The notes beneath the pieces were generated by a model, which saw only the letters and a list, made by a program, of their open reading frames with translations, was not told the origin of the DNA and made no database searches. Positions 1-44,499 of a DNA stretch of 44,499 nucleotides are shown here, in pieces (positions within the stretch are counted from its first letter, which is position 1; each line of letters starts with the position of its first letter). A program made the position numbers and the translations under genes. The stretch comes from Anaerolineae bacterium (GTDB lineage: Bacteria; Chloroflexota; Anaerolineae; Aggregatilineales; UBA3940), in NCBI GenBank assembly GCA_016927375.1, contig JAFGMS010000157.1, positions 1 through 44,499 of the forward strand, in the 5' to 3' direction.

Positions 1-87
1 GCCAGATTAAGGCAATCTTCCCAACCGTATAAAGTACTTTGCATTGTACTTCTCGACTGGATACAGATTTCCGCCGCAAAGTACTAG
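1..87 (+). repeat. CTAG-bounded two-hairpin element, copy a (5' part cut by window edge)
   Basis: Aligns with about 8 differences to 25311-25398. Stem AGTACTTTGC (33-42) pairs with GCAAAGTACT (76-85). Ends TACTAG at 82-87. Confidence 0.8.
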
Positions 88-455
88 CCCTTCAAGAGAT
101 GGCTAACATGTTCGACCAGTTGCTTAGGAGCAATTGGCTTGGTCAAATATAAATCGGCCCCCAATTCAGTCCCGTAATCACGCATCACATCCTGATCATG
201 TGCTGTCAGGATAATGATTGGAAGACTCTTATCTCCCGCGAGCTTCCGCAGCTCCTCAATGACCTGGTAACCATCCATGCCGGGCATGGCGAGGTCGACG
301 ATCACGAGATCGGGTTTCTGCTTTTCGAAAGTCCGCAAGCCCAGACTGCCATCCGCTGCGGAGAACACCTCATAACCAGCTCTCTTCAAAGAAAATTCCA
401 ATAATCCCAAAACAGCATCGTCATCATCAATTACAAGAATACGGGAGGTTGACAT
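84..455 (-). CDS. single-domain response regulator (CheY-like receiver)
   Basis: 123-aa ORF with canonical receiver motifs ILVIDDDD, DLVIVDLAMPGMDG, PIIILTAH and YLTKPI. The TAG stop lies inside the terminal CTAG of repeat copy a. Confidence 0.9.
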   Translation of the reverse strand: MSTSRILVIDDDDAVLGLLEFSLKRAGYEVFSAADGSLGLRTFEKQKPDLVIVDLAMPGMDGYQVIEELRKLAGDKSLPIIILTAHDQDVMRDYGTELGADLYLTKPIAPKQLVEHVSHLLKG

Positions 456-521
456 TGTTCGTCTCCTACTTAAACGAATACAGGAAGAGTAAATGGTCAG
501 CCTACGATCCGGTTCTCACCA

Positions 522-968
522 TCACGAGTCAGTTGCATTTTTAACCTGGCCTGATGCTTTCTTTGTGGCCAGCCGTTGTGCCAAAAATACATACCAGGCA
601 CCCAACATTAACATATAACCGTCACCAATCCACAATACCACACGCCAAATCGGGTGTAAATCTGAGTGCAGGTAAATCAGAGCAACCGTCAACAGCAGAA
701 CTGGAATTTCAGCCATAAGTGCCGCAAAAATCAAAGCAGTTGAGCCAAGCCGGCGGCGGATCACTACAATCGTCTGCCAGGCCGCGAAGAGTAGAAATCC
801 CCCGCCAATAAACAAGTATATCGATGGTGGTAAAAGCGAGCGTTGGCCGAGCAAGCCATCCACTTGAGAGGGAAAAACGAGCAGCACGACCCCCAAAAAC
901 CAGTTGAGCAACGTATCTCCTCGGAAGAGATAATTCAGCGTGAACCGCATCGCGTTATCCAGCGTCAT
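522..968 (-). CDS. small polytopic membrane protein, function unknown
   Basis: Hydrophobic ORF with several predicted TM helices. The ATG at 968 is preceded by GAGGAGGG about 8 nt upstream; the tracked ORF extends to 995. Overlaps the TPR gene end by 14 nt. Confidence 0.5.
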   Translation of the reverse strand: MTLDNAMRFTLNYLFRGDTLLNWFLGVVLLVFPSQVDGLLGQRSLLPPSIYLFIGGGFLLFAAWQTIVVIRRRLGSTALIFAALMAEIPVLLLTVALIYLHSDLHPIWRVVLWIGDGYMLMLGAWYVFLAQRLATKKASGQVKNATDS

Positions 969-1512
969 CTGGTTTTCCCTCCTCGCCCATCCCATCCCAG
1001 ATCATACGTATTAGATGCAGCTGTCTGGTAGCATTTTCTCGCCACGCCAGGTCCTCTGTGTCCAGGTATGCAGAGAGGTCACGGATTGCAGCAGAGTAGT
1101 CGCTGATCCCTTGATGAGCCAGCCCCCTAAAAAAGAGCGCCTCAGGCCAGGCAGGATATAAGTGAAGAGCGGCAGTAAAATCAACAACGGCCTGTCCAGC
1201 TTGTCCAAGCTCCCTCCACAAGAGAATCCCTCTTTCCAGGTAGGCTTTAGCGAGGCCCGGATTGATATCCAACGCCCGAGTGTAATCGCGAACCGCGCTA
1301 GCGTATTCGGCCTTCCCGGAGAAGACAATGCCAAAATGACGGTGTATCCTGGCTAACCATAAGTAGAAGAACGACACCCCATACCGCCAGATATTCACCC
1401 GCCTTGATCTCCTATCCATGGCAAAATTATAAAGGACAGGCCAAAAGAATGCCATGGGTAGTTGTATCCAGTCCCCAAAGACAACTTTGTCTATGATCAA
1501 AGCTGCGAACAC
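955..1512 (-). CDS. TPR-repeat protein with hydrophobic N-terminus
   Basis: 185-aa ORF with repeated A-x-x-Y/F-x-x-A-L-x-x-x-P TPR-like units (AVRDYTRALDINPGLAKAYLERG, AVVDFTAALHLYPAWPEALFFRG, AIRDLSAYL). Confidence 0.65.
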   Translation of the reverse strand: MFAALIIDKVVFGDWIQLPMAFFWPVLYNFAMDRRSRRVNIWRYGVSFFYLWLARIHRHFGIVFSGKAEYASAVRDYTRALDINPGLAKAYLERGILLWRELGQAGQAVVDFTAALHLYPAWPEALFFRGLAHQGISDYSAAIRDLSAYLDTEDLAWRENATRQLHLIRMIWDGMGEEGKPDDAG

Positions 1513-1687
1513 TTTTTTGCATACCTCTACCTATCAAAGCACACGCTACCCAACAGGCTAAAGACATCAAGGAGCAAGAATAAGTTGTTATTGAACACCC
1601 CCTCACTGCAATTCGACAAGCATTATAGGCAATGGTACAATCCCATCGATTTCAGGTTCCAAGTAGGAGCCTTCGAGGAGGTATATC

Positions 1688-1963
1688 TTGGCAAACACAA
1701 AGTCAGCCAAGAAAGCGATGCGTTCCAACGACCGTCGCCGTCTGCGCAACCGCATTCACATTGGGCGGGCACGCACCGAGGTTAAGAGAGCACGTAAAGC
1801 CATCGAAGCTGGTGACGTGACGCTGGCAACCGAGGCCGTTAGATCAGCCAGCAAGTGGCTCGATCATGCCGCAAGCAAGGGCAGCGTCCATAAGAACAAC
1901 GCCGCCCGTCGTAAAGGCCGGCTGATGAAACATCTCGCCAGACTGCAAGCGCAGGCCAAATAA
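1688..1963 (+). CDS. rpsT: 30S ribosomal protein S20
   Basis: N-terminus MANTKSAKKAMRSNDRRRLRNR is the S20 signature; 91 aa and basic. TTG start with GAGGAGG 7 nt upstream. Confidence 0.93.
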   Translation: MANTKSAKKAMRSNDRRRLRNRIHIGRARTEVKRARKAIEAGDVTLATEAVRSASKWLDHAASKGSVHKNNAARRKGRLMKHLARLQAQAK

Positions 1964-1966
1964 CCA

Positions 1967-2001
1967 GGGCGGACCATTCAAGTTGGTCCGCCCCCTTTTC
2001 C
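1967..2001 (+). terminator. rho-independent terminator after rpsT
   Basis: 9-bp GC-rich stem GGGCGGACC / GGTCCGCCC with a 9-nt loop, followed by CCTTTTCC, 4 nt after the rpsT stop. Confidence 0.7.
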
Positions 2002-2064
2002 TAAACAAACACCCATCGATCTATCCGGGAATTGGTCGGTATGGACATCCCTTTGTGAGTACCC

Positions 2065-2096
2065 AGAACTGGGACAAGCCCAGTTCTCATTTTTTC
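2065..2096 (+). terminator. second hairpin plus T-tract (tandem terminator or 3' end of a short transcript)
   Basis: Stem AGAACTGGG / CCCAGTTCT with a 5-nt loop, followed by CATTTTTT. T-run present only in + orientation. Confidence 0.45.
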
Positions 2097-2124
2097 CCAG
2101 ATTTTTCCGGGCGTACACAAGCTC

Positions 2125-2829
2125 TTAGCTAGAGTCTGTGTTCTTTTTCTTCTCACCTGGCTCAAAACGATAGCCACGTCCTCTAATCGTTAGGATGTGA
2201 CGGGGCAAGTGAGGCTCGACTTCAATAGCCTCACGGACCCAACGTACATGCACATCCAACGTCCGTGTATCCCCAACATAGTCGGTTTTCCACACCTGCC
2301 GCATCAGAAAACCACGATCCAACACCTGACCAGGATGCTTCAAGAATACTTCGAGCAAACTGGCAGTCTTGGCTGTAAGCCGTCGCTCTCGGCCATCTAC
2401 TTCAACCATCTGGGCTGCCGGTGCTAACCGAATCGGCCCAACCTGAATAACATCATGATATTTGGCAGGGAGCAAACGTTTGATCCGGTTGATCAACTTA
2501 CGAGCAGTGAAAGGCATAATCAATGTGATATTAGCCACACCTTCCCCAGGAATACCCTCGCCTTGTTTACCCTCTGGTAAAATATGGATGATGGGCACAT
2601 CCTCGGCTTGCTGCCGCAGTTGGTGGCAGATGCGAACGCCACTGCTGCCCAATGAAGCCGCATTGAGAATGATCAACGCCGGGCGCGAGGTACACAACCA
2701 ATCCAAAGCCACTGCCCCTGTTGGAACAGCCTTAACAGCAAATCCCTTGGTATGGAGTGCTGTATCGAAGGTCTGATCCGGCTTTCCTGGTCGCTCCACG
2801 AGTAAGATAGTGTCTCCAGCCAGTTTCAT
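2125..2829 (-). CDS. OmpR/PhoB-family winged-helix regulator with degenerate (pseudo-)receiver domain
   Basis: C-terminal trans_reg_C motifs (LTAKTASLLEVFLKHPGQVLDRGFLMRQVW, VDVHVRWVREAI, IRGRGYRF). The receiver lacks key residues (see finding). Start taken at MKLAGDTILLV (2829); the tracked ORF extends to 2907. Confidence 0.8.
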   Translation of the reverse strand: MKLAGDTILLVERPGKPDQTFDTALHTKGFAVKAVPTGAVALDWLCTSRPALIILNAASLGSSGVRICHQLRQQAEDVPIIHILPEGKQGEGIPGEGVANITLIMPFTARKLINRIKRLLPAKYHDVIQVGPIRLAPAAQMVEVDGRERRLTAKTASLLEVFLKHPGQVLDRGFLMRQVWKTDYVGDTRTLDVHVRWVREAIEVEPHLPRHILTIRGRGYRFEPGEKKKNTDSS

Positions 2830-2988
2830 GCGCCCATTATAGTCCGGAGGGGCAATGGCGCACAAGTAAAAAAGGCCTTTCATATTGAATCTGGGACGCC
2901 TCATCATAAGATACAGTTCGCCATCCAGAATAGTTCAAACTTGCCAACCTGCCTCAGTTTTAGATTTGCCTGTTTGCGACTACAATGA

Positions 2989-4233
2989 ATGCTCATGGAA
3001 CAGATAACACCTTCTCCCCTGCCGGCATGCATCCGGAAGCAGGCAACACAGCCGAAAGTTGCAGGACTGCTGGCTGAGTGGCCTGCCCTGACCGGCGATG
3101 TCACAAACGAAGCACTCACCATCCAGGCCATCCCGGCACCAACCTTCAAGGAACAAGCTCGTGCTGAGGCAATCCGCTCGCGGTTTGATTCTCTTGGCCT
3201 TCAGGATGTCCATCAGGACGAAGCCGGCAATGTCATCGGCCGTACTCCGGGTACTAACCCTTTACTACCAGCCTTGATGATCAGCGCCCACCTGGACACG
3301 GTCTTTCCCCTGGACACCAATCTGACCACCTATCACGACACTGCCGCCAGACGCATCATTGGGCCTGGTTTGGGCGATAACAGCATGGGGCTGGCGGCGA
3401 TGTTCACATTAGCTAAACAGATCACATCCCGCAGTATTGTCCCCGCCTGCGATATCTGGTGGACGGCTACAGTTGGAGAGGAAGGATTAGGCGATCTGCG
3501 CGGCATGCGCTGCCTATGTCAATCTCTGGCAGAGAAGCTGGGATTGGTTATCGTCATCGAGGGGCTGGGTCTTGGACACATCTACCACGCCGGGTTAGGT
3601 GTCCGGCGGCTGAGCATAGAGATCGCCGGACCAGGCGGGCACAGCTGGCTGCACCATGATCGTCCCAGCGCCATCCATCACCTGCTCAAGCTGGGCACAG
3701 AGCTGCTTGACCGACTTTCCCGCCTCACCCACTCCGGTGCCACATTCAATATCGGCCTGATATCCGGCGGCACATCGATCAACACCCGTGCCCCGCAAGC
3801 CAGCCTGGCAATCGACCTGCGTGCCACCAATGACCAGATACTCGCCCATATGGAGAACTCAGTCATGGATGTCGTCGACGCCATACCTCGCCCCGCCGAG
3901 CTGGAGATCGACACAGAGGTTATTGGCAATCGCCCCAGTGCTACACTCTCACCCACCCATCCCCTGGTACAGGCTGCCCAAGGGGTGATTGAATACATCG
4001 ACTGGGGACCATCAGCGATAGATGTCGGCTCTACCGACGCCAACATCCCATTGGCCATGGGCATACCAAGCGTGTGCATCGGCATCACTACCGGAGGCAA
4101 TGCCCACAGCATCAAAGAGTACATCGATACTGCACCCATCGCGTCCGGGATGCAGCAGCTTACCCTGCTGGCCCTTCTGGCATCAGAACATACAAAAGAT
4201 TGGCAAGATTGGCATTGCTCATCAACCTTGTGA
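2989..4233 (+). CDS. M20-family metallopeptidase (ArgE/DapE/peptidase T-like)
   Basis: Motifs SAHLDTV, GLGDNSMG and GEEGLGDLRG are typical of M20 zinc peptidases/deacylases. Start uncertain (2989 or 2995). Confidence 0.8.
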   Translation: MLMEQITPSPLPACIRKQATQPKVAGLLAEWPALTGDVTNEALTIQAIPAPTFKEQARAEAIRSRFDSLGLQDVHQDEAGNVIGRTPGTNPLLPALMISAHLDTVFPLDTNLTTYHDTAARRIIGPGLGDNSMGLAAMFTLAKQITSRSIVPACDIWWTATVGEEGLGDLRGMRCLCQSLAEKLGLVIVIEGLGLGHIYHAGLGVRRLSIEIAGPGGHSWLHHDRPSAIHHLLKLGTELLDRLSRLTHSGATFNIGLISGGTSINTRAPQASLAIDLRATNDQILAHMENSVMDVVDAIPRPAELEIDTEVIGNRPSATLSPTHPLVQAAQGVIEYIDWGPSAIDVGSTDANIPLAMGIPSVCIGITTGGNAHSIKEYIDTAPIASGMQQLTLLALLASEHTKDWQDWHCSSTL

Positions 4234-4434
4234 CAGGCAAAGATATATCGTTCACACACTGTTAACTATCAAGGAGTTGTCCATCATCAATAGCCAGCAG
4301 ACCGTCAGACACGGCCTCGGCACTATTTTGAGCTCAAAGCTGTCTCTCCCACAGCTTCAAGCCCGTCGCTCATGACTCGTTGCACGTTGCTGCTGCTTGA
4401 ACTTGGCACTCATCACTACTTCCAGAGGAACTTC

Positions 4435-5550
4435 ATGCCCACCTTCACCATCGGAACCGCAAACTCAAAACCCGGTAAGTTATCTTACGGTTGGTTAGAT
4501 GCCGTCGCGCTGCCCACTGGCGGCATGGATCGGCTCCCTGTCATCATCGCACAAGGCAAAGATGTAGGTGGCCCGGTCTTCTGGATCACCACCGGCATCC
4601 ATGGCAGTGAACATACAGGTTCTATTGTCGTCCAGCAGCTGCTCACCCAGAAACTGGCCAATGAGCTTCGCGGAACACTGATTGCCATCCCGGCACTCAA
4701 TCCGGCCGGAATGCGCACTAAGCAGCGCAGCCCCTATTATCTGGAAGACGATCCTAACCGTCTCTTTCCAAAGCCGGGCATCGAGCGAAACAAAAAAGAA
4801 GAAAAACCCCGATCTTCGCTAGAAATTGCCTACCAGCAACTGTATGACGCGATCAAGTCCACCAACCCCATCGGGCTGATCGATCTCCACAATGCCTGGT
4901 ATGGCTCGATCCCTTTCATCTTTCGCGACCCTGTGTTGTACCACAAGAAAGGAAGGGGGAGACCAAACCGCCAACAGGCACAAGCTCTGCAGGACCGCAC
5001 CGGAGAAATGATCGATGCTGTCGGGTTCACAGTTGTCAACGAATTCTCCGCCGATTCTTATATCAAGAAGAATCTTCACCGCTCGGTAAGTGGCTCGATA
5101 CTCAACAAGGCAGGCATTCCGGCCATCACCATCGAGCTTGGCTCGTGGATGCATGTCGACGAAGGCATCGTCGATGCATGTACATCAGGATTGCGCAATG
5201 CACTACGCTGGGCAGGCATGCTCGACGGGGAATACGAGGAGATCACCGGAATACCCGTCATTCGCACCCCCTACCCCGTGCGCCGACAAGTCAGCCCATA
5301 TGCACGACAGGCGGGAATTGTCCATCACCTGGTACGTCCCGGCCAGATGATCACAAAGAACCAACCATTGGTGAGAATGACCAACATCTTTGGGCAGCCC
5401 CTTGGCAAGGACGATGGCCTGCTGCGTAGCGAATACGAGGGCTTTGTGCTCGGATGGTTTCACGGAATAGTGCGCTATCAAGGTGAGCCGATCTTGGGGC
5501 TGGCAATCCGGGACGAGAGCAAGCTCATCGTGCCGTTCCCCGAGCCCTGA
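4435..5550 (+). CDS. succinylglutamate desuccinylase/aspartoacylase (AstE/AspA) family zinc hydrolase
   Basis: GIHGSEHTG (HxxE zinc motif) sits after the N-terminal beta strand. Family-typical length. ATG at 4435 with AGAGGA upstream. Confidence 0.75.
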   Translation: MPTFTIGTANSKPGKLSYGWLDAVALPTGGMDRLPVIIAQGKDVGGPVFWITTGIHGSEHTGSIVVQQLLTQKLANELRGTLIAIPALNPAGMRTKQRSPYYLEDDPNRLFPKPGIERNKKEEKPRSSLEIAYQQLYDAIKSTNPIGLIDLHNAWYGSIPFIFRDPVLYHKKGRGRPNRQQAQALQDRTGEMIDAVGFTVVNEFSADSYIKKNLHRSVSGSILNKAGIPAITIELGSWMHVDEGIVDACTSGLRNALRWAGMLDGEYEEITGIPVIRTPYPVRRQVSPYARQAGIVHHLVRPGQMITKNQPLVRMTNIFGQPLGKDDGLLRSEYEGFVLGWFHGIVRYQGEPILGLAIRDESKLIVPFPEP

Positions 5551-5637
5551 ATGCATCAACATTCAATGGATTGGCTATACGGCTACCGGTTTTCATAACA
5601 TTTTTGGTGAGAGCAATTGAAGGCCAAAACAAAGCTC

Positions 5638-5660
5638 TTAACTCATGCCTCTGGCCTCAT
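5638..5660 (+). repeat. 23-nt direct repeat, copy 1 (TTAACTCATGCCTCTGGCCTCAT)
   Basis: Identical 23-mer recurs at 8240-8262. Similarity extends to about 36 nt (5632-5667 vs 8233-8269). Confidence 0.85.
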
Positions 5661-5952
5661 GTTTGTTACACTTTCGTTACATTAGTTTCAAAAAAGATCG
5701 CAGAGCATTATGTTCGATCTATACTAGGAACTAGGAAGTCAATAAGAGGTGAGTCTGTTGTGCTGGGATGAAAACAATCATTAGGAAGCAACCATATTTC
5801 GACCTGAAATAGACAGCATTATTCTCTTCATCTATGCCCCAGTCTGCGACATCGATTGATAATATGACTATGATGATTAATTCCTTTGCTCCACTTCCTG
5901 AATAGGCTGGGGACTATCAGTGGGACACACACTTCGAAAGGATAATCTGGCC

Positions 5953-8109
5953 ATGACCACTGCAGAGCTATCCGTCTTCTTCAGGCCACGCGGTGTAGCT
6001 GTTATTGGCGCCTCGCGCGAACCGCAGAAACTGGGACACGGTGTTGTCCGCAATCTGCTGGAATACCGCTACAGCGGCCCCATCTATCCTGTTAACCCCA
6101 GGGCAGATGAGATCCTGGGTCTCAAGGTCTTCCCCTCAATAGCCGATGTACCCGACCCTGTTGACCTGGCCGTGATAGTCGTCCCGGCCAGATTGGTCGC
6201 ATCAGAGTTAGATGCCTGTGGCCAGCGCGGGATCAAAGGCGTCATCGTTGTCAGTGCCGGGTTCCGAGAGATCGGTCCTGAGGGAGAAGAGAAAGAGGCA
6301 GTTCTCAAGCAAATCGCAGAACAGTATAACATGCACCTGATTGGTCCGAACTGCATCGGCACCATAGATGGCCACACACCGCTGAATACCACTTTTGTCG
6401 TCGGAATGCCACGCCCCGGCGAAATCGCCTTTCTATCTCAATCGGGGGCGGTAGCGGCTGCTGTGATCGATTGGGCTCGAGGCTCAGGAGTGGGTTTCAG
6501 CCGCATTGTCAGCCTGGGTAACCAGGCCGGCGTGACCGAATCGCAGATGCTGGAAGCCATCGGTCAAGACGGCGTGACCCGTGTCATTGCAGCCTACATG
6601 GAGGGAGTTTCTGACGGATCGGAATTCCTGAAAGCAGCTACACGGACCGCCCTCCAGACACCGGTCGTAGTCCTGAAAGCCGGACGTGGGCAGAGTGGGG
6701 CAAGAGCTATCGCCAGTCACACCGGCGCATTGGCAGGCGATCATGTTGCCTATGAGGCTGCCTTCCGGCGCACCGGCGTTTTGCAGGCCCACACCACAGA
6801 GGAGCTGTTTGACTGGGCGCGCGCCTTGGCCTGGCAGCCGCTTCCACACGGCCGCCGGGTGGCAGTTCTGACCAACGCAGGAGGTGCCGCTATCCTGGCC
6901 GTCGATGCCATTGAAGAGGCAGGATTAGAACTCTCACCACTGACTGAAGACACAAAGACCTTCCTACGACAGCGCGTTTTTGCAGCGGCCAGTGTTAACA
7001 ATCCGGTGGATATATTGGCAGGTTCCGGCCCGGCAACTTATGCCTTATGCCTTGATGCCCTTCTGGGTGATGAGACTGTTGACGCCGTTGTCGTAATTCA
7101 AGCTCCTCAAGACTGGTTTGCTCCTATCAGCTTAGCCGAGGTCGTGGGTGAGGTCTCGACCAGCCAACTGGGGAGGCAGAAGCCTATCCTGGCCGTGATT
7201 ATGGGGTTGGCCTCAACCAGCGACGCCACTCAGGTCTTGCACCGGCGACGTGTTCCCAATTTCGCTTTCCCGGAACGTGTCGGCAGCACGCTGGCCGCGA
7301 TGTGGCAGCGCAAACAATGGCTCGATGCCCTACCCATAGAGTCTCAGCCTGTTGAGACGCCGGCTTGTGACCGCGAGATGGGCAAGATGACCATTGAAGC
7401 CGGGCTGGAGGTGCTTCGCCAGCGTGACGGCAAAGAGAGAGGCTGGATGTCCCCGGAGCAGGTCGATACACTATTGGCTGCCTACTGCATTCAAACGCCC
7501 AGCAGCGGCCTGGCCCCCAGTGTCGAACATGCCATCCCGTTAGCTGAAACAATGGGATATCCTGTCGCGCTCAAGCTGGCCGCCGAAGGAGTGGTGCATA
7601 AAACCGATGTAGGCGGTGTGGCACTCAATATCACTACATCCGGCCAGCTTAAGAGAACATTCAAGTCCCTGCGCAAACAGGCTTCCAGGTATATAGCGGA
7701 AGATGACATCAAGGGTATCTATGTGCAGGATATGATTCGAGGAGAAGCAGAACTCATCGTTGGGATTGTACGCGATCCGCAGTTCGGCCCCCTCGTGATG
7801 GTGGGAACAGGTGGTACGCAAGTCGAGATGAAGCGTGATGTAGCTTTTGAGTTGGCCCCCCTCACCCGCAAACAGGCAGAGAATATGCTTGATCGAACCA
7901 GATCCGGACACCTATTGGCCGGCTTCCGCGGCTCTCCGCCTGCGGATCGCCCGGCAGTCATCGATACCATCCTTCAACTGGCGCAGATTGCCCTGGACTT
8001 CCCTCAAATAACCGAGATTGAGATCAATCCGCTCATTGTTATGAAAGAAGGTGAAGGTGTACGAGCCGTCGATTCACGAGTAAGGCTCGACAAAAATGGC
8101 AGCCTATAG
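5953..8109 (+). CDS. ADP-forming acetyl-CoA synthetase (fused CoA-binding/ligase-CoA and ATP-grasp domains)
   Basis: N-terminus FFRPRGVAVIGASREPQKLGH (CoA-binding Rossmann), succinyl-CoA-synthetase-like middle with SHTGALAG, and a C-terminal ATP-grasp (GYPVALKL...HKTDVGGV). Confidence 0.85.
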   Translation: MTTAELSVFFRPRGVAVIGASREPQKLGHGVVRNLLEYRYSGPIYPVNPRADEILGLKVFPSIADVPDPVDLAVIVVPARLVASELDACGQRGIKGVIVVSAGFREIGPEGEEKEAVLKQIAEQYNMHLIGPNCIGTIDGHTPLNTTFVVGMPRPGEIAFLSQSGAVAAAVIDWARGSGVGFSRIVSLGNQAGVTESQMLEAIGQDGVTRVIAAYMEGVSDGSEFLKAATRTALQTPVVVLKAGRGQSGARAIASHTGALAGDHVAYEAAFRRTGVLQAHTTEELFDWARALAWQPLPHGRRVAVLTNAGGAAILAVDAIEEAGLELSPLTEDTKTFLRQRVFAAASVNNPVDILAGSGPATYALCLDALLGDETVDAVVVIQAPQDWFAPISLAEVVGEVSTSQLGRQKPILAVIMGLASTSDATQVLHRRRVPNFAFPERVGSTLAAMWQRKQWLDALPIESQPVETPACDREMGKMTIEAGLEVLRQRDGKERGWMSPEQVDTLLAAYCIQTPSSGLAPSVEHAIPLAETMGYPVALKLAAEGVVHKTDVGGVALNITTSGQLKRTFKSLRKQASRYIAEDDIKGIYVQDMIRGEAELIVGIVRDPQFGPLVMVGTGGTQVEMKRDVAFELAPLTRKQAENMLDRTRSGHLLAGFRGSPPADRPAVIDTILQLAQIALDFPQITEIEINPLIVMKEGEGVRAVDSRVRLDKNGSL

Positions 8110-8239
8110 CAGACGGCACCACCAGGAGGCGTTCCTGGTACCCATAAGCACTATGCTGGTGGTAAGTTTGCAGATATGCAAATCCGGCAAATAGGCAAGC
8201 AGGATGGGGTTATTGTCGAAGAGATACACGCCAGAGCTT

Positions 8240-8262
8240 TTAACTCATGCCTCTGGCCTCAT
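8240..8262 (+). repeat. 23-nt direct repeat, copy 2
   Basis: Identical to 5638-5660. Here embedded in the hairpin GCCAGAG...CTCTGGC. Confidence 0.85.
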
Positions 8263-8286
8263 TGCTGTTTTCGGAAAAGCTAAACC

Positions 8287-9147
8287 TCACAGCGGCTCCA
8301 GCTCCTGTTCGATCTGGGCATCGTAAGCCGCCCGCAGTGCCTTTGCCACCGGGCCCGGCTTCCCATCACCGATCACCACACCCCGCACCTGCACAATCGG
8401 CACAACGCCCCGAGAAGAACTGGTCAGCATTGCCTCAGAAATCCGGGGTAGATCGTCCATGTGAATCGGGTCTAAGACCGTCGGCAAAACAGAGGGGGCA
8501 ACTTCCAGAAGGATACTGCGAGCGATGCCTTCCAGCACGCCATCACCTGCCGTACGCAGCTCTCCATCCAGCACCGCGAAGAAATTGCTGCTCAGCCCTT
8601 CGAGGATCCAACCGGCACCGTCATACATCATAATCTCATAGACGCTGTAAGGATGGCGCATCCTGGCCTTCTTGCGCCACTCGATGAACTGTGAATCTTT
8701 GGCGCGTGGTACCTCACGTCTGCCCTCCACAAGACCAACACTGACCCCCTCCTGGTAGAGAGCCGCCGGCAGCGGCGTGAACGGCTCCAGAGCGATAAAA
8801 ACCGTCTCAGGTGCATCAAAGGGCACAGTCAGCCGGATACGTACCAGAGCAAGCCCGATCTCTTCCACCACGCGCCGCAGGACCAGACGCATCCAGTCAT
8901 ATGTCAGCAGAAAAGGCTCTCCGAGCAAGTCTGCTGAATGGCGCAGCCGTGCAAAATGACTGGCCAAACGAAAGACCCGCCATCCCGGGTAGAGACGAAA
9001 GACGGTATACACACCATGACCGTTTTGAAGCGCAGCCTCATCCAGACTATCCGCCTGAACAGGCACACGCTCCAACACTTCACCACAGGCTCGAAACATG
9101 CTAACCGATGACATACAGACCTCATCCACAGGACGCATCCTGAGCAA
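8287..9147 (-). CDS. class IV (fold-type IV) PLP-dependent aminotransferase family protein
   Basis: 286-aa ORF with the layout of BCAT/DAAT/ADC-lyase proteins (YTVFRLY..., ...EGLSSNFF..., GVLEGIAR, TSSSRGVVPI). Exact activity not assignable. Start uncertain. Confidence 0.65.
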   Translation of the reverse strand: MLRMRPVDEVCMSSVSMFRACGEVLERVPVQADSLDEAALQNGHGVYTVFRLYPGWRVFRLASHFARLRHSADLLGEPFLLTYDWMRLVLRRVVEEIGLALVRIRLTVPFDAPETVFIALEPFTPLPAALYQEGVSVGLVEGRREVPRAKDSQFIEWRKKARMRHPYSVYEIMMYDGAGWILEGLSSNFFAVLDGELRTAGDGVLEGIARSILLEVAPSVLPTVLDPIHMDDLPRISEAMLTSSSRGVVPIVQVRGVVIGDGKPGPVAKALRAAYDAQIEQELEPL

Positions 9148-9156
9148 ATGATTGCC

Positions 9157-10017
9157 TTACCTGGGATAGACAGCGATGACAATAGGCACTTTGGCTCGCG
9201 ATTCGATGGACAGTGACCGCTCCTCTACCTTCAACTCCAAACCGGTCGAGTAGCCGCCATCCAGATTAAAGGCAACAAACAGGTCGAGGTCGGCCTGCTT
9301 GACCATCCAATCACGCAGCAGATAAAGAGACGCTACACCTTCATCGACGACAACAAACACGATCCGTCCCTGTGTATCCTGAGCTACCGCCGTACGGCGG
9401 CTGAGATCGGCGGCCACATCATCGAACTGGTTGGGGAAACCACCAGGATAGAGGATCATCGGGCTGCACTGTACCGCCTGCTCAAAATACTCTTCGGGCT
9501 GGTAAGGGAACTGAGCCAGTGAGCGTATGCTGACGGTATCGCCTGAGACCGTCAGCATACCACCATGATGGTCGAAGGACGTCCCAAAGCGCTGGCCATC
9601 GGCAAAGATCAACCCTCGAGGTTGGTTGTTGGTCTGAAAGAAGCCGCCATTCACCACCAGCAAAGCGCCCAGGCGCTGCTGCCAATTAGACACCTCACCG
9701 GGATTCATCGGCGAGTAATGGACGCGAAAAGCAAACTGCTCCGGATCGATCCGGACGACTGTCACATCAACAGGCGCATTCAGTCCTTCAATCCACATTG
9801 CCATGATGCGCAGCTCAAACCCCGGCAGCCATTCTTCCCACTCCGGTGAAGGGGTAGCACTCGGTGGGAGCGGCGATGGCGTGGCCGAGGCTTCTGCTTC
9901 AGGCAAAGCTGTGCGGGTTGCAACCGGGGTCACCCCAAAAGGCCCGGCCGGCATATTGCAGGCAGCCAACGACAAAACGACAAAGAAGATGAAGAGAGAT
10001 TGGTGAGCAGCAGTCAT
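9157..10017 (-). CDS. phosphodiester glycosidase family (DUF2233) lipoprotein
   Basis: Signal peptide with lipobox LSLAAC, a Pro/Ser/Thr linker, and family motifs VVNGGFF and AFNLDGGYSTG. Confidence 0.75.
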   Translation of the reverse strand: MTAAHQSLFIFFVVLSLAACNMPAGPFGVTPVATRTALPEAEASATPSPLPPSATPSPEWEEWLPGFELRIMAMWIEGLNAPVDVTVVRIDPEQFAFRVHYSPMNPGEVSNWQQRLGALLVVNGGFFQTNNQPRGLIFADGQRFGTSFDHHGGMLTVSGDTVSIRSLAQFPYQPEEYFEQAVQCSPMILYPGGFPNQFDDVAADLSRRTAVAQDTQGRIVFVVVDEGVASLYLLRDWMVKQADLDLFVAFNLDGGYSTGLELKVEERSLSIESRAKVPIVIAVYPR

Positions 10018-10024
10018 GACTCCC

Positions 10025-10846
10025 TCATGCCAGTTTTTGCGCCTTAATGGAATACATCAACGGGATAATCCCATCGCCCTCACTCAGGTGATAATAGCCG
10101 TCATCGCCAAGCTGCATCGATGGCAGCATGGAGCCATCTACGGTATAAGGGAACTCATGCAAGAACTCGATCCGCAGCCCAGCATCGATTAGGGCTGTCA
10201 CGATCTCCCCCAACCTGTGATCCCATTCGTAATGGACACGCTGACTGACCGGCGTCTCCGGCTCGGCATAAGAGCCATCACCCTCGAATTCAAGTGGCTC
10301 TGACTGGCCAAAATAAGGATAGCGCACCTTCAGCTCAGGTGTATCGGCCTCATCGTCAAAGACATAGGCAAAGGGATGCAACTCTGCAATGTAAAACATG
10401 CCGCCCGGCTTCAGAAAGTGGGCAACGATATGAGCCCAGCGCCCGATATCCCGCAGCCAACAAAGGACGCCATAGGAAGTAAACACAATGTCGAATTGAC
10501 CGTCGAGCACATCCGGCAGCCCATAAACATCGGATAGAATGAATGTAGCCGGGATATCCAGCTCACAGCTAAGACGGCGAGCGATTTCAATCGCCTTATC
10601 CGAGAAGTCGATGCCCGTAACGGTCGCTCCCAGGCGCGCCCAGGAAAGAGTATCCAGCCCGAAGTGACACTGCAAATGCAGCAGCGACTTTCCTGACACA
10701 TCGCCAACCTCTTCAAGCTCTAACTGGTGTAGCGATAGCTTCCCTGACTTGAATCCTTCTACATCATAGGATGCCGACTTCTCATGGATGATCGCCCACT
10801 CGTTCCAAAGATTGAGATTGGCCTGGCCATACCTATCCGTGGTCAC
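10025..10846 (-). CDS. class I SAM-dependent methyltransferase
   Basis: Motif I-like LLHLQCHFGLDT followed by VTGIDFSDKAIEIA, and post-I/II motifs (FDIVFTSYGVLCWL, LKPGGMFYI). GTG start overlaps the upstream stop (GTGA). Confidence 0.8.
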   Translation of the reverse strand: MTTDRYGQANLNLWNEWAIIHEKSASYDVEGFKSGKLSLHQLELEEVGDVSGKSLLHLQCHFGLDTLSWARLGATVTGIDFSDKAIEIARRLSCELDIPATFILSDVYGLPDVLDGQFDIVFTSYGVLCWLRDIGRWAHIVAHFLKPGGMFYIAELHPFAYVFDDEADTPELKVRYPYFGQSEPLEFEGDGSYAEPETPVSQRVHYEWDHRLGEIVTALIDAGLRIEFLHEFPYTVDGSMLPSMQLGDDGYYHLSEGDGIIPLMYSIKAQKLA

Positions 10847-11031
10847 GCCACTTCCTTTTGAAGATCGTCACACAGGTCCTTCGATTTCTTTAGCCCGGCA
10901 CCACTCTGGTCAACAACAAGTTTGACGGCTGCGATGCGTTCCCCTCGCCTCAGCAAGTCAATTACTCTCCCGATATCGATCCTCCCCTCGGGAATGTCGT
11001 GCTTTTTGAGCAGCCTAACTATATAGTCCAT
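10843..11031 (-). CDS. 62-aa protein with ribosomal L7/L12 C-terminal-domain-like segment
   Basis: RIAAVKLVVDQSGAGLKKSKDLCDDL resembles the L7/L12 CTD (K-I-A-V-I-K-x-V-R-x-x-T-G-L-G-L-K-E-A-K-D-L-V). Starts 3 nt after the upstream stop and overlaps the next gene by 4 nt. Confidence 0.55.
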   Translation of the reverse strand: MDYIVRLLKKHDIPEGRIDIGRVIDLLRRGERIAAVKLVVDQSGAGLKKSKDLCDDLQKEVA

Positions 11032-11034
11032 CGT

Positions 11035-13908
11035 TCACCTCTTTTCCTTATCTTCTCCTCGCCGGGCCTGTTTGCTCTTGAGCAGACTGGCCGCCGTCCC
11101 CCTACCCGATCCCGGCTGAGAAGCCTGGCGCGGAACCGGCCTGGGAGCTGGATCAGGCTGCTCTCTAGCGGGCTGTACAGGTGCACTGGGTTTCTCTGGC
11201 TCCCCGGTGACCGGGTGGCGCGGCCTGGGCACCCGATCTTTGACCGACAGCAGCGATCCGACACGTGATGCACCGGACTGAACAGGAGCGGCTTTCCGCC
11301 GTCCAATGCCTAACCAGGCCAGCAGCCTGGTCCAATCCGACCGGGCAATAACCAAACGCCGCACAGCGATATCAAAGGGCAGGATGAGTGTTGCGGCCAG
11401 CAGCAGCCAGGGCCAGATCGGCTGCTGCGCGGGGGCGTGGCTCAGATTGTGGGCAAAGACCCCTTCTGCGCTGTCCAACAGAGCACCACCCGTCAACCCT
11501 GTAATATAAGCCAGATAGTCAGGATCGCCGCTGAGAGACCGGTATTCCGGCGAATAGGATAACACCCAACCGGTAGTTTGAGCCAATGCTGCCTTTGAAT
11601 CCGAGCCGTCATCCGGATTGGCGCCCGCTACCCGAACGAAGTAGGCGCCCTCCTCGCCGGGCTCGAAGGTGCCTTCATAGCGCCCCGGCGCGATCTGCTG
11701 GAGCGTCATCGGCGTCGATTCGAGATTGGGGCCAACCACGCTGGCCGTCATCTCCAGATCGTTCAAATAGGAGCCATCATCGGCCAGGGCATCGACGACG
11801 ATATGAGCAGTCTCGCCCTCCTGGGTCACCCGCACTTCGACGTTCTGGTTTACGCCTTCGGTGATCGTCCAGCGCACTGCCTGCGACCAAAAACGAGCAT
11901 AGTCCGGCCAGCCCGCCCAGTTGATCGCCCAGCGCCCGGTAGCATCGGAGGTCCAGGCCACAGCCCGGCCCAGCCCATACTGCCAGGAAGCCAGCAGCGG
12001 ATCCTTCTCATCGGTCATCAGGATTTGTTGAGCTGTCGGCTTGACCGTCGCCCCGACATATCCCATCAGCGAGGGCGTCGAGGAAATGCCGCTGAGGATC
12101 GGGCTGGTGCTGGTCAGCTCCGGGTAAAACTCGTGCTCGATGATATAGGCTTTGGTGGCGATCACCGTTTCCTCAGAGAAAATCTCCGGGATAGTATCGA
12201 CATTATGGGCGTAGTGAAAGCGTCCATCGGCAATCTCGGGCAGCCTTTCGATCCAGGGCGCATACCCCTCGCCTATGGCAATCACCGAGAACGTAATCCC
12301 TTCCTCATCATACATCTTCTGAACAAGATCTGAGACACCGGCCTCAGATGCTCCACCATCGGTTAGGAGAATGATGTGGCGCAGCTGGCTGTCATCCTTG
12401 GGCAGCACCTGGCTGACCGCCAGCACACCGGAATAGATGTCCGTACCTCCTTCAGCACGAATAGTCCCCACTCGCATCGCAACTGAGCTGGGATCTTCCA
12501 GCTTGCTGAGCGGCACCACCCACGAGGCACTCTCATCGAAAGCAACCACACCGACTTTGTCAAATGGATTCAGTAAATTGACCGAGCGGATAATGGCCTC
12601 TTTAGCCAGCTCGACTTTCTGAAAGCCCCCCAGACTGGTATCCGACATCGAACCGGAGTGATCGATGGTGTAGACGACAGCCATCCTCGGCAGCCGCTCC
12701 TGATCCTTGAGCTGCATCTCGACAGGCAGCGTCTCTTCGAGCGGCGTCTGGAAATATCCGCCGACGGCATAAGCATGCGGCCCCCCGATCACCACCAGCC
12801 CGCCACCCAGGTCGCGCACGTAAGACTGGATGATACGCATCTTGCCGGGGCCAAGGTTGCGGGCGGGTACATTCACCAGGACGATGCTCTGGTAGCCGGA
12901 GAGAGTCGCCAGGTCAGCGGGCATGGTAGCGCCTTCGGTGCGATCCACCAGCAGTCCCTGCGAAAGCAGTGCATCGGCCAGATTGCCCATCTCAAAATCC
13001 TCATCAGCGACAATCAGCACCCGTGGGGGGCCTACTACCTGGGTAAAGGCCGAAAGCTCGTTGTTCTGGTAGAAGACATCCGCACTGGCACCCCCCTCGG
13101 GGATCACCTGGACACGGAATGATGTCAACCCGGGCTCTGTAGCAGTCAGAGTAAAGGGGTAGCGGTTGATACCGGGTGTCAGTGCAACGCCCTGCTCGAC
13201 TAGAACCTGTCCTCCTCCGATCACACGCAGCACGGCATTGGCCTGAACGGTGCTCTCGACCGTCACAGTCATATCAAAGGTCTGGCCCTCGCTCATGCGG
13301 GTGGGAACATCCACATCCGTAACCAGCACCTCTGCCCCCTGCACGGTGCTGACCGGCACAGCGACAATCTGCACACCCGAGGCAGCCGCCAGCCGGGCCG
13401 CACCCTCAGCATCTCCACTATTGGCCAACCCATCGGACAAGATAACCATACGACGTGCTGCGCCAGGCGGGTAGAGGGCCATCCCCAGCCGGATAGCCTC
13501 GGCGAGGTCGGTATTTAGCGGGATGACTTTCGACTCGATGGGGCCAGTCTCGCGGCTGCCCGACATCGGGCGCTCGACCAGTGCATCCGAGCCAAAAACC
13601 ACGATAGCCGCCTGATCGTCCACCTGCATCCGGTCGATGGCATCGGCGGCGTACTGGCGTGCATTTTCCACCACTTGAGGCGGCATCGAGTCGGAGGCAT
13701 CGATAAGGAACACGACTGCCAGCCGGTCCGAGGCGCTGACGACCTGAAAACCCGCCAGAGCCAGCACCAACAGGATGATGATCAGAGCACGCAGAAGCAA
13801 CGCTATCCGGGAGCGGGCACGGGCCCACGCCCCGATAGGCCTGCCCAACCACAAGAAATAGGGCAGCATCAGCAGTCCAAGCAAGGCAAGAGGATAGGTA
13901 AAGGTCAT
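11035..13908 (-). CDS. 957-aa membrane-anchored double-vWA protein (BatB-like) with GATase1-like middle module
   Basis: BatA-type N-terminal TM pair. Two MIDAS motifs (VVFLIDASDSM and VVYTIDHSGSM). Module ...IVLVNVPARNLGPGKMRIIQSYVRDLGGGLVVIGG. C-terminal TM and a Pro/Arg-rich tail. Confidence 0.8.
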   Translation of the reverse strand: MTFTYPLALLGLLMLPYFLWLGRPIGAWARARSRIALLLRALIIILLVLALAGFQVVSASDRLAVVFLIDASDSMPPQVVENARQYAADAIDRMQVDDQAAIVVFGSDALVERPMSGSRETGPIESKVIPLNTDLAEAIRLGMALYPPGAARRMVILSDGLANSGDAEGAARLAAASGVQIVAVPVSTVQGAEVLVTDVDVPTRMSEGQTFDMTVTVESTVQANAVLRVIGGGQVLVEQGVALTPGINRYPFTLTATEPGLTSFRVQVIPEGGASADVFYQNNELSAFTQVVGPPRVLIVADEDFEMGNLADALLSQGLLVDRTEGATMPADLATLSGYQSIVLVNVPARNLGPGKMRIIQSYVRDLGGGLVVIGGPHAYAVGGYFQTPLEETLPVEMQLKDQERLPRMAVVYTIDHSGSMSDTSLGGFQKVELAKEAIIRSVNLLNPFDKVGVVAFDESASWVVPLSKLEDPSSVAMRVGTIRAEGGTDIYSGVLAVSQVLPKDDSQLRHIILLTDGGASEAGVSDLVQKMYDEEGITFSVIAIGEGYAPWIERLPEIADGRFHYAHNVDTIPEIFSEETVIATKAYIIEHEFYPELTSTSPILSGISSTPSLMGYVGATVKPTAQQILMTDEKDPLLASWQYGLGRAVAWTSDATGRWAINWAGWPDYARFWSQAVRWTITEGVNQNVEVRVTQEGETAHIVVDALADDGSYLNDLEMTASVVGPNLESTPMTLQQIAPGRYEGTFEPGEEGAYFVRVAGANPDDGSDSKAALAQTTGWVLSYSPEYRSLSGDPDYLAYITGLTGGALLDSAEGVFAHNLSHAPAQQPIWPWLLLAATLILPFDIAVRRLVIARSDWTRLLAWLGIGRRKAAPVQSGASRVGSLLSVKDRVPRPRHPVTGEPEKPSAPVQPAREQPDPAPRPVPRQASQPGSGRGTAASLLKSKQARRGEDKEKR

Positions 13909-13990
13909 GAGTAGAGCACCGTTATTTGTGCCAACATATCACGTGATACAGCGAATTTGATATTTAACATTTTGTCGCCGTCGAGATGTC

Positions 13991-14407
13991 CTATTCGCCT
14001 ATCATCTGAACCACCAACCGGCGCTGGCGAGAGCGGTTATCGAAATCGATATAGATGATTTGCTGCCAGGTGCCCAGCGTCAATTCACCTTTCACAAACG
14101 GGACGGTCAGGCTGGGGCCAAGCAGCGCCGCCCGCACGTGACTGTGCCCATTCCCATCACCCCATCGAGCGTTGTGGGCATAGTCGCGCCTCGAGTCGAC
14201 GATCTCGTCAAACAAGCGTCGCAGATCGGACAGCGCACCGCTCTCGTACTCGATGGTCGTCAGCCCGCTGGTCGAGCTGGGGCAGAAGACGGTTACAGTA
14301 CCGTCAGCCAGCCCGCTGCCCCGCACCAGCCCGGCAACCTCATCGGTGATATCAGAAATATCGGCATTGCCGCGTGTTGCAAGTTTGATCTCTTTTGTGA
14401 CAACCAT
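13991..14407 (-). CDS. YjbQ/UPF0047 family protein (secondary thiamine-phosphate synthase family)
   Basis: 138 aa. Family-typical TVFCPSSTSGLTTIEYESGALSDL, ...HSHVRAALLGPSLTVPF and ...LGTWQQIIYIDFD. Confidence 0.85.
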   Translation of the reverse strand: MVVTKEIKLATRGNADISDITDEVAGLVRGSGLADGTVTVFCPSSTSGLTTIEYESGALSDLRRLFDEIVDSRRDYAHNARWGDGNGHSHVRAALLGPSLTVPFVKGELTLGTWQQIIYIDFDNRSRQRRLVVQMIGE

Positions 14408-14535
14408 GTTCTCCTCACCAGAAGGCCTATATATAACGCTTGCTCCGTGTCGCTCAACGATTGCTTCCTGAAATCAGGGATGCCCCTAATCATCGATTAC
14501 CCACTCACTCGATGAAAACAATCGTCAATCATCAA

Positions 14536-16416
14536 TTACCTGCTGCCGACCCACCCCGGCAGCGTGCTGCCTCGATGATAGACCCACCACTCAACAACCA
14601 GAACCGCCAATGCAGCGGCAGCCAGCCAGGGCCATAACTCACGCTGGCCATATTCATCGCGTTCCTCCTTGCCGCTGATCGCCGTCTGACCGACCGTAAT
14701 CGAATCGGCGGGGGTGATGTGGCTCTCGGCGGGTGAGAAAAGGTTCACGGCGAAAGCCGCACTCGTCTCGACCTGCGTACCACTGACCAGCTCTACCTGG
14801 TAGATGCCCAGCTGCGTCGTCGCCGAAAAAGACAAGGGCACCTCGCTCACCGGGAATGTCTGCACGGCGCTATCAGGCAGAGTGATCCGGTAGCCGCTGG
14901 TGTCGGCTTGAGCACGGATGGCTATCGGTTGGCCCGGCCGCAGGCCATCCGGTGCGTCGAAGGGCTGTGATGGCGAATACCACTCCAGCAGGTTGGCAAC
15001 CAGGATCGGGAAATCGATCCGCAGCGGCAGATCGGAGGCATGCAAATCGAAGGTCAGGATGGCAACACGCCGACCTGCCACGGTCCCAACCAGCAACAAA
15101 GGCCCTCCCTCAGCATCGACCAATGCTTTGGCCCAGCCAGGCGTTTGCACCGGCGTCGCCTCGCGAACGGCAACCGGCTCAAAATCCACAAAAGCCAGAA
15201 TGGGATCATCGACCTGACGGACAAAGCGGGTATCGGTGAACTTCTCTCCCACAGCAAACAAATCGGTGCTGTTCGGCGGATTGATGATCAGGAGGTTGGT
15301 TTCAGGGAGCTCCTCAGGCAGCCAACCATCGAGCACCACCAGATCGAACCGCTCTTGCGGCAGCTCGCCGGGCGTTGCGCGGAAAGCATTCAGCGTGGGG
15401 AAAGCCGAAAAGACCTGCTGCAAAAACAGGTTGCTCTCGGTGACAATCAAGACTTGCCCGCTCACAGGCGGCGTATAGACGGCATAAGCCACGTCGTCCA
15501 CCGGCAGATAATCGCTGCCACCACCTTCGACGGGCGCGCTCAGCGAGGCCCTGATAAGCCGGGTCGAGGAAGGCAAATCCGTGATGGTGCGGTTGGCCGT
15601 CTCGCCCGCCGGAACACTCAGCCGCTCAGCAGACAGCAGCTCGCTGTCCACCTCCAGACTGAGGATGATGTCGGCATCTTCAGTTCCGGTATTGGTAACG
15701 GCCGCAAACAGCTGCGGCCTGTCGTCCAATGGGCGGGTGGCCAATGCCGATATGGCCAGGTTCGACGAACGCCTCCCAACCTTTATGTAGCGCACCGGGA
15801 CAGGCAGCGCGGGCAGATTGGTAGGCAGGCCGCCGTCAGAGATAATCACGACGCTGGCCTGCTCCCGCCCGGCGATGCTTGCTCCGGCCAGCGCCAGCGC
15901 GGCCTCCCAATCAGCCGGAGCCTGGGTGGGCTCTGCCCGGTTCAGCGCCGCTCGCAGCACGGTCTGATCGCCGCTGGGCGGGCTGATGACATTCGGCGTT
16001 GGTCCAACTGTGATGATGGTCATCACCTCATCGCTGGCCAGATCACCAATCAAAGCTCGCGCCTGGCTACGGGCGGCGTCAAAGCGCGTCGCCCCGCCCG
16101 TCATATCGGCAGCGTTCATGCTGGCAGAAGCATCGATGAGCAAAGCAACACTGCCGGCTGCCACACTGGGGATCGGGATGAACGGCCGGGCCAATGCGAT
16201 CACCAGGGCAGCAAGGATCAGCAGCTGAAGGATCAGCAGCAGATTGCGGCGAAGCTTCTGCCAGGGCGCATTGGCCTCCCGGTCTTGCATCAGACGCCGC
16301 CACAGCATAATGCTGCTGATCGGCACTTCACGGCGGCGCAGACGCAGCATGTAGAGGATAATGATGGGCACCGCCAGCGCCGCCAGAGCGAGAAAAGTTG
16401 GCGTGAGGAAATTCAT
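14536..16416 (-). CDS. BatA-like vWA-domain membrane protein
   Basis: Aerotolerance-regulator-type N-terminus MNFLTPTFLALAALAVPIIILYMLRLRRR, a second TM, MIDAS VALLIDASASM, and a C-terminal TM. Confidence 0.8.
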   Translation of the reverse strand: MNFLTPTFLALAALAVPIIILYMLRLRRREVPISSIMLWRRLMQDREANAPWQKLRRNLLLILQLLILAALVIALARPFIPIPSVAAGSVALLIDASASMNAADMTGGATRFDAARSQARALIGDLASDEVMTIITVGPTPNVISPPSGDQTVLRAALNRAEPTQAPADWEAALALAGASIAGREQASVVIISDGGLPTNLPALPVPVRYIKVGRRSSNLAISALATRPLDDRPQLFAAVTNTGTEDADIILSLEVDSELLSAERLSVPAGETANRTITDLPSSTRLIRASLSAPVEGGGSDYLPVDDVAYAVYTPPVSGQVLIVTESNLFLQQVFSAFPTLNAFRATPGELPQERFDLVVLDGWLPEELPETNLLIINPPNSTDLFAVGEKFTDTRFVRQVDDPILAFVDFEPVAVREATPVQTPGWAKALVDAEGGPLLLVGTVAGRRVAILTFDLHASDLPLRIDFPILVANLLEWYSPSQPFDAPDGLRPGQPIAIRAQADTSGYRITLPDSAVQTFPVSEVPLSFSATTQLGIYQVELVSGTQVETSAAFAVNLFSPAESHITPADSITVGQTAISGKEERDEYGQRELWPWLAAAALAVLVVEWWVYHRGSTLPGWVGSR

Positions 16417-16420
16417 TTTT

Positions 16421-16455
16421 TGGCTCTTAGCTGTTGGCTGTTAGCTGTCAGCTTC
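16421..16455. repeat. heptamer tandem array (TGGCTCT TAGCTGT TGGCTGT TAGCTGT CAGCTTC)
   Basis: Five 7-nt units between panD and the BatA-like gene. Reverse-complement type of the array at 39891-39960. A second heptamer type (CATTGCT CGTTGCT CGATCAG) lies at 16477-16497 inside the panD 3' end. Confidence 0.8.
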
Positions 16456-16468
16456 TGTACTTTGACAA

Positions 16469-16867
16469 TCAGCCTTCATTGCTCGTTGCTCGATCAGTGA
16501 TATTACCTTCCAGCTTGACCGACACAACACGGTTTTTCTCATCGAGCACCAGGACGCGCGGTTCCCAGCCAGCCGGGGGCGGAGCGGAAACCTGGGCAAA
16601 GGCCATGATGATGACACGGTCGCCCACGCTGACCAGCCGGGCTGCTGCCCCGTTAAGCTGTATCACTCCAGAGCCAGGCTCGCCGGGAATGATATAGGTC
16701 TCGAAGCGTGCCCCGTTTTCTATGTCGACCACCAATACCTTTTCGTACGGATACATACCGACCTGATCAAGCAAATCGGTGGCAATGGTGATGCTGCCAA
16801 CATAATCCAGGTCCGCGCCGGTAACCCGCGCCTGATGCAACTTCGCTTTCAACATCGAAACATACAT
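16469..16867 (-). CDS. panD: aspartate 1-decarboxylase (pyruvoyl-dependent)
   Basis: MYVSMLKAKLHQARVTGADLDYVGSITI aligns with E. coli PanD [28 protein letters not shown], including the Gly-Ser self-cleavage site. C-terminal extension present. Confidence 0.92.
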   Translation of the reverse strand: MYVSMLKAKLHQARVTGADLDYVGSITIATDLLDQVGMYPYEKVLVVDIENGARFETYIIPGEPGSGVIQLNGAAARLVSVGDRVIIMAFAQVSAPPPAGWEPRVLVLDEKNRVVSVKLEGNITDRATSNEG

Positions 16868-16899
16868 ATTTACTCCCGTACGGCTATCTACTGCTTTTA

Positions 16900-16923
16900 T
16901 TTTGATCCACGAATTCCACGAAG
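16900..16923. repeat. left arm of inverted repeat flanking the GxxExxY gene
   Basis: TTTTGATCCACGAATTCCACGAAG. The 12-nt perfect core GATCCACGAATT (16904-16915) is the reverse complement of 17347-17358. Confidence 0.75.
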
Positions 16924-16942
16924 AACACTAATTATGATAATT

Positions 16943-17314
16943 TCACAGGATAATACGTTTGAAACGCAGGCTGCTCTCGCCAAAGTTCATCAACAGTCCC
17001 AAACGAAGGCCGCTGGCTTTGAGGTAGGATAAAACCTGGGATTGATGAACTTTGGCCAGCGTGTCCACAGCTTTCAACTCAACCACAATCTTGGTATCTA
17101 TTACCAGATCGAGGTAGTAGTCTGCAACAACAAGCTCCTTGTAGATTATCTGGATATGTTGCTGAGAAACAAACGGAATATCCAGAATACTCAACTCCCC
17201 TTCCAGAGCAGCCTGATACACATTTTCAGAGAAACCAGGGCCAAGTATCTTGTGCACTTCCATGGCCGCTCCAACCACATTGTAGACCAGGTCTTTGTAC
17301 AGCAAGTCGGTCAA
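16943..17314 (-). CDS. GxxExxY family protein (PD-(D/E)XK nuclease-like fold family)
   Basis: GPGFSENVYQAALEGEL carries the GxxExxY signature, followed by ...DLVIDTKIVVELKA. 123 aa. TTG start. Lower GC than neighbours. Confidence 0.85.
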   Translation of the reverse strand: MTDLLYKDLVYNVVGAAMEVHKILGPGFSENVYQAALEGELSILDIPFVSQQHIQIIYKELVVADYYLDLVIDTKIVVELKAVDTLAKVHQSQVLSYLKASGLRLGLLMNFGESSLRFKRIIL

Positions 17315-17339
17315 GGTGAAATTCCTTTAATTTGTGCCA

Positions 17340-17363
17340 TTTGTGAAATTCGTGGATCGAAAA
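17340..17363. repeat. right arm of inverted repeat flanking the GxxExxY gene
   Basis: Reverse complement reads ATTTTTCGATCCACGAATTTCACAAA, matching 16900-16923 apart from 1 indel and 2 mismatches. Confidence 0.75.
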
Positions 17364-17364
17364 A

Positions 17365-18330
17365 TCACCGCACCACGCCTGCACGGCGGAGGGCGAACAG
17401 GATGACATCCTCCCAGGGTGTGCTGGTCTCCATGGCTACATAGTGCACATCACGCCCAAGGCAGTAAGAAGCCATCTCGCTGCGCCACTCACGCAGCCGG
17501 CGAGCATACAGATCGCGCATAGCACCATCCACGGTCACATCCTGGCCGGCCCCTGTCTCGCTGTCGATCAAGCGGATATCGCCCACCACCGCCGGTTCTA
17601 CTTCGTCGGGCGAAAGCAGATGCAGGATGGTCACCTCGTGGCCCCGGCCCTGCAATGCATTGAGCCCATCACGGTATCCGCCCGGCGAGAGCATATCACC
17701 GATCAGCAGCACCAGCCCGACCCGCCCACCACGCACGGCATAATCGGCCAGGGCCGCGTTGAGATCGGTCGTGCCGTCTGTTTGCAGATGCTCCATCCAG
17801 GTCAGCATCGAGAGCGTCTGCCCGCGCCCGCGCACAGGTCCCCAACGGTCAATCACCCGAGCACCGGCAAGCAGGCTCACCGAGACCCGGTCACCGGTCG
17901 TGAGGCCGATATGCGCCAGCGCCGCTGCCAGCCGCACGCCGTAGCGGAACTTGTGTACATCGACAACTGAGGCAGCCCGCCCCACCCCACCCATGCCATC
18001 GAGCGGCCAATTCATCGACTCGCTGGCATCGAGCAGAACATGAACGGTGAGATCCTCTTCTTCTTCCAGCAGCTTGATAAAGGGTTTCTCCAGACGCGCG
18101 TAGACATTCCAGTCGAGCCGCCGCAAGTCGTCGCCACGCGTGTAGTCACGATAGTCGGCAAACTCGATGGAGGTTCCCTTTTTTACCGATCTGCGCTCGC
18201 CCTTAACCGCCCCGGCACGAACCTTGTGGGCGATCAGGCGCAGCTGCTCCAGCTTGCGCAGTGTCGTTTCATCGAAAAGGCGCTCAGGCGGCATCAATTC
18301 CACCACAGAAAGTGATCGGTACACGGACAA
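17365..18330 (-). CDS. DUF58 domain protein (vWA-like, MoxR partner)
   Basis: Family motif GTSIEFADYRDYTRGDDLRRLDWNVYAR plus the MIDAS-like VLLDASESM. TTG start at 18330 (GTG at 18324 also possible). Confidence 0.85.
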   Translation of the reverse strand: MSVYRSLSVVELMPPERLFDETTLRKLEQLRLIAHKVRAGAVKGERRSVKKGTSIEFADYRDYTRGDDLRRLDWNVYARLEKPFIKLLEEEEDLTVHVLLDASESMNWPLDGMGGVGRAASVVDVHKFRYGVRLAAALAHIGLTTGDRVSVSLLAGARVIDRWGPVRGRGQTLSMLTWMEHLQTDGTTDLNAALADYAVRGGRVGLVLLIGDMLSPGGYRDGLNALQGRGHEVTILHLLSPDEVEPAVVGDIRLIDSETGAGQDVTVDGAMRDLYARRLREWRSEMASYCLGRDVHYVAMETSTPWEDVILFALRRAGVVR

Positions 18331-18442
18331 AAAAACTTCTCGATCTTTTCAAAAAAACTTCTCGATCTTTTTCGAAAAACATTTCGATGTTTTTTCCAAC
18401 ACATCTCGATGTATCTACTTCAGGATATGCCCACAGCTCGAT
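18328..18442 (-). repeat. 22-nt phased tandem repeat array overlapping the DUF58 start codon
   Basis: On the minus strand, ATCGAG/ATCGAA-initiated units (e.g. ATCGAGAAGTTTTTTTGAAAAG). The + strand CGAT ends fall at 18344, 18366, 18388 and 18410 (exact 22-nt phase) and 18442 (32 nt). Confidence 0.85.
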
Positions 18443-18488
18443 GATTCCAATCAAAATCACCGGAGGCTGAATGAACTCCATCGGGATT

Positions 18489-18629
18489 TCAGGGCTCATC
18501 CTGGCGCTGCTTGCGAGTGATCAACCACACCACCAGCCCGCCTCCACCTACGACAGCAAGCAAGAACACACAGAGGATCACTGCAATGATAGCAAGCTCG
18601 TGTATCCCAAGGCTCATTGGTTCCATCAT
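18489..18629 (-). CDS. unannotated 46-aa single-pass membrane peptide
   Basis: Hand translation gives MMEPMSLGIHELAIIAVILCVFLLAVVGGGGLVVWLITRKQRQDEP. AGGAGAA lies directly upstream of the ATG and overlaps the MoxR TAG stop. Below the ORF-track length cut-off. Confidence 0.55.
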   Translation of the reverse strand: MMEPMSLGIHELAIIAVILCVFLLAVVGGGGLVVWLITRKQRQDEP

Positions 18630-18637
18630 ATTCTCCT

Positions 18638-19636
18638 CTAGGATGTAGTAACGCTCTTGAGCAGTTCCACGATCACATCGTCCGGCTTGACGCCCTCAGC
18701 CTGACCTTCGAAGTTCAGAAGCAGCCGGTGCCGCAGAGACGCCGGAGCGACTGCCTGAACATCCTCGAAAGCGACATTGTAGCGCCCATCGAGCAATGCA
18801 TTGACTTTGGCACCCAGGATCATGGCCTGAGCGCCGCGCGGGCTCGACCCATAACGCACATAGCGGCGCACCATCTCCGGCGCGCCATCCGACTCGGGAT
18901 GAGTGGCCACCACCAACCGGGCGACATATTCGTTGACGTGGGTGGCAATCGGCACCTTGCGTGCCAGCGCCCCCATCCTGATGATCTGCGATCCCTCGGC
19001 AGCCAGGCCAGCGCGCGCCTGTACGCCGCCGGTCGTGCGGGCCAAAATCTCGATCAGCTCGCTCGATGAGGGAAACAGCACGTCGATCTTGAACAAGAAA
19101 CGGTCGAGCTGGGCTTCCGGGAGCGGATAGGTTCCCTCCTGCTCAATGGGGTTCTGAGTTGCCAGCACAAAGAAGGGCTCTTCCAACTGATAGGTGCGGC
19201 CAAAGACCGTCACTGAATGCTCCTGCATGGCCTCCAGCAGCGCCGACTGCGTCTTGGGGATAGCGCGATTGATCTCATCGGCCAGGACCAGGTTGGCAAA
19301 GATCGGCCCGGGCAGGAAAGTCCGCACCTTGCTGCGGCCGTCCTCCGAATCCTCGAAAATATCCGTACCGGTGATGTCGGCAGGCATCAGGTCAGGCGTA
19401 AACTGGATGCGTGAAAAACGCAGGTTGAGCACATCAGCCAGCGTTTTGATCAGCATGGTCTTGCCGAGACCCGGCACACCTTCCAGGAGAGCATGTCCTC
19501 CGGCAATGATGCACACCAGCACGTGGCGGACAACTTCCTGCTGCCCGACAATCACCTGCCCAACCTGTTCCTCAATGGCCGCTGCCGTCTCGCGAAATTC
19601 GGCGGGCGAGATATCTTCCATCACCATATCTGACAT
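18638..19636 (-). CDS. MoxR-family AAA+ ATPase
   Basis: Walker A GVPGLGKT, Walker B LVLADEINRA, ...ATQNPIEQEGTYPLPEAQLDRF (MoxR signature). Start taken at MSDMVMED (19636) with GGAAGGA upstream; the tracked ORF extends to 19669. Confidence 0.92.
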   Translation of the reverse strand: MSDMVMEDISPAEFRETAAAIEEQVGQVIVGQQEVVRHVLVCIIAGGHALLEGVPGLGKTMLIKTLADVLNLRFSRIQFTPDLMPADITGTDIFEDSEDGRSKVRTFLPGPIFANLVLADEINRAIPKTQSALLEAMQEHSVTVFGRTYQLEEPFFVLATQNPIEQEGTYPLPEAQLDRFLFKIDVLFPSSSELIEILARTTGGVQARAGLAAEGSQIIRMGALARKVPIATHVNEYVARLVVATHPESDGAPEMVRRYVRYGSSPRGAQAMILGAKVNALLDGRYNVAFEDVQAVAPASLRHRLLLNFEGQAEGVKPDDVIVELLKSVTTS

Positions 19637-19659
19637 GATTATGTTTCCTTCCCAACATG

Positions 19660-19687
19660 GTAGGGGCACGATATATCGTGCCCCTAC
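19660..19687. repeat. 28-nt perfect palindrome (REP-like)
   Basis: GTAGGGGCACGATATATCGTGCCCCTAC is fully self-complementary. Lies between the stop of the 545-aa gene and the MoxR start. Confidence 0.9.
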
Positions 19688-19711
19688 GAGATCGCCATAA
19701 GTGTACCAAAA

Positions 19712-21349
19712 TCAGTTATTGGGGTCGAGGCTGCCGAAGTAGTTCCTGATCAAATCACGCAAGTCAAGCGGCACATAGCCACTATCGAGTGCCTGATTGA
19801 CCGCTCCGGCGTAATCGCTCCAGACCTCATTATATGGCCTGCTCGATTCGCCGGAGGGGTTGGTGGCAAGATCGCCCTCCACGCCTGTTGGCATACCCGC
19901 CTCCGGATCGCCGGGAACATCAACTTCCTCACCGCCTTCGCCGCCAACACGCTGCGGCGAGAAGATATCTTCATAGGGCCGCTCCCCACCATCGCCGGGG
20001 TCATTATCGGTGGACATTGGTTGGCCGGCCTGGCCGCCGGGACCTGCATCGCCGCCACCCTCACCACGTCCGGCACCACTATGGGAGGGCCCTTGGCCGC
20101 TTTGTCCTGCTCCGGGCTGTCCCCCCGGTGCCTGCCCCATCCCACCCTGTCCGGGCTGGTTGCCAGGGTTCTTGCCTGCCCTCGCCACAGCCGACTGGCT
20201 CTGGCCAACCTGATCGGCATACTGGTCGACCTGGGTGGTAGCCCGGCTGCCCGCCTGTGACATTGCTTCCCCGGCCTGATTAAGGGCCTGCCCGGCTGCC
20301 GCCGCATCGCCTGACTGGAGAGCCTGGGCAGCGTTTTCGAGTGATTGAGCCATTTGGGGATCGGACCCTTCGACTGCGCTAGCCGCCCCCTGAAGCGCCT
20401 CTGACAACTGCTGACGCTCCCCCGGTGTGAGCGCAGAGGGATCGATATTCTGGAGTGCCTCGCCGGCCCCCTGGAAATCACCTTCCGCCAACGCCTCGGC
20501 CACTTCCTGGGCAGGGGTGCCGTCAAACAGACTGCTGGCTTGTTGAAGTGCCTGCTGCTGTTCAGCAGCGAATTGCTCGCTCAAATCTCGCAGATCTTGC
20601 TGTGTCGCCTCGAGCGCTGCCAGAGCTTCTTCCTGGCTCACATCCTGCTGGCTAAGCGTCTCGATGGCCTCTTCCAGCTCCTCAACAATTGCCAGCTGCT
20701 GGTCCGGTGTCAGCGAGGGATCGGCAAGAGCCTGCTCCTGGAGATGTTCGAGCTCTTCAATAGTCTGGGCGATGGCCTGCTCAACCTCGGCCTGTTGGGC
20801 CAGAACCTGCTCCTGCGGATTGGGCAGGAAGATCGCCAGCGCAGATGCCAGGAGCATGACCAGGACGCTTCCCCACCAGATTGGTGCTCGCCGCTCGGGC
20901 CTCAGGGAGATGAACTGGGCAGGGTTAACGCCACGGGATACCTTGAGAGCCTGATCGATCTGTTGGCGAGCCAATGTCTCCGATTCGAGCGGCAGGACAC
21001 CATGGCCCAGCTCTAAAGCCGTCGAGATGCGTTCCTTGAGCCCAAAAAGCACATCGAATCGGCGGGCGAGCTGGAAGGGTGTCCGCTTCCACAGCCATAC
21101 GCCCAGTTGCGCCCCGATTACACTCAGGGTTATCAACAGCACCCCGATCAGGATCACTTCGCGGCGAGGCACGATTGGCCACAAGCGCGCTGCCAATGCC
21201 AGGGCAAAAGTGAGGATCAACCCGATCAACAGCCCCTTCGGCAGCCAGCCCACACTCTGCTGCAACCGCAGACGCACATCCCATCTTCGCAGCACACCTT
21301 GCAAGCGTTTAATTTCAGAGGATCGAACAACAGTGGTTTGAATGGCCAT
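19712..21349 (-). CDS. membrane-anchored low-complexity/coiled-coil protein (DUF4175-like placement)
   Basis: Two N-terminal TM helices, a third TM near aa 160, a long Q/A/E-rich helical region, a G/P/Q-rich tract, and a conserved-looking C-terminus YVPLDLRDLIRNYFGSL. Stop lies 2 nt before... the upstream permease gene ends 2 nt before its start. Confidence 0.6.
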   Translation of the reverse strand: MAIQTTVVRSSEIKRLQGVLRRWDVRLRLQQSVGWLPKGLLIGLILTFALALAARLWPIVPRREVILIGVLLITLSVIGAQLGVWLWKRTPFQLARRFDVLFGLKERISTALELGHGVLPLESETLARQQIDQALKVSRGVNPAQFISLRPERRAPIWWGSVLVMLLASALAIFLPNPQEQVLAQQAEVEQAIAQTIEELEHLQEQALADPSLTPDQQLAIVEELEEAIETLSQQDVSQEEALAALEATQQDLRDLSEQFAAEQQQALQQASSLFDGTPAQEVAEALAEGDFQGAGEALQNIDPSALTPGERQQLSEALQGAASAVEGSDPQMAQSLENAAQALQSGDAAAAGQALNQAGEAMSQAGSRATTQVDQYADQVGQSQSAVARAGKNPGNQPGQGGMGQAPGGQPGAGQSGQGPSHSGAGRGEGGGDAGPGGQAGQPMSTDNDPGDGGERPYEDIFSPQRVGGEGGEEVDVPGDPEAGMPTGVEGDLATNPSGESSRPYNEVWSDYAGAVNQALDSGYVPLDLRDLIRNYFGSLDPNN

Positions 21350-21351
21350 CT

Positions 21352-22290
21352 CTACACATCTACCTGGCGCACGCGGCGCACACTCAGCAAAACGAGAACC
21401 AACGTCCCAACTCCATACACCAGAGTATACACGATCCAGGGTGAAGGCAGCGGAATATTGAGCCCATTTGAGAATGTCTGGGTGAAAACGAAGGCTGTAC
21501 CATGCTGTTGGAGGACCACCTCCGTCAAGATAGCGGTGGCTATAGGATTGGTGCAGGCCAGCAAGGCGAAAATCAGGAATATCAATATCTCCAACACCGG
21601 TTGGCTGGAAGCGGTAAACATCCAGATGGAGGTCAATGACAAGACAACCAGTGCCGCCAGCGGCAGCACCACCGTGATGAGCAGCGCAAAAACATAGGTC
21701 AGGATGCTGGCGCTCAATGTACGCCGGGTAGTAGTCGAGAAAAAGATGCCGACAGCACCATAACCAATAGCCGTAACTACCAGTAGCTCAACAGAGAGCA
21801 GCACTTCGGCTATCGTCACCCCTCCCATCAAGAAGGCAAGGCTCTGCAGCGGCACCGCAACGAAAAGCAAGAGCACGATGTAGGCCATCGCCGAGGTTAG
21901 CTTACCAAAAACCAAACGCTGGGCAGAGAGCAGTGTGGTACGAAGCAGATAGTAAGTTTGGTGCTCGCGCTCCCCACTAATTGCACCCGCAGTGAAGGCT
22001 GGAGCGATGAAGCAAACCAAGAACAGCTCAACAGCCAGCACACCTCCGAAGATTAACTGACCGATCGCGCTACCGGTGGTGCTGAGTGTCACAGTCGATG
22101 AAGCCGTGTAAATCATGTACAGCAGCACGGTAAACAGGCTCATCAGCCCAACATAGATGGTCAGCATCACGAAGGCGCGTGCACCGCGCATACGTCCACG
22201 CAGCTCCTTGAGCACAATCGGATTACGCCGCAGCCAGGCCCCCCAAATAGAGGGCGGCTGGGTGGGAAAGTCGGGGGTCGTAGTATTCAT
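21352..22290 (-). CDS. ABC-2-type transporter permease
   Basis: N-terminal NPIVLKELRGRMRGARAF box followed by 6 or more TM helices, typical of ABC-2/NosY-like permeases. Located in a cluster with an ABC ATPase. Confidence 0.7.
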   Translation of the reverse strand: MNTTTPDFPTQPPSIWGAWLRRNPIVLKELRGRMRGARAFVMLTIYVGLMSLFTVLLYMIYTASSTVTLSTTGSAIGQLIFGGVLAVELFLVCFIAPAFTAGAISGEREHQTYYLLRTTLLSAQRLVFGKLTSAMAYIVLLLFVAVPLQSLAFLMGGVTIAEVLLSVELLVVTAIGYGAVGIFFSTTTRRTLSASILTYVFALLITVVLPLAALVVLSLTSIWMFTASSQPVLEILIFLIFALLACTNPIATAILTEVVLQQHGTAFVFTQTFSNGLNIPLPSPWIVYTLVYGVGTLVLVLLSVRRVRQVDV

Positions 22291-22555
22291 AAGAATTCCG
22301 GCGGCAGAAAAATATACTCTTGTATATAAACAAAGCCGCCGCTCCTTTCATGTTGAGGAACATGCAACACGAGATACCAGGAAATCGATAACATGATCAC
22401 GGATTTCTCAATGACAGACATAAAGATGCTCAATCTCTTCCACAAAAGAAGAATCCTTGGAGGAGACTATGCCGTGGAGCATCAGTCTGCCAGTATTCAT
22501 TTGACACAATCTAATCATAAGCGCTTAATCACTGGTATTACAGCGCGATGTAGGA

Positions 22556-24076
22556 TTAGTCTCCTGCAGCCAGAATAGTGTCTACTTGATAGTATTCGGC
22601 CATACATTCGTTGACCCAATGATAGGATGTATCTGACTCGCTCGTCATTGTATTTAGGTCGAGCAAAGAGTACATATCAACTGGTATCGGGGGAATTACA
22701 ACATCTCTATTCCCGGACATCCGCTCTGAAAGGATGACACTCTGTCCTCTATCCCATGCTTCTGCAAACGTTCGAAATGTCACCATTCTATCTAGCGAGA
22801 CTAGGCTGTCATAGATTGGCACAATCAACGCAACCAGTCCAAGAAACGGGAGAACTACTTTCCAGGCTCGACGTGTGACAAGCGACACATGTGTCAGGGA
22901 CATAGCTGCAAGTATTCCCCACGTTACCATCATCATCACTAAAACAGTCGTGGGCACCAGCAACGCTCGATAAGGCGGATAAAACGACATAAAGTAGAAG
23001 CTTGGAAACTTGACTGCCCAAATCAACACCAACCCCATAGCACCCGTCACCGCGAAACCTCTCATGATGTTTCGAGGAGCAAGCAAACCCTGAGACGGCA
23101 GGTTAACATGAACGACGAGAGATGTAAGCGCAAAGAGACCAGGTAAAGCAAAAACGGCCAGACGACTATACCCAAATGGGATAAATGCCAGGGAATCGAT
23201 AATTCTCTCGTAGATTGAGACATCCTGAGGAAAAGCGGATAATCTTACCGAATTACCTGGTGACATTCTCTGAACGAAAAGTGCAACAATCGAACTAAAG
23301 AACCCCGCTATCAGTAGAAAAATGAGAGTTCGTCGCTGATGAACCGATGGTAGAGCTATCAGTACCAGCAAAGCTATACCCAATGTCATGACTTGAAAAA
23401 CAACGTACGTCTCAGCGAATCCTCCAAGGAAAAAGTTAATGATCATACTAGAGGCGACCACAAGCACCGGCGCAGAGCCAGAAAAACCACGTCTATAGGC
23501 AAAAAGAACACTGCCAATCCATAAAGTAAAAACAATCATAGGAAATACGTAATTGGCTAGACTGCCTATCCAATATAGTGATTGAATTCTGTTAGGTGAT
23601 GCCGCGAATATACAGTAAGTGACAACAACTCCAATAGAGACGGCAGCCAATAGTGGATTCTCTAGTCGAGACATGAAAGCCAGCTGATAAAGCACCCACA
23701 CAATCGCTAGGAGCCATAGTGTGAATGCAACACAGACCAAGATCCAGATCGATGAATATTCAATCTGTGCTGCCAAACCATATATAAACGTCGCAGAATA
23801 CCGTCCTCCCCAACTCTGATATTGAACTAGAACATTGCTTAGCAAACCATTAGTGCGAGCTGAACTGGCAAAACAGAAATCGTCAGCTACAAAGCGCATA
23901 TACTGACTGTTATAGCCCCAAACCAAGAACGCAGGCGCGAAACACAAGATAATGACCCCCATCACTACCAGGCTCTGTGTACGAGAGTTCGCCAGACTTG
24001 GTAACCACTTCGCGCAACACATATTAGCTTGGCCACCCGCATTCTGTTTTTCGTTCCCATCTATCATCCGGAACAT
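22556..24076 (-). CDS. polytopic membrane protein, GT-C-like glycosyltransferase candidate, in a low-GC island
   Basis: About 12 predicted TM helices. An acidic motif RFVADDF sits just after TM1 (GT-C proteins carry a DxD/DDx there). The start is more likely the ATG at 24067, 9 nt after AGGAG. Confidence 0.55.
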   Translation of the reverse strand: MFRMIDGNEKQNAGGQANMCCAKWLPSLANSRTQSLVVMGVIILCFAPAFLVWGYNSQYMRFVADDFCFASSARTNGLLSNVLVQYQSWGGRYSATFIYGLAAQIEYSSIWILVCVAFTLWLLAIVWVLYQLAFMSRLENPLLAAVSIGVVVTYCIFAASPNRIQSLYWIGSLANYVFPMIVFTLWIGSVLFAYRRGFSGSAPVLVVASSMIINFFLGGFAETYVVFQVMTLGIALLVLIALPSVHQRRTLIFLLIAGFFSSIVALFVQRMSPGNSVRLSAFPQDVSIYERIIDSLAFIPFGYSRLAVFALPGLFALTSLVVHVNLPSQGLLAPRNIMRGFAVTGAMGLVLIWAVKFPSFYFMSFYPPYRALLVPTTVLVMMMVTWGILAAMSLTHVSLVTRRAWKVVLPFLGLVALIVPIYDSLVSLDRMVTFRTFAEAWDRGQSVILSERMSGNRDVVIPPIPVDMYSLLDLNTMTSESDTSYHWVNECMAEYYQVDTILAAGD

Positions 24077-24129
24077 CTCCTAGTGCTGCTCCAGAATTCA
24101 AGGAGACAGAACATCAAAACGAGACAAAC

Positions 24130-25071
24130 CTAGCGTCTGCCCAAACGCAAAGATTTTAGTATCTCTTCATTCTGCTGGTTCACCCATGCCACCGCCCCGC
24201 TGATTCCTACCAACAAACCAACCACCAGAAACAACCGCACAATCTCTAAACCACCCGCCAACAGCGGCATCCGGGTTAACCCATCCCAAACGAGCAAAGA
24301 CAAACTGATTAAAAATACTGCACCGATCAACCCTACAAGTGGGCTAAGGCCGGCATCATGTAACTGAAACGCCGATGTTACTCCAAGCGAGGCCAGCAAA
24401 GGCAGCATCACCCAAGGCATCAATCCGGCACTCAGTGCACGAATCACCAACCGGAAGTAAGGGATGTGACCGTCGGCCGGCAGCCAATTTGAGATGCTGG
24501 CAGGTGTGGCCTCGCCCAGTGCCTGCACTGACTCTTGCCACACGCCGAAGTTGGCTACATCCAGCCGAAGCAAACCGATTATCAAAGCCGGGGTCATTGC
24601 CAGCCCAATGATAATCAACCAACGCAAGCGCCATAGTGTCACCAATGTGAAACCCCAAACAGCTAAACGGGGCTCTAGATCGGTCAGGCGGTGGGGGTTT
24701 TGCCTGGAAAAACGCATCTGCCGTGCCACCCGATCTGCACTGAGGACAGGTGCAGCCAACCCGATAGCCAACACAATTCCCAGACTCGCGTCAAACAGAA
24801 AAGCTCCCAACAGTCCCCAGTTCACTACCCATGCCAGAATAGAGAGTAAGGTAACTCCAATCGCCGAGATAGCAACCCAGTGTCCCATCCCTGCGTCAGG
24901 CATAGGTCTTTCACGCCGGGCATGACTCAACAATGGATTTCCCCACCAGCGTCGTACCGGTGAGGCTAATCTGACCGTCCCGGCCAGCCAAATCGGCCGG
25001 ATTGAACCTTTCACGAAGCGCTCAATCTTGTCAAGGCTCAGCTGATATCCATCATTGCTCACGGTAGCCAC
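24130..25071 (-). CDS. polytopic membrane protein, possible second (divergent) ABC-2-like permease
   Basis: 313 aa. The N-terminal WWGNPLLSHARRER resembles the NPIVLKELRGR box of the 312-aa permease and is followed by multiple TM helices. GTG start. Confidence 0.45.
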   Translation of the reverse strand: MATVSNDGYQLSLDKIERFVKGSIRPIWLAGTVRLASPVRRWWGNPLLSHARRERPMPDAGMGHWVAISAIGVTLLSILAWVVNWGLLGAFLFDASLGIVLAIGLAAPVLSADRVARQMRFSRQNPHRLTDLEPRLAVWGFTLVTLWRLRWLIIIGLAMTPALIIGLLRLDVANFGVWQESVQALGEATPASISNWLPADGHIPYFRLVIRALSAGLMPWVMLPLLASLGVTSAFQLHDAGLSPLVGLIGAVFLISLSLLVWDGLTRMPLLAGGLEIVRLFLVVGLLVGISGAVAWVNQQNEEILKSLRLGRR

Positions 25072-25213
25072 CTGAAATTATTGCCCAACAAAAGTCAAAA
25101 GGTAGGGTAAACCCCCATATACAAGGTAGGCAACTTTCCTTATAGTATAGGCAGGTTAACGGTGATAGGCTCACCTCGGCCCCACCTGAAATGACCTTCT
25201 CCTCCTTGGTGCT

Positions 25214-25253
25214 AGTGCCGTCCTTGGCAGAGGGACGGCACTACAATCTTTTT
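25214..25253 (+). terminator. 10-bp GC-rich hairpin followed by a T-run, in + orientation only
   Basis: AGTGCCGTCC (25214-25223) pairs with GGACGGCACT (25233-25242), followed by ACAATCTTTTT. No + strand gene lies upstream, so its role is unclear. Confidence 0.3.
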
Positions 25254-25282
25254 CAGCCTCCGGCAAATAGCACCAGTTAACT

Positions 25283-25398
25283 CTAGTAAAGTTGGGCATA
25301 AGCTCATCGCCAGCTTAAGGCAATCTTCCCAACTGTATAAAGTGCTTTGCGCTGCACTTCTCAACTGGATACAGATTTCCGCCGCAAAGTACTACTAG
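25283..25398 (+). repeat. CTAG-bounded two-hairpin element, copy b
   Basis: Starts CTAGTAAAGTTGGGC and ends GCAAAGTACTACTAG. Stem 2 is AGTGCTTTGCG (25341-25351) / CGCAAAGTACT (25383-25393). Confidence 0.85.
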
Positions 25399-26345
25399 GA
25401 CACAATACCCTTAGTAGCCCGCATAAAGACCGACTCCAGGTCGCGTGTCTCCTCAGTAAAATGCATCACAGGTACGCCAGCGTTTACCAATGTTGCCAAT
25501 AGCCCACTGACTGCCTGATCATCCCCGAGAAGGCTGACATGTAGCTTGCTGCGACCATTCTCCGGCTTAAGCTCATCTACCGCTTCAATCCCCGTGGCAG
25601 AGAGCAGCACTTGTTGGGCCTGCTCGATATCACCAAGCAACGTAATGATGATCTCCCGATGAGGGACAAGCTTGCGCTGCATCTCCTCAAGACCACCCTC
25701 CATGACCAGCTCACCCGCCTCGATGATGCCCACCTGTGTGCAAATCTCCGCTACATCGGCCAAAATATGCGTCGAAAAGAAGACTGTTTTCCCCATATTC
25801 GCCAACTCAACTAGTAGTTGACGAATCTCAACACGGGCACGCGGGTCAAGGCCAGAGGCCGGCTCGTCGAGAATAAGCACCTGTGGGTCATGTGCCAGGG
25901 TACGCGCCAGGCAGAGGCGCTGCTTCATGCCCCGTGAGAGGCTATCCACCATGTCATCGGCACGGTGCGTCAAATCAACCAACTCCAGCAGGTCACGAAT
26001 CAACGCTGGGCGGTCTGCCTCTGGAATATCGTAGCAGGCAGCAAAGAAGTCTAAGTATTCCCAGACCTTCATGTCATCATACACGCCGAAGAAATCAGGC
26101 ATGTAGCCGATCATACGGCGTACGTCACGCGGCTGTCTGGTGACCGAATAGCCGGCCACCCAAGCCTCACCCGCCGTCGGTGCAAGCAATGTGGTCAGAA
26201 TATGCATAGTGGTCGTCTTGCCGGCACCATTCGGCCCGACAAAACCATAAATCGCCCCTTCTTCAACCTGAAGGGTCAGATCCTTGACCGCCACCACCTT
26301 CTTAAACCGCTTGGTAAGGCCTTTGATCTCAATAATAGCTGCCAT
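25395..26345 (-). CDS. ABC transporter ATP-binding protein
   Basis: Walker A GPNGAGKTT, signature LSRGMKQRL, Walker B VLILDEPASGLD, H-loop STHIL, plus a C-terminal accessory domain. Confidence 0.92.
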   Translation of the reverse strand: MAAIIEIKGLTKRFKKVVAVKDLTLQVEEGAIYGFVGPNGAGKTTTMHILTTLLAPTAGEAWVAGYSVTRQPRDVRRMIGYMPDFFGVYDDMKVWEYLDFFAACYDIPEADRPALIRDLLELVDLTHRADDMVDSLSRGMKQRLCLARTLAHDPQVLILDEPASGLDPRARVEIRQLLVELANMGKTVFFSTHILADVAEICTQVGIIEAGELVMEGGLEEMQRKLVPHREIIITLLGDIEQAQQVLLSATGIEAVDELKPENGRSKLHVSLLGDDQAVSGLLATLVNAGVPVMHFTEETRDLESVFMRATKGIVS

Positions 26346-26467
26346 TTACCACTCCCACGTAGGATCACATATACCAGCAATTCGGGCTGTCCACATTCAG
26401 CAATCAGCTTATGCCATGGGCATTGACGCATGGGCTACAGAAACAAGAAAGTATCGCATAGTCTCAT

Positions 26468-28903
26468 TTACTCGCTCAATAACGTGACATCAAACCGCGC
26501 GATAGAAATACCATAGTTGATTTCGGTTTGGATACGCAGATTCACTCCCCCATTTGCATCTACATAGGATGCAGCATTTCCAATCCGCGTCTCCCCCCAG
26601 TTCACCTGTATGGGTTCCCACCCACCAGTGTTGAAATTCCAGATTTCCACAAGGGGTAGTCTGTTGCTGCCATCACCCTCAAGGTGAATCACCAAAGACT
26701 TAATGGGTGGAACAGATAGTAAGGCAATCGGCTGGAAGCGGAAAGCAAATGCGTGTTCAGGATCGAGATACAAATTATAGGGTGTAGGATCATAATAACC
26801 ATCAGGATTTTCCAGGAGCTGCCAGGTCATCAAGCCAGGAGGAATCGTATCCATTGTCTGGCTATCGCCGGCCAAGTCAACATTCAACTTCACAATATAT
26901 AACGCGATGTCTGCCTCCTCAAAAGAGGCATTCAGCACATTCGTCCGCAAGGGAACTTCATCGCTCCAGCCCATCAGGAAAACGTCCTCACCACGTCCGT
27001 TATTGACAAGCAAACTGGAGATCAGCTTGCACCGCCGCGCACCATCGTCCGGCGACATATCATAGCAAGAATCTGTATCAGCTATCTGTGCAGGCAAGGA
27101 TCCCGTAGGGCCAAAAGGATCGTAATAATAGTATCCTCCCAAAAATGCCGGATAGGGCTCCAGGCCACTACCGAACGATTGAATAGACTGATCACCAGAA
27201 AAAAGACTATCCACCTGAACAATACCACCAGCGGGTAGATCGGCCAATGCGTCAATCCCGCCGGCCAGCACCAAACTGACATGTGTCATAGATACATCGC
27301 TGGAGTTGATGATATCGCCCACCAGCCTGAGACCTCGTTCACCAGGAACCAGGGTCAGGTTACTCTCGATACGAGGAGCATTCGACATCGCCCCCTCGAT
27401 CACGAAGGGCTGCACCGAACCAATATCCACCTGGACCTGACGCAGCATCACCCCTTGACCTCCCTCGATGACGGCATCCGTTGCAGACGTCAGTGCGCCC
27501 CCAAAGCTGCGCGGGAGCGGGCGGGCCAGATATCCTGGCTCAACCTCGATATCATAGCCCCGCCGGCGAGGTGACCAAACACCTAATAAAGCTTCAACTT
27601 TCGCGCTCTCACTCCCTTCCCAAGATTGGACTACCGCCAACCGGTGCAGGATCACCTGCGACCCGCGTAGTTGAAAACCTGTCAGGTAGGCAATCGCCGA
27701 AAACAGCAGCACCAACCCAGGAATGGTCACCCAGGCCAATTCCCGGCGCTTCAGACGCCACAACACAAGGTAGTTGATCGGCCCGATCAGGATGACATAG
27801 ACAACCAGAAAACCGCACAGCTGAAATACAGATGGAAGAGACACCCCTGGTATCGCCGCTACCGCCTGACGGGCCAACTCCCATTCTGAGGAAAATCCAT
27901 AGGTCCAGCCAGGGCGCGTATCCCCACCACCAAGCACCAACATCCACAGCAAAGGCATGGCCTGCCAGGAGAGAAGCGGCTCCAGCCCCGGATCGGCAGT
28001 CAGAAAGTCCACACGTCCATATCCAAGACGCCGCCAGGCTATCAATGGTATCTCGCCGCCAGCGAACAGAACCTGTGCGTTCCCTGTCAATTCGCCTACT
28101 GCCACCAGCACATCCGTCTTCAAATGGTTATCAAACGGCTCACCAACAGCAGCACTCAATGGCTCGACAGATACCTCAGCCGTAGTGGTAGCATTCAGCG
28201 GGCTCAGCTCGACAAGACCACTCAGTGTGCGCTGGAAGCTCGCTCCCCCTACTATAACCAGCCGGCCACCTTCCCTAATCCAAACTTGCAATGCAGCGCG
28301 TTGTTCCTGCGTGAGCTTCCCCGTATCAGCATCGTAGATCACCAAGACATCCAGCGCCGCCCAGCCTTCTGCCACCGGTGGCAGGTCAGCTTCGGTCAAC
28401 ATCGCTACGGCTGCTTTACCATCAGTTGACTTGACTTTCCCCAGACTGGCAAGCGCACCTGGTGTATCGCTCCATAGCCCGATGAGCAAGACCGTTTGCT
28501 CTACAGACTGCACTTGAACCTGTTGGCTGGCAGCTATCCGATTGCCACTAACCAGATCAACCTGGAGAATGTTATTGAATGTCACAACATCTGCGGGATA
28601 GAGTGTTACTTGCTTGCGCGAGCCCCGAGGCAATTCGATAGGATAGGTATAGAACGTGCGCCCACTGGTAAGGGCATCCACTTGAATACGCAGCTCGCCG
28701 CTGATGTCGGGCCCATTATTGCTGGCTACGACGGTGACCGGCACCCAGGTGTCAGACTGAATATAACTATTGAAGCCAACGTGCACATCGAGTGTCAGTG
28801 GGTCGGTGGTCTGTTGATAAACTGGTATCGCATAAACACTCTTGACCCCAAACAGACCAACCACCAACGCAACTATTAAGATCACACAAACGCGCTTCAG
28901 CAC
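26468..28903 (-). CDS. 811-aa envelope protein with signal peptide, GATase1-like module and central TM pair
   Basis: Signal peptide MLKRVCVILIVALVVGLFGVKSVYA. Module DVLVIYDADTGKLTQEQRAALQVWIREGGRLVIVGG is parallel to that of the 957-aa vWA protein. Two TM helices near aa 350-420. Confidence 0.6.
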   Translation of the reverse strand: MLKRVCVILIVALVVGLFGVKSVYAIPVYQQTTDPLTLDVHVGFNSYIQSDTWVPVTVVASNNGPDISGELRIQVDALTSGRTFYTYPIELPRGSRKQVTLYPADVVTFNNILQVDLVSGNRIAASQQVQVQSVEQTVLLIGLWSDTPGALASLGKVKSTDGKAAVAMLTEADLPPVAEGWAALDVLVIYDADTGKLTQEQRAALQVWIREGGRLVIVGGASFQRTLSGLVELSPLNATTTAEVSVEPLSAAVGEPFDNHLKTDVLVAVGELTGNAQVLFAGGEIPLIAWRRLGYGRVDFLTADPGLEPLLSWQAMPLLWMLVLGGGDTRPGWTYGFSSEWELARQAVAAIPGVSLPSVFQLCGFLVVYVILIGPINYLVLWRLKRRELAWVTIPGLVLLFSAIAYLTGFQLRGSQVILHRLAVVQSWEGSESAKVEALLGVWSPRRRGYDIEVEPGYLARPLPRSFGGALTSATDAVIEGGQGVMLRQVQVDIGSVQPFVIEGAMSNAPRIESNLTLVPGERGLRLVGDIINSSDVSMTHVSLVLAGGIDALADLPAGGIVQVDSLFSGDQSIQSFGSGLEPYPAFLGGYYYYDPFGPTGSLPAQIADTDSCYDMSPDDGARRCKLISSLLVNNGRGEDVFLMGWSDEVPLRTNVLNASFEEADIALYIVKLNVDLAGDSQTMDTIPPGLMTWQLLENPDGYYDPTPYNLYLDPEHAFAFRFQPIALLSVPPIKSLVIHLEGDGSNRLPLVEIWNFNTGGWEPIQVNWGETRIGNAASYVDANGGVNLRIQTEINYGISIARFDVTLLSE

Positions 28904-29140
28904 ACGATCACTCCTCTAAGAATGAAAGTCCTGAGATAGATGCAGCTCACCACCTAGATTCCCATCTTCACAGCACTGCAAGACAGAATTAAGTATGCGG
29001 TGGAATTGTAGCACACCCCATCACAAATTAACCATGCGACAACCCTGCGAAAAAGCTATGAATGGACCACGCTCGAAAAAGGGAATTAGACATACAGAGT
29101 GCCTGATCGTCAACAACGGGTCTGAAAGAGAAGCTGTCCA

Positions 29141-30694
29141 TCAATACGAGCCAGTCACTGCGCAATAGCACGCCGCACCGGCTGGATAGTCTGTACAGAC
29201 AGCCTTAAACAAAGAGGATCCAAAGACAGCTGAACACTGCTCCAGGCAAGTATCGACAGTGCCCGGGTTGCCGCAACTGCCAACAGTTCCACTACAAGTC
29301 CATGCATGTGTATGGGTCTCACATAAGAGAGTTCCGGGGCAGGAGATACTTACGCCAATGTCCGCACACAGTACCCAGTTGGGGGTAGGTGAGGCTGCCT
29401 GCGTCGGCGTCATCGAAGTAGCTGTAGACGTAAAGGGGGTAGTGGGAGATGGTGTAAAGGTAGCCGTTGGGGTACAAGTCGATGTTGGGCGCCAATTCCG
29501 TGGCGTCCGAGTTGCAGTAAGGACAATGGTCGGCGTAAAAGCCCCGGTTGCGGTTGGAACATTTATCAACGAGATAGTCTGGGTGATCGTCGGAATGCCG
29601 GATGGGCCAACGGTCGCAGTCGGCGTTGCAGCAACAAATGCATCTTTATACATACTTACAAGAGCCACGCCGCCCACCGCCATTCCCAGGCAGATTACGG
29701 CAACAACCAGCCAAATCAGCCTGCCGATATTCCACCCATGCCTGGTCCGCTGGTTACCCACGGGTACCCTGGCCATACTGGCCGATGGTAAATGCTGCGA
29801 TACAGATGGTGGCTCATCTCCCGATACATTGGTAGGAGGCATATCAAGCCGGATGCCGCCTTCCAAAACAGTCTGTAGATCGGCAACCAGCGTAGAAGAG
29901 GATGGATATCGCTCATCTGGTTCCTTTGCCAGAATGTGAGAGATGATTGCTTCCATCTCTGCTGGTAGGTCCGGTTTCTCTGTACGGATCTGTGGTATTG
30001 GTTCCAGAATATGTCTCATTGCTACCCTGATGGGTGTATCTGCCTGGTAAGGTGGCTTACCAACCAACATCTCGTACAGAACCACTCCCAAAGAATACAG
30101 GTCGCTGCGGCCGTCCAGCTCCTTGTTACCGTGTGCCTGCTCAGGGCTCATGTAAGCCGGAGTTCCAATGATGCCACTACCTGTATAGGAGGCTGTTGCT
30201 TCCACCAGCCTGACGATGCCAAAATCGGTAAGGTAGGCATCATCATGGTGATCGAACAGAATATTACCTGGCTTCAGATCGCGGTGTATGACCCCTTTTT
30301 GATGAGCTTCGTCAAGAGCTAAGCCGATCCGTTTCACTATCCGAGTGGCTTCGGCCAAAGACAGAGGTCCGCTTTTCAACCTCTCGGCCAGCGATCCTCC
30401 TGTCATCAGGCGCATCACCAGATAGGGTTGATCGCCCTCCTCTCCAAAGTCATAGACCGGGACGATGGCAGCATGTTCCAAAGCAGCAACAGTTTGGGCC
30501 TCACGCTCAAAACGAGCTCGGAAAGTTGTATCGTGCAAGAATTCACGGGGGAGCAACTTGAGTGCAACCTCACGGCGAAAGCGCGGGTCATAGGCACGAT
30601 AAACCGTCGCCATGCCACCGCGGCCAATCTCTGCCTTGATTTCATAGCGACCGATCTTGCTGGGGACCACGAGCATCCTCCCGAAGAGGTACAA
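29141..30694 (-). CDS. Ser/Thr protein kinase (Hanks type) with TM, Thr/Pro linker and Cys-rich ectodomain
   Basis: GRGGMATVYRA...VALK (ATP site), HRDLKPGNIL (catalytic loop), DFG and AYMSPE. TM helix LIWLVVAVICLGMAVGGVALV. 10 Cys in the last ~80 aa. Confidence 0.9.
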   Translation of the reverse strand: MYLFGRMLVVPSKIGRYEIKAEIGRGGMATVYRAYDPRFRREVALKLLPREFLHDTTFRARFEREAQTVAALEHAAIVPVYDFGEEGDQPYLVMRLMTGGSLAERLKSGPLSLAEATRIVKRIGLALDEAHQKGVIHRDLKPGNILFDHHDDAYLTDFGIVRLVEATASYTGSGIIGTPAYMSPEQAHGNKELDGRSDLYSLGVVLYEMLVGKPPYQADTPIRVAMRHILEPIPQIRTEKPDLPAEMEAIISHILAKEPDERYPSSSTLVADLQTVLEGGIRLDMPPTNVSGDEPPSVSQHLPSASMARVPVGNQRTRHGWNIGRLIWLVVAVICLGMAVGGVALVSMYKDAFVAATPTATVGPSGIPTITQTISLINVPTATGAFTPTIVLTATRTPRNWRPTSTCTPTATFTPSPTTPFTSTATSMTPTQAASPTPNWVLCADIGVSISCPGTLLCETHTHAWTCSGTVGSCGNPGTVDTCLEQCSAVFGSSLFKAVCTDYPAGAACYCAVTGSY

Positions 30695-30701
30695 AATCAG
30701 G

Positions 30702-32489
30702 CTAAGGCTCAGGCATCATCACCGGTATAGCCTCAACGATAACAAAGTTCTCAACAGTGACAGCCGATGGGCAGCTCACTTGACTGACTGGAACCCATCC
30801 CAGTTCCTGATGCTCAGCTATACTCCATACCTGCAGCCATTGGCCATCAGATGTACGTCCCCCCACAGCAATCTGTGGAGGCTCTACGAGCACAACCGAC
30901 GTCGGTTTGGCATCTGTAGCAGGCAGCGGAAAGATCTCAGCATTATCGCCCAACGTACAGATTACCGGCCGGATCGCCACCGCTGTAGTACTGGAACGCT
31001 CCACATGATCGGTTCCGGCGATGGTCAACGTGTACTCATGCCTATCCCAGCCAAATTCACTAACCAGCCACCCAAGAGGAACCACCAGGCGACCAGTACT
31101 CCAGTTTTCAGGAGCGATAGGCAGTTCCTGGCCAGTTATGCTGCTCAGGAGAGCATATTCTGCAACATCAGAGGGACTCTCCACCTGCCATGAGAACACC
31201 ACATTACCAATCATGCCAAAGCCTGCCTCGGCAGGTTGAGCCCGGAATTCGATGATGCTCACCACTGGCGTTGGGATGACGGTTGGAGAAGGAATTAGCG
31301 CCGGTGTCCATGTTGGAGTCGTTGTAACTGTCAGTGCAGCTGATTCGGTTCCCGCTGGCTCAAGGAAAGCAAGAGGCAAAACGCCTGTGAAGATCAACCC
31401 GGCAATCAGGATCAGCGTTGCCAAACCGCCAACCAGTATCAAGGGCAGGCTTAGTCCTGCCAACCAGGCAGGCCAGGAAGGCATAATTGTATACCTGGCT
31501 AGCAAAGGAGCCTGATAGCCCGCCTTATCCAGTGATCGCGCGACTATCGCGAAATTGACCTGGCGAGCACGCCCGAAAGGACGCCTCTTAGCCGAACGTA
31601 CTCCCAATTCAACTTGGGCCGTTTGTCCTGGCTCAAGATGCAAACGGGAAGAACTGAATTTGTAGTGCAACAGCTTCTCGCGCTGATAACCTTCAAGGCA
31701 AAGCCCAATGGACATGTTTCCTTGATTTTGTATGGCCAGATGATAGTGTCCGGCTCGTTTTCCCTCGTGGGCAGCCATCGCGATCCCAGCGAAACCTGCT
31801 ATCTCTATCTCGCGTGTTGCCTCAATATACTGTCCAGGGTCGCTCTTGATGGTTACTCTTATAGTCAATGGATACAGGCCGGGACGCGTTGTGATGTTGC
31901 GTGGGGGACGGATCGAGAACATGACTTCTGTTTGCTCATTGGGCTCAAGATGCACCTCTCGTCGATTGCTCTTGACCCACTCAGAATCCATACCGCCTGT
32001 CTCGACGGTAAAAACATAGTCATCCTTGCCTCGGTTTTGGATAACCATGACCAACTGTGCATGAGAACCTGGTGCAACGGGCTGCTGTGGATCGTCAACA
32101 ACAAGGCTCATCGGCACACGAGGATCTTCAAACACGGTCATGCTGGGAGCCAGGCTGGCCTCGATATCGATTGACCTGAAATGGGTTGTGGGTATGTGAA
32201 AGATCAGCTGCACATCGCCCATCATAATGACATCACCATCCGTCAGAGGGTGACGGCTGTTCGGCTCGATTTGTCGATCATTGACAAACGTACCATTGAC
32301 GGTACCTAAATCAACGAGAAAGACATTACCCTCGGCCACATCAAACTGGGCATGATAGCGTGACACAGCCGACGTGTTGAGCACGATGTCATTGCCAGGT
32401 TGACGCCCTATCGACGTCGTAGGCTTAGTCAGTTCGACCTCGCCAAATGCGCTGCCTTCGCCGAGAATCGTGAGCTTGCCAAAAGCCAT
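30702..32489 (-). CDS. FHA-domain membrane protein with beta-sandwich repeats and SH3b-like C-terminus
   Basis: FHA motifs TSIGRQPGNDIVLNTSAVSRYHAQF and GTVNGTFVN. Start taken at MAFGKLTIL (32489); the tracked ORF extends to 32603. One TM region near aa 330-370 counted from that start. Confidence 0.85.
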   Translation of the reverse strand: MAFGKLTILGEGSAFGEVELTKPTTSIGRQPGNDIVLNTSAVSRYHAQFDVAEGNVFLVDLGTVNGTFVNDRQIEPNSRHPLTDGDVIMMGDVQLIFHIPTTHFRSIDIEASLAPSMTVFEDPRVPMSLVVDDPQQPVAPGSHAQLVMVIQNRGKDDYVFTVETGGMDSEWVKSNRREVHLEPNEQTEVMFSIRPPRNITTRPGLYPLTIRVTIKSDPGQYIEATREIEIAGFAGIAMAAHEGKRAGHYHLAIQNQGNMSIGLCLEGYQREKLLHYKFSSSRLHLEPGQTAQVELGVRSAKRRPFGRARQVNFAIVARSLDKAGYQAPLLARYTIMPSWPAWLAGLSLPLILVGGLATLILIAGLIFTGVLPLAFLEPAGTESAALTVTTTPTWTPALIPSPTVIPTPVVSIIEFRAQPAEAGFGMIGNVVFSWQVESPSDVAEYALLSSITGQELPIAPENWSTGRLVVPLGWLVSEFGWDRHEYTLTIAGTDHVERSSTTAVAIRPVICTLGDNAEIFPLPATDAKPTSVVLVEPPQIAVGGRTSDGQWLQVWSIAEHQELGWVPVSQVSCPSAVTVENFVIVEAIPVMMPEP

Positions 32490-32674
32490 CAGATCGCTCT
32501 CCAGGGCGTTAGAGTTGAATATCAACAACAACTCCCAGTCTAACACGGAGCAGGATCGGGTACAAGTGGAGAGACTGTCCTCAAATATGGCGAAACAGAG
32601 CACCGAACAAAGGATAAACCATCATAAATGCGCTACAATACAGGCGCGTCTGTACCCAACAAATTGCAAATTGC

Positions 32675-32776
32675 CTAGTACAGTTGGGCTTAAATAGCCC
32701 CAGAGTTAAGATGCGCTTCTTGCCAACTGTTTAAGTATTTCGGGGCAAGCCATAACTTTAGGCCCCGAAATACTAG
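32675..32776 (+). repeat. CTAG-bounded two-hairpin element, copy c
   Basis: Stem 1 is CAGTTGGGC (32681-32689) / GCCAACTG (32722-32729). Stem 2 is AGTATTTCGGGG (32734-32745) / CCCCGAAATACT (32763-32774). CTAG at both ends. Confidence 0.85.
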
Positions 32777-32877
32777 TGCAGCAGAGAGCCTCATAGTCTG
32801 AATACTAGACCCAAAGCATGCTTATCTCTGCGTGACCCATTCACATCATCTGTTTCGTTTATGCACTAGAGGATTTT

Positions 32878-33435
32878 ATGACAAGCACCCAGGCTCTTTC
32901 TACCCCCAACGCCACGAAAGCTACACAAATGCCTAGAGTCCGGTTGGTTCCAGCTACACGCAGTGACTACAATGTGCTCCACAGACTGGCACAGCTCTAT
33001 CAATACGATTTCACCGATTTTCTATCTGGGGATATCAACGAACAGGGTGAATACCCTTACATGAATGTCAGGAATTATCTGACACAAAAGGGACGTCGGG
33101 CTTACTTGGCCCGCGTAAATGGCAAGCTCGGTGGCTTTGTGCTGATCAATGACAAACCCGAACAGCGCAACCAAGCAGGCTACTACCTGGCAGAATTTTT
33201 CGTGCTGCGCCCCTACCGGAGACAGGGAGTTGGCCGAGCACTGGCTTTTCAGACCTTTGATACATACCGAGGATATTGGGAATTGGCAGTGATAGACCCA
33301 AATAAGCCGGCTCTGGCTTTCTGGCGCAAGGTGGTCGATGAATATACACAAGGCCGCTGTGAGGAATTTACCACCTATGACCATGAGGAGGGATTTACTG
33401 TTATCTGGCTGGTATTTGACAGCAGTACATGGTAG
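32878..33435 (+). CDS. GNAT-family N-acetyltransferase
   Basis: Acetyl-CoA motif A FFVLRPYRRQGVGRALA. 185 aa. Confidence 0.8.
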   Translation: MTSTQALSTPNATKATQMPRVRLVPATRSDYNVLHRLAQLYQYDFTDFLSGDINEQGEYPYMNVRNYLTQKGRRAYLARVNGKLGGFVLINDKPEQRNQAGYYLAEFFVLRPYRRQGVGRALAFQTFDTYRGYWELAVIDPNKPALAFWRKVVDEYTQGRCEEFTTYDHEEGFTVIWLVFDSSTW

Positions 33436-33473
33436 CGGACCGATCAAATATCTACCCACTGCCCAACCGTTAC

Positions 33474-33590
33474 TTAGTTATCTCGCGGCTCATCTCTGTT
33501 GATGAAATAGATTGCTAGAATCGTCCCCCCAACTACAAGAGCCAGCCCTGCCCCAGCCACACACAGTACGATTAGAAGAAAACCGCTCAT
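33474..33590 (-). CDS. possible 38-aa single-pass membrane peptide
   Basis: Hand translation gives MSGFLLIVLCVAGAGLALVVGGTILAIYFINRDEPRDN. Shares the pattern (I/V)LCV...VVGG...R..DEP with the peptide at 18489-18629. Weak GGGGG-type RBS. Confidence 0.35.
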   Translation of the reverse strand: MSGFLLIVLCVAGAGLALVVGGTILAIYFINRDEPRDN

Positions 33591-33635
33591 AAGCATCCAT
33601 TACCCCCTGGAAAAATCTCAGAGACAACTACCAAC

Positions 33636-34061
33636 TCAGAAGCCATAGGCCGCCAGAAAGCTAACCCGGGCTGTCTCACTGGAAGCAGACAAAATGAATA
33701 CCCAATCGCCATTACCCCAGGCAGCATGGTACTCACTACCATAATTGAAAAGTGTGCCATCTCGCTGACCCAGGGCCGGATCCTGACCGATAATAGTAGC
33801 ATTTTGCGGCAATACACTGAGAGCATGCTCGATGTTCTCCCGCCCCACCTGCCTGAGACGAAGCAAGACATAATCATCTGCCGTTTGATAGGTTGCGACC
33901 TGCAAACTGTTACCGGGCTCGAACACAGGGCCGCTGGTGCGCAGGAATTCACCCGTATTGGGCGGAAAAAGCTGCTCCAGCGGCACATCCATCTCAACAC
34001 AGCTGGCTAGTACTACCAGCAAACCTAAAAAAAGAACAGAGAGTGCAATTTTTCTCCCCAT
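33636..34061 (-). CDS. small lipoprotein, function unknown
   Basis: Signal peptide with lipobox VVLASC. 141 aa. No recognisable family motif. Confidence 0.55.
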   Translation of the reverse strand: MGRKIALSVLFLGLLVVLASCVEMDVPLEQLFPPNTGEFLRTSGPVFEPGNSLQVATYQTADDYVLLRLRQVGRENIEHALSVLPQNATIIGQDPALGQRDGTLFNYGSEYHAAWGNGDWVFILSASSETARVSFLAAYGF

Positions 34062-34103
34062 ACCTAACCATCCATCCTCTTCTACTAAGTCGATGACCCA
34101 GCT

Positions 34104-34686
34104 TCACAGCGTCAGCCACCAGACTCCCGTGCACTCCGGCACAACAAGCAGCTCTTCCTGTACCACACGATCCGCTAGAGCCTCGCCGAAGAAAAAACGG
34201 GGCAGCTCCTCAGCTTCACCCAGAGACTCAAACCGGTAATGGTGCGTATCCATGTCGAAGCAAACCCATGCCTGTCCGCTAACCAGGAATAGAAAGCCGC
34301 CAAATCCGACGAGGGCGATTCTGGTATCTCTACACCGGTTCCTAATATCTCGATGATAATCGCCGTGCCGCCAGACCGCAAGCCTCGCTTCATCTCCGCC
34401 AGAGCCGCACCGATCTCCCCCCGCCATGACTGGGGATCCACCCTACCAAGTGACCAGTACCAAGCATATGCCGGGAAACATCATAAGCCCGGATAGATCG
34501 GACCAGGGAGGCAAGCAGACGCGTCAGGCAGGCTATACCGGCCCCCATCTCGATCACCTCTAGCCCATCCAACGGCCCGATCGCCATCAGAGCGCGCAGA
34601 ATGTTGCCCTGATGATCCTCACACGAGACCAACCGATCATATTGACCGGCATGGTGGGCGTAGATTTCTTGAAAGTGATCGGGCAT
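34104..34686 (-). pseudogene. decayed class I SAM-dependent methyltransferase (two frameshifts plus probable internal deletion)
   Basis: Three overlapping frames each carry part of one protein: VIEMGAGIACLTRLL...AYDVSRHML, then EMKRGLRSGGTAIIIEILGTG...FYSWLADRHGF, then HHYRFESLGEAEELPRFFFGEALA. Confidence 0.6.
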
Positions 34687-34877
34687 TTGCCTCCCCCGTG
34701 CCATCCAACCCAGGCAAGTATAATGCGGAAACTCCGAAAAGCAATGGTAGTTGTCGTCGGGGAAACATCGGGAAGCAATCGAGAAACCGTCGATATCGCG
34801 TTGATGTCTTTTGCATAGCAGCATGGCACAATGGAGCGCGCAGCTCAATGCCTATCGTTCATTGCTCATTGCTATTT

Positions 34878-34990
34878 CTAGTGCAGTTGGGCATAAATAG
34901 ACCCAGGGTTAAGAGACACATCTTGCCCAACGGCTTAAGTATTTCGGGACAAGCCATAACTATGGGTTTACTTACGCCCCGAAATACTAG
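34878..34990 (+). repeat. CTAG-bounded two-hairpin element, copy d
   Basis: Reads CTAGTGCAGTTGGGC...GCCCAACGG...AGTATTTCGGGA...CCCCGAAATACTAG. Preceded by the heptamers CATTGCT CATTGCT (34860-34873). Confidence 0.85.
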
Positions 34991-35058
34991 GTCAGGCCAC
35001 TCGATAGCATTTGCCTGGCACGCAGAACTCAGCACTATTCTCAAGGAAGGATATAACC

Positions 35059-35481
35059 ATGCACAGATATCTACCAGCGATAGCCTGGACACTGGCTCTC
35101 TATATGGGAACGGCACTTACTGCAGGCCAGGCATTCATCCCTGCTACAGCACAAAACGCTACCCCGGAACAGATCAAACAAGCCTGGCTCTGGTTTGAAC
35201 TCAAGCATGTGATCCTGCATGCGGCAGCTTATAGCGTACTGGTCTGGTTATTGGCTTGGCCATATGGAGGAGACTGGAAAAAGAAACGCCGCCGGTTCCT
35301 GGTGAACCTACTGACAGCCATCCTGTTGATTGGCCTGGGACAGGAAGCTGTCCAAAGCATAGTACGCTGGCAAATACGCCTCACTAACTCGCTTGTGGAT
35401 CTGGCTTCCAACACAGGCGGAGCAGCAATGACTCTGGCAATGATAACAGCCAATCGATGGCGGCATACAATATCGAGATGA
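35059..35481 (+). CDS. VanZ-like small membrane protein
   Basis: Four hydrophobic segments and a VanZ-like spacing of conserved residues (H...Y, G..E..Q, D...N..G). ATG at 35059 inside the TTG-initiated tracked ORF. Confidence 0.5.
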   Translation: MHRYLPAIAWTLALYMGTALTAGQAFIPATAQNATPEQIKQAWLWFELKHVILHAAAYSVLVWLLAWPYGGDWKKKRRRFLVNLLTAILLIGLGQEAVQSIVRWQIRLTNSLVDLASNTGGAAMTLAMITANRWRHTISR

Positions 35482-35505
35482 TACGTATGCCGCCATCAGT
35501 TCGAT

Positions 35506-38100
35506 CTAACACTCACTATACCCACAAGCGTAACACTTGCGGCAGCCTTCCTCATTGACCACCGCCGCCTGACCACACTCGGGACACAAATCACCCTTGA
35601 AATTGACTGGCAGAAGCGGCATTTGGCCTGGCGCGGGGCCGGTCGCCTCCGCGGCATCGGTGGCATTGCCAACCATGACAGCACTGGCAGAATCAGCGGT
35701 CACAGCAGGGTGGTGTCCGGTGTCGTCAGGAATATCTCCCCTGAGATACTCATCCAACACCTGAGAAATACCGTCCGGCAAGGAGCGAACACGGTTCGGT
35801 CCCAGCCCCAGTGATCGCCCTCCCCCAATGCCGTCCAATTGGCGCACCACTTCGCGCAGACGCTTCCGAGGCTCAATAGGCGAATTCATCCGCAAGATGT
35901 AGCTGATAAGACGCCCCATGGCCTCGCTGACAGCAGCTGTATCACTGCCGGCCTTAGATGTGTGCATGAACAGCTCGAAGGGCTGGTCGCCACCATTTTC
36001 ATTGACGGTGACAAATGTCGTACCTGAAGGAGTCTCGACCCGATATGTATAGCCTTTCAGCACCCGGGCACGAGGTCTTTTGACCTCGTCCTTGAATAAG
36101 GGCAAAGGCTCAGGAGTGGGAACCTCGGCGGTAGAGGTAGGTGCAGACTCAGCGGCCTGCAAATCGATCGTCTTTAACTTCTCCTGCTTAGACTGTGCTG
36201 TTGCCTGTGTTTCCAAGACGACTTTCTCGCGCGAGCCCGCCACATAGACTGTCAGCCCTTTACAGCCGAGTTCCCAGGCCAGCATATACGCCTTTGCCAC
36301 ATCTTTTTCGGTGGCAGTAGGAGGAAAATTGCAGGTTTTGGAAATAGCATTAGAGACAAAACGCTGCATAGCAGCCTGCATGCGGACATGTTCTTCAGCA
36401 GTAATATCCGAGGCAACCACAAAGACCCGGCGAACAGAGTCGGGCAGCCCAGTTGCTTCCTGACACGAACCACTGAGATTGACCTGCTCGATGATGTGCT
36501 GGCGCTGCTCTTCGCTCAAGCCGGCTTCAATGAGTGCCTTCTCGAACAAAGGGCTGGTGTACTGCAGTTGGACATCCTTGCCATTATCGTTAAAGTGTCG
36601 CACGTAAGCCAGCGCAAAAACGGGTTCGCATCCATAACCCTCACAGCCCGCAACCGTCGAGATAGTGCCGGTTGGCGCAATAGTAGTTTGCGCGCCATTG
36701 CGAATACCATTCTTCTTGAGCCCCTTGACAAGGGCCTCCCAATCCGGCTCCGGACGGCCCCAATCGTGACTGTAAGATACGAGAGACTGCGGCGGCTGCC
36801 ACTTGATATCTTTCGGATCGAAAATACTGCCTTGTATTCCCGGAAACGGGCCACGCTGCTCGGCAAGCTCGATGCTGGTTTTCATGACGTGGTAATGAAC
36901 AAACTCCATTACCTGGCTGGCAAATTCCTGCCCTTCCGGGCTGCCATACCGGACCCCAAGGTGATACATCAAATCAGCCAGCCCCATGATGCCCAAGCCG
37001 ATGCGCCTCACGCGTTTGGCAGCCGACTCCAACTCGGGCACAGCCGGAACATAAGCATTGGCATCGACCACATCATCCAGGAAACGGGTCGACAGCTCAA
37101 CGCTCTCACGCAGAGATTCCCAATCCACCTTACCTTCAGATGTAACATGCCGGGCCAGGTTGATCGAGCCAAGACAGCAGTTTTCAAAAGGACCCAAGAA
37201 CTGCTCGCCGCAGGGATTGGTCGATTCCAGGGTGTACAAATTCGGCACCGGGTTGTCTCGGTTAGCCGTATCGAGGAACAACAGGCCGGGCTCACCATTA
37301 TGATGAGCCTGCCTGACAATCATATCGAAAATCTCCCGCGCCCGGACGGTCTCCCACGTCTGGCCATCCTGTGGGTTGACCAGCTCGAATTCCTCGTCAT
37401 CACGAACAGCCTGCATGAAAGCATCGGTCATACCAACAGAGATGTTGAAATTGGTAATCTGGTTCTCACCAGTCTTGCAAGTGATAAAATCACGGATATC
37501 CGGGTGGTCGACACGCAGCACGCCCATGTTAGCGCCACGCCTTGAGCCGCCTTGCGACACCTCCCCAAAGGCCTGGTCGTACACGCGCAAGAAGCCTATC
37601 GGGCCGGTAGCAACACCCCCGCTGCTCTTGACAATAGCACCCTTCGGACGCAGCCGGCTGAAGGCAAAACCGTTGCCGCCACCCGTCTGCTGGATCAGCG
37701 CAGCGTTACGCAGAGTCTGGAAAATGCCGGCCTCATTGCGCCCCATGTCATCATCGATAGGAAGCACAAAACAGGCCGCGAGCTGGCCGAGAGGCGTTCC
37801 GGCGCCCGTAAAGGTTGGTGAATTGGGAAAGAATTTCTTGGAAGTCAATAAATCATAATATTGCTCGGCAACAACTTGTCGATCCTGTCCGTGCTCATCC
37901 TCCGGCTCGGCTACATTCCAGGCGACACGCCAGAACATCTCCTCGATGGTCTCAGTAGGCTGGCCGTCTGTTCCCCGCCGCAAGTATCGTTTGGACAAAA
38001 CCGTCCGGGCATTATCGCTCAGCTCAATTGTCTGGGCTGGCGGCATAACACCACGCCCGTTGGCAGTTGTTTTGACATCTTTCCCAATTTTGGCAACCAT
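35506..38100 (-). CDS. nrdJ: adenosylcobalamin-dependent (class II) ribonucleotide reductase with C-terminal zinc-ribbon tail
   Basis: RNR core motifs [23 protein letters not shown] and NPCGEQ (active-site Cys). C-terminus CPECG...[16 protein letters not shown] upstream. Confidence 0.92.
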
Positions 38101-38185
38101 ATTCTCATCCTCAGGTGCTTTGCGAGGCAGAACCTCGCGTCGTGTTGTTTTTGATAACGCTCAGCTATATTCACCTGAACCCCGG

Positions 38186-38641
38186 TCAAGCCAACAGACG
38201 ATCAATCTCACACCGTACCGATACCAGATCTTCGAGGTTCAAAAAGACCATGGCATACCGAAGGCAAGCAACCTCGTCCAGATCGCGCAAACCATCAATC
38301 ACCCTCTGACCAATAATCTGGCTGGATACCTCAGCAGAACTATCCTCCTCAAGATATGCCTCGATCCCCCCAACCAACCGATCAATTGCTGCTTGCGAAA
38401 TCGGACGCTTGGCACAGGCCAGCTCAATCCCTTGTTTGAGTTTGTCTCGATCAAATGGCTCACGCCGGGCAGGGGTCCCATCCTTGACAACTAACGGCAG
38501 CTCTACCCGTATTCGCTCAATGGTAGTAAAGCGATATCCACAGTTTTGGCATTGCCGTCGGCGGCGGACCTCTCCCCTGGCAGAATGAGTCGTCGTATCA
38601 ACGACACGAGTGACTCCCGTACCGCAACAAGTGCAACGCAT
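38186..38641 (-). CDS. nrdR: transcriptional repressor NrdR
   Basis: MRCTCCG...CQNCGYRFTTIE zinc ribbon plus an ATP-cone (REPFDRDKL...). Start at the internal ATG 38641 of the tracked ORF. Confidence 0.92.
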   Translation of the reverse strand: MRCTCCGTGVTRVVDTTTHSARGEVRRRRQCQNCGYRFTTIERIRVELPLVVKDGTPARREPFDRDKLKQGIELACAKRPISQAAIDRLVGGIEAYLEEDSSAEVSSQIIGQRVIDGLRDLDEVACLRYAMVFLNLEDLVSVRCEIDRLLA

Positions 38642-39466
38642 CTTACTTCCTAGATTGCTAGAATTTGTTTTGCCCCGTTGTATGACATAGTGTATTGCAG
38701 TTGTACCCAACCATCGCTATACCGCAAAAACACTTAGCACATATGGGCGAGGAGGTAGCTTTCCACATAATAGCACGTGGCTAGTGCCGTCGCAACCAAG
38801 GCCATACATAGAAACCTTAAAAACTTCGGGGAGCTGGAAAGTTTTAAGGTTTCGATCAGCCGCTCACGGTTGATGATCGATAGAGTACATTCCCAAAATA
38901 TGACAAAAGACCTCACAGGTTTGTCAAAATGCAATGGTTAACCGATTGCTACTTGGATAAGTAAGCTGAACAGCCTGACAGCTCACTAAACCGGTGAAGT
39001 CTGGTGCTTCCTTATCGGGATGCCACAAAACGGGAGTGCGTCCATGGGTAGTCTTCTCAAGACAAAAACTCATGTTATCTACAAACGTGGTATCATCAAT
39101 AGGGTATGGGCTCATACAACGTATGTTATGGCAGTCAACCGACATCCAGTCTCCTGGCGATAAAAGTGTGGATCAACGCGAGAAAGTGGGGTTAGCCTCA
39201 AAATCCAAAGGTTTTTTCGACATTGAAGAGCGGTCATTTCGGTCGAAAGTGTGTCCTCATTGGAACACGATACTTCCCAAAAGAAACCTTTAGGGTCTTC
39301 CCATGAACGCTTTTCCCCGCTATTCCGCGTAGACCCATAAGTGTTAACTTAAGCCTTGCATGGTCCTACGCCATTACTGTCCATTCGCTGAAGTTTTTCT
39401 GAGTTTTGCGAATTCCTATGTGGCAACCTGGACCGATTTGAAGCCAAAAGTTCAAGAGAGCCTATT

Positions 39467-39491
39467 GTCATTCCCGCGAAAGCGGGAATCC
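39467..39491. repeat. REP-like hairpin GTCATTCCCGCGAAAGCGGGAATCC
   Basis: 7-bp stem TTCCCGC/GCGGGAA with a GAAA loop. A degenerate second copy lies at 41453-41475. Produces the spurious peptide SFPRKRESI. Confidence 0.75.
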
Positions 39492-39556
39492 ATAAGCACA
39501 GGAATGAAAGAACTGGCCCATTATAGGGAAACCCTTGTCTACTTTCCACACACAAG

Positions 39557-39611
39557 AGATCGAAAAAGTCATTCTATTTTCAGCGAATAGGCAGCATAGA
39601 CTTTTCGATCT
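39557..39611. repeat. 13-bp inverted repeat with 28-nt loop
   Basis: AGATCGAAAAAGTC (39557-39570) pairs with GACTTTTCGATCT (39599-39611), one bulged A, followed by TTATTGTT. Confidence 0.6.
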
Positions 39612-39784
39612 TTATTGTTATGCGTGCAATCTGTGAAATCTATAGTTCGAGTTTCCTTCACCGATTGGGGCCTTTTCTTCTCTTTGTTGACGCTTAGGTA
39701 ACACGCGAGGATAGCGTGGTTGATCGTTGAGCAGCGCTGAACCTCACCCCCTGCAACGGTGGCTGATAGCCACGTCGGCGACGT

Positions 39785-39812
39785 CCCCCTCTCCGCCCGG
39801 CGGCAGAGGGGG
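39785..39812. repeat. GC-rich REP-like hairpin
   Basis: CCCCCTCTCCGCC CG GGCGGCAGAGGGGG with one bulge. Produces the spurious peptide PLSPPGGRGG. Confidence 0.75.
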
Positions 39813-39836
39813 TGCAACGCGGGTTCTCTATGCCGT

Positions 39837-39887
39837 AAATCGCTTGGGTGCTGGGCGATTAAACATCAAATCGCTTGGGTGCTGGGC
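39837..39887 (+). repeat. 20-nt perfect direct repeat, two copies 31 nt apart
   Basis: AAATCGCTTGGGTGCTGGGC at 39837-39856 and 39868-39887. Confidence 0.9.
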
Positions 39888-39890
39888 TTT

Positions 39891-39960
39891 AGTTTACAGT
39901 TCACAGTCAAAAGCTAACAGCTAAAAGCTAACAGCTGAGAGCTGAGAACTGAGCAGTTAC
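39891..39960. repeat. heptamer tandem array, 10 units
   Basis: AGTTTAC AGTTCAC AGTCAAA AGCTAAC AGCTAAA AGCTAAC AGCTGAG AGCTGAG AACTGAG CAGTTAC. Confidence 0.85.
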
Positions 39961-40007
39961 TCCAATTATATGATTGGATAATCCAAACCAAACACACCGA
40001 GGGAATA

Positions 40008-40472
40008 ATGCCAATCAAAGTCACATTTGTATGTCTGGGTAACATCTGCCGATCACCAATGGCTGAAGCAGTCTTCAAGCACAAAATCAAACAGTCAGGA
40101 CTGGAGAGACAGATCGAGGTTGATTCGTGCGGTACCGGCAGCTGGCATGTGGGCGAAGAAGCGCATCCTGGCACACAGCGCATCTTGCAGCAGCATAGCA
40201 TTCCCTACGAGCATACTGCCCGCAGATTATCCCAGGTAGATCTCTCAGAAGCTAACTACCTGATCGCCATGGACAAACAAAATATCAAGGACATCCTCCG
40301 CTCCGGCCCAACCCGGGCAGAGGTTGGTCTCTTGTTGGACTATGCGCCTGAGCTGGGCATCCATGAAGTCCCCGACCCTTATTACAACAACCGATTTGAG
40401 GAAGTCTACCAACTGGTCAATGCCGGCTGCGACGGTTTGCTGGCGCACATCCGCAAGAAGGAGGGGATATGA
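40008..40472 (+). CDS. low-molecular-weight protein-tyrosine phosphatase
   Basis: Active-site CLGNICRSP (C-X5-R-S) at the N-terminus and a DPYY general-acid loop. 154 aa. Confidence 0.9.
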   Translation: MPIKVTFVCLGNICRSPMAEAVFKHKIKQSGLERQIEVDSCGTGSWHVGEEAHPGTQRILQQHSIPYEHTARRLSQVDLSEANYLIAMDKQNIKDILRSGPTRAEVGLLLDYAPELGIHEVPDPYYNNRFEEVYQLVNAGCDGLLAHIRKKEGI

Positions 40473-41368
40473 GTCTGCCACGCCCTTTGACTGAAGCCAT
40501 CCGCACAACACTGCAAGAGAATGGCGACAACAGCCCTTTGGTCAGAACCGTGCCTATTGGCGGCGGAGATATCAACCTCGCTGCCCACATCCTTACCCAG
40601 AAACAAGCCTATTTCGTCAAATGGCATAACTCACCACCCAAAGGCTTTTTCGAGGGTGAGGCGCGCGGCCTGACCCTCCTGGCTGAAGCAGGCTGTGTGC
40701 GCGTTCCCGAAGTTATTGGTTGGGGCTGTATCCCTGATTCGGTAACTTGCTTTCTGATACTCGAATGGATCGAGCGCACAGGGAAAAGCGAGGAATGTGC
40801 CGAGGAATTGGGCCGCAACCTTGCCCGCCAGCACCTTATCAAACAAGAAGACTATGGTTTGGATCATGATAATTTCATCGGCAGACTGCCTCAACCCAAC
40901 CGGCTCAGCACCTCCTGGCTTGATTTCTATCGGACGCAGCGGCTCGGAGTCCAACGAGATCTGGCTATGCAGCAGGGGCGTCTCCCTGCTCAACGTGCGC
41001 ATTTACTTGATCGCCTGATCGAGACACTGGACGAGTGGATCGATGAAGATGCCTGCCAACCATCGCTGCTGCATGGTGATTTATGGGGTGGTAACTGGAT
41101 GGCCACTACCAGCGGCGAACCGGTAATCTTCGACCCCGCAGTATATATCGGCTGCCGTGAAGCCGATCTGGCCATGACGACTCTGTTTGGCGGTTTTCCG
41201 CAGACCTTCTACGATGCCTATAGCGAGGTATTTGCCTTCCATTCCGGCTATGAAGAGCGCCAGCAGCTCTACCAGCTTTATTATTTGCTCTGTCACCTCA
41301 ACCTGTTTGGTGAAGGGTATGGCGAATCGGTGGACAATATCCTCCGGCGCTACGTCTGCACCTGGTGA
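40469..41368 (+). CDS. fructosamine/ketosamine-3-kinase family protein
   Basis: LLHGDLWGGNW catalytic motif and the GGGDIN nucleotide loop. 299 aa. ATGA overlap with the phosphatase gene. Confidence 0.88.
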   Translation: MSLPRPLTEAIRTTLQENGDNSPLVRTVPIGGGDINLAAHILTQKQAYFVKWHNSPPKGFFEGEARGLTLLAEAGCVRVPEVIGWGCIPDSVTCFLILEWIERTGKSEECAEELGRNLARQHLIKQEDYGLDHDNFIGRLPQPNRLSTSWLDFYRTQRLGVQRDLAMQQGRLPAQRAHLLDRLIETLDEWIDEDACQPSLLHGDLWGGNWMATTSGEPVIFDPAVYIGCREADLAMTTLFGGFPQTFYDAYSEVFAFHSGYEERQQLYQLYYLLCHLNLFGEGYGESVDNILRRYVCTW

Positions 41369-41452
41369 TGCTCTCTCGAAACCAGGCAAGTCTTTGAGTG
41401 ATTGGTAATCAAAACCGAATCGTTGTGACGATTCACCACCTGCGCCAACGCT

Positions 41453-41475
41453 GTCATTCCCGCCAATGCGGAAAT
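41453..41475. repeat. degenerate copy of the GTCATTCCCGC hairpin element
   Basis: GTCATTCCCGCCAATGCGGAAAT shares its first 11 nt with 39467-39477. Stem weakened. Confidence 0.35.
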
Positions 41476-41676
41476 TCGCACGCTACAATCACGCCTCTCC
41501 TTTCTCTGATCGCGACGACTGGCCTCTGATGCCAGGACCTACTGCCGCCTGACATGTTTTGCATTACATCTGCATCCCCCCTACCCTTTTCCTCCACACA
41601 AGTTGCGGTAAAATTCTGTGATATTCAGAGGACGCGCCCAGCGATATTGGGCGTGGCTATACATATTGTCTCCTGA

Positions 41677-43125
41677 TTGCCGAATACCGATCTCTACCCC
41701 ACCCAACACCAAGGATGCTCTTTGGACGTCAAATCGCTCAACCAGGCACTCAAACACATCGAGCAGCTCATCACCCACGAAGCTGAATGGCTGACTGATT
41801 CAAATGAGCGCGAAGTCGAATTTCACCGTCGACTAGAGCGCACCCGCCTCTTGATGACCCACCTGGGTGACCCCCAAAGCACATTCGACAAGATCCATAT
41901 CAGCGGCACATCAGGCAAGGGCTCGATTGCCATGATCTGCGAGTCGATACTGCTTGCAATGGGATTGCAAGTCGGCACACACACCTCTCCTTATCTGCAA
42001 ACCCCGCTGGAGAAAGTCCGCATCAATGGCCGGCTCATGCAGCCACGGCAGGCCATCGACCTCACAGACACAGTAATGGATGCGGTAGAGCAGGTGCGCA
42101 TCAAAGAGGAAAGGCTGGGGGCCCCTCACTACGCCGAGGCATGGCTGGGCCTGGCCATGACCCACTTCGCCCGGCAGCGCTGCCGGATAGGATTGATCGA
42201 AGTGGGCATGGGCGGCCGCTACGACAGCACCAACATCATCACCCCTAATGTAAGTGTTATCAGCACCATACATTACGATCACACACGCGTGCTGGGCGAG
42301 ACACTTGAAGCAATCGCCTTCCACAAATCGGGCATCATTAAACCCGGTATACCTGCAATAGTTGGAGAAATTCCTCCCGAGGCGCTGCAAGTGGTCGAGG
42401 CCGAAGCCGCCCGGCAGAATGCAAGCCTGCTCCGTTTAGGAAGAGAAATCCACTATCAGACCATCGATGTCTCCCAACACGGCGGGCAGTTTTCTTACCA
42501 GGGATTAAGGCTATCCTTGAATGACCTCGAGATCGGTCTATTAGGCGCGCATCAATTTGCCAATGCAGCACTGGCCCTGGCCGCCCTGGAGCTCTACGCT
42601 GATGAACGCGGCATTATGCTCCAGGAACAGGCTGTCCGGGAAGGACTGGCACGGGTGCGTTTCGCCGGACGGCTGGAGGTCACCCAGCACCAACCAATGG
42701 TGGTATTAGATGGCGCACACAACGAGGAGAAAATGAGTGCCCTGATCACCGCTCTATCAGAAGTGTTCCATTATAAACGGTCCATCCTGGTGTTGGGGAT
42801 GCTGGAAACCAAAAACGCCATGCCGATTCTCCGCCGTCTGGCAGAGCTGGCCGATTCCATCGTCGCCACCGAGCCCAGCGTCAAGGGTAAGCCGGCCATC
42901 CCGGCCGAACAACTGGGACAAATGGCGCGCGAGGCCGGAGCACCAACGGTGCTCGAAGTAAAAGACCCTCTGGATGCACTAAAGCAAGCCCTGGACACCG
43001 CCGGGCCTGATGACCTGGTCATCGTAACCGGCTCCCTGTACTTGATTGGGCAGGTACGCCCCTACTGGTATGCAGCGGAAGACATAATCGAGCAGCAAAC
43101 CATGTTTCCCCTCCGCCAAAAGTAA
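41677..43125 (+). CDS. folC: folylpolyglutamate synthase/dihydrofolate synthase (Mur ligase family)
   Basis: P-loop HISGTSGKGS, Mur-ligase middle motifs (EVGMGGRYDSTN, HKSGIIKPG) and a C-terminal DGAHN. TTG start from the track is uncertain. Confidence 0.85.
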   Translation: MPNTDLYPTQHQGCSLDVKSLNQALKHIEQLITHEAEWLTDSNEREVEFHRRLERTRLLMTHLGDPQSTFDKIHISGTSGKGSIAMICESILLAMGLQVGTHTSPYLQTPLEKVRINGRLMQPRQAIDLTDTVMDAVEQVRIKEERLGAPHYAEAWLGLAMTHFARQRCRIGLIEVGMGGRYDSTNIITPNVSVISTIHYDHTRVLGETLEAIAFHKSGIIKPGIPAIVGEIPPEALQVVEAEAARQNASLLRLGREIHYQTIDVSQHGGQFSYQGLRLSLNDLEIGLLGAHQFANAALALAALELYADERGIMLQEQAVREGLARVRFAGRLEVTQHQPMVVLDGAHNEEKMSALITALSEVFHYKRSILVLGMLETKNAMPILRRLAELADSIVATEPSVKGKPAIPAEQLGQMAREAGAPTVLEVKDPLDALKQALDTAGPDDLVIVTGSLYLIGQVRPYWYAAEDIIEQQTMFPLRQK

Positions 43126-43246
43126 CAGATAGCCCTCCTTTTCAAGGATAAGCTGACCGGCAACTCGCAGCAGCGAGAGATAGGTTCGAAGCCGCATCAG
43201 GTCCTGTCCATAGCATGGCAGCCTCCCATCCTCCTCACATCCTCCT

Positions 43247-43301
43247 TGTATCTTCCTTATATCCTTCCTATATCCTCCCTATATCCTCACCATATAGTCC
43301 A
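43247..43301 (+). repeat. 11-nt phased tandem repeats (five units, three with identical TATATCCT core)
   Basis: TGTATCTTCCT TATATCCTTCC TATATCCTCCC TATATCCTCAC CATATAGTCCA. Confidence 0.8.
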
Positions 43302-43518
43302 TCCGTCATGAACAAGTCGGTAGCAGCGGCCGATGCTTCTGAGCTACCAATACCAGGATGCAAAACTCAGATTGATACCCATAAACCAACAACTATTAGC
43401 CATACGCCATCAGCTATACCGGCCAGCACCAAAACAAAACCTCTGCTACAATGAAGCTGAACTTATCACAACATCACTGGACTTTCACCTTTTTTCGCGA
43501 TCAGGCTATTTCTCACAA

Positions 43519-43580
43519 CAGAGAGCGCAAAGATCGCGGAGGAAATCGAGAAAAAAACTCTGCGAGCTCGGCGCTCTCTG
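43519..43580. repeat. long imperfect hairpin (REP-like)
   Basis: CAGAGAGCGC (43519-43528) pairs with GCGCTCTCTG (43571-43580), with inner partial pairing CGCGGAG/CTCTGCG. Produces the spurious peptide SASSALSAV. Confidence 0.7.
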
Positions 43581-43627
43581 CGGTGAATCTATGGGCACAT
43601 CCAAAAAAGGCGAAACTACAGAACATC

Positions 43628-44499
43628 ATGCAGAGGCTCCTTATGACCCCGCAAGCTGGTTGGGCCCGTTACGGCAACAGCAAAAGTTACCAGACTGGTG
43701 AATACATCTTTGAGGAAGGCGATCCCGCCGATCACGTCTACGTGATCAGCTCCGGCCGCGTGGCGATCACCAAGAACACCCATACCGATGATCAACTCGT
43801 GCTGGGCTACGTCGGGCCGGGAGAGATGCTGGGTGAGGTCGGCATGTGGACCAATGAGCGGCGGACAGCCTCAGCGATGGCAGCTGAGCCCCTTGAGCTG
43901 CTGGCAATCCCGCGCGAAGATTTCTGGCGTCTCTTCGATGAAGACTGGGCCTTCCGCCACCTGATAACCAATGAGATGGTCAGGCACATTCTGGCCGCAG
44001 ATCAGAGCCGCCTGGCTGCCGCAGCCACAGAGCGAGCACTCTCCTCACTGATCGAGATGCGGCAGGCAACTACACATTTCATCGTCCATGACCTGCAAAA
44101 CCCGCTGAGCCTGATCATGTTTGCCCTCTCCATGATCGAAGGCGACCCTACATACGATCCGAGCAGCGAAATAGCCGAGAATATTGGCAGCGCTAAGAGG
44201 AGCGCAGATCGCATGCTAACTCTGGTCCAATCACTGCTCGATACCGAGCGGCTCAACAGCGGTTCGTATACGCTGGACCTTTCCCCTGTAGATGTGGTCG
44301 CTCTGATCGAGGAGGTCATATCGCGCAACCAGCCCACCGCGCAGCAAAAGAGCATCGCGCTGACCATGGAGCAGCCTGCCGCCCCTGTGCCTTTTGTCAA
44401 AGCCGATCGGCTGCGGATTGACCGGGTCCTGACCAACCTGGTGGACAACGCTCTAAAATTCACGCCCCCCGAAGGGCGCATATGGTTCGACATCAGCCC
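43628..44499 (+). CDS. cyclic-nucleotide-binding domain sensor histidine kinase (3' end beyond window)
   Basis: Hand translation, because the ORF is open at the window end. GEYIFEEGDPADHVYVISSGRVAI...GEMLGE...RRTASA (cNMP-binding), then HisKA FIVHDLQNPLS (H-box), then the start of the HATPase N-box LTNLVDNALKFTP. Confidence 0.85.
   Translation, partial: MQRLLMTPQAGWARYGNSKSYQTGEYIFEEGDPADHVYVISSGRVAITKNTHTDDQLVLGYVGPGEMLGEVGMWTNERRTASAMAAEPLELLAIPREDFWRLFDEDWAFRHLITNEMVRHILAADQSRLAAAATERALSSLIEMRQATTHFIVHDLQNPLSLIMFALSMIEGDPTYDPSSEIAENIGSAKRSADRMLTLVQSLLDTERLNSGSYTLDLSPVDVVALIEEVISRNQPTAQQKSIALTMEQPAAPVPFVKADRLRIDRVLTNLVDNALKFTPPEGRIWFDIS

Follow-up and report, generated by a model that had tools for sequence, protein, structure and literature searches.

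A run of 20 genes on the minus strand of an Anaerolineae contig contains a conserved system of eight or nine genes, in which an ABC-2 module (module A: Y811, an ABC ATPase, and one or more ABC-2 permeases) is joined to a MoxR/DUF58/vWA "Bat-like" membrane module (module B: X545, MoxR, a DUF58 protein, the 626-aa BatA-N/vWA protein, and the 957-aa double-vWA/GATase1-like protein). We favor, with a probability of roughly 60%, the reading that the run is one conserved composite eight-gene system, whose two modules work together, plus lineage-specific additions. Dozens of species genomes from Chloroflexota, with Y811 identities as low as 30%, keep the eight genes in the same order; the link of an ABC-2 exporter and the 811-aa and 545-aa proteins to MoxR-DUF58-vWA, pointed out in an earlier note, is not peculiar to this genome.

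Table 1. Features of the run, in positions of the window (the whole 44,499-nt stretch of DNA that was analyzed)
Feature	Positions	Strand	Basis
FHA-Ig-TM protein, 595 aa	30702..32489	-	Pfam FHA E 5.7e-20
Hanks-type Ser/Thr kinase, 517 aa	29141..30694	-	Pkinase E 2.3e-50
Y811, 811 aa, first gene of module A	26468..28903	-	AF2 model, Foldseek, DUF7408/DUF4350
ABC transporter ATPase (DrrA/GldA-like), module A	25395..26345	-	ABC_tran E 2.5e-29
MITE copy	25309..25394	.	92% identical to window 1-86
TM313, polytopic membrane protein	24130..25071	-	Position, hhalign
DUF6056 polytopic membrane protein	22556..24076	-	DUF6056 E 5.3e-21
ABC-2 family permease, 6 TM, module A	21352..22290	-	ABC2_membrane_2 E 0.0011
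X545, first gene of module B	19712..21349	-	AF2 pLDDT 82.7
MoxR AAA+ ATPase, MRP (AAA_3) type	18638..19669	-	AAA_3 E 1.1e-62, AAA_lid_2 E 3.8e-16
46-aa single-TM ORF, putative, between MoxR and DUF58	18489..18629	-	Look-alikes in relatives
DUF58 protein	17365..18330	-	DUF58 E 8e-33
PD-(D/E)XK_3 (GxxExxY) small gene	16943..17314	-	PDDEXK_3 E 1.7e-38
Aspartate 1-decarboxylase (panD), unrelated insertion	16469..16867	-	Asp_decarbox E 7.1e-47
BatA626, 626 aa	14536..16416	-	BatA E 1.1e-18, VWA_2 E 7e-16, TIGR02226
UPF0047/YjbQ family protein, unrelated insertion	13991..14407	-	UPF0047 E 4.5e-33
V957, 957 aa, last conserved gene	11035..13908	-	VWA x2 + GATase1_like
Tail: 62-aa ORF, SAM methyltransferase, NAGPA-family phosphodiester glycosidase, class IV aminotransferase	8287..11031	-	Pfam

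Organization of the run

All credible ORFs from 32489 to 8287 are on the minus strand (19 of at least 60 aa and one of 46 aa), the plus-strand ORFs in the run are shadows within minus-strand genes, and no tRNA or Rfam family was found to break up the run. The co-directional 24-kb array described earlier is thereby borne out, and the junctions quoted for it are exact: 2 nt at 21349/21352, 3 nt at 11031/11035, a 4-nt overlap at 10843/10846, 7 nt at 10017/10025, and 9 nt at 9147/9157. The FHA-to-kinase junction (30702/30694) likewise measures 7 nt. Large gaps are found as well, of 237 nt (kinase to Y811), 122, 323 (part of it occupied by a MITE copy that abuts the ATPase stop codon), 265, 307, and 128 nt. 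Because of the gaps of 237, 323, 265, and 307 nt and five insertions, the copy in this window probably comprises several transcription units. GC skew is negative over the whole window and minus-strand genes are also present beyond the array, so strand bias partly accounts for the co-directionality. The gene labels given earlier match the Pfam assignments except for that of the 545-aa protein, which had been called DUF4175-like and yielded no DUF4175 match in a profile test.

Most sampled relatives keep modules A and B in one order

A Y811 relative is encoded in 284 species genomes. We compared 45 related loci from Chloroflexota in which the sequence extends for at least 9 kb past Y811. Gene order was colinear in every one; 44 contain the ABC ATPase, 43 the permease, 40 X545, 36 MoxR, and 32 DUF58, and the neighborhood is therefore conserved outside this genome. 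Outside the core, the genes that precede Y811 and those that follow V957 vary by clade, while the core order stays. This lineage and the majority of the relatives sampled carry the two modules as one fused block with a constant order. The junction between them (permease to X545) is the tightest of the cluster: its gap has a median of 4 nt and is ≤150 nt in 53 of 57 cases; the median gaps are 18 nt from Y811 to the ATPase and 72 nt from DUF58 to BatA. Y811 is always accompanied by an ABC ATPase and a permease, including both Y811 paralogues of Chloroflexus-type genomes, and in genomes with separate modules X545 stays with MoxR.

Such splits give a modest chance to a reading in which the run combines two independent neighbors, an ABC-2 transporter with a large accessory protein and an ordinary Bat-like system, joined once and kept by descent without cooperation. 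In Chloroflexus-type genomes, modules A and B lie megabases apart, each of them complete; MoxR is missing within 10 kb in 9 of the 45 loci; and Bat-like operons are widespread without an ABC transporter (PMC5700661, PMC3557215). However, it is the permease-X545 junction that is tightest, and this junction has outlasted divergence to 30% Y811 identity and the replacement of both flanks. An unusual non-catalytic GATase1-like domain is, moreover, common to both modules. Y811 and X545 have also been gained and lost jointly across the phylum, by counts that are uncorrected for phylogeny, a caveat that itself counts in favor of independence: 132 of 401 Chloroflexota genomes encode both, 7 and 7 encode a single marker, and 255 encode neither. 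Genomes with a single marker thus make up just 14 of the 146 with either Y811 or X545, and the co-occurring set includes genomes with split modules. We consider independence unlikely and prefer the composite system.

Proteins of module A

Y811 consists of a signal/anchor helix, a beta-sandwich, a non-catalytic GATase1-like domain of the DUF7408/DUF4350 type, a TM hairpin, and two C-terminal beta domains. The hairpin is invariant, with the cytoplasmic loop RLKRRELAW, and holds most of the invariant residues; the likeness of this loop to the BatA-N loop motif is not significant (hhalign probability, 5.8%). In the AlphaFold model (pLDDT 90.3), an alpha/beta domain spans residues 139 to 301; within the PDB, Foldseek matches it best to PF07090-type GATase1-like proteins (2gk3, 3soz, 3rht). 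The nucleophile position of this domain lacks Cys. Among family members, DUF7408 was detected in 18 of 18 and DUF4350 in 17 of 18. Y811 gave no match to the GldG model; its likely role is that of an accessory subunit, similar to GldG, in the ABC-2 transporter.

The ABC ATPase is 57 to 93% identical in 76 loci and scores 257 bits against TIGR01188 and 234 bits against TIGR03522, both below cut-off, as is the match of the ABC-2 permease to GldF (E 3.9e-5). TM313, present in the closest relatives, occupies the slot in which other clades have a second permease paralogue; together with an hhalign comparison of A4 with A5 (probability 83.5%, E 8.4e-6), this makes it a probable second ABC-2 permease subunit that has diverged strongly.

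Proteins of module B and the fold shared with Y811

X545 has three TM helices, a confidently modeled all-helical outer domain (residues 178 to 392), a disordered Gly/Gln/Pro-rich stretch (399 to 499), and a conserved C-terminal helix pair. It matches no Pfam or NCBIfam family, and the fold search returned no known fold (best PDB E 0.47). MoxR, whose true start is likely at 19636, is 61 to 81% identical in 44 loci. The 46-aa ORF that follows has a look-alike in the equivalent gap of one related locus (L001; E 7.6e-4), and a second (L002) carries a 43-aa gene call there. The DUF58 protein has a DASES (DxSxS) motif and no TM helix; it is presumed to be the cytoplasmic vWA-like adaptor of MoxR. 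BatA626 comprises a BatA-N double-TM domain, an outward vWA domain with a DASAS MIDAS motif, more outer domains, and a C-terminal TM helix, a topology derived from hydropathy and K/R counts. The vWA domains of the cluster are placed outside by topology prediction; for the BatA-like BB0173, an outer vWA domain has been shown experimentally (PMC5700661). V957 has, in order, a double-TM N terminus, a first vWA domain (DASDS), a GATase1-like domain split by an inserted second vWA domain (DHSGS), a filamin-like Ig domain, a C-terminal TM helix, and a basic/Pro-rich cytoplasmic tail of ∼100 aa. Motifs are intact throughout: Walker A/B in MoxR and the ABC ATPase, and DxSxS in DUF58, BatA626, and both V957 vWA domains.

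The earlier note had recognized a module shared by the 811-aa and 957-aa proteins. Both motifs were found, at residues 185 to 220 and 340 to 376, respectively. The similarity is real at the level of profile and fold, although not significant by BLASTP (E 0.68). When the second vWA domain of V957 is removed in silico, the joined sequence around the motif matches PF07090 over the splice point (E 7.9e-19) and also weakly matches DUF7408, a family that matches Y811 as well.

Lineage-specific additions

The FHA-Ig-TM protein has a cytoplasmic FHA domain with the canonical GR...SRxH...NGT pattern and intact pThr-binding residues, Ig-like domains, one TM helix (348 to 366, by hydropathy), and an extracytoplasmic C-terminal part. 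In 21 of 73 loci, from two clades, its orthologue immediately precedes Y811, and in ∼70% of loci the 5 kb before Y811 contain no FHA gene; the FHA-Ig-TM gene is an accessory of the cluster in particular lineages. The kinase, with intact HRD/DFG, one TM helix, and a Thr/Pro- and Cys-rich outer part, is found at this position elsewhere only in the nearest relative (L004, 72% identical), as a truncated remnant of 110 aa. It is a lineage-specific insertion between the FHA gene and Y811, outside the conserved system. Of the envelope machine under kinase/FHA control that had been envisaged, the core link is conserved, whereas the FHA gene occurs in a minority of loci, the kinase is lineage specific, and the modules are separable.

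DUF6056, the MITE, PDDEXK_3, panD, and yjbQ are insertions at loose junctions of the cluster. The DUF6056 gene, which separates the permease genes, sits on a low-GC island (GC 0.47 versus 0.55 to 0.60 around it) and has no homologue in the 83 related loci; panD and UPF0047 are likewise in none of the 83. The PDDEXK_3 gene, a mobile-looking insertion, is found at this place elsewhere only in two loci (L010 and L014). The four tail genes are co-directional neighbors outside the conserved system. Among relatives, two of them (NAGPA and aminotransferase) come after the cluster only in the two closest genomes, where other neighbors are conserved too, and their retention is therefore residual synteny; the methyltransferase and the 62-aa ORF are absent from all related loci and downstream regions examined.

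It is accordingly very improbable that all 20 genes, including the kinase/FHA pair, the GT-C-like DUF6056 protein, panD, yjbQ, and the tail, form one operon-like machine, even though all are co-directional and the tail junctions measure 3 to 9 nt or overlap. The comparative data largely refute this view, and with it the array as a 20-gene unit: DUF6056, panD, UPF0047, the methyltransferase, and the 62-aa ORF have counterparts there in 0 of 83 related loci, the gene after V957 is on the opposite strand in 5 of 9 genomes, and the island, the kinase remnant, and the residual synteny described above argue the same way. The chance is slimmer still that the cluster is a biological-conflict system (anti-phage or programmed death), of the MoxR-vWA ternary type or built around a defense kinase. 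In favor of this view, multicellular bacteria, Chloroflexi among them, are enriched in systems of this kind (PMC7159879), MoxR has a secondary match to bpMoxR (E 9e-11), and the kinase matches PADLOC PD-T4-6 models (E 4e-99). Against it, the AAA_3 (MRP-type) match is far stronger (Table 1), the PD-T4-6 matches span just the Hanks kinase domain, which is generic, a beta-propeller and an effector domain are both missing, and the cluster occurs in single copy, in synteny, and with vertical conservation. With PADLOC, the eight core proteins gave no specific defense-family match: six match no model, the ABC ATPase has generic ATPase-domain matches only, and MoxR has one weak match (DolB, E 3.2e-4).

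Proposed mechanism

We infer that the composite system functions as follows. The ATPase and permease(s) would form an ABC-2 transporter on which Y811 may dock through its invariant TM hairpin, presenting ∼700 outward residues that include the non-catalytic GATase1-like domain, as GldG is thought to serve GldAF. X545, BatA626, and V957 would be anchored in the membrane beside the transporter, their outer face carrying three MIDAS-bearing vWA domains and the second GATase1-like domain, and could together constitute a metal-dependent scaffold. From the cytoplasmic side, MoxR, with DUF58 as a vWA-type adaptor, would assemble or remodel the complex, like other MoxR-vWA pairs with their clients. The FHA-Ig-TM protein may link the system to Ser/Thr phosphorylation in some lineages; here, a receptor-type Hanks kinase is inserted beside it. 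Our guess at the cellular role is the building or maintenance of the cell envelope or surface layer.

Comparison with known systems

The closest described analogues are the GldAFG proteins, the Bat/Cmd operons, an archaeal DUF4350-MoxR-vWA neighborhood, and the bifidobacterial PFNA cluster. Like GldA/GldF/GldG of Bacteroidota gliding, module A combines an ATPase and an ABC-2 permease with a large anchored accessory protein that has an outer GATase1/flavodoxin-like fold. It differs in that its ATPase and permease fall under the GldA/GldF cut-offs and in that Y811, which does not match GldG, contains additional beta domains and a TM hairpin within the chain. The host organisms are not known to glide in the manner of Bacteroidota.

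Module B resembles the Bat (Bacteroides aerotolerance) and Cmd operons, such as Cmd RL3499-RL3502 of Rhizobium leguminosarum, Borrelia bb0170-bb0176, and the Leptospira bat genes, in having an MRP-type MoxR, then DUF58, and then BatA-N double-TM proteins with an outward MIDAS-bearing vWA domain; Cmd mutants have envelope and morphology defects (summarized in PMC5700661). Unlike those operons, the cluster has no TPR (BatC/BatE) or BatD proteins, encodes X545 and the 957-aa double-vWA/split GATase1-like protein, and is fused to an ABC-2 module. The archaeal arCOG01314 (DUF4350)-MoxR-vWA neighborhood, predicted to be a novel secretion or membrane-remodeling complex (Makarova et al. 2015, PMC5898192), similarly groups a DUF4350-type GldG-like outer-domain protein with a COG0714 MoxR, vWA proteins, and several Ig-domain membrane proteins, and the DUF7408 model also matches Thermotoga, Haloferax, and Methanosarcina control genomes. 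An ABC transporter is physically attached here, whereas none is described there; proteins of the archaeal neighborhood carry just one TM helix, at the C terminus, alongside S-layer-like partners, and their description includes no BatA-N proteins or X545.

The PFNA cluster of Bifidobacterium (pkb2, fn3, aaa-atp, duf58, tgm, and, in some species, prpC and fha; PMC8430577) has neither an ABC-2 module nor BatA/vWA membrane proteins, and the array here lacks its FN3 protein, transglutaminase, and PP2C phosphatase and has acquired its own kinase as a recent, dispensable insertion. Both nevertheless combine an MRP-type MoxR and DUF58 with an FHA protein and a Ser/Thr kinase of the Hanks type. In PFNA, phosphorylation of the MoxR ATPase by the kinase has been reported (PMC8430577), which gives phospho-Thr control a precedent.

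Layout of the array

Every credible ORF between positions 32489 and 8287 lies on the minus strand, as the earlier note had described, and the short junctions reported there are all exact. Larger gaps of 237, 323, 265, and 307 nt also occur inside the array, with a MITE copy located in the 323-nt gap. Two repeat pairs were found. In the pair at 25309-25394 and 1-86 (92% identical), one copy directly adjoins the ABC ATPase stop codon; in the pair at 32723-32762 and 34927-34966 (88% identical), one copy lies just upstream of the FHA gene. Both pairs are consistent with a MITE family. The tRNA and Rfam scans yielded no match. Promoter and terminator consensus sites were no more common than in shuffled sequence, and hence these scans are uninformative on operon structure. 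The window covers the entire 44.5-kb contig, which comes from a 5.04-Mb, 87% complete assembly with one Y811 gene.

Genes of the array in the order of transcription, with assignments from Pfam and NCBIfam
Gene product	Position	Strand	Remark
FHA-Ig-TM protein	32489-30702	-	
Hanks Ser/Thr kinase	30694-29141	-	one TM
Y811	28903-26468	-	811 aa; weak DUF7408/DUF4350
ABC ATPase	26345-25395	-	DrrA/GldA-like
TM313	25071-24130	-	313-aa polytopic protein without family
DUF6056	24076-22556	-	
ABC-2 permease	22290-21352	-	
X545	21349-19712	-	545 aa; without family
MoxR	19669-18638	-	AAA_3
46-aa ORF	18629-18489	-	
DUF58	18330-17365	-	
PDDEXK_3	17314-16943	-	
PanD	16867-16469	-	
BatA626	16416-14536	-	626 aa; BatA-N and vWA
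UPF0047	14407-13991	-	
V957	13908-11035	-	957 aa; two vWA and GATase1-like
62-aa ORF	11031-10843	-	
Methyltransferase	10846-10025	-	
NAGPA glycosidase	10017-9157	-	
Class IV aminotransferase	9147-8287	-	

An eight-gene cluster conserved in Chloroflexota

Y811 has ~200 homologs in the protein collection, and those that carry a name all belong to Chloroflexota, as do all named matches from a search for relatives beyond this phylum that was seeded with a Chloroflexus Y811 paralog. Y811 relatives were identified in 284 genomes when each species was represented by one genome; 80 loci were fetched from these genomes, and all window proteins were compared by tblastn against 83 loci. The recurring order is Y811, ABC ATPase, (second permease), ABC-2 permease, X545, MoxR, DUF58, BatA626, and V957. 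Gene presence was counted in the 45 loci that extend 9 kb or more beyond Y811 on its downstream side, where later genes often fall past the end of the locus: the ABC ATPase was found in 44/45 loci, the ABC-2 permease in 43/45, X545 in 40/45, MoxR downstream of Y811 in 36/45, and DUF58 after MoxR in 32/45. The genes present are colinear in all 45 loci, and median gaps are 18 nt between Y811 and the ATPase, 4 nt between the permease and X545, and 72 nt between DUF58 and BatA.

Gene content upstream of Y811 varies by clade, and downstream of V957 no recurrent family was found, the next gene being on the opposite strand in 5/9 genomes; the conserved unit therefore extends from Y811 to V957. Conservation of the neighborhood, which the earlier note had proposed to check in Chloroflexota and other phyla, thus holds for Chloroflexota, and its envelope machine is reduced from 20 genes to a real, conserved composite cluster of envelope type that consists of eight. 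A full-text literature search found no published description of the cluster from Y811 to V957.

Lineage-specific genes accumulate at three insertion hot spots, the ATPase-permease, X545-MoxR, and MoxR-DUF58 junctions, and the copy in the window is unusually punctured by insertions. DUF6056, PanD, UPF0047, the methyltransferase, the 62-aa ORF, NAGPA, and the aminotransferase had no homolog in the 83 loci, and PDDEXK_3 occupies the same spot in two relatives only. The DUF6056 gene, which encodes a polytopic membrane protein and separates the pair of permease-type genes in the ABC module, sits on a low-GC island (22291-24129; GC of 0.47 versus 0.55-0.60). Only the two closest genomes have NAGPA (1/9 downstream regions) and the aminotransferase after V957; the window genes at 5920-8109, 4372-5550, and 2989-4233 are likewise nearby there, so that this arrangement represents residual synteny. 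A reading of GT-C and NAGPA genes as recurrent components of the cluster was rejected, as neither had a homolog in the 83 loci.

The 46-aa, single-TM ORF directly follows the MoxR stop codon; a TM peptide resembling it (E = 7.6e-4) is encoded in the MoxR-DUF58 gap of one related locus (L001, 18154-18240), and a 43-aa gene is called in the same gap of another (L002), so this ORF may encode a small membrane peptide whose conservation is confined to the closest clade. Nine loci of other clades (L030, L032, L040, L045, L061, L067, L068, L070, and L072) encode, in the MoxR-DUF58 gap, a ~200-aa protein with no obvious family that could be an additional lineage-specific accessory of the MoxR-DUF58 module. 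The 62-aa ORF starts 3 nt past V957, shares 4 nt with the start of the methyltransferase gene, and bears a faint likeness to the C-terminal domain of ribosomal protein L7/L12 (E = 0.04).

Two modules, fused or apart

The cluster comprises two modules. Each of the two Y811 paralogs of Chloroflexus-type genomes, whose nearest named proteins are from Chloroflexus species, is accompanied by an ABC ATPase and permease, and the rest of the cluster is not found within 10 kb; X545 lies megabases from Y811 and is directly followed by MoxR, DUF58, BatA, and V957. This separation assigns Y811 to the transporter module (module A) and X545 to the MoxR-DUF58 module (module B). The modules lie apart in a cultured Chloroflexus and are fused in Anaerolineae-type genomes, and the window represents the fused state. 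Among 401 Chloroflexota genomes searched for strong matches (E ≤1e-30 for Y811 and ≤1e-25 for X545), 132 encode both proteins, 7 encode Y811 only, 7 encode X545 only, and 255 encode neither (Fisher p = 2.6e-87, uncorrected for phylogeny). Modules A and B probably constitute one functional system; that they are independent neighbors is less likely. The linkage of the Bat-like genes to the ABC-2 genes, together with this phylum-wide co-occurrence, narrows the hypotheses to a role in envelope export or assembly.

Module A: Y811 and the ABC-2 transporter

The AlphaFold model of Y811, built with 108 homologs, is confident (pLDDT, 90.3; pTM, 0.89) and consists of an N-terminal helix (residues 2-18), a beta-sandwich (36-134), an alpha/beta domain (139-301), a TM hairpin (359-383 and 387-413), and beta-rich regions (417-570 and 640-811). 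In a Foldseek search of the PDB, the alpha/beta domain resembled GATase1-like structures, namely, 2gk3 and 3soz (E of about 1e-7) and 3rht. The Pfam GATase1_like match in V957 is confined to the last third of the model, beyond the second vWA domain; once this vWA domain (409-582) is excised in silico, the flanking residues 285-408 and 583-690 together match PF07090 over the splice point (E = 7.9e-19), and the spliced segments also weakly match DUF7408, a family that matches Y811 as well. Judged by these sequence matches, a vWA domain has been inserted into the GATase1-like domain of V957 and divides it in two. The Foldseek and splice matches identify the module that the earlier note had recognized in the 811-aa and 957-aa proteins as the strand-helix-strand core of a noncatalytic GATase1-like domain, present in both. 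Kinship by BLASTP is not significant (E = 0.68), and the shared module is visible at the profile and fold level only. The Y811 motif carries GGAS at the position of the nucleophile Cys and holds several family invariants (D193, Q201, W208, G212, G213, and G220).

Window Y811 itself scores 25.4 bits against DUF7408 (cutoff, 27) and 19.4 bits against DUF4350 (cutoff, 30.4), a six-frame search raises DUF7408 to 28.7 bits, above the cutoff, and within the family these models match 18/18 and 17/18 members, respectively (best E of 1e-10 and 9e-8). Many Chloroflexota genomes encode two Y811 paralogs, one of them short (~640 aa) and corresponding to the first two thirds only (for example, G083:C22:35623-37713, G119:C4:74361-76007, and G205:C144:5383-7011); in some families, the Y811-like open frame reaches 1,000-1,390 aa, suggestive of additional fused domains. 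In both Y811 (374-391) and BatA626 (16-31), a Pro-containing TM helix ends in a cytoplasmic L(K/R)RRE (GPINYLVLWRLKRRELAW versus VPIIILYMLRLRRREV), a likeness that may be due to chance or to a shared docking motif; a single docking motif uniting the invariant Y811 loop RLKRRELAW with the BatA-N loop RLRRREVP was not significant by hhalign (probability, 5.8%).

A gene of 270-320 aa lies between the ATPase and the permease in 19 loci, about one-third of those with both. Outside the clade of the window, these genes are ABC-2 permease paralogs (BLASTP E against the window permease, mostly 1e-5 to 1e-11, up to 7e-4), and hhalign aligns the TM313 family with them at a probability of 83.5% (E = 8.4e-6). 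On this similarity, TM313 probably represents a second permease subunit that has diverged.

Module B and the orientation of the cluster proteins

MoxR is of the AAA_3 (MRP) type (PF07726; E = 1.1e-62; 210 bits versus a cutoff of 27), DUF58 matches PF01882 (E = 8e-33), and BatA626 combines BatA-N (PF07584; E = 1.1e-18) with VWA_2 (E = 7e-16) and a MIDAS that reads DASAS. DUF58 and each of the three vWA domains carry an intact DxSxS motif, and both ATPases carry intact Walker motifs. The model of X545 is all-helical (pLDDT, 82.7), with a disordered Gly/Gln/Pro-rich region at 399-499. X545 belongs to no Pfam family, and its "DUF4175-like" label had to be abandoned: PF13779 (TIGR02302-type) gave no match at E up to 10, and none in 40 X545 family members or in the whole genome. 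Structure prediction with Foldseek, a proposed check on the large proteins, thus revealed the GATase1-like fold of Y811 and, for X545, no match in the PDB (best E = 0.47).

From hydropathy and K/R counts, extracytoplasmic parts of about 700 aa are predicted for Y811, 370 aa for X545, 515 aa for BatA626, 775 aa for V957, and 230 aa for the FHA protein; TM helices are absent from MoxR, DUF58, and the ABC ATPase. These outward parts agree with the orientation of the BatA-like protein BB0173, whose vWA domain was mapped experimentally to the outside (PMC5700661).

The FHA gene and the kinase

An FHA-Ig-TM ortholog is located directly upstream of Y811, on the same strand, in 21 of the 73 loci with upstream sequence, representing two clades, at a median distance of about 300 nt; one further locus has an FHA-GAF-cyclase gene downstream. 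The kinase occurs at the window position only in L004, the nearest relative (72% Y811 identity), where it is cut to 110 aa (2238-2570) and followed by ~560 nt of noncoding sequence between the FHA gene and Y811, which looks like recent decay. By sequence, the FHA domain in the window retains the canonical pThr-binding residues, and the kinase retains HRD and DFG. In bifidobacteria, the PFNA cluster encodes MoxR and DUF58 together with a Ser/Thr kinase, to which some species add an FHA protein; phosphorylation of the MoxR ATPase by this kinase has been reported (PMC8430577). Given the intact residues and this precedent, the phospho-Thr control put forward in the earlier note is plausible in FHA-bearing lineages, as an add-on and not as a defining feature of the cluster. 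With PFNA as the precedent, the FHA and kinase additions offer a handle on regulation.

A candidate two-motor envelope machine

We tentatively propose, with a probability of about 0.3, that modules A and B form one two-motor (ABC and AAA+) trans-envelope machine of Chloroflexota, in which a GldAFG-like ABC-2 unit acts via Y811, MoxR-DUF58 assembles or gates, on the cytoplasmic side, an outer X545-BatA626-V957 scaffold, and FHA-Ig-TM serves as a phospho-Thr switch in some lineages. In the mechanism that is most likely overall, the ATPase and the permease(s) would form an ABC-2 transporter, with Y811 as its GldG-like outer accessory that docks via the invariant TM hairpin. X545, BatA626, and V957 would provide an outer scaffold that depends on metal and is made up of vWA and GATase1-like domains, and the complex would be assembled or remodeled from the cytoplasm by MoxR with DUF58, by analogy with other MoxR-vWA pairs, which assemble or remodel client complexes. 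In some lineages, the FHA protein would tie the complex to Ser/Thr signaling. Two other candidates were rejected, namely, a MoxR-vWA-beta-propeller ternary conflict system (41.7 bits for bpMoxR versus 210 bits for AAA_3, with no propeller found) and a defense system, the PADLOC matches of the array being a generic kinase and ATPase only (of the eight core proteins, six had no match, the ABC ATPase matched a generic ATPase domain only, and MoxR weakly matched DolB, E = 3.2e-4).

To our knowledge, few bacterial clusters without a known function are as widespread as MoxR/DUF58/vWA (Bat-like) operons, and here such a module is joined to an ABC-2 transporter with a putative GldG-like accessory. If the proposed machine is real, the long-uncharacterized Bat/MoxR-MRP operons would gain a concrete partner and a testable role in the surface building of filamentous bacteria. 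Y811, X545, and TM313, which are now annotated as hypothetical proteins, could be given informative names.

Comparison with known systems

The closest described systems are the Bat/Cmd operons, GldAFG, the archaeal DUF4350-MoxR-vWA neighborhood, and the PFNA cluster. With Bat/MRP-type operons, the window cluster shares an AAA_3 MoxR, an adjoining DUF58, and a protein that combines BatA-N with a MIDAS vWA domain, whereas the TPR (BatC/BatE) and BatD families of those operons have no counterpart among the 19 proteins of the array. The window ATPase, permease, and Y811 all fall short of the GldAFG models: the ATPase scores 234 bits against a cutoff of 402.6 for the GldA equivalog TIGR03522, the permease scores 23.8 bits against 288.5 for the GldF equivalog TIGR03518, and 18 members of the Y811 family gave no match to GldG (TIGR03521/ABC_transp_aux) in NCBIfam and Pfam at E up to 1; Y811 and GldG have the fold class alone in common. 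For the archaeal DUF4350-MoxR-vWA neighborhood, Makarova et al. predict a secretion or remodeling complex and report an HHpred link to GldG (PMC5898192); in the arCOG01314-type arrangement, as in the window cluster, MoxR (COG0714) and vWA proteins are encoded with a large outer protein. The kinase, MoxR, DUF58, and FHA protein of PFNA are all represented in the window, and its FN3 and transglutaminase families were not found in the array. In none of these four systems are an ABC-2 transporter, Y811, X545, and Bat-like genes brought together as they are in the Chloroflexota cluster.

Follow-up and report, generated by a model that had tools for sequence, protein, structure and literature searches.

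A GxxExxY nuclease-fold gene between inverted arrays of 9-nt units that recur as dispersed gene-less palindromes

Introduction

The GxxExxY proteins (PF13366) form a family that is very common in prokaryotes. In the window (the whole 44,499-nt stretch of DNA that was analysed), a small gene of this family lies inside an operon, closely bracketed by two inverted repeats. Why does the gene stand there, and what do the repeats have to do with it? The preliminary description of this DNA took the gene and its repeats for a selfish or mobile cassette inserted into the operon, or alternatively for a gene isolated on the transcript by a long stem. The question is addressed here at the locus itself, in 41 relatives, and at GxxExxY loci from many phyla.

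Results

Architecture of the locus

The genes of the locus all lie on one strand and are tightly spaced, and the operon of this family is MoxR-DUF58-BatA. The features are, in order of position:

14536 to 16416, minus strand: BatA/vWA gene, same operon
16469 to 16867, minus strand: panD (aspartate 1-decarboxylase), downstream neighbour
16900 to 16946: downstream arm, reading outside-in TTTTGATC and then three 9-nt units
16908 to 16914, 16917 to 16923 and 16926 to 16932: units of the downstream arm, CACGAAT, CACGAAG and CACTAAT
16943 to 17314, minus strand: GxxExxY / PDDEXK_3 gene, 123 aa, TTG start
17316 to 17362: upstream arm, in minus-strand order TTTCGATC, three units and TAAAGGAATTTCAC
17354 to 17348, 17345 to 17339 and 17336 to 17330, minus strand: units of the upstream arm, CACGAAT, CACAAAT and CACAAAT
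17322 to 17328, minus strand: predicted ribosome-binding site of the GxxExxY gene, AAGGA-type, from direct reading
17365 to 18330, minus strand: DUF58 gene, conserved upstream neighbour
18638 to 19669, minus strand: MoxR gene, same operon

The dominant inverted pair found by a repeat search of the locus was formed by 16900–16946 and 17316–17362, two arms of 47 nt that are 77% complementary and 369 nt apart. As an ungapped inverted repeat this pair scored 19.5. The null distribution consisted of 3000 random pairs of 60-nt windows taken at equal spacing from the source genome, and the maximum among these was 12.5, with 0/3000 reaching the score of the arms. The inverted repeats of about 22 nt that had been described at 16900–16923 and 17340–17363 are real, with matches at 20 of 24 positions, 12 of them in an uninterrupted core (GATCCACGAATT), and the true arms are longer than that description gave. 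It also lacked the structure within the arms, each of which consists of three tandem CACGAAT-like units of 9 nt following an outer TTT(T/C)GATC end.

Exactly one gene lies between the arms, as had been claimed, in the form of a single ORF on the minus strand (16943–17314). The arms meet this gene closely at both ends: the innermost 4 nt of the downstream arm overlap the stop codon region, and the predicted ribosome-binding site falls within the inner end of the upstream arm (TAAAGGAATTTCAC), about 8 nt before the TTG start. The lower GC content reported for the gene and its arms (the cassette) was also borne out, at 43.8% compared with 55.9% for panD and 62.1% for DUF58. The statement that the cassette fills the whole DUF58-panD spacer holds for nearly all of it, but not all, because 32 nt, in which the ribosome-binding site of panD lies, separate the left arm from the start of that gene (16867). 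On the other side the right arm adjoins DUF58, as described, with slightly different limits; the arm ends at 17362 and the stop codon occupies 17365–17367.

A scan of the locus for promoters and terminators gave nothing beyond chance. A weak terminator-like hairpin at 17366–17388 (minus strand), formed by the last DUF58 codons with the outer arm end as its T-run, was within shuffle expectation. At the ends of the arms, TGATCCACG and TTATCCACG look like a DnaA box; this interpretation was rejected as a general one, since other cassettes use unrelated units.

A minimal Cas4/RecB-like protein

The product of the gene matched TIGR04256 over profile positions 2–116 of 116 (E = 2e-40, 137.7 bits against a cut-off of 35) and PF13366 with similar strength (E = 2e-38, 132 bits against a cut-off of 22). 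The Pfam and NCBIfam searches of the gene returned PDDEXK_3 and GxxExxY only, with no GIY-YIG (cd10448) and no Y1 (HUH) match. Among 10 sequences of 42–72% identity, E19, D69, E79, K81 and Q93 were invariant and Y97 nearly so; E / D / ExK / QxxxY is the pattern of RecB-family nucleases. The predicted fold order was H-H-E-E-E-H-E-E, with a pLDDT of 90.7 for the AlphaFold model, and the E / D / (D/E)xK residues sit on the predicted alpha-beta-beta-beta-alpha-beta core by which the PD-(D/E)XK superfamily is recognised. A sequence search of the PDB detected no solved structure for this protein. The best structural matches to the model were Cas4 SSO0001 (4ic1), MGME1, lambda exonuclease, RecE and the nuclease domains of AdnAB/AddAB, with a TM score of about 0.6 (normalised to the query) for the core fold match to Cas4/RecB-family nucleases. 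Of these, Cas4, MGME1, lambda exonuclease and RecE act on single-stranded DNA or DNA ends. Model and motif together indicate that the GxxExxY protein is a minimal Cas4/RecB-like PD-(D/E)XK nuclease with a predicted intact catalytic site.

Cas4 proper carries a four-cysteine Fe-S cluster and is found in a CRISPR-cas neighbourhood. The GxxExxY protein has the core fold and the E...D...ExK and QxxxY motifs in common with the Cas4 / RecB family, but it is about half as large as these enzymes, and none of its 123 residues is a cysteine; it is therefore not Cas4 proper and has no Fe-S cluster. Its neighbours here are MoxR, DUF58, panD and BatA, with no CRISPR or recombination genes among them. PADLOC returned only marginal Cas4b-like matches (E = 0.009 for Cas4b) and a PHROGs search no match, and no defence-system or phage family claims the protein.

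It had been suggested that paralogues in the source genome would reveal whether the repeats go with the gene. A tblastn search of this genome gave 2 hits in total, the second being a relative of 40% identity on contig C311. With this one other GxxExxY, itself disrupted, such a check has little to work on, and a large in-genome paralogue family was discarded as an idea. The C311 paralogue (about 79–575) lies at the contig edge and is interrupted near codon 95 by an insert of about 130 nt, after which the frame resumes as ...YRLGLLVNFGKEKL. The insert resembles a repeat that is also present on C94 (AGTACAGTTGGG...CCCAACTG).

An old insertion into the operon

Cassettes at the same locus were found in nine genomes from eight genera. 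GxxExxY lies between DUF58 and BatA in G004, G008, G012, G014 and G018. The gene order is DUF58-GxxExxY-panD-BatA in the source genome and DUF58-panD-GxxExxY in G021 and G022, and in G010 extra DNA follows GxxExxY at the DUF58 locus. The congener G001 retains only a remnant, in which the arms are degenerate and the gene is reduced to its final ~50 nt, and the relative G020 is cassette-free, with DUF58 and BatA about 7 nt apart.

The same-locus GxxExxY proteins are 61–80% identical to one another (mean 0.71), compared with 71–89% (mean 0.76) for the adjoining DUF58, and GxxExxY at other loci is only 36–49% identical to the protein of 16943–17314. The closest pair for both proteins is formed by the congeners G004 and G022. 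Pairwise identities of GxxExxY and DUF58 correlate weakly and not significantly (r = 0.30), because the genera radiate in a star-like manner and only the congeneric pair is informative. The source genome has one intact copy of the gene, and genomes carry 1–3 copies. No movement of the cassette was seen among these genomes, only decay, in the form of the G001 remnant and of one frameshift each in the G012 and G021 copies. Direct repeats flanking the arms, as a target-site duplication would leave, were absent from six orthologous cassettes.

The cassette is thus an old insertion into the MoxR-DUF58-BatA operon, with which it has been passed down in at least eight genera. Such a pattern marks a gene of long residence, mostly vertically inherited and sometimes lost, rather than a recent arrival. 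Of the mobile cassette first proposed, the discrete unit added to the operon remains, as the spacing of about 7 nt in G020 illustrates. A recent insertion is contradicted by same-locus copies in eight genera at 61–80% identity, next to DUF58 at 71–89%.

Several observations concern the surroundings of the cassette. panD is a variable insert in the DUF58-BatA spacer, with a position relative to the cassette that differs between genera; in G004, G008, G012 and G018 it is not next to the cassette, and BatA follows directly. The panD of G021 is preceded by a gene-less arm pair (about 110 nt inside) and followed by an empty palindrome. Between G004 (L008) and G022 (L010), identity is 92.5% for DUF58 together with the DNA upstream of it and 76% for the adjoining GxxExxY; the upstream arms adjoining GxxExxY are nearly identical, and flanks at other loci are 71–92% identical, mostly <85%.

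Dispersed gene-less copies

The source genome (G000) is an assembly of 5.04 Mb in 547 contigs with 54.7% GC and 87% completeness; since it is fragmented and repeats lie at many contig ends, the copy numbers given for it are lower bounds. A fuzzy search together with an nhmmer profile found ~28 significant arms at ~18 loci. The unit-pair pattern CCACNRATNNCACNRAT had 29 exact matches, compared with none for the reversed pattern (range of this control, 0–2). Most copies are compact, imperfect palindromes of ~75 nt (on C113, C126, C345, C355, C434, C456, C458 and C528), and the rest are single arms. In the loops of the gene-less copies on C434 and C355 stands the string AATTAAA(A)GGA, which is similar to the inner end of the upstream arm. 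About 15 further loci belong to a second subfamily, whose terminus is TTCAAACCAC and whose units are of GAT type.

Nearly all copies are intergenic, lying between a few and about 100 nt from ORF ends. At C113 4363–4438 a palindrome reads in frame through an ORF of 592 aa resembling a membrane protein, and at C471 10571–10604 a single arm lies in the linker between the two UvrA-like halves of a 1668-aa ORF. Several copies (for example on C38, C104, C345, C456 and C470) have the conserved motif (A/T)AGCGTTAACTTAAGATCAGAGA ~10 nt outside their TTTTGATCCAC end, so the dispersed unit may be larger than the palindrome.

The gene-less elements turn over. Between the source genome and its congener G001, where intergenic DNA is about 80% identical and too diverged for precise insertion boundaries, one orthologous single arm (C281) is conserved and one element is present in G001 only. 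Of the sites that could be compared between G004 and G022, two have a gene-less element in G004 and none at the orthologous position in G022, gain and loss being indistinguishable, and others are occupied in both genomes. At these G004 and G022 sites, with diverged flanks of about 78% identity, no boundaries or target duplications were visible.

Concerted evolution of the arms

Every same-locus copy checked, five intact ones in other genera (G004, G008, G010, G012 and G018), was found to have a three-unit arm pair of its own, with arms of 29–38 nt that are 82–89% complementary and 389–410 nt apart. The spelling of the unit depends on the genome, being CACGGAT in G010, CACAGAT in G012 and G004, and CACGAAT in G018 and G008. 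The two arms of one genome have remained more similar to each other than to arms of other genomes: arm-arm identity was 0.82 within and 0.72 across genomes, and 0/265 derangements reached the observed mean. The dispersed copies are spelled like the cassette of the same genome, mostly CACGGAT in G010, mostly CACAGAT in G012 and mostly GATCCACGAAT in the source genome.

Co-occurrence of gene and repeats

The CAC..AT pattern has a background of 0–2 copies in 28 genomes and reaches 6–170 in 12. At least 6 CAC..AT arms were present in 10/11 genomes with the cognate cassette, compared with 2/30 without it (Fisher P = 6e-7), and at least 6 arms of a second unit family, ACCRCNRAG, in 6/6 with its cognate cassette compared with 8/35 without (P = 7e-4); the 41 genomes are phylogenetically related, so that these P-values are optimistic. 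The Y1 transposase (PF01797) had no such association, since at least 6 arms of either family were found in 16/32 genomes with it and 3/9 without (P = 0.47), and G022, which has the most arms (170), has no Y1 transposase. The genome-specific spelling extends to the second family, G032 having 94 copies spelled ACCACGGAG, like its own cassette. The possibility that the repeat is a common REP unrelated to the gene, which had been named as a refutation, holds as far as a common dispersed palindrome goes; co-occurrence with the cassette and shared genome-specific spelling link the repeat to the gene.

The gene itself is patchy, occurring in 15/41 relatives with some copies decayed, and the match between gene and repeats has exceptions. 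Repeats occur with no detectable GxxExxY gene in G003 (43 + 28 arms), G001 (10 + 15) and G031 (13), and G018 has an intact cassette and essentially no dispersed copies. For the largest array family of the source genome (82 arms, CGCAGAG type) the assembly offers no intact cognate gene, the sole candidate being the disrupted copy at the edge of C311. Protein and repeat are linked by correlation.

Arrays of CGCAGAG type (ACCGCAGAG-NN-CGCAGAG) occur at 43567–43584 (minus strand) of the window and at about 70 other loci of the source genome. Many of these arms are found at contig ends and within composite repeats of the form AATGCGCCC..GAAAGCTGTTTC, arm, ...CCAAAGCGGGAATTGCTG.

The design recurs across the GxxExxY family

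GxxExxY genes at unrelated loci in the relatives also have arms, of 28–51 nt with three units each, among them CGCAGAG, CACGGAG, CGCCAAG, CACAGAG, CGCGAAT and ACGGAT. A cross-phyla survey covered 76 usable loci from many phyla, obtained by a related-locus search in which the nearest named records were Anaerolineales and Anaerolineae MAGs; control windows were displaced by 450 nt, and an inverted repeat was counted at a score of at least 14. A flanking inverted repeat was found at 48/76 GxxExxY loci (63%) compared with 3/141 control windows (2%). The self-period of the arms was 9 nt in 31/50 arms and 8–10 nt in 44/50. The arms are a hallmark of the GxxExxY family, not of the DUF58-panD site.

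Discussion

Comparison with known systems

In the RAYT systems, the transposase gene is single-copy, vertically inherited at a stable locus, and flanked by inverted copies of a dispersed palindromic repeat. The GxxExxY gene is likewise a single-copy gene flanked by inverted copies of a genome-dispersed repeat. Its inheritance across eight genera and the genome-specific spelling of its repeats also resemble the vertical inheritance and co-evolving repeats of RAYT/REPIN, with correlational support. The RAYT/REPIN system, or REPtron, consists of REP-associated Y1 (HUH) transposases and their REP doublets (PMC3733652). The enzyme here is not of the Y1/HUH type, PF01797 genes being located elsewhere and uncorrelated with the repeats, and the arms have no GTAG or CGTC tag.

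SsnA is a GIY-YIG single-stranded-DNA nuclease with flanking and dispersed NTS/SRM hairpin repeats (PMC11893778). As in Ssn/NTS, a small single-domain nuclease gene has inverted repeats of 20–50 nt on both sides, and these repeats are dispersed, co-occur with the gene across genomes and come in lineage-specific variants (PMC11893778). The fold here is PD-(D/E)XK of the Cas4/RecB type, whereas theirs is GIY-YIG (cd10448); the arms here consist of three 9-nt units, whereas theirs form one hairpin with a conserved upstream tag; and copies here number from tens to about 170, compared with hundreds. In the Ssn system the nuclease cuts, in single-stranded form, the repeat that flanks its gene; by analogy, the arms would be the putative substrate of the GxxExxY protein.

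Insertion sequences and MITEs offer a further likeness, in the terminal inverted repeats around a single gene, the many short gene-less copies and the nested insertions; short copies also differ in presence between congeners, gain and loss being indistinguishable. In contrast to such elements, there is no recognised transposase fold, no target-site duplication was seen, and the gene copy is single and syntenic across genera. The arrangement is best filed with the known kind in which a small nuclease gene is flanked by its own dispersed repeats, differing in fold and in its unit-array arms. In the literature searched, we found no description of GxxExxY flanks or of a nuclease-repeat architecture for GxxExxY.

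A proposed pairing of resident nuclease and repeat substrate

The explanation we put forward, with about an even chance of being right, is a resident nuclease flanked by its own putative repeat substrate, in the manner of Ssn/NTS or RAYT/REPIN. That such a nuclease would read its own arms is suggested by the phased arrays, whose form is kept while their sequence is not, by a clan acting on single-stranded DNA or DNA ends, and by the co-occurrence of gene and repeats. On this view the arrays would be recognised by the protein, most probably in the form of a hairpin extruded from cruciform or single-stranded DNA, and each phased 9-nt unit would engage one protomer. Cutting at arrays would create, maintain or spread gene-less copies. 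The gene would thereby stand between two copies of its own substrate, like SsnA between NTS and RAYT between REPs, and the flanking arms may tie its expression or persistence to nuclease activity.

Two alternatives concern what moves the repeats. The cassette might be an autonomous selfish element, whose own nuclease moves gene and arms and whose MITE-like deletion derivatives are the gene-less palindromes. Terminal inverted repeats around one gene are indeed IS-like, the GC of the cassette is below that of its neighbours, its position relative to panD varies between genera, and its patchiness (15/41 relatives, with decayed copies) would suit such an element, as would the AATTAAA(A)GGA kept in the loops of gene-less copies, which recalls the inner end of the upstream arm with its putative ribosome-binding site. 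We nevertheless consider it improbable: genomes have only 1–3 gene copies, single-copy synteny at the same locus in eight genera fits poorly, the mean identity of 0.71 is near the 0.76 of DUF58 with the same closest pair for both genes, and neither a target-site duplication nor identical copies at different sites were found. Just as unlikely, in our view, is that the gene is a passenger, a lodger in the loop of a hairpin spread by other machinery, with a function unrelated to the arms. Arm pairs do take up other DNA, since a MITE of ~190 nt with CTCGACTTTGCACAT ends lies inside arm pairs at C211 19346–19697 of the source genome and on C87 of G001, CACGAAT palindromes are nested in CACAGAT palindromes at at least six G004 loci, and G003, G001 and G031 keep repeats but no detectable gene. 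A mere lodger, however, leaves unexplained both the 63% versus 2% association of arms with the gene across phyla and the differing units of different cassettes, each in agreement with the dispersed repeats of the genome concerned, and the obvious alternative mobiliser, the Y1/RAYT transposase, does not co-occur with the repeats.

The arms might instead act on RNA, as a stem of ~45 bp whose cleavage by RNase III, or whose protection of the mRNA, would uncouple the gene from its neighbours DUF58 and panD; the dispersed copies would then be transcript hairpins with a REP-like role as stabilisers or terminators. A gene-isolating stem, the alternative raised in the preliminary description, could physically form, since the minimum-energy fold (−166 kcal/mol, z = −5.6) has the arms paired around the whole ORF; the close spacing of the same-strand genes and the co-evolution of the two arms also speak for it. 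The types of mismatch lend it no support, however, as G.U-compatible mismatches number 52 in the sense and 43 in the antisense orientation (P = 0.41) and transversion mismatches are common. A plain stem, moreover, needs no 9-nt tandem units, yet these are kept across phyla while the sequence is not; gene-less copies elsewhere are left unexplained; single arms are conserved alone, such as that on C281 and its G001 orthologue; and an Rfam search gave no family match. As the main explanation an RNA-level device is quite unlikely, the least probable of those weighed here, and it could coexist with the resident nuclease reading its arms.

Implications

A wider form of the nuclease-substrate explanation is possible and is put forward only tentatively. 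GxxExxY and the unit-array palindromes may be a third, independently evolved partnership of nuclease and repeat, present in many prokaryotic phyla, in which a Cas4-like nuclease of ~125 aa would read phased 9-nt units, drift in specificity with the repeats of its lineage, and generate or police gene-less hairpins. If so, nuclease-plus-repeat systems that shape bacterial genomes would include a third enzyme fold, a very large protein family so far without a function would gain one, and nature would have supplied a set of small nucleases that differ in sequence specificity.

The hypothesis that the GxxExxY gene is flanked on either side by the substrate of its product comes with a comparative series, in which eight genera have the cassette at one operon position, and the unit spelling, and with it that of the dispersed copies, is particular to each. 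Experiments on cross-specificity between protein and arm are therefore straightforward to design.

Other repeats in these genomes

An arm pair at C211 19346–19697, with about 350 nt inside, was considered as the carrier of a second cargo gene and rejected, the inside being a MITE with CTCGACTTTG... ends that is repeated elsewhere. This MITE-like family of ~190 nt has (A)GCTCGACTTTGCACAT ends and an internal GGATTCCCGCTTTCGCGGGAATGAC hairpin. Copies were seen on C248, C498, C512, C188 and C211 (19380–19660) of the source genome and on C87 of G001 (L049 1450–1640), two of them exactly in the loop of CAC..AT arm pairs.

In G004, CACGAATG palindromes are nested in CACAGATG palindromes at six or more loci, in the order +AGAT +GAAT −GAAT −AGAT (for example C10:65494–65651, C15:94031–94171, C18:38077–38231, C24:57441–57593 and C30:83948–84089). 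The nested composite of G004 is itself dispersed in G022.

Follow-up and report, generated by a model that had tools for sequence, protein, structure and literature searches.

A CTAG-bounded repeat in an Anaerolineae contig is very probably a MITE of IS630-family descent with a co-varying hairpin at each end

We examined a 44,499-nucleotide contig of an Anaerolineae bacterium (hereafter called the window), which contains four copies of a short repeat bounded by CTAG, and conclude that this repeat is very probably a non-autonomous MITE descended from an insertion sequence (IS) of the IS630 family, which is of Tc1/mariner type. The element is composed of two terminal inverted repeats (TIRs) of about 35 bp that are joined by a centre of about 25 nt. 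Each half forms a local hairpin of its own, in which the outermost 11-13 nt of the terminus are paired with a short inner arm, such that the inner blocks of the TIR make up the loop. A previous reading of this DNA that relied on its letters only (the sequence-only reading) had reported four + strand copies of a two-hairpin repeat, and all four were confirmed by site reads and alignment. Their positions, along with those of the elements that can be distinguished in copy c, are given in Table 1. The copies fall into two subfamilies, with copies a and b sharing 92% identity and copies c and d sharing about 80%, and the length of the element ranges from 102 to 116 bp across copies. The bounds that had been described for complete copies, CTAGT at the left and TACTAG at the right, hold in general; the exception is copy b, which ends with GTAC-TA-CTAG and is consequently 3 nt longer there than the other copies.

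Table 1. Positions in the window of the repeat copies, the features of copy c and an adjoining remnant
Feature	Position	Strand	Description
Copy a (subfamily 1)	1..87	+	Left part cut by window start; element end C84, TA 85-86, flanking G 87
Copy b (subfamily 1)	25283..25398	+	Element 25286-25392; flanking TA 25284-25285 and 25393-25394
Copy c (subfamily 2)	32675..32776	+	102 bp from CTAG to CTAG; element 32678-32773; TA 32676-32677 and 32774-32775
Copy d (subfamily 2)	34878..34990	+	113 bp; element 34881-34987; TA 34879-34880 and 34988-34989
Left terminal inverted repeat, copy c	32678..32711	+	34 nt, GTACAGTTGGGCTTAAATAGCCCCAGAGTTAAGA; equals the IS630-family TIRs of L002 and L023 at 25/34
Hairpin 1, copy c	32680..32730	+	Arms ACAGTTGGGC (32680-32689) and GCCAACTGT (32722-32730); one bulged G; loop is the inner left TIR
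Hairpin 2, copy c	32734..32774	+	Arms AGTATTTCGGGGC (32734-32746) and GCCCCGAAATACT (32762-32774); 13 perfect pairs; z = -7.2
Remnant, 36 nt, CTAG-bounded	32773..32808	+	CTAGTGCAGCAGAGAGCCTCATAGTCTGAATACTAG; element-like termini GTGCAG...GAATAC; left TA common with copy c

Within the window, the left-end motif CTAGTNNAGTTGGGC has three exact matches, and when up to two mismatches are allowed it has five, as compared to 0.74 expected; a count of five was reached in none of 100 shuffles. The right-end motif has six matches, versus 0.42 expected. A covariance model that was built on five copies and run over the whole window with filters off returned no further full copy of the element. The run also flagged the remnant that abuts copy c, which reads CTAGTGCAG...GAATACTAG and is probably a second copy with an internal deletion. 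No transposase gene was found in the window by tblastn using the L002 transposase described below as the query.

The origin of the repeat is indicated by its ends. A metagenome scan with the left-end pattern yielded two kinds of match, namely true copies of the repeat (in L004 and L007) and a full-length IS (in L002); the matches in L001, L003, L005 and L006 consist of the short left-end pattern only and were rejected as family members. The L002 IS is about 1.33 kb in length, with the ends CTAGTACAGTTGGGCGTAAAT... and ...GCGCCGCACTGTACTAG, and contains two overlapping ORFs that match DDE_3 (4e-24) and HTH_32 (4e-12) as well as HTH_23, a domain make-up that makes the predicted product an IS630-family transposase. 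This transposase has about 8000 relatives at E<=1e-30, one of which is named from a Caldilineaceae genome. The plasmid-borne relatives listed (12 matches), which are 54-65% identical to it, all come from cyanobacteria, and one of them carries the annotation 'IS630 family transposase'. Two related ISs were then retrieved at many sites, one carrying P0119 (L013-L022) and the other P0088 (L023-L030). At 13 different sites, eight for one IS and five for the other, CTAG stands on either side of the insertion, and the TIRs of these two ISs, which are about 35 bp in length, have the four blocks GTACAG, GGC, TAAATA and AGGGTTAA in common. When the first 34 nt of the subfamily 2 left end are compared to the TIRs of L002 and L023 without gaps, 25 of 34 positions agree, including 16-18 of the first 20, versus only 7-9 of 34 for the IS located in L004. 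The left end of copy b agrees with the L002 and L023 TIRs at 17-19 of 34 positions (5-8 for the L004 IS), and the right end of the MITE shows a modest agreement of 15-21 of 34 (7-15 for the L004 IS). As its ends are homologous to IS630-type TIRs, the element is essentially two such repeats with a short centre, i.e. a MITE. An IS with matching TIRs had been proposed as something to look for by the sequence-only reading, and the L002 IS answers to that description, although both it and the L023 IS are from metagenome samples other than the window's own.

The IS in L004 (positions 66-1272) is a second member of the IS630 family, whose insertion site is the TA in the left CTAG of a MITE. It has a different TIR (GTCCTCAGTCA) and an A-run frameshift site, and its transposase is about 30% identical at the protein level to that of L002. 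It was rejected as a partner of the repeat because its TIR is unrelated to the MITE ends (5-15/34).

The intact copies of the repeat and the 13 IS sites are all flanked in the manner C-TA-[G...C]-TA-G, with the exception of copy b, whose right-hand TA is followed by C. Members of the IS630 family use TA as their insertion target and duplicate it (PMC2170065), and IS630 itself prefers a TA within 5'-CTAG-3', as stated in the title of the work by Tenzen and Ohtsubo (1991) that is cited in PMC2170065. The CTAG ends are best read as the product of a TA duplication within a CTAG target, as opposed to a 4-bp duplication of the IS5 type; it is the transposase family that favors the former, as the sequence of the element alone fits both. 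Since the first base of the element is G and the last is C, its insertion would rebuild CTAG on both sides, and for copy b the target appears to have been C-TA-C (CTAC), located just after the ABC gene's own TAG. Insertion at the TA of CTAG would explain why the repeat is bounded as CTAG...CTAG, why a TAG stop is kept when a C|TAG stop is hit, and why new copies land beside old ones at junctions that contain a single TA. Adjoining elements with a single TA in common are present in the MITE pairs of L007 and L031, the IS-MITE pair of L004, and the remnant and copy c of the window, and in L033 two copies are 15 nt apart. The proposal in the sequence-only reading that CTAG is the insertion target thus gains support from the related ISs, which have CTAG on both sides at each of their 13 sites.

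Metagenome contigs from five datasets other than that of the window (SRR13394437) contain 10 further copies that are complete or nearly so; they comprise the L004, L007 and L011 finds and eight from contigs that were fetched via protein matches. The second, partial copy with which L007 ends is additional to them. When subfamily 2 is translated two frames are open, and a peptide search returned six database 'proteins' that run through copies of the element, the contigs of five of which were fetched. ORFs called through the element (L031 2531-3010; P0206-P0211), which include a spurious N-terminal extension of an RsfS protein, are an annotation artefact. Contig breaks occur inside copies in L008 (same strain; inside copy c), L011 and L007, and the window itself starts inside copy a, as a multi-copy repeat breaks assemblies. 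The left-end pattern had no match in the contigs of GTDB representative genomes, and the protein search of these genomes returned no relative of the window's FHA-domain protein, which implies that the host lineage is not among them. A scan of viral contigs likewise gave no match, and copy c had no blastn match in the plasmid collection. Exact look-ups of two proteins predicted from window ORFs returned no entry, probably owing to different start codons.

Evidence for mobility is provided by relatives of the window. At site b, the interval that follows the ABC ATPase stop lacks the element in three relatives (L009, L011 and L012), a judgment made at the level of the interval, as the FHA proteins of these relatives are 73% (L009) and 66% (L011, L012) identical to that of the window. 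The comparison of filled and empty sites that had been suggested earlier therefore succeeded for the interval, whereas an exact empty site was not found among these relatives at 66-73% identity. Together with the IS630-type ends and the 10 additional copies, the empty interval bears out the earlier view that the repeat is mobile and of MITE type. In L011 and L012 the site b interval retains a downstream hairpin and ribosome-binding site. In the window this hairpin (25215-25241) lies in the gap that separates the ABC ATPase gene from the one next to it, where the minus strand reads GTGCCGTCC-N9-GGACGGCAC and then AAGGAGG, i.e. a hairpin with a 9-bp stem and a sequence resembling a ribosome-binding site. 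It is kept in both relatives with one loop change, the surrounding intergenic DNA having diverged, and it may be a cis-regulatory element. At site c, the element is missing from the region upstream of the FHA gene in L009, and an extra gene occupies this position in L011. At site d, L011 contains a diverged copy (CTCG for CTAG) that is 33 nt from the start of its ortholog of gene 33636-34061; copy d is 816 nt from the start of that gene, placing the two in the same neighbourhood at different sites. As their positions are about 0.8 kb apart, the L011 copy does not show copy d to be ancestral. The presence of a diverged copy in this neighbourhood nevertheless implies that some copies may be old.

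The copies within each multi-copy contig all have the same orientation (four and the remnant in the window, three in L031, two in L033 and two in L007). The probability of this concordance is about 1/128 if the copies are independent, and about 1/16, which is not significant, if adjacent copies are treated as one. The GC skew, as read on the top strand of the element, is negative for both the window and the syntenic L011 and about 0 for L031, the other contigs being too short. Head-to-tail neighbours may be the survivors of a larger set, since head-to-head copies would form long unstable palindromes.

The window has a G+C content of 54% and a GC skew that is negative throughout, and it contains no tRNA genes or Rfam matches. 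Homologs of its FHA-domain protein (30702-32603, minus) are named from Anaerolineae or Chloroflexi metagenome-assembled genomes, and the closest non-identical relative is at 73% identity. Copies a and b are located directly at the stop codons of minus-strand genes, which encode a response regulator (84-455) and an ABC ATPase (25395-26345), respectively. Specifically, the terminal CTAG of copy a (84-87) provides the TAG stop of the response-regulator gene, and the CTAG that follows the right-hand TA of copy b contains the TAG stop of the ABC ATPase gene (25395-25397). Copies c and d reside in divergent intergenic regions, copy c between the FHA gene and a GNAT gene. Orientation relative to the flanking genes is mixed, as copies a and b of the window and the copy in L032 are antisense and those in L031 and L033 are sense. 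No palindromic tetramer is more under-represented in the window than CTAG (41 observed versus 79 expected from a Markov model), and 8 of the 41 sites are element boundaries. A low-GC block on the minus strand (22556-24076; 0.466 versus 0.54), which encodes a DUF6056 protein, contains 7 of the 41 CTAG sites, none of which is occupied by the element; the block may be recently acquired DNA.

Each copy of the repeat folds better than its shuffles, and does so about equally on both strands, with z scores of about -4 for full copies c and d. The MITE halves fold at z = -2.7, -6.0, -0.9 and -7.2, whereas the ends of the ISs fold no better than their shuffles (z = +0.4, +1.05, -0.9 and -1.1). The two stems of the sequence-only reading are present in an alignment of 13 copies, in which standard pairs occupy 92.9% of the cells, as compared to 26-43% when the partners are slid by 1-3 columns; they are not uniformly perfect, as stem 1 of copy c contains a one-base bulge. 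Copy d has a single mismatch in each stem, A.G in stem 1 and A.C in stem 2, and in hairpin 2 of copy c the 3' arm is formed by the right terminus and the T of the flanking TA. The covariation score of the 13 copies is 0.126, versus 0.077 in shuffles, and was reached in none of 500 of these. The test is conservative, as copy b is out of register in the MAFFT alignment that it used. The compensatory changes that had been noted between subfamilies are likewise substantiated by an in-register table, which reveals five base-pair positions with changes on both sides: position 3 of stem 1 (A-T and G-C, with G.T intermediates) and positions 4 (A-T and G-C), 5 (C-G and T-A), 8 (T-A and C-G) and 10 (C-G and G-C) of stem 2. 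These double changes distinguish at least three lineages. The right terminus forms the series GTACAGTGCGGC (the IS), GTACTTTGCGGC, GTRTTTCGCGGC and GTATTTCGGGGC, along which the inner arm changes with the terminus. In subfamily 2, 7 of 48 stem sites are variable versus 20 of 55 loop sites (p = 0.014), and for the inner arms alone the number is 4 of 24, which is not significant.

The hairpins, which the parent-type ISs lack, have been maintained in the lineage of the MITE. The inner arm of stem 1 overlies the transposase codons for QGK (CAGGGCAAG) with 3 extra nt, the MITE stretch being CAGTTGGGCAAG, and these codons are conserved in nearly all of the 120 relatives listed. The absence of hairpins from the IS ends and the location of the inner arm over the QGK codons imply that the hairpins were elaborated after the MITE arose, from a weak GGGC/GCCC proto-pairing. 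Similarly, the inner arms are missing from full-length ISs and change in step with the termini, which indicates that the hairpins were built and kept within the MITE lineage. We also considered that the element could be two mini-MITEs in tandem, and rejected this possibility: of a TIR, the inner arms include no more than the outer 10-13 nt, without the terminal GT, and no TA precedes them.

Co-varying stems would also be expected of a structured-RNA family, i.e. a cis-regulatory element or small RNA whose repeats are gene copies as opposed to insertions, which the sequence-only reading had held out as its other option. The stability of the hairpins (z of about -4 for full copies c and d, down to about -7 for the hairpin-2 halves) fits this explanation, as does the location of copies a and b right after stops, a position from which a hairpin could shield the 3' end of an mRNA. 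However, an RNA would be expected to favor one strand, and both strands of the repeat fold about equally well. In support of + strand RNA it had been argued that one substitution yields a G-U pair on that strand only; this argument fails, as the single stem mismatches of individual copies are G.T on the + strand in five cases and A.C, equivalent to G.U on the minus strand, in six, a pattern that indicates no strand preference and is that of unselected transitions. In addition, no Rfam match was obtained at the gathering threshold or at E<=1, promoter and terminator signals are not above chance, the orientation relative to genes is mixed, and the ends are homologous to IS630-family TIRs and have TA/CTAG flanks. 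We consider a structured RNA to be very unlikely.

Two other routes to a mobile repeat can be envisioned, both of which we regard as extremely improbable. In one, the repeat is a MITE of the IS5 group that duplicates a whole 4-bp CTAG target, a link that had been drawn from the CTAG bounds on both sides; for an element that starts with G and ends with C, such a duplication looks the same as a TA duplication within CTAG. It is the coding content of the full-length elements that decides against this link, as the only ones with matching ends encode IS630-family DDE_3 and HTH domains (HTH_23/HTH_32), not the IS5-type DDE_Tnp_1, and no IS5-type partner with matching ends was among the full-length elements found. 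Moreover, the TA followed by C to the right of copy b requires no mutation under the TA model and one under the 4-bp model. In the other route, the repeat is a REP/PATE-like hairpin element whose movement as single-stranded DNA depends on a Y1 transposase (RAYT or IS200/IS605 TnpA), which would recognize subterminal hairpins and a CTAG-like cleavage motif. The element does have two subterminal hairpins, its copies within each multi-copy contig point in one direction, and the GC skew of the window is uniformly negative, but the orientation concordance drops to the non-significant value given above when adjacent copies are counted once, and the relation to GC skew fails in L031. In addition, the ends are homologous over about 34 nt to IS630-family TIRs, and no Y1 transposase was seen among the window ORFs in a scan that was not exhaustive.

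For a MITE of IS630-family descent, mobilisation is expected to occur in trans, through steps that we take from established knowledge of this family. Briefly, a DDE transposase of IS630 type, supplied from elsewhere in the genome, would bind both ends via its helix-turn-helix domains, excise the element and paste it into a TA, preferably one within CTAG, and repair would then duplicate the TA. By analogy with ISY100 (PMC2170065), the transposase binding sites would correspond to the hairpin loops, which are formed by the inner inverted repeats. As for what gave rise to the hairpins, we judge selection acting on the small element to be somewhat more likely than 'palindrome correction' by template switching, which is non-selective, because lineages with diverged loops have kept their stems. 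Selection could have favored propagation of a very short, stiff substrate, or tolerance of the element when it is transcribed in either orientation. Hairpins are not known to be required for IS630-type transposition.

A stronger proposal is that the end-proximal hairpins are functional instead of a by-product, either because mobilisation needs them or because the host has adopted them as modules; we find this doubtful. With regard to mobilisation, an element of about 110 bp could be too stiff for its ends to be joined, and an IS630-type transposase might then need hairpins that are extruded or single-stranded. If true, this would be a structure-dependent step of a sort not known in this cut-and-paste family, and it might explain why the copies within a contig have the same orientation. 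With regard to the host, the hairpins could be used at C|TAG stops as mRNA-stabilising or insulating modules that work independently of orientation.

Several other repeats were noticed in the window. A 47-nt inverted repeat that is 77% complementary (16900-16946 / 17316-17362) exactly brackets an ORF on the minus strand (16943-17314), which encodes a PD-(D/E)XK nuclease family protein (PF13366, E = 1.7e-38); the bracketed ORF may be a small cassette or another mobile unit. At 18328-18393 there are three tandem 22-nt units (CAAAAAAACTTCTCGATCTTTT), two of which are identical and one of which is at 73%, that overlap a 43-nt palindrome; they begin at the start codon of a DUF58 gene (17365-18330, minus) and extend upstream. 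Heptamer-like AGCTGTT/AGCTAAC runs are present in inverted orientation in two intergenic regions (16417-16454 and 39906-39947), and the relative L009 has a CAGTTTT run after its ABC gene (6640-6700). A 38-nt direct repeat that is 87% identical (5630-5667 / 8232-8269) has one unit about 250 nt before ORF 5920-8109 and the other spanning the start of ORF 8247-8633, and may be a promoter or leader motif common to both ORFs.

The IS630-family reading accounts for the repeat, its CTAG bounds and its position at stop codons by a mechanism that is already known. In practical terms, the element breaks assemblies and gives rise to spurious ORF calls in metagenomes of Anaerolineae. An IS of the L002 type is the candidate autonomous partner, and it can be sought in the host through the ends GTRCAGTTGGGC.../...GAAATAC. 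The local hairpins, moreover, constitute a compact system in which to ask if the success of very short elements of Tc1/mariner type is influenced by the structure of their DNA or RNA.

Several families of small repeats invite comparison to the element. In BOX, as in RUP, Correia and ERIC, one TIR is paired with the other, and neither Correia nor ERIC is known to have an established cognate IS. Among known elements, the one most similar to the window element is RUP, a 107-bp MITE of Streptococcus pneumoniae that is proposed to be mobilised by IS630-Spn1 (PMC2229807, PMC3049150). Like the window element, RUP is about 107 bp in length and non-coding, has IS630-like TIRs, inserts at TA, and occurs in many intergenic copies that are often located beside other ISs or repeats (PMC2229807, PMC3049150). 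However, the two TIRs of RUP pair in one duplex (PMC3049150), whereas the window element forms two local co-varying hairpins; it also has a probable Anaerolineae host, no detectable sequence relation to RUP, and a target that is strictly CTAG. Correia/NEMIS of Neisseria, ERIC, and Stowaway of plants are likewise small, TA-flanked inverted repeats, whose transcripts form stable stem-loops that in some cases affect mRNA processing or stability (PMC2229807, PMC10969869), but they form one long hairpin by TIR-TIR pairing. REP/BIME sequences with RAYT resemble the element in being short intergenic palindromes with many copies; REPs are single palindromes of 20-40 nt that are tied to Y1 transposases (PMC2817692, PMC3733652), in contrast to the window element with its TA flanks and TIRs of about 35 bp that are homologous to an IS630-family IS. 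The autonomous IS630/Tc1-mariner elements IS630 of Shigella sonnei and ISY100 of Synechocystis have the same HTH and DDE_3 composition as the parent-type ISs described here, which also have TA-flanked inverted repeats and the CTAG preference that a title cited in PMC2170065 ascribes to IS630; the window element differs in that it is without a transposase, is 102-116 bp long, and carries inner arms that are absent from full-length ISs. No paper combining IS630, MITEs and Chloroflexi was found in the collection searched. The repeat is thus an element of a known kind, unusual only in that each of its ends has a co-varying hairpin of its own.
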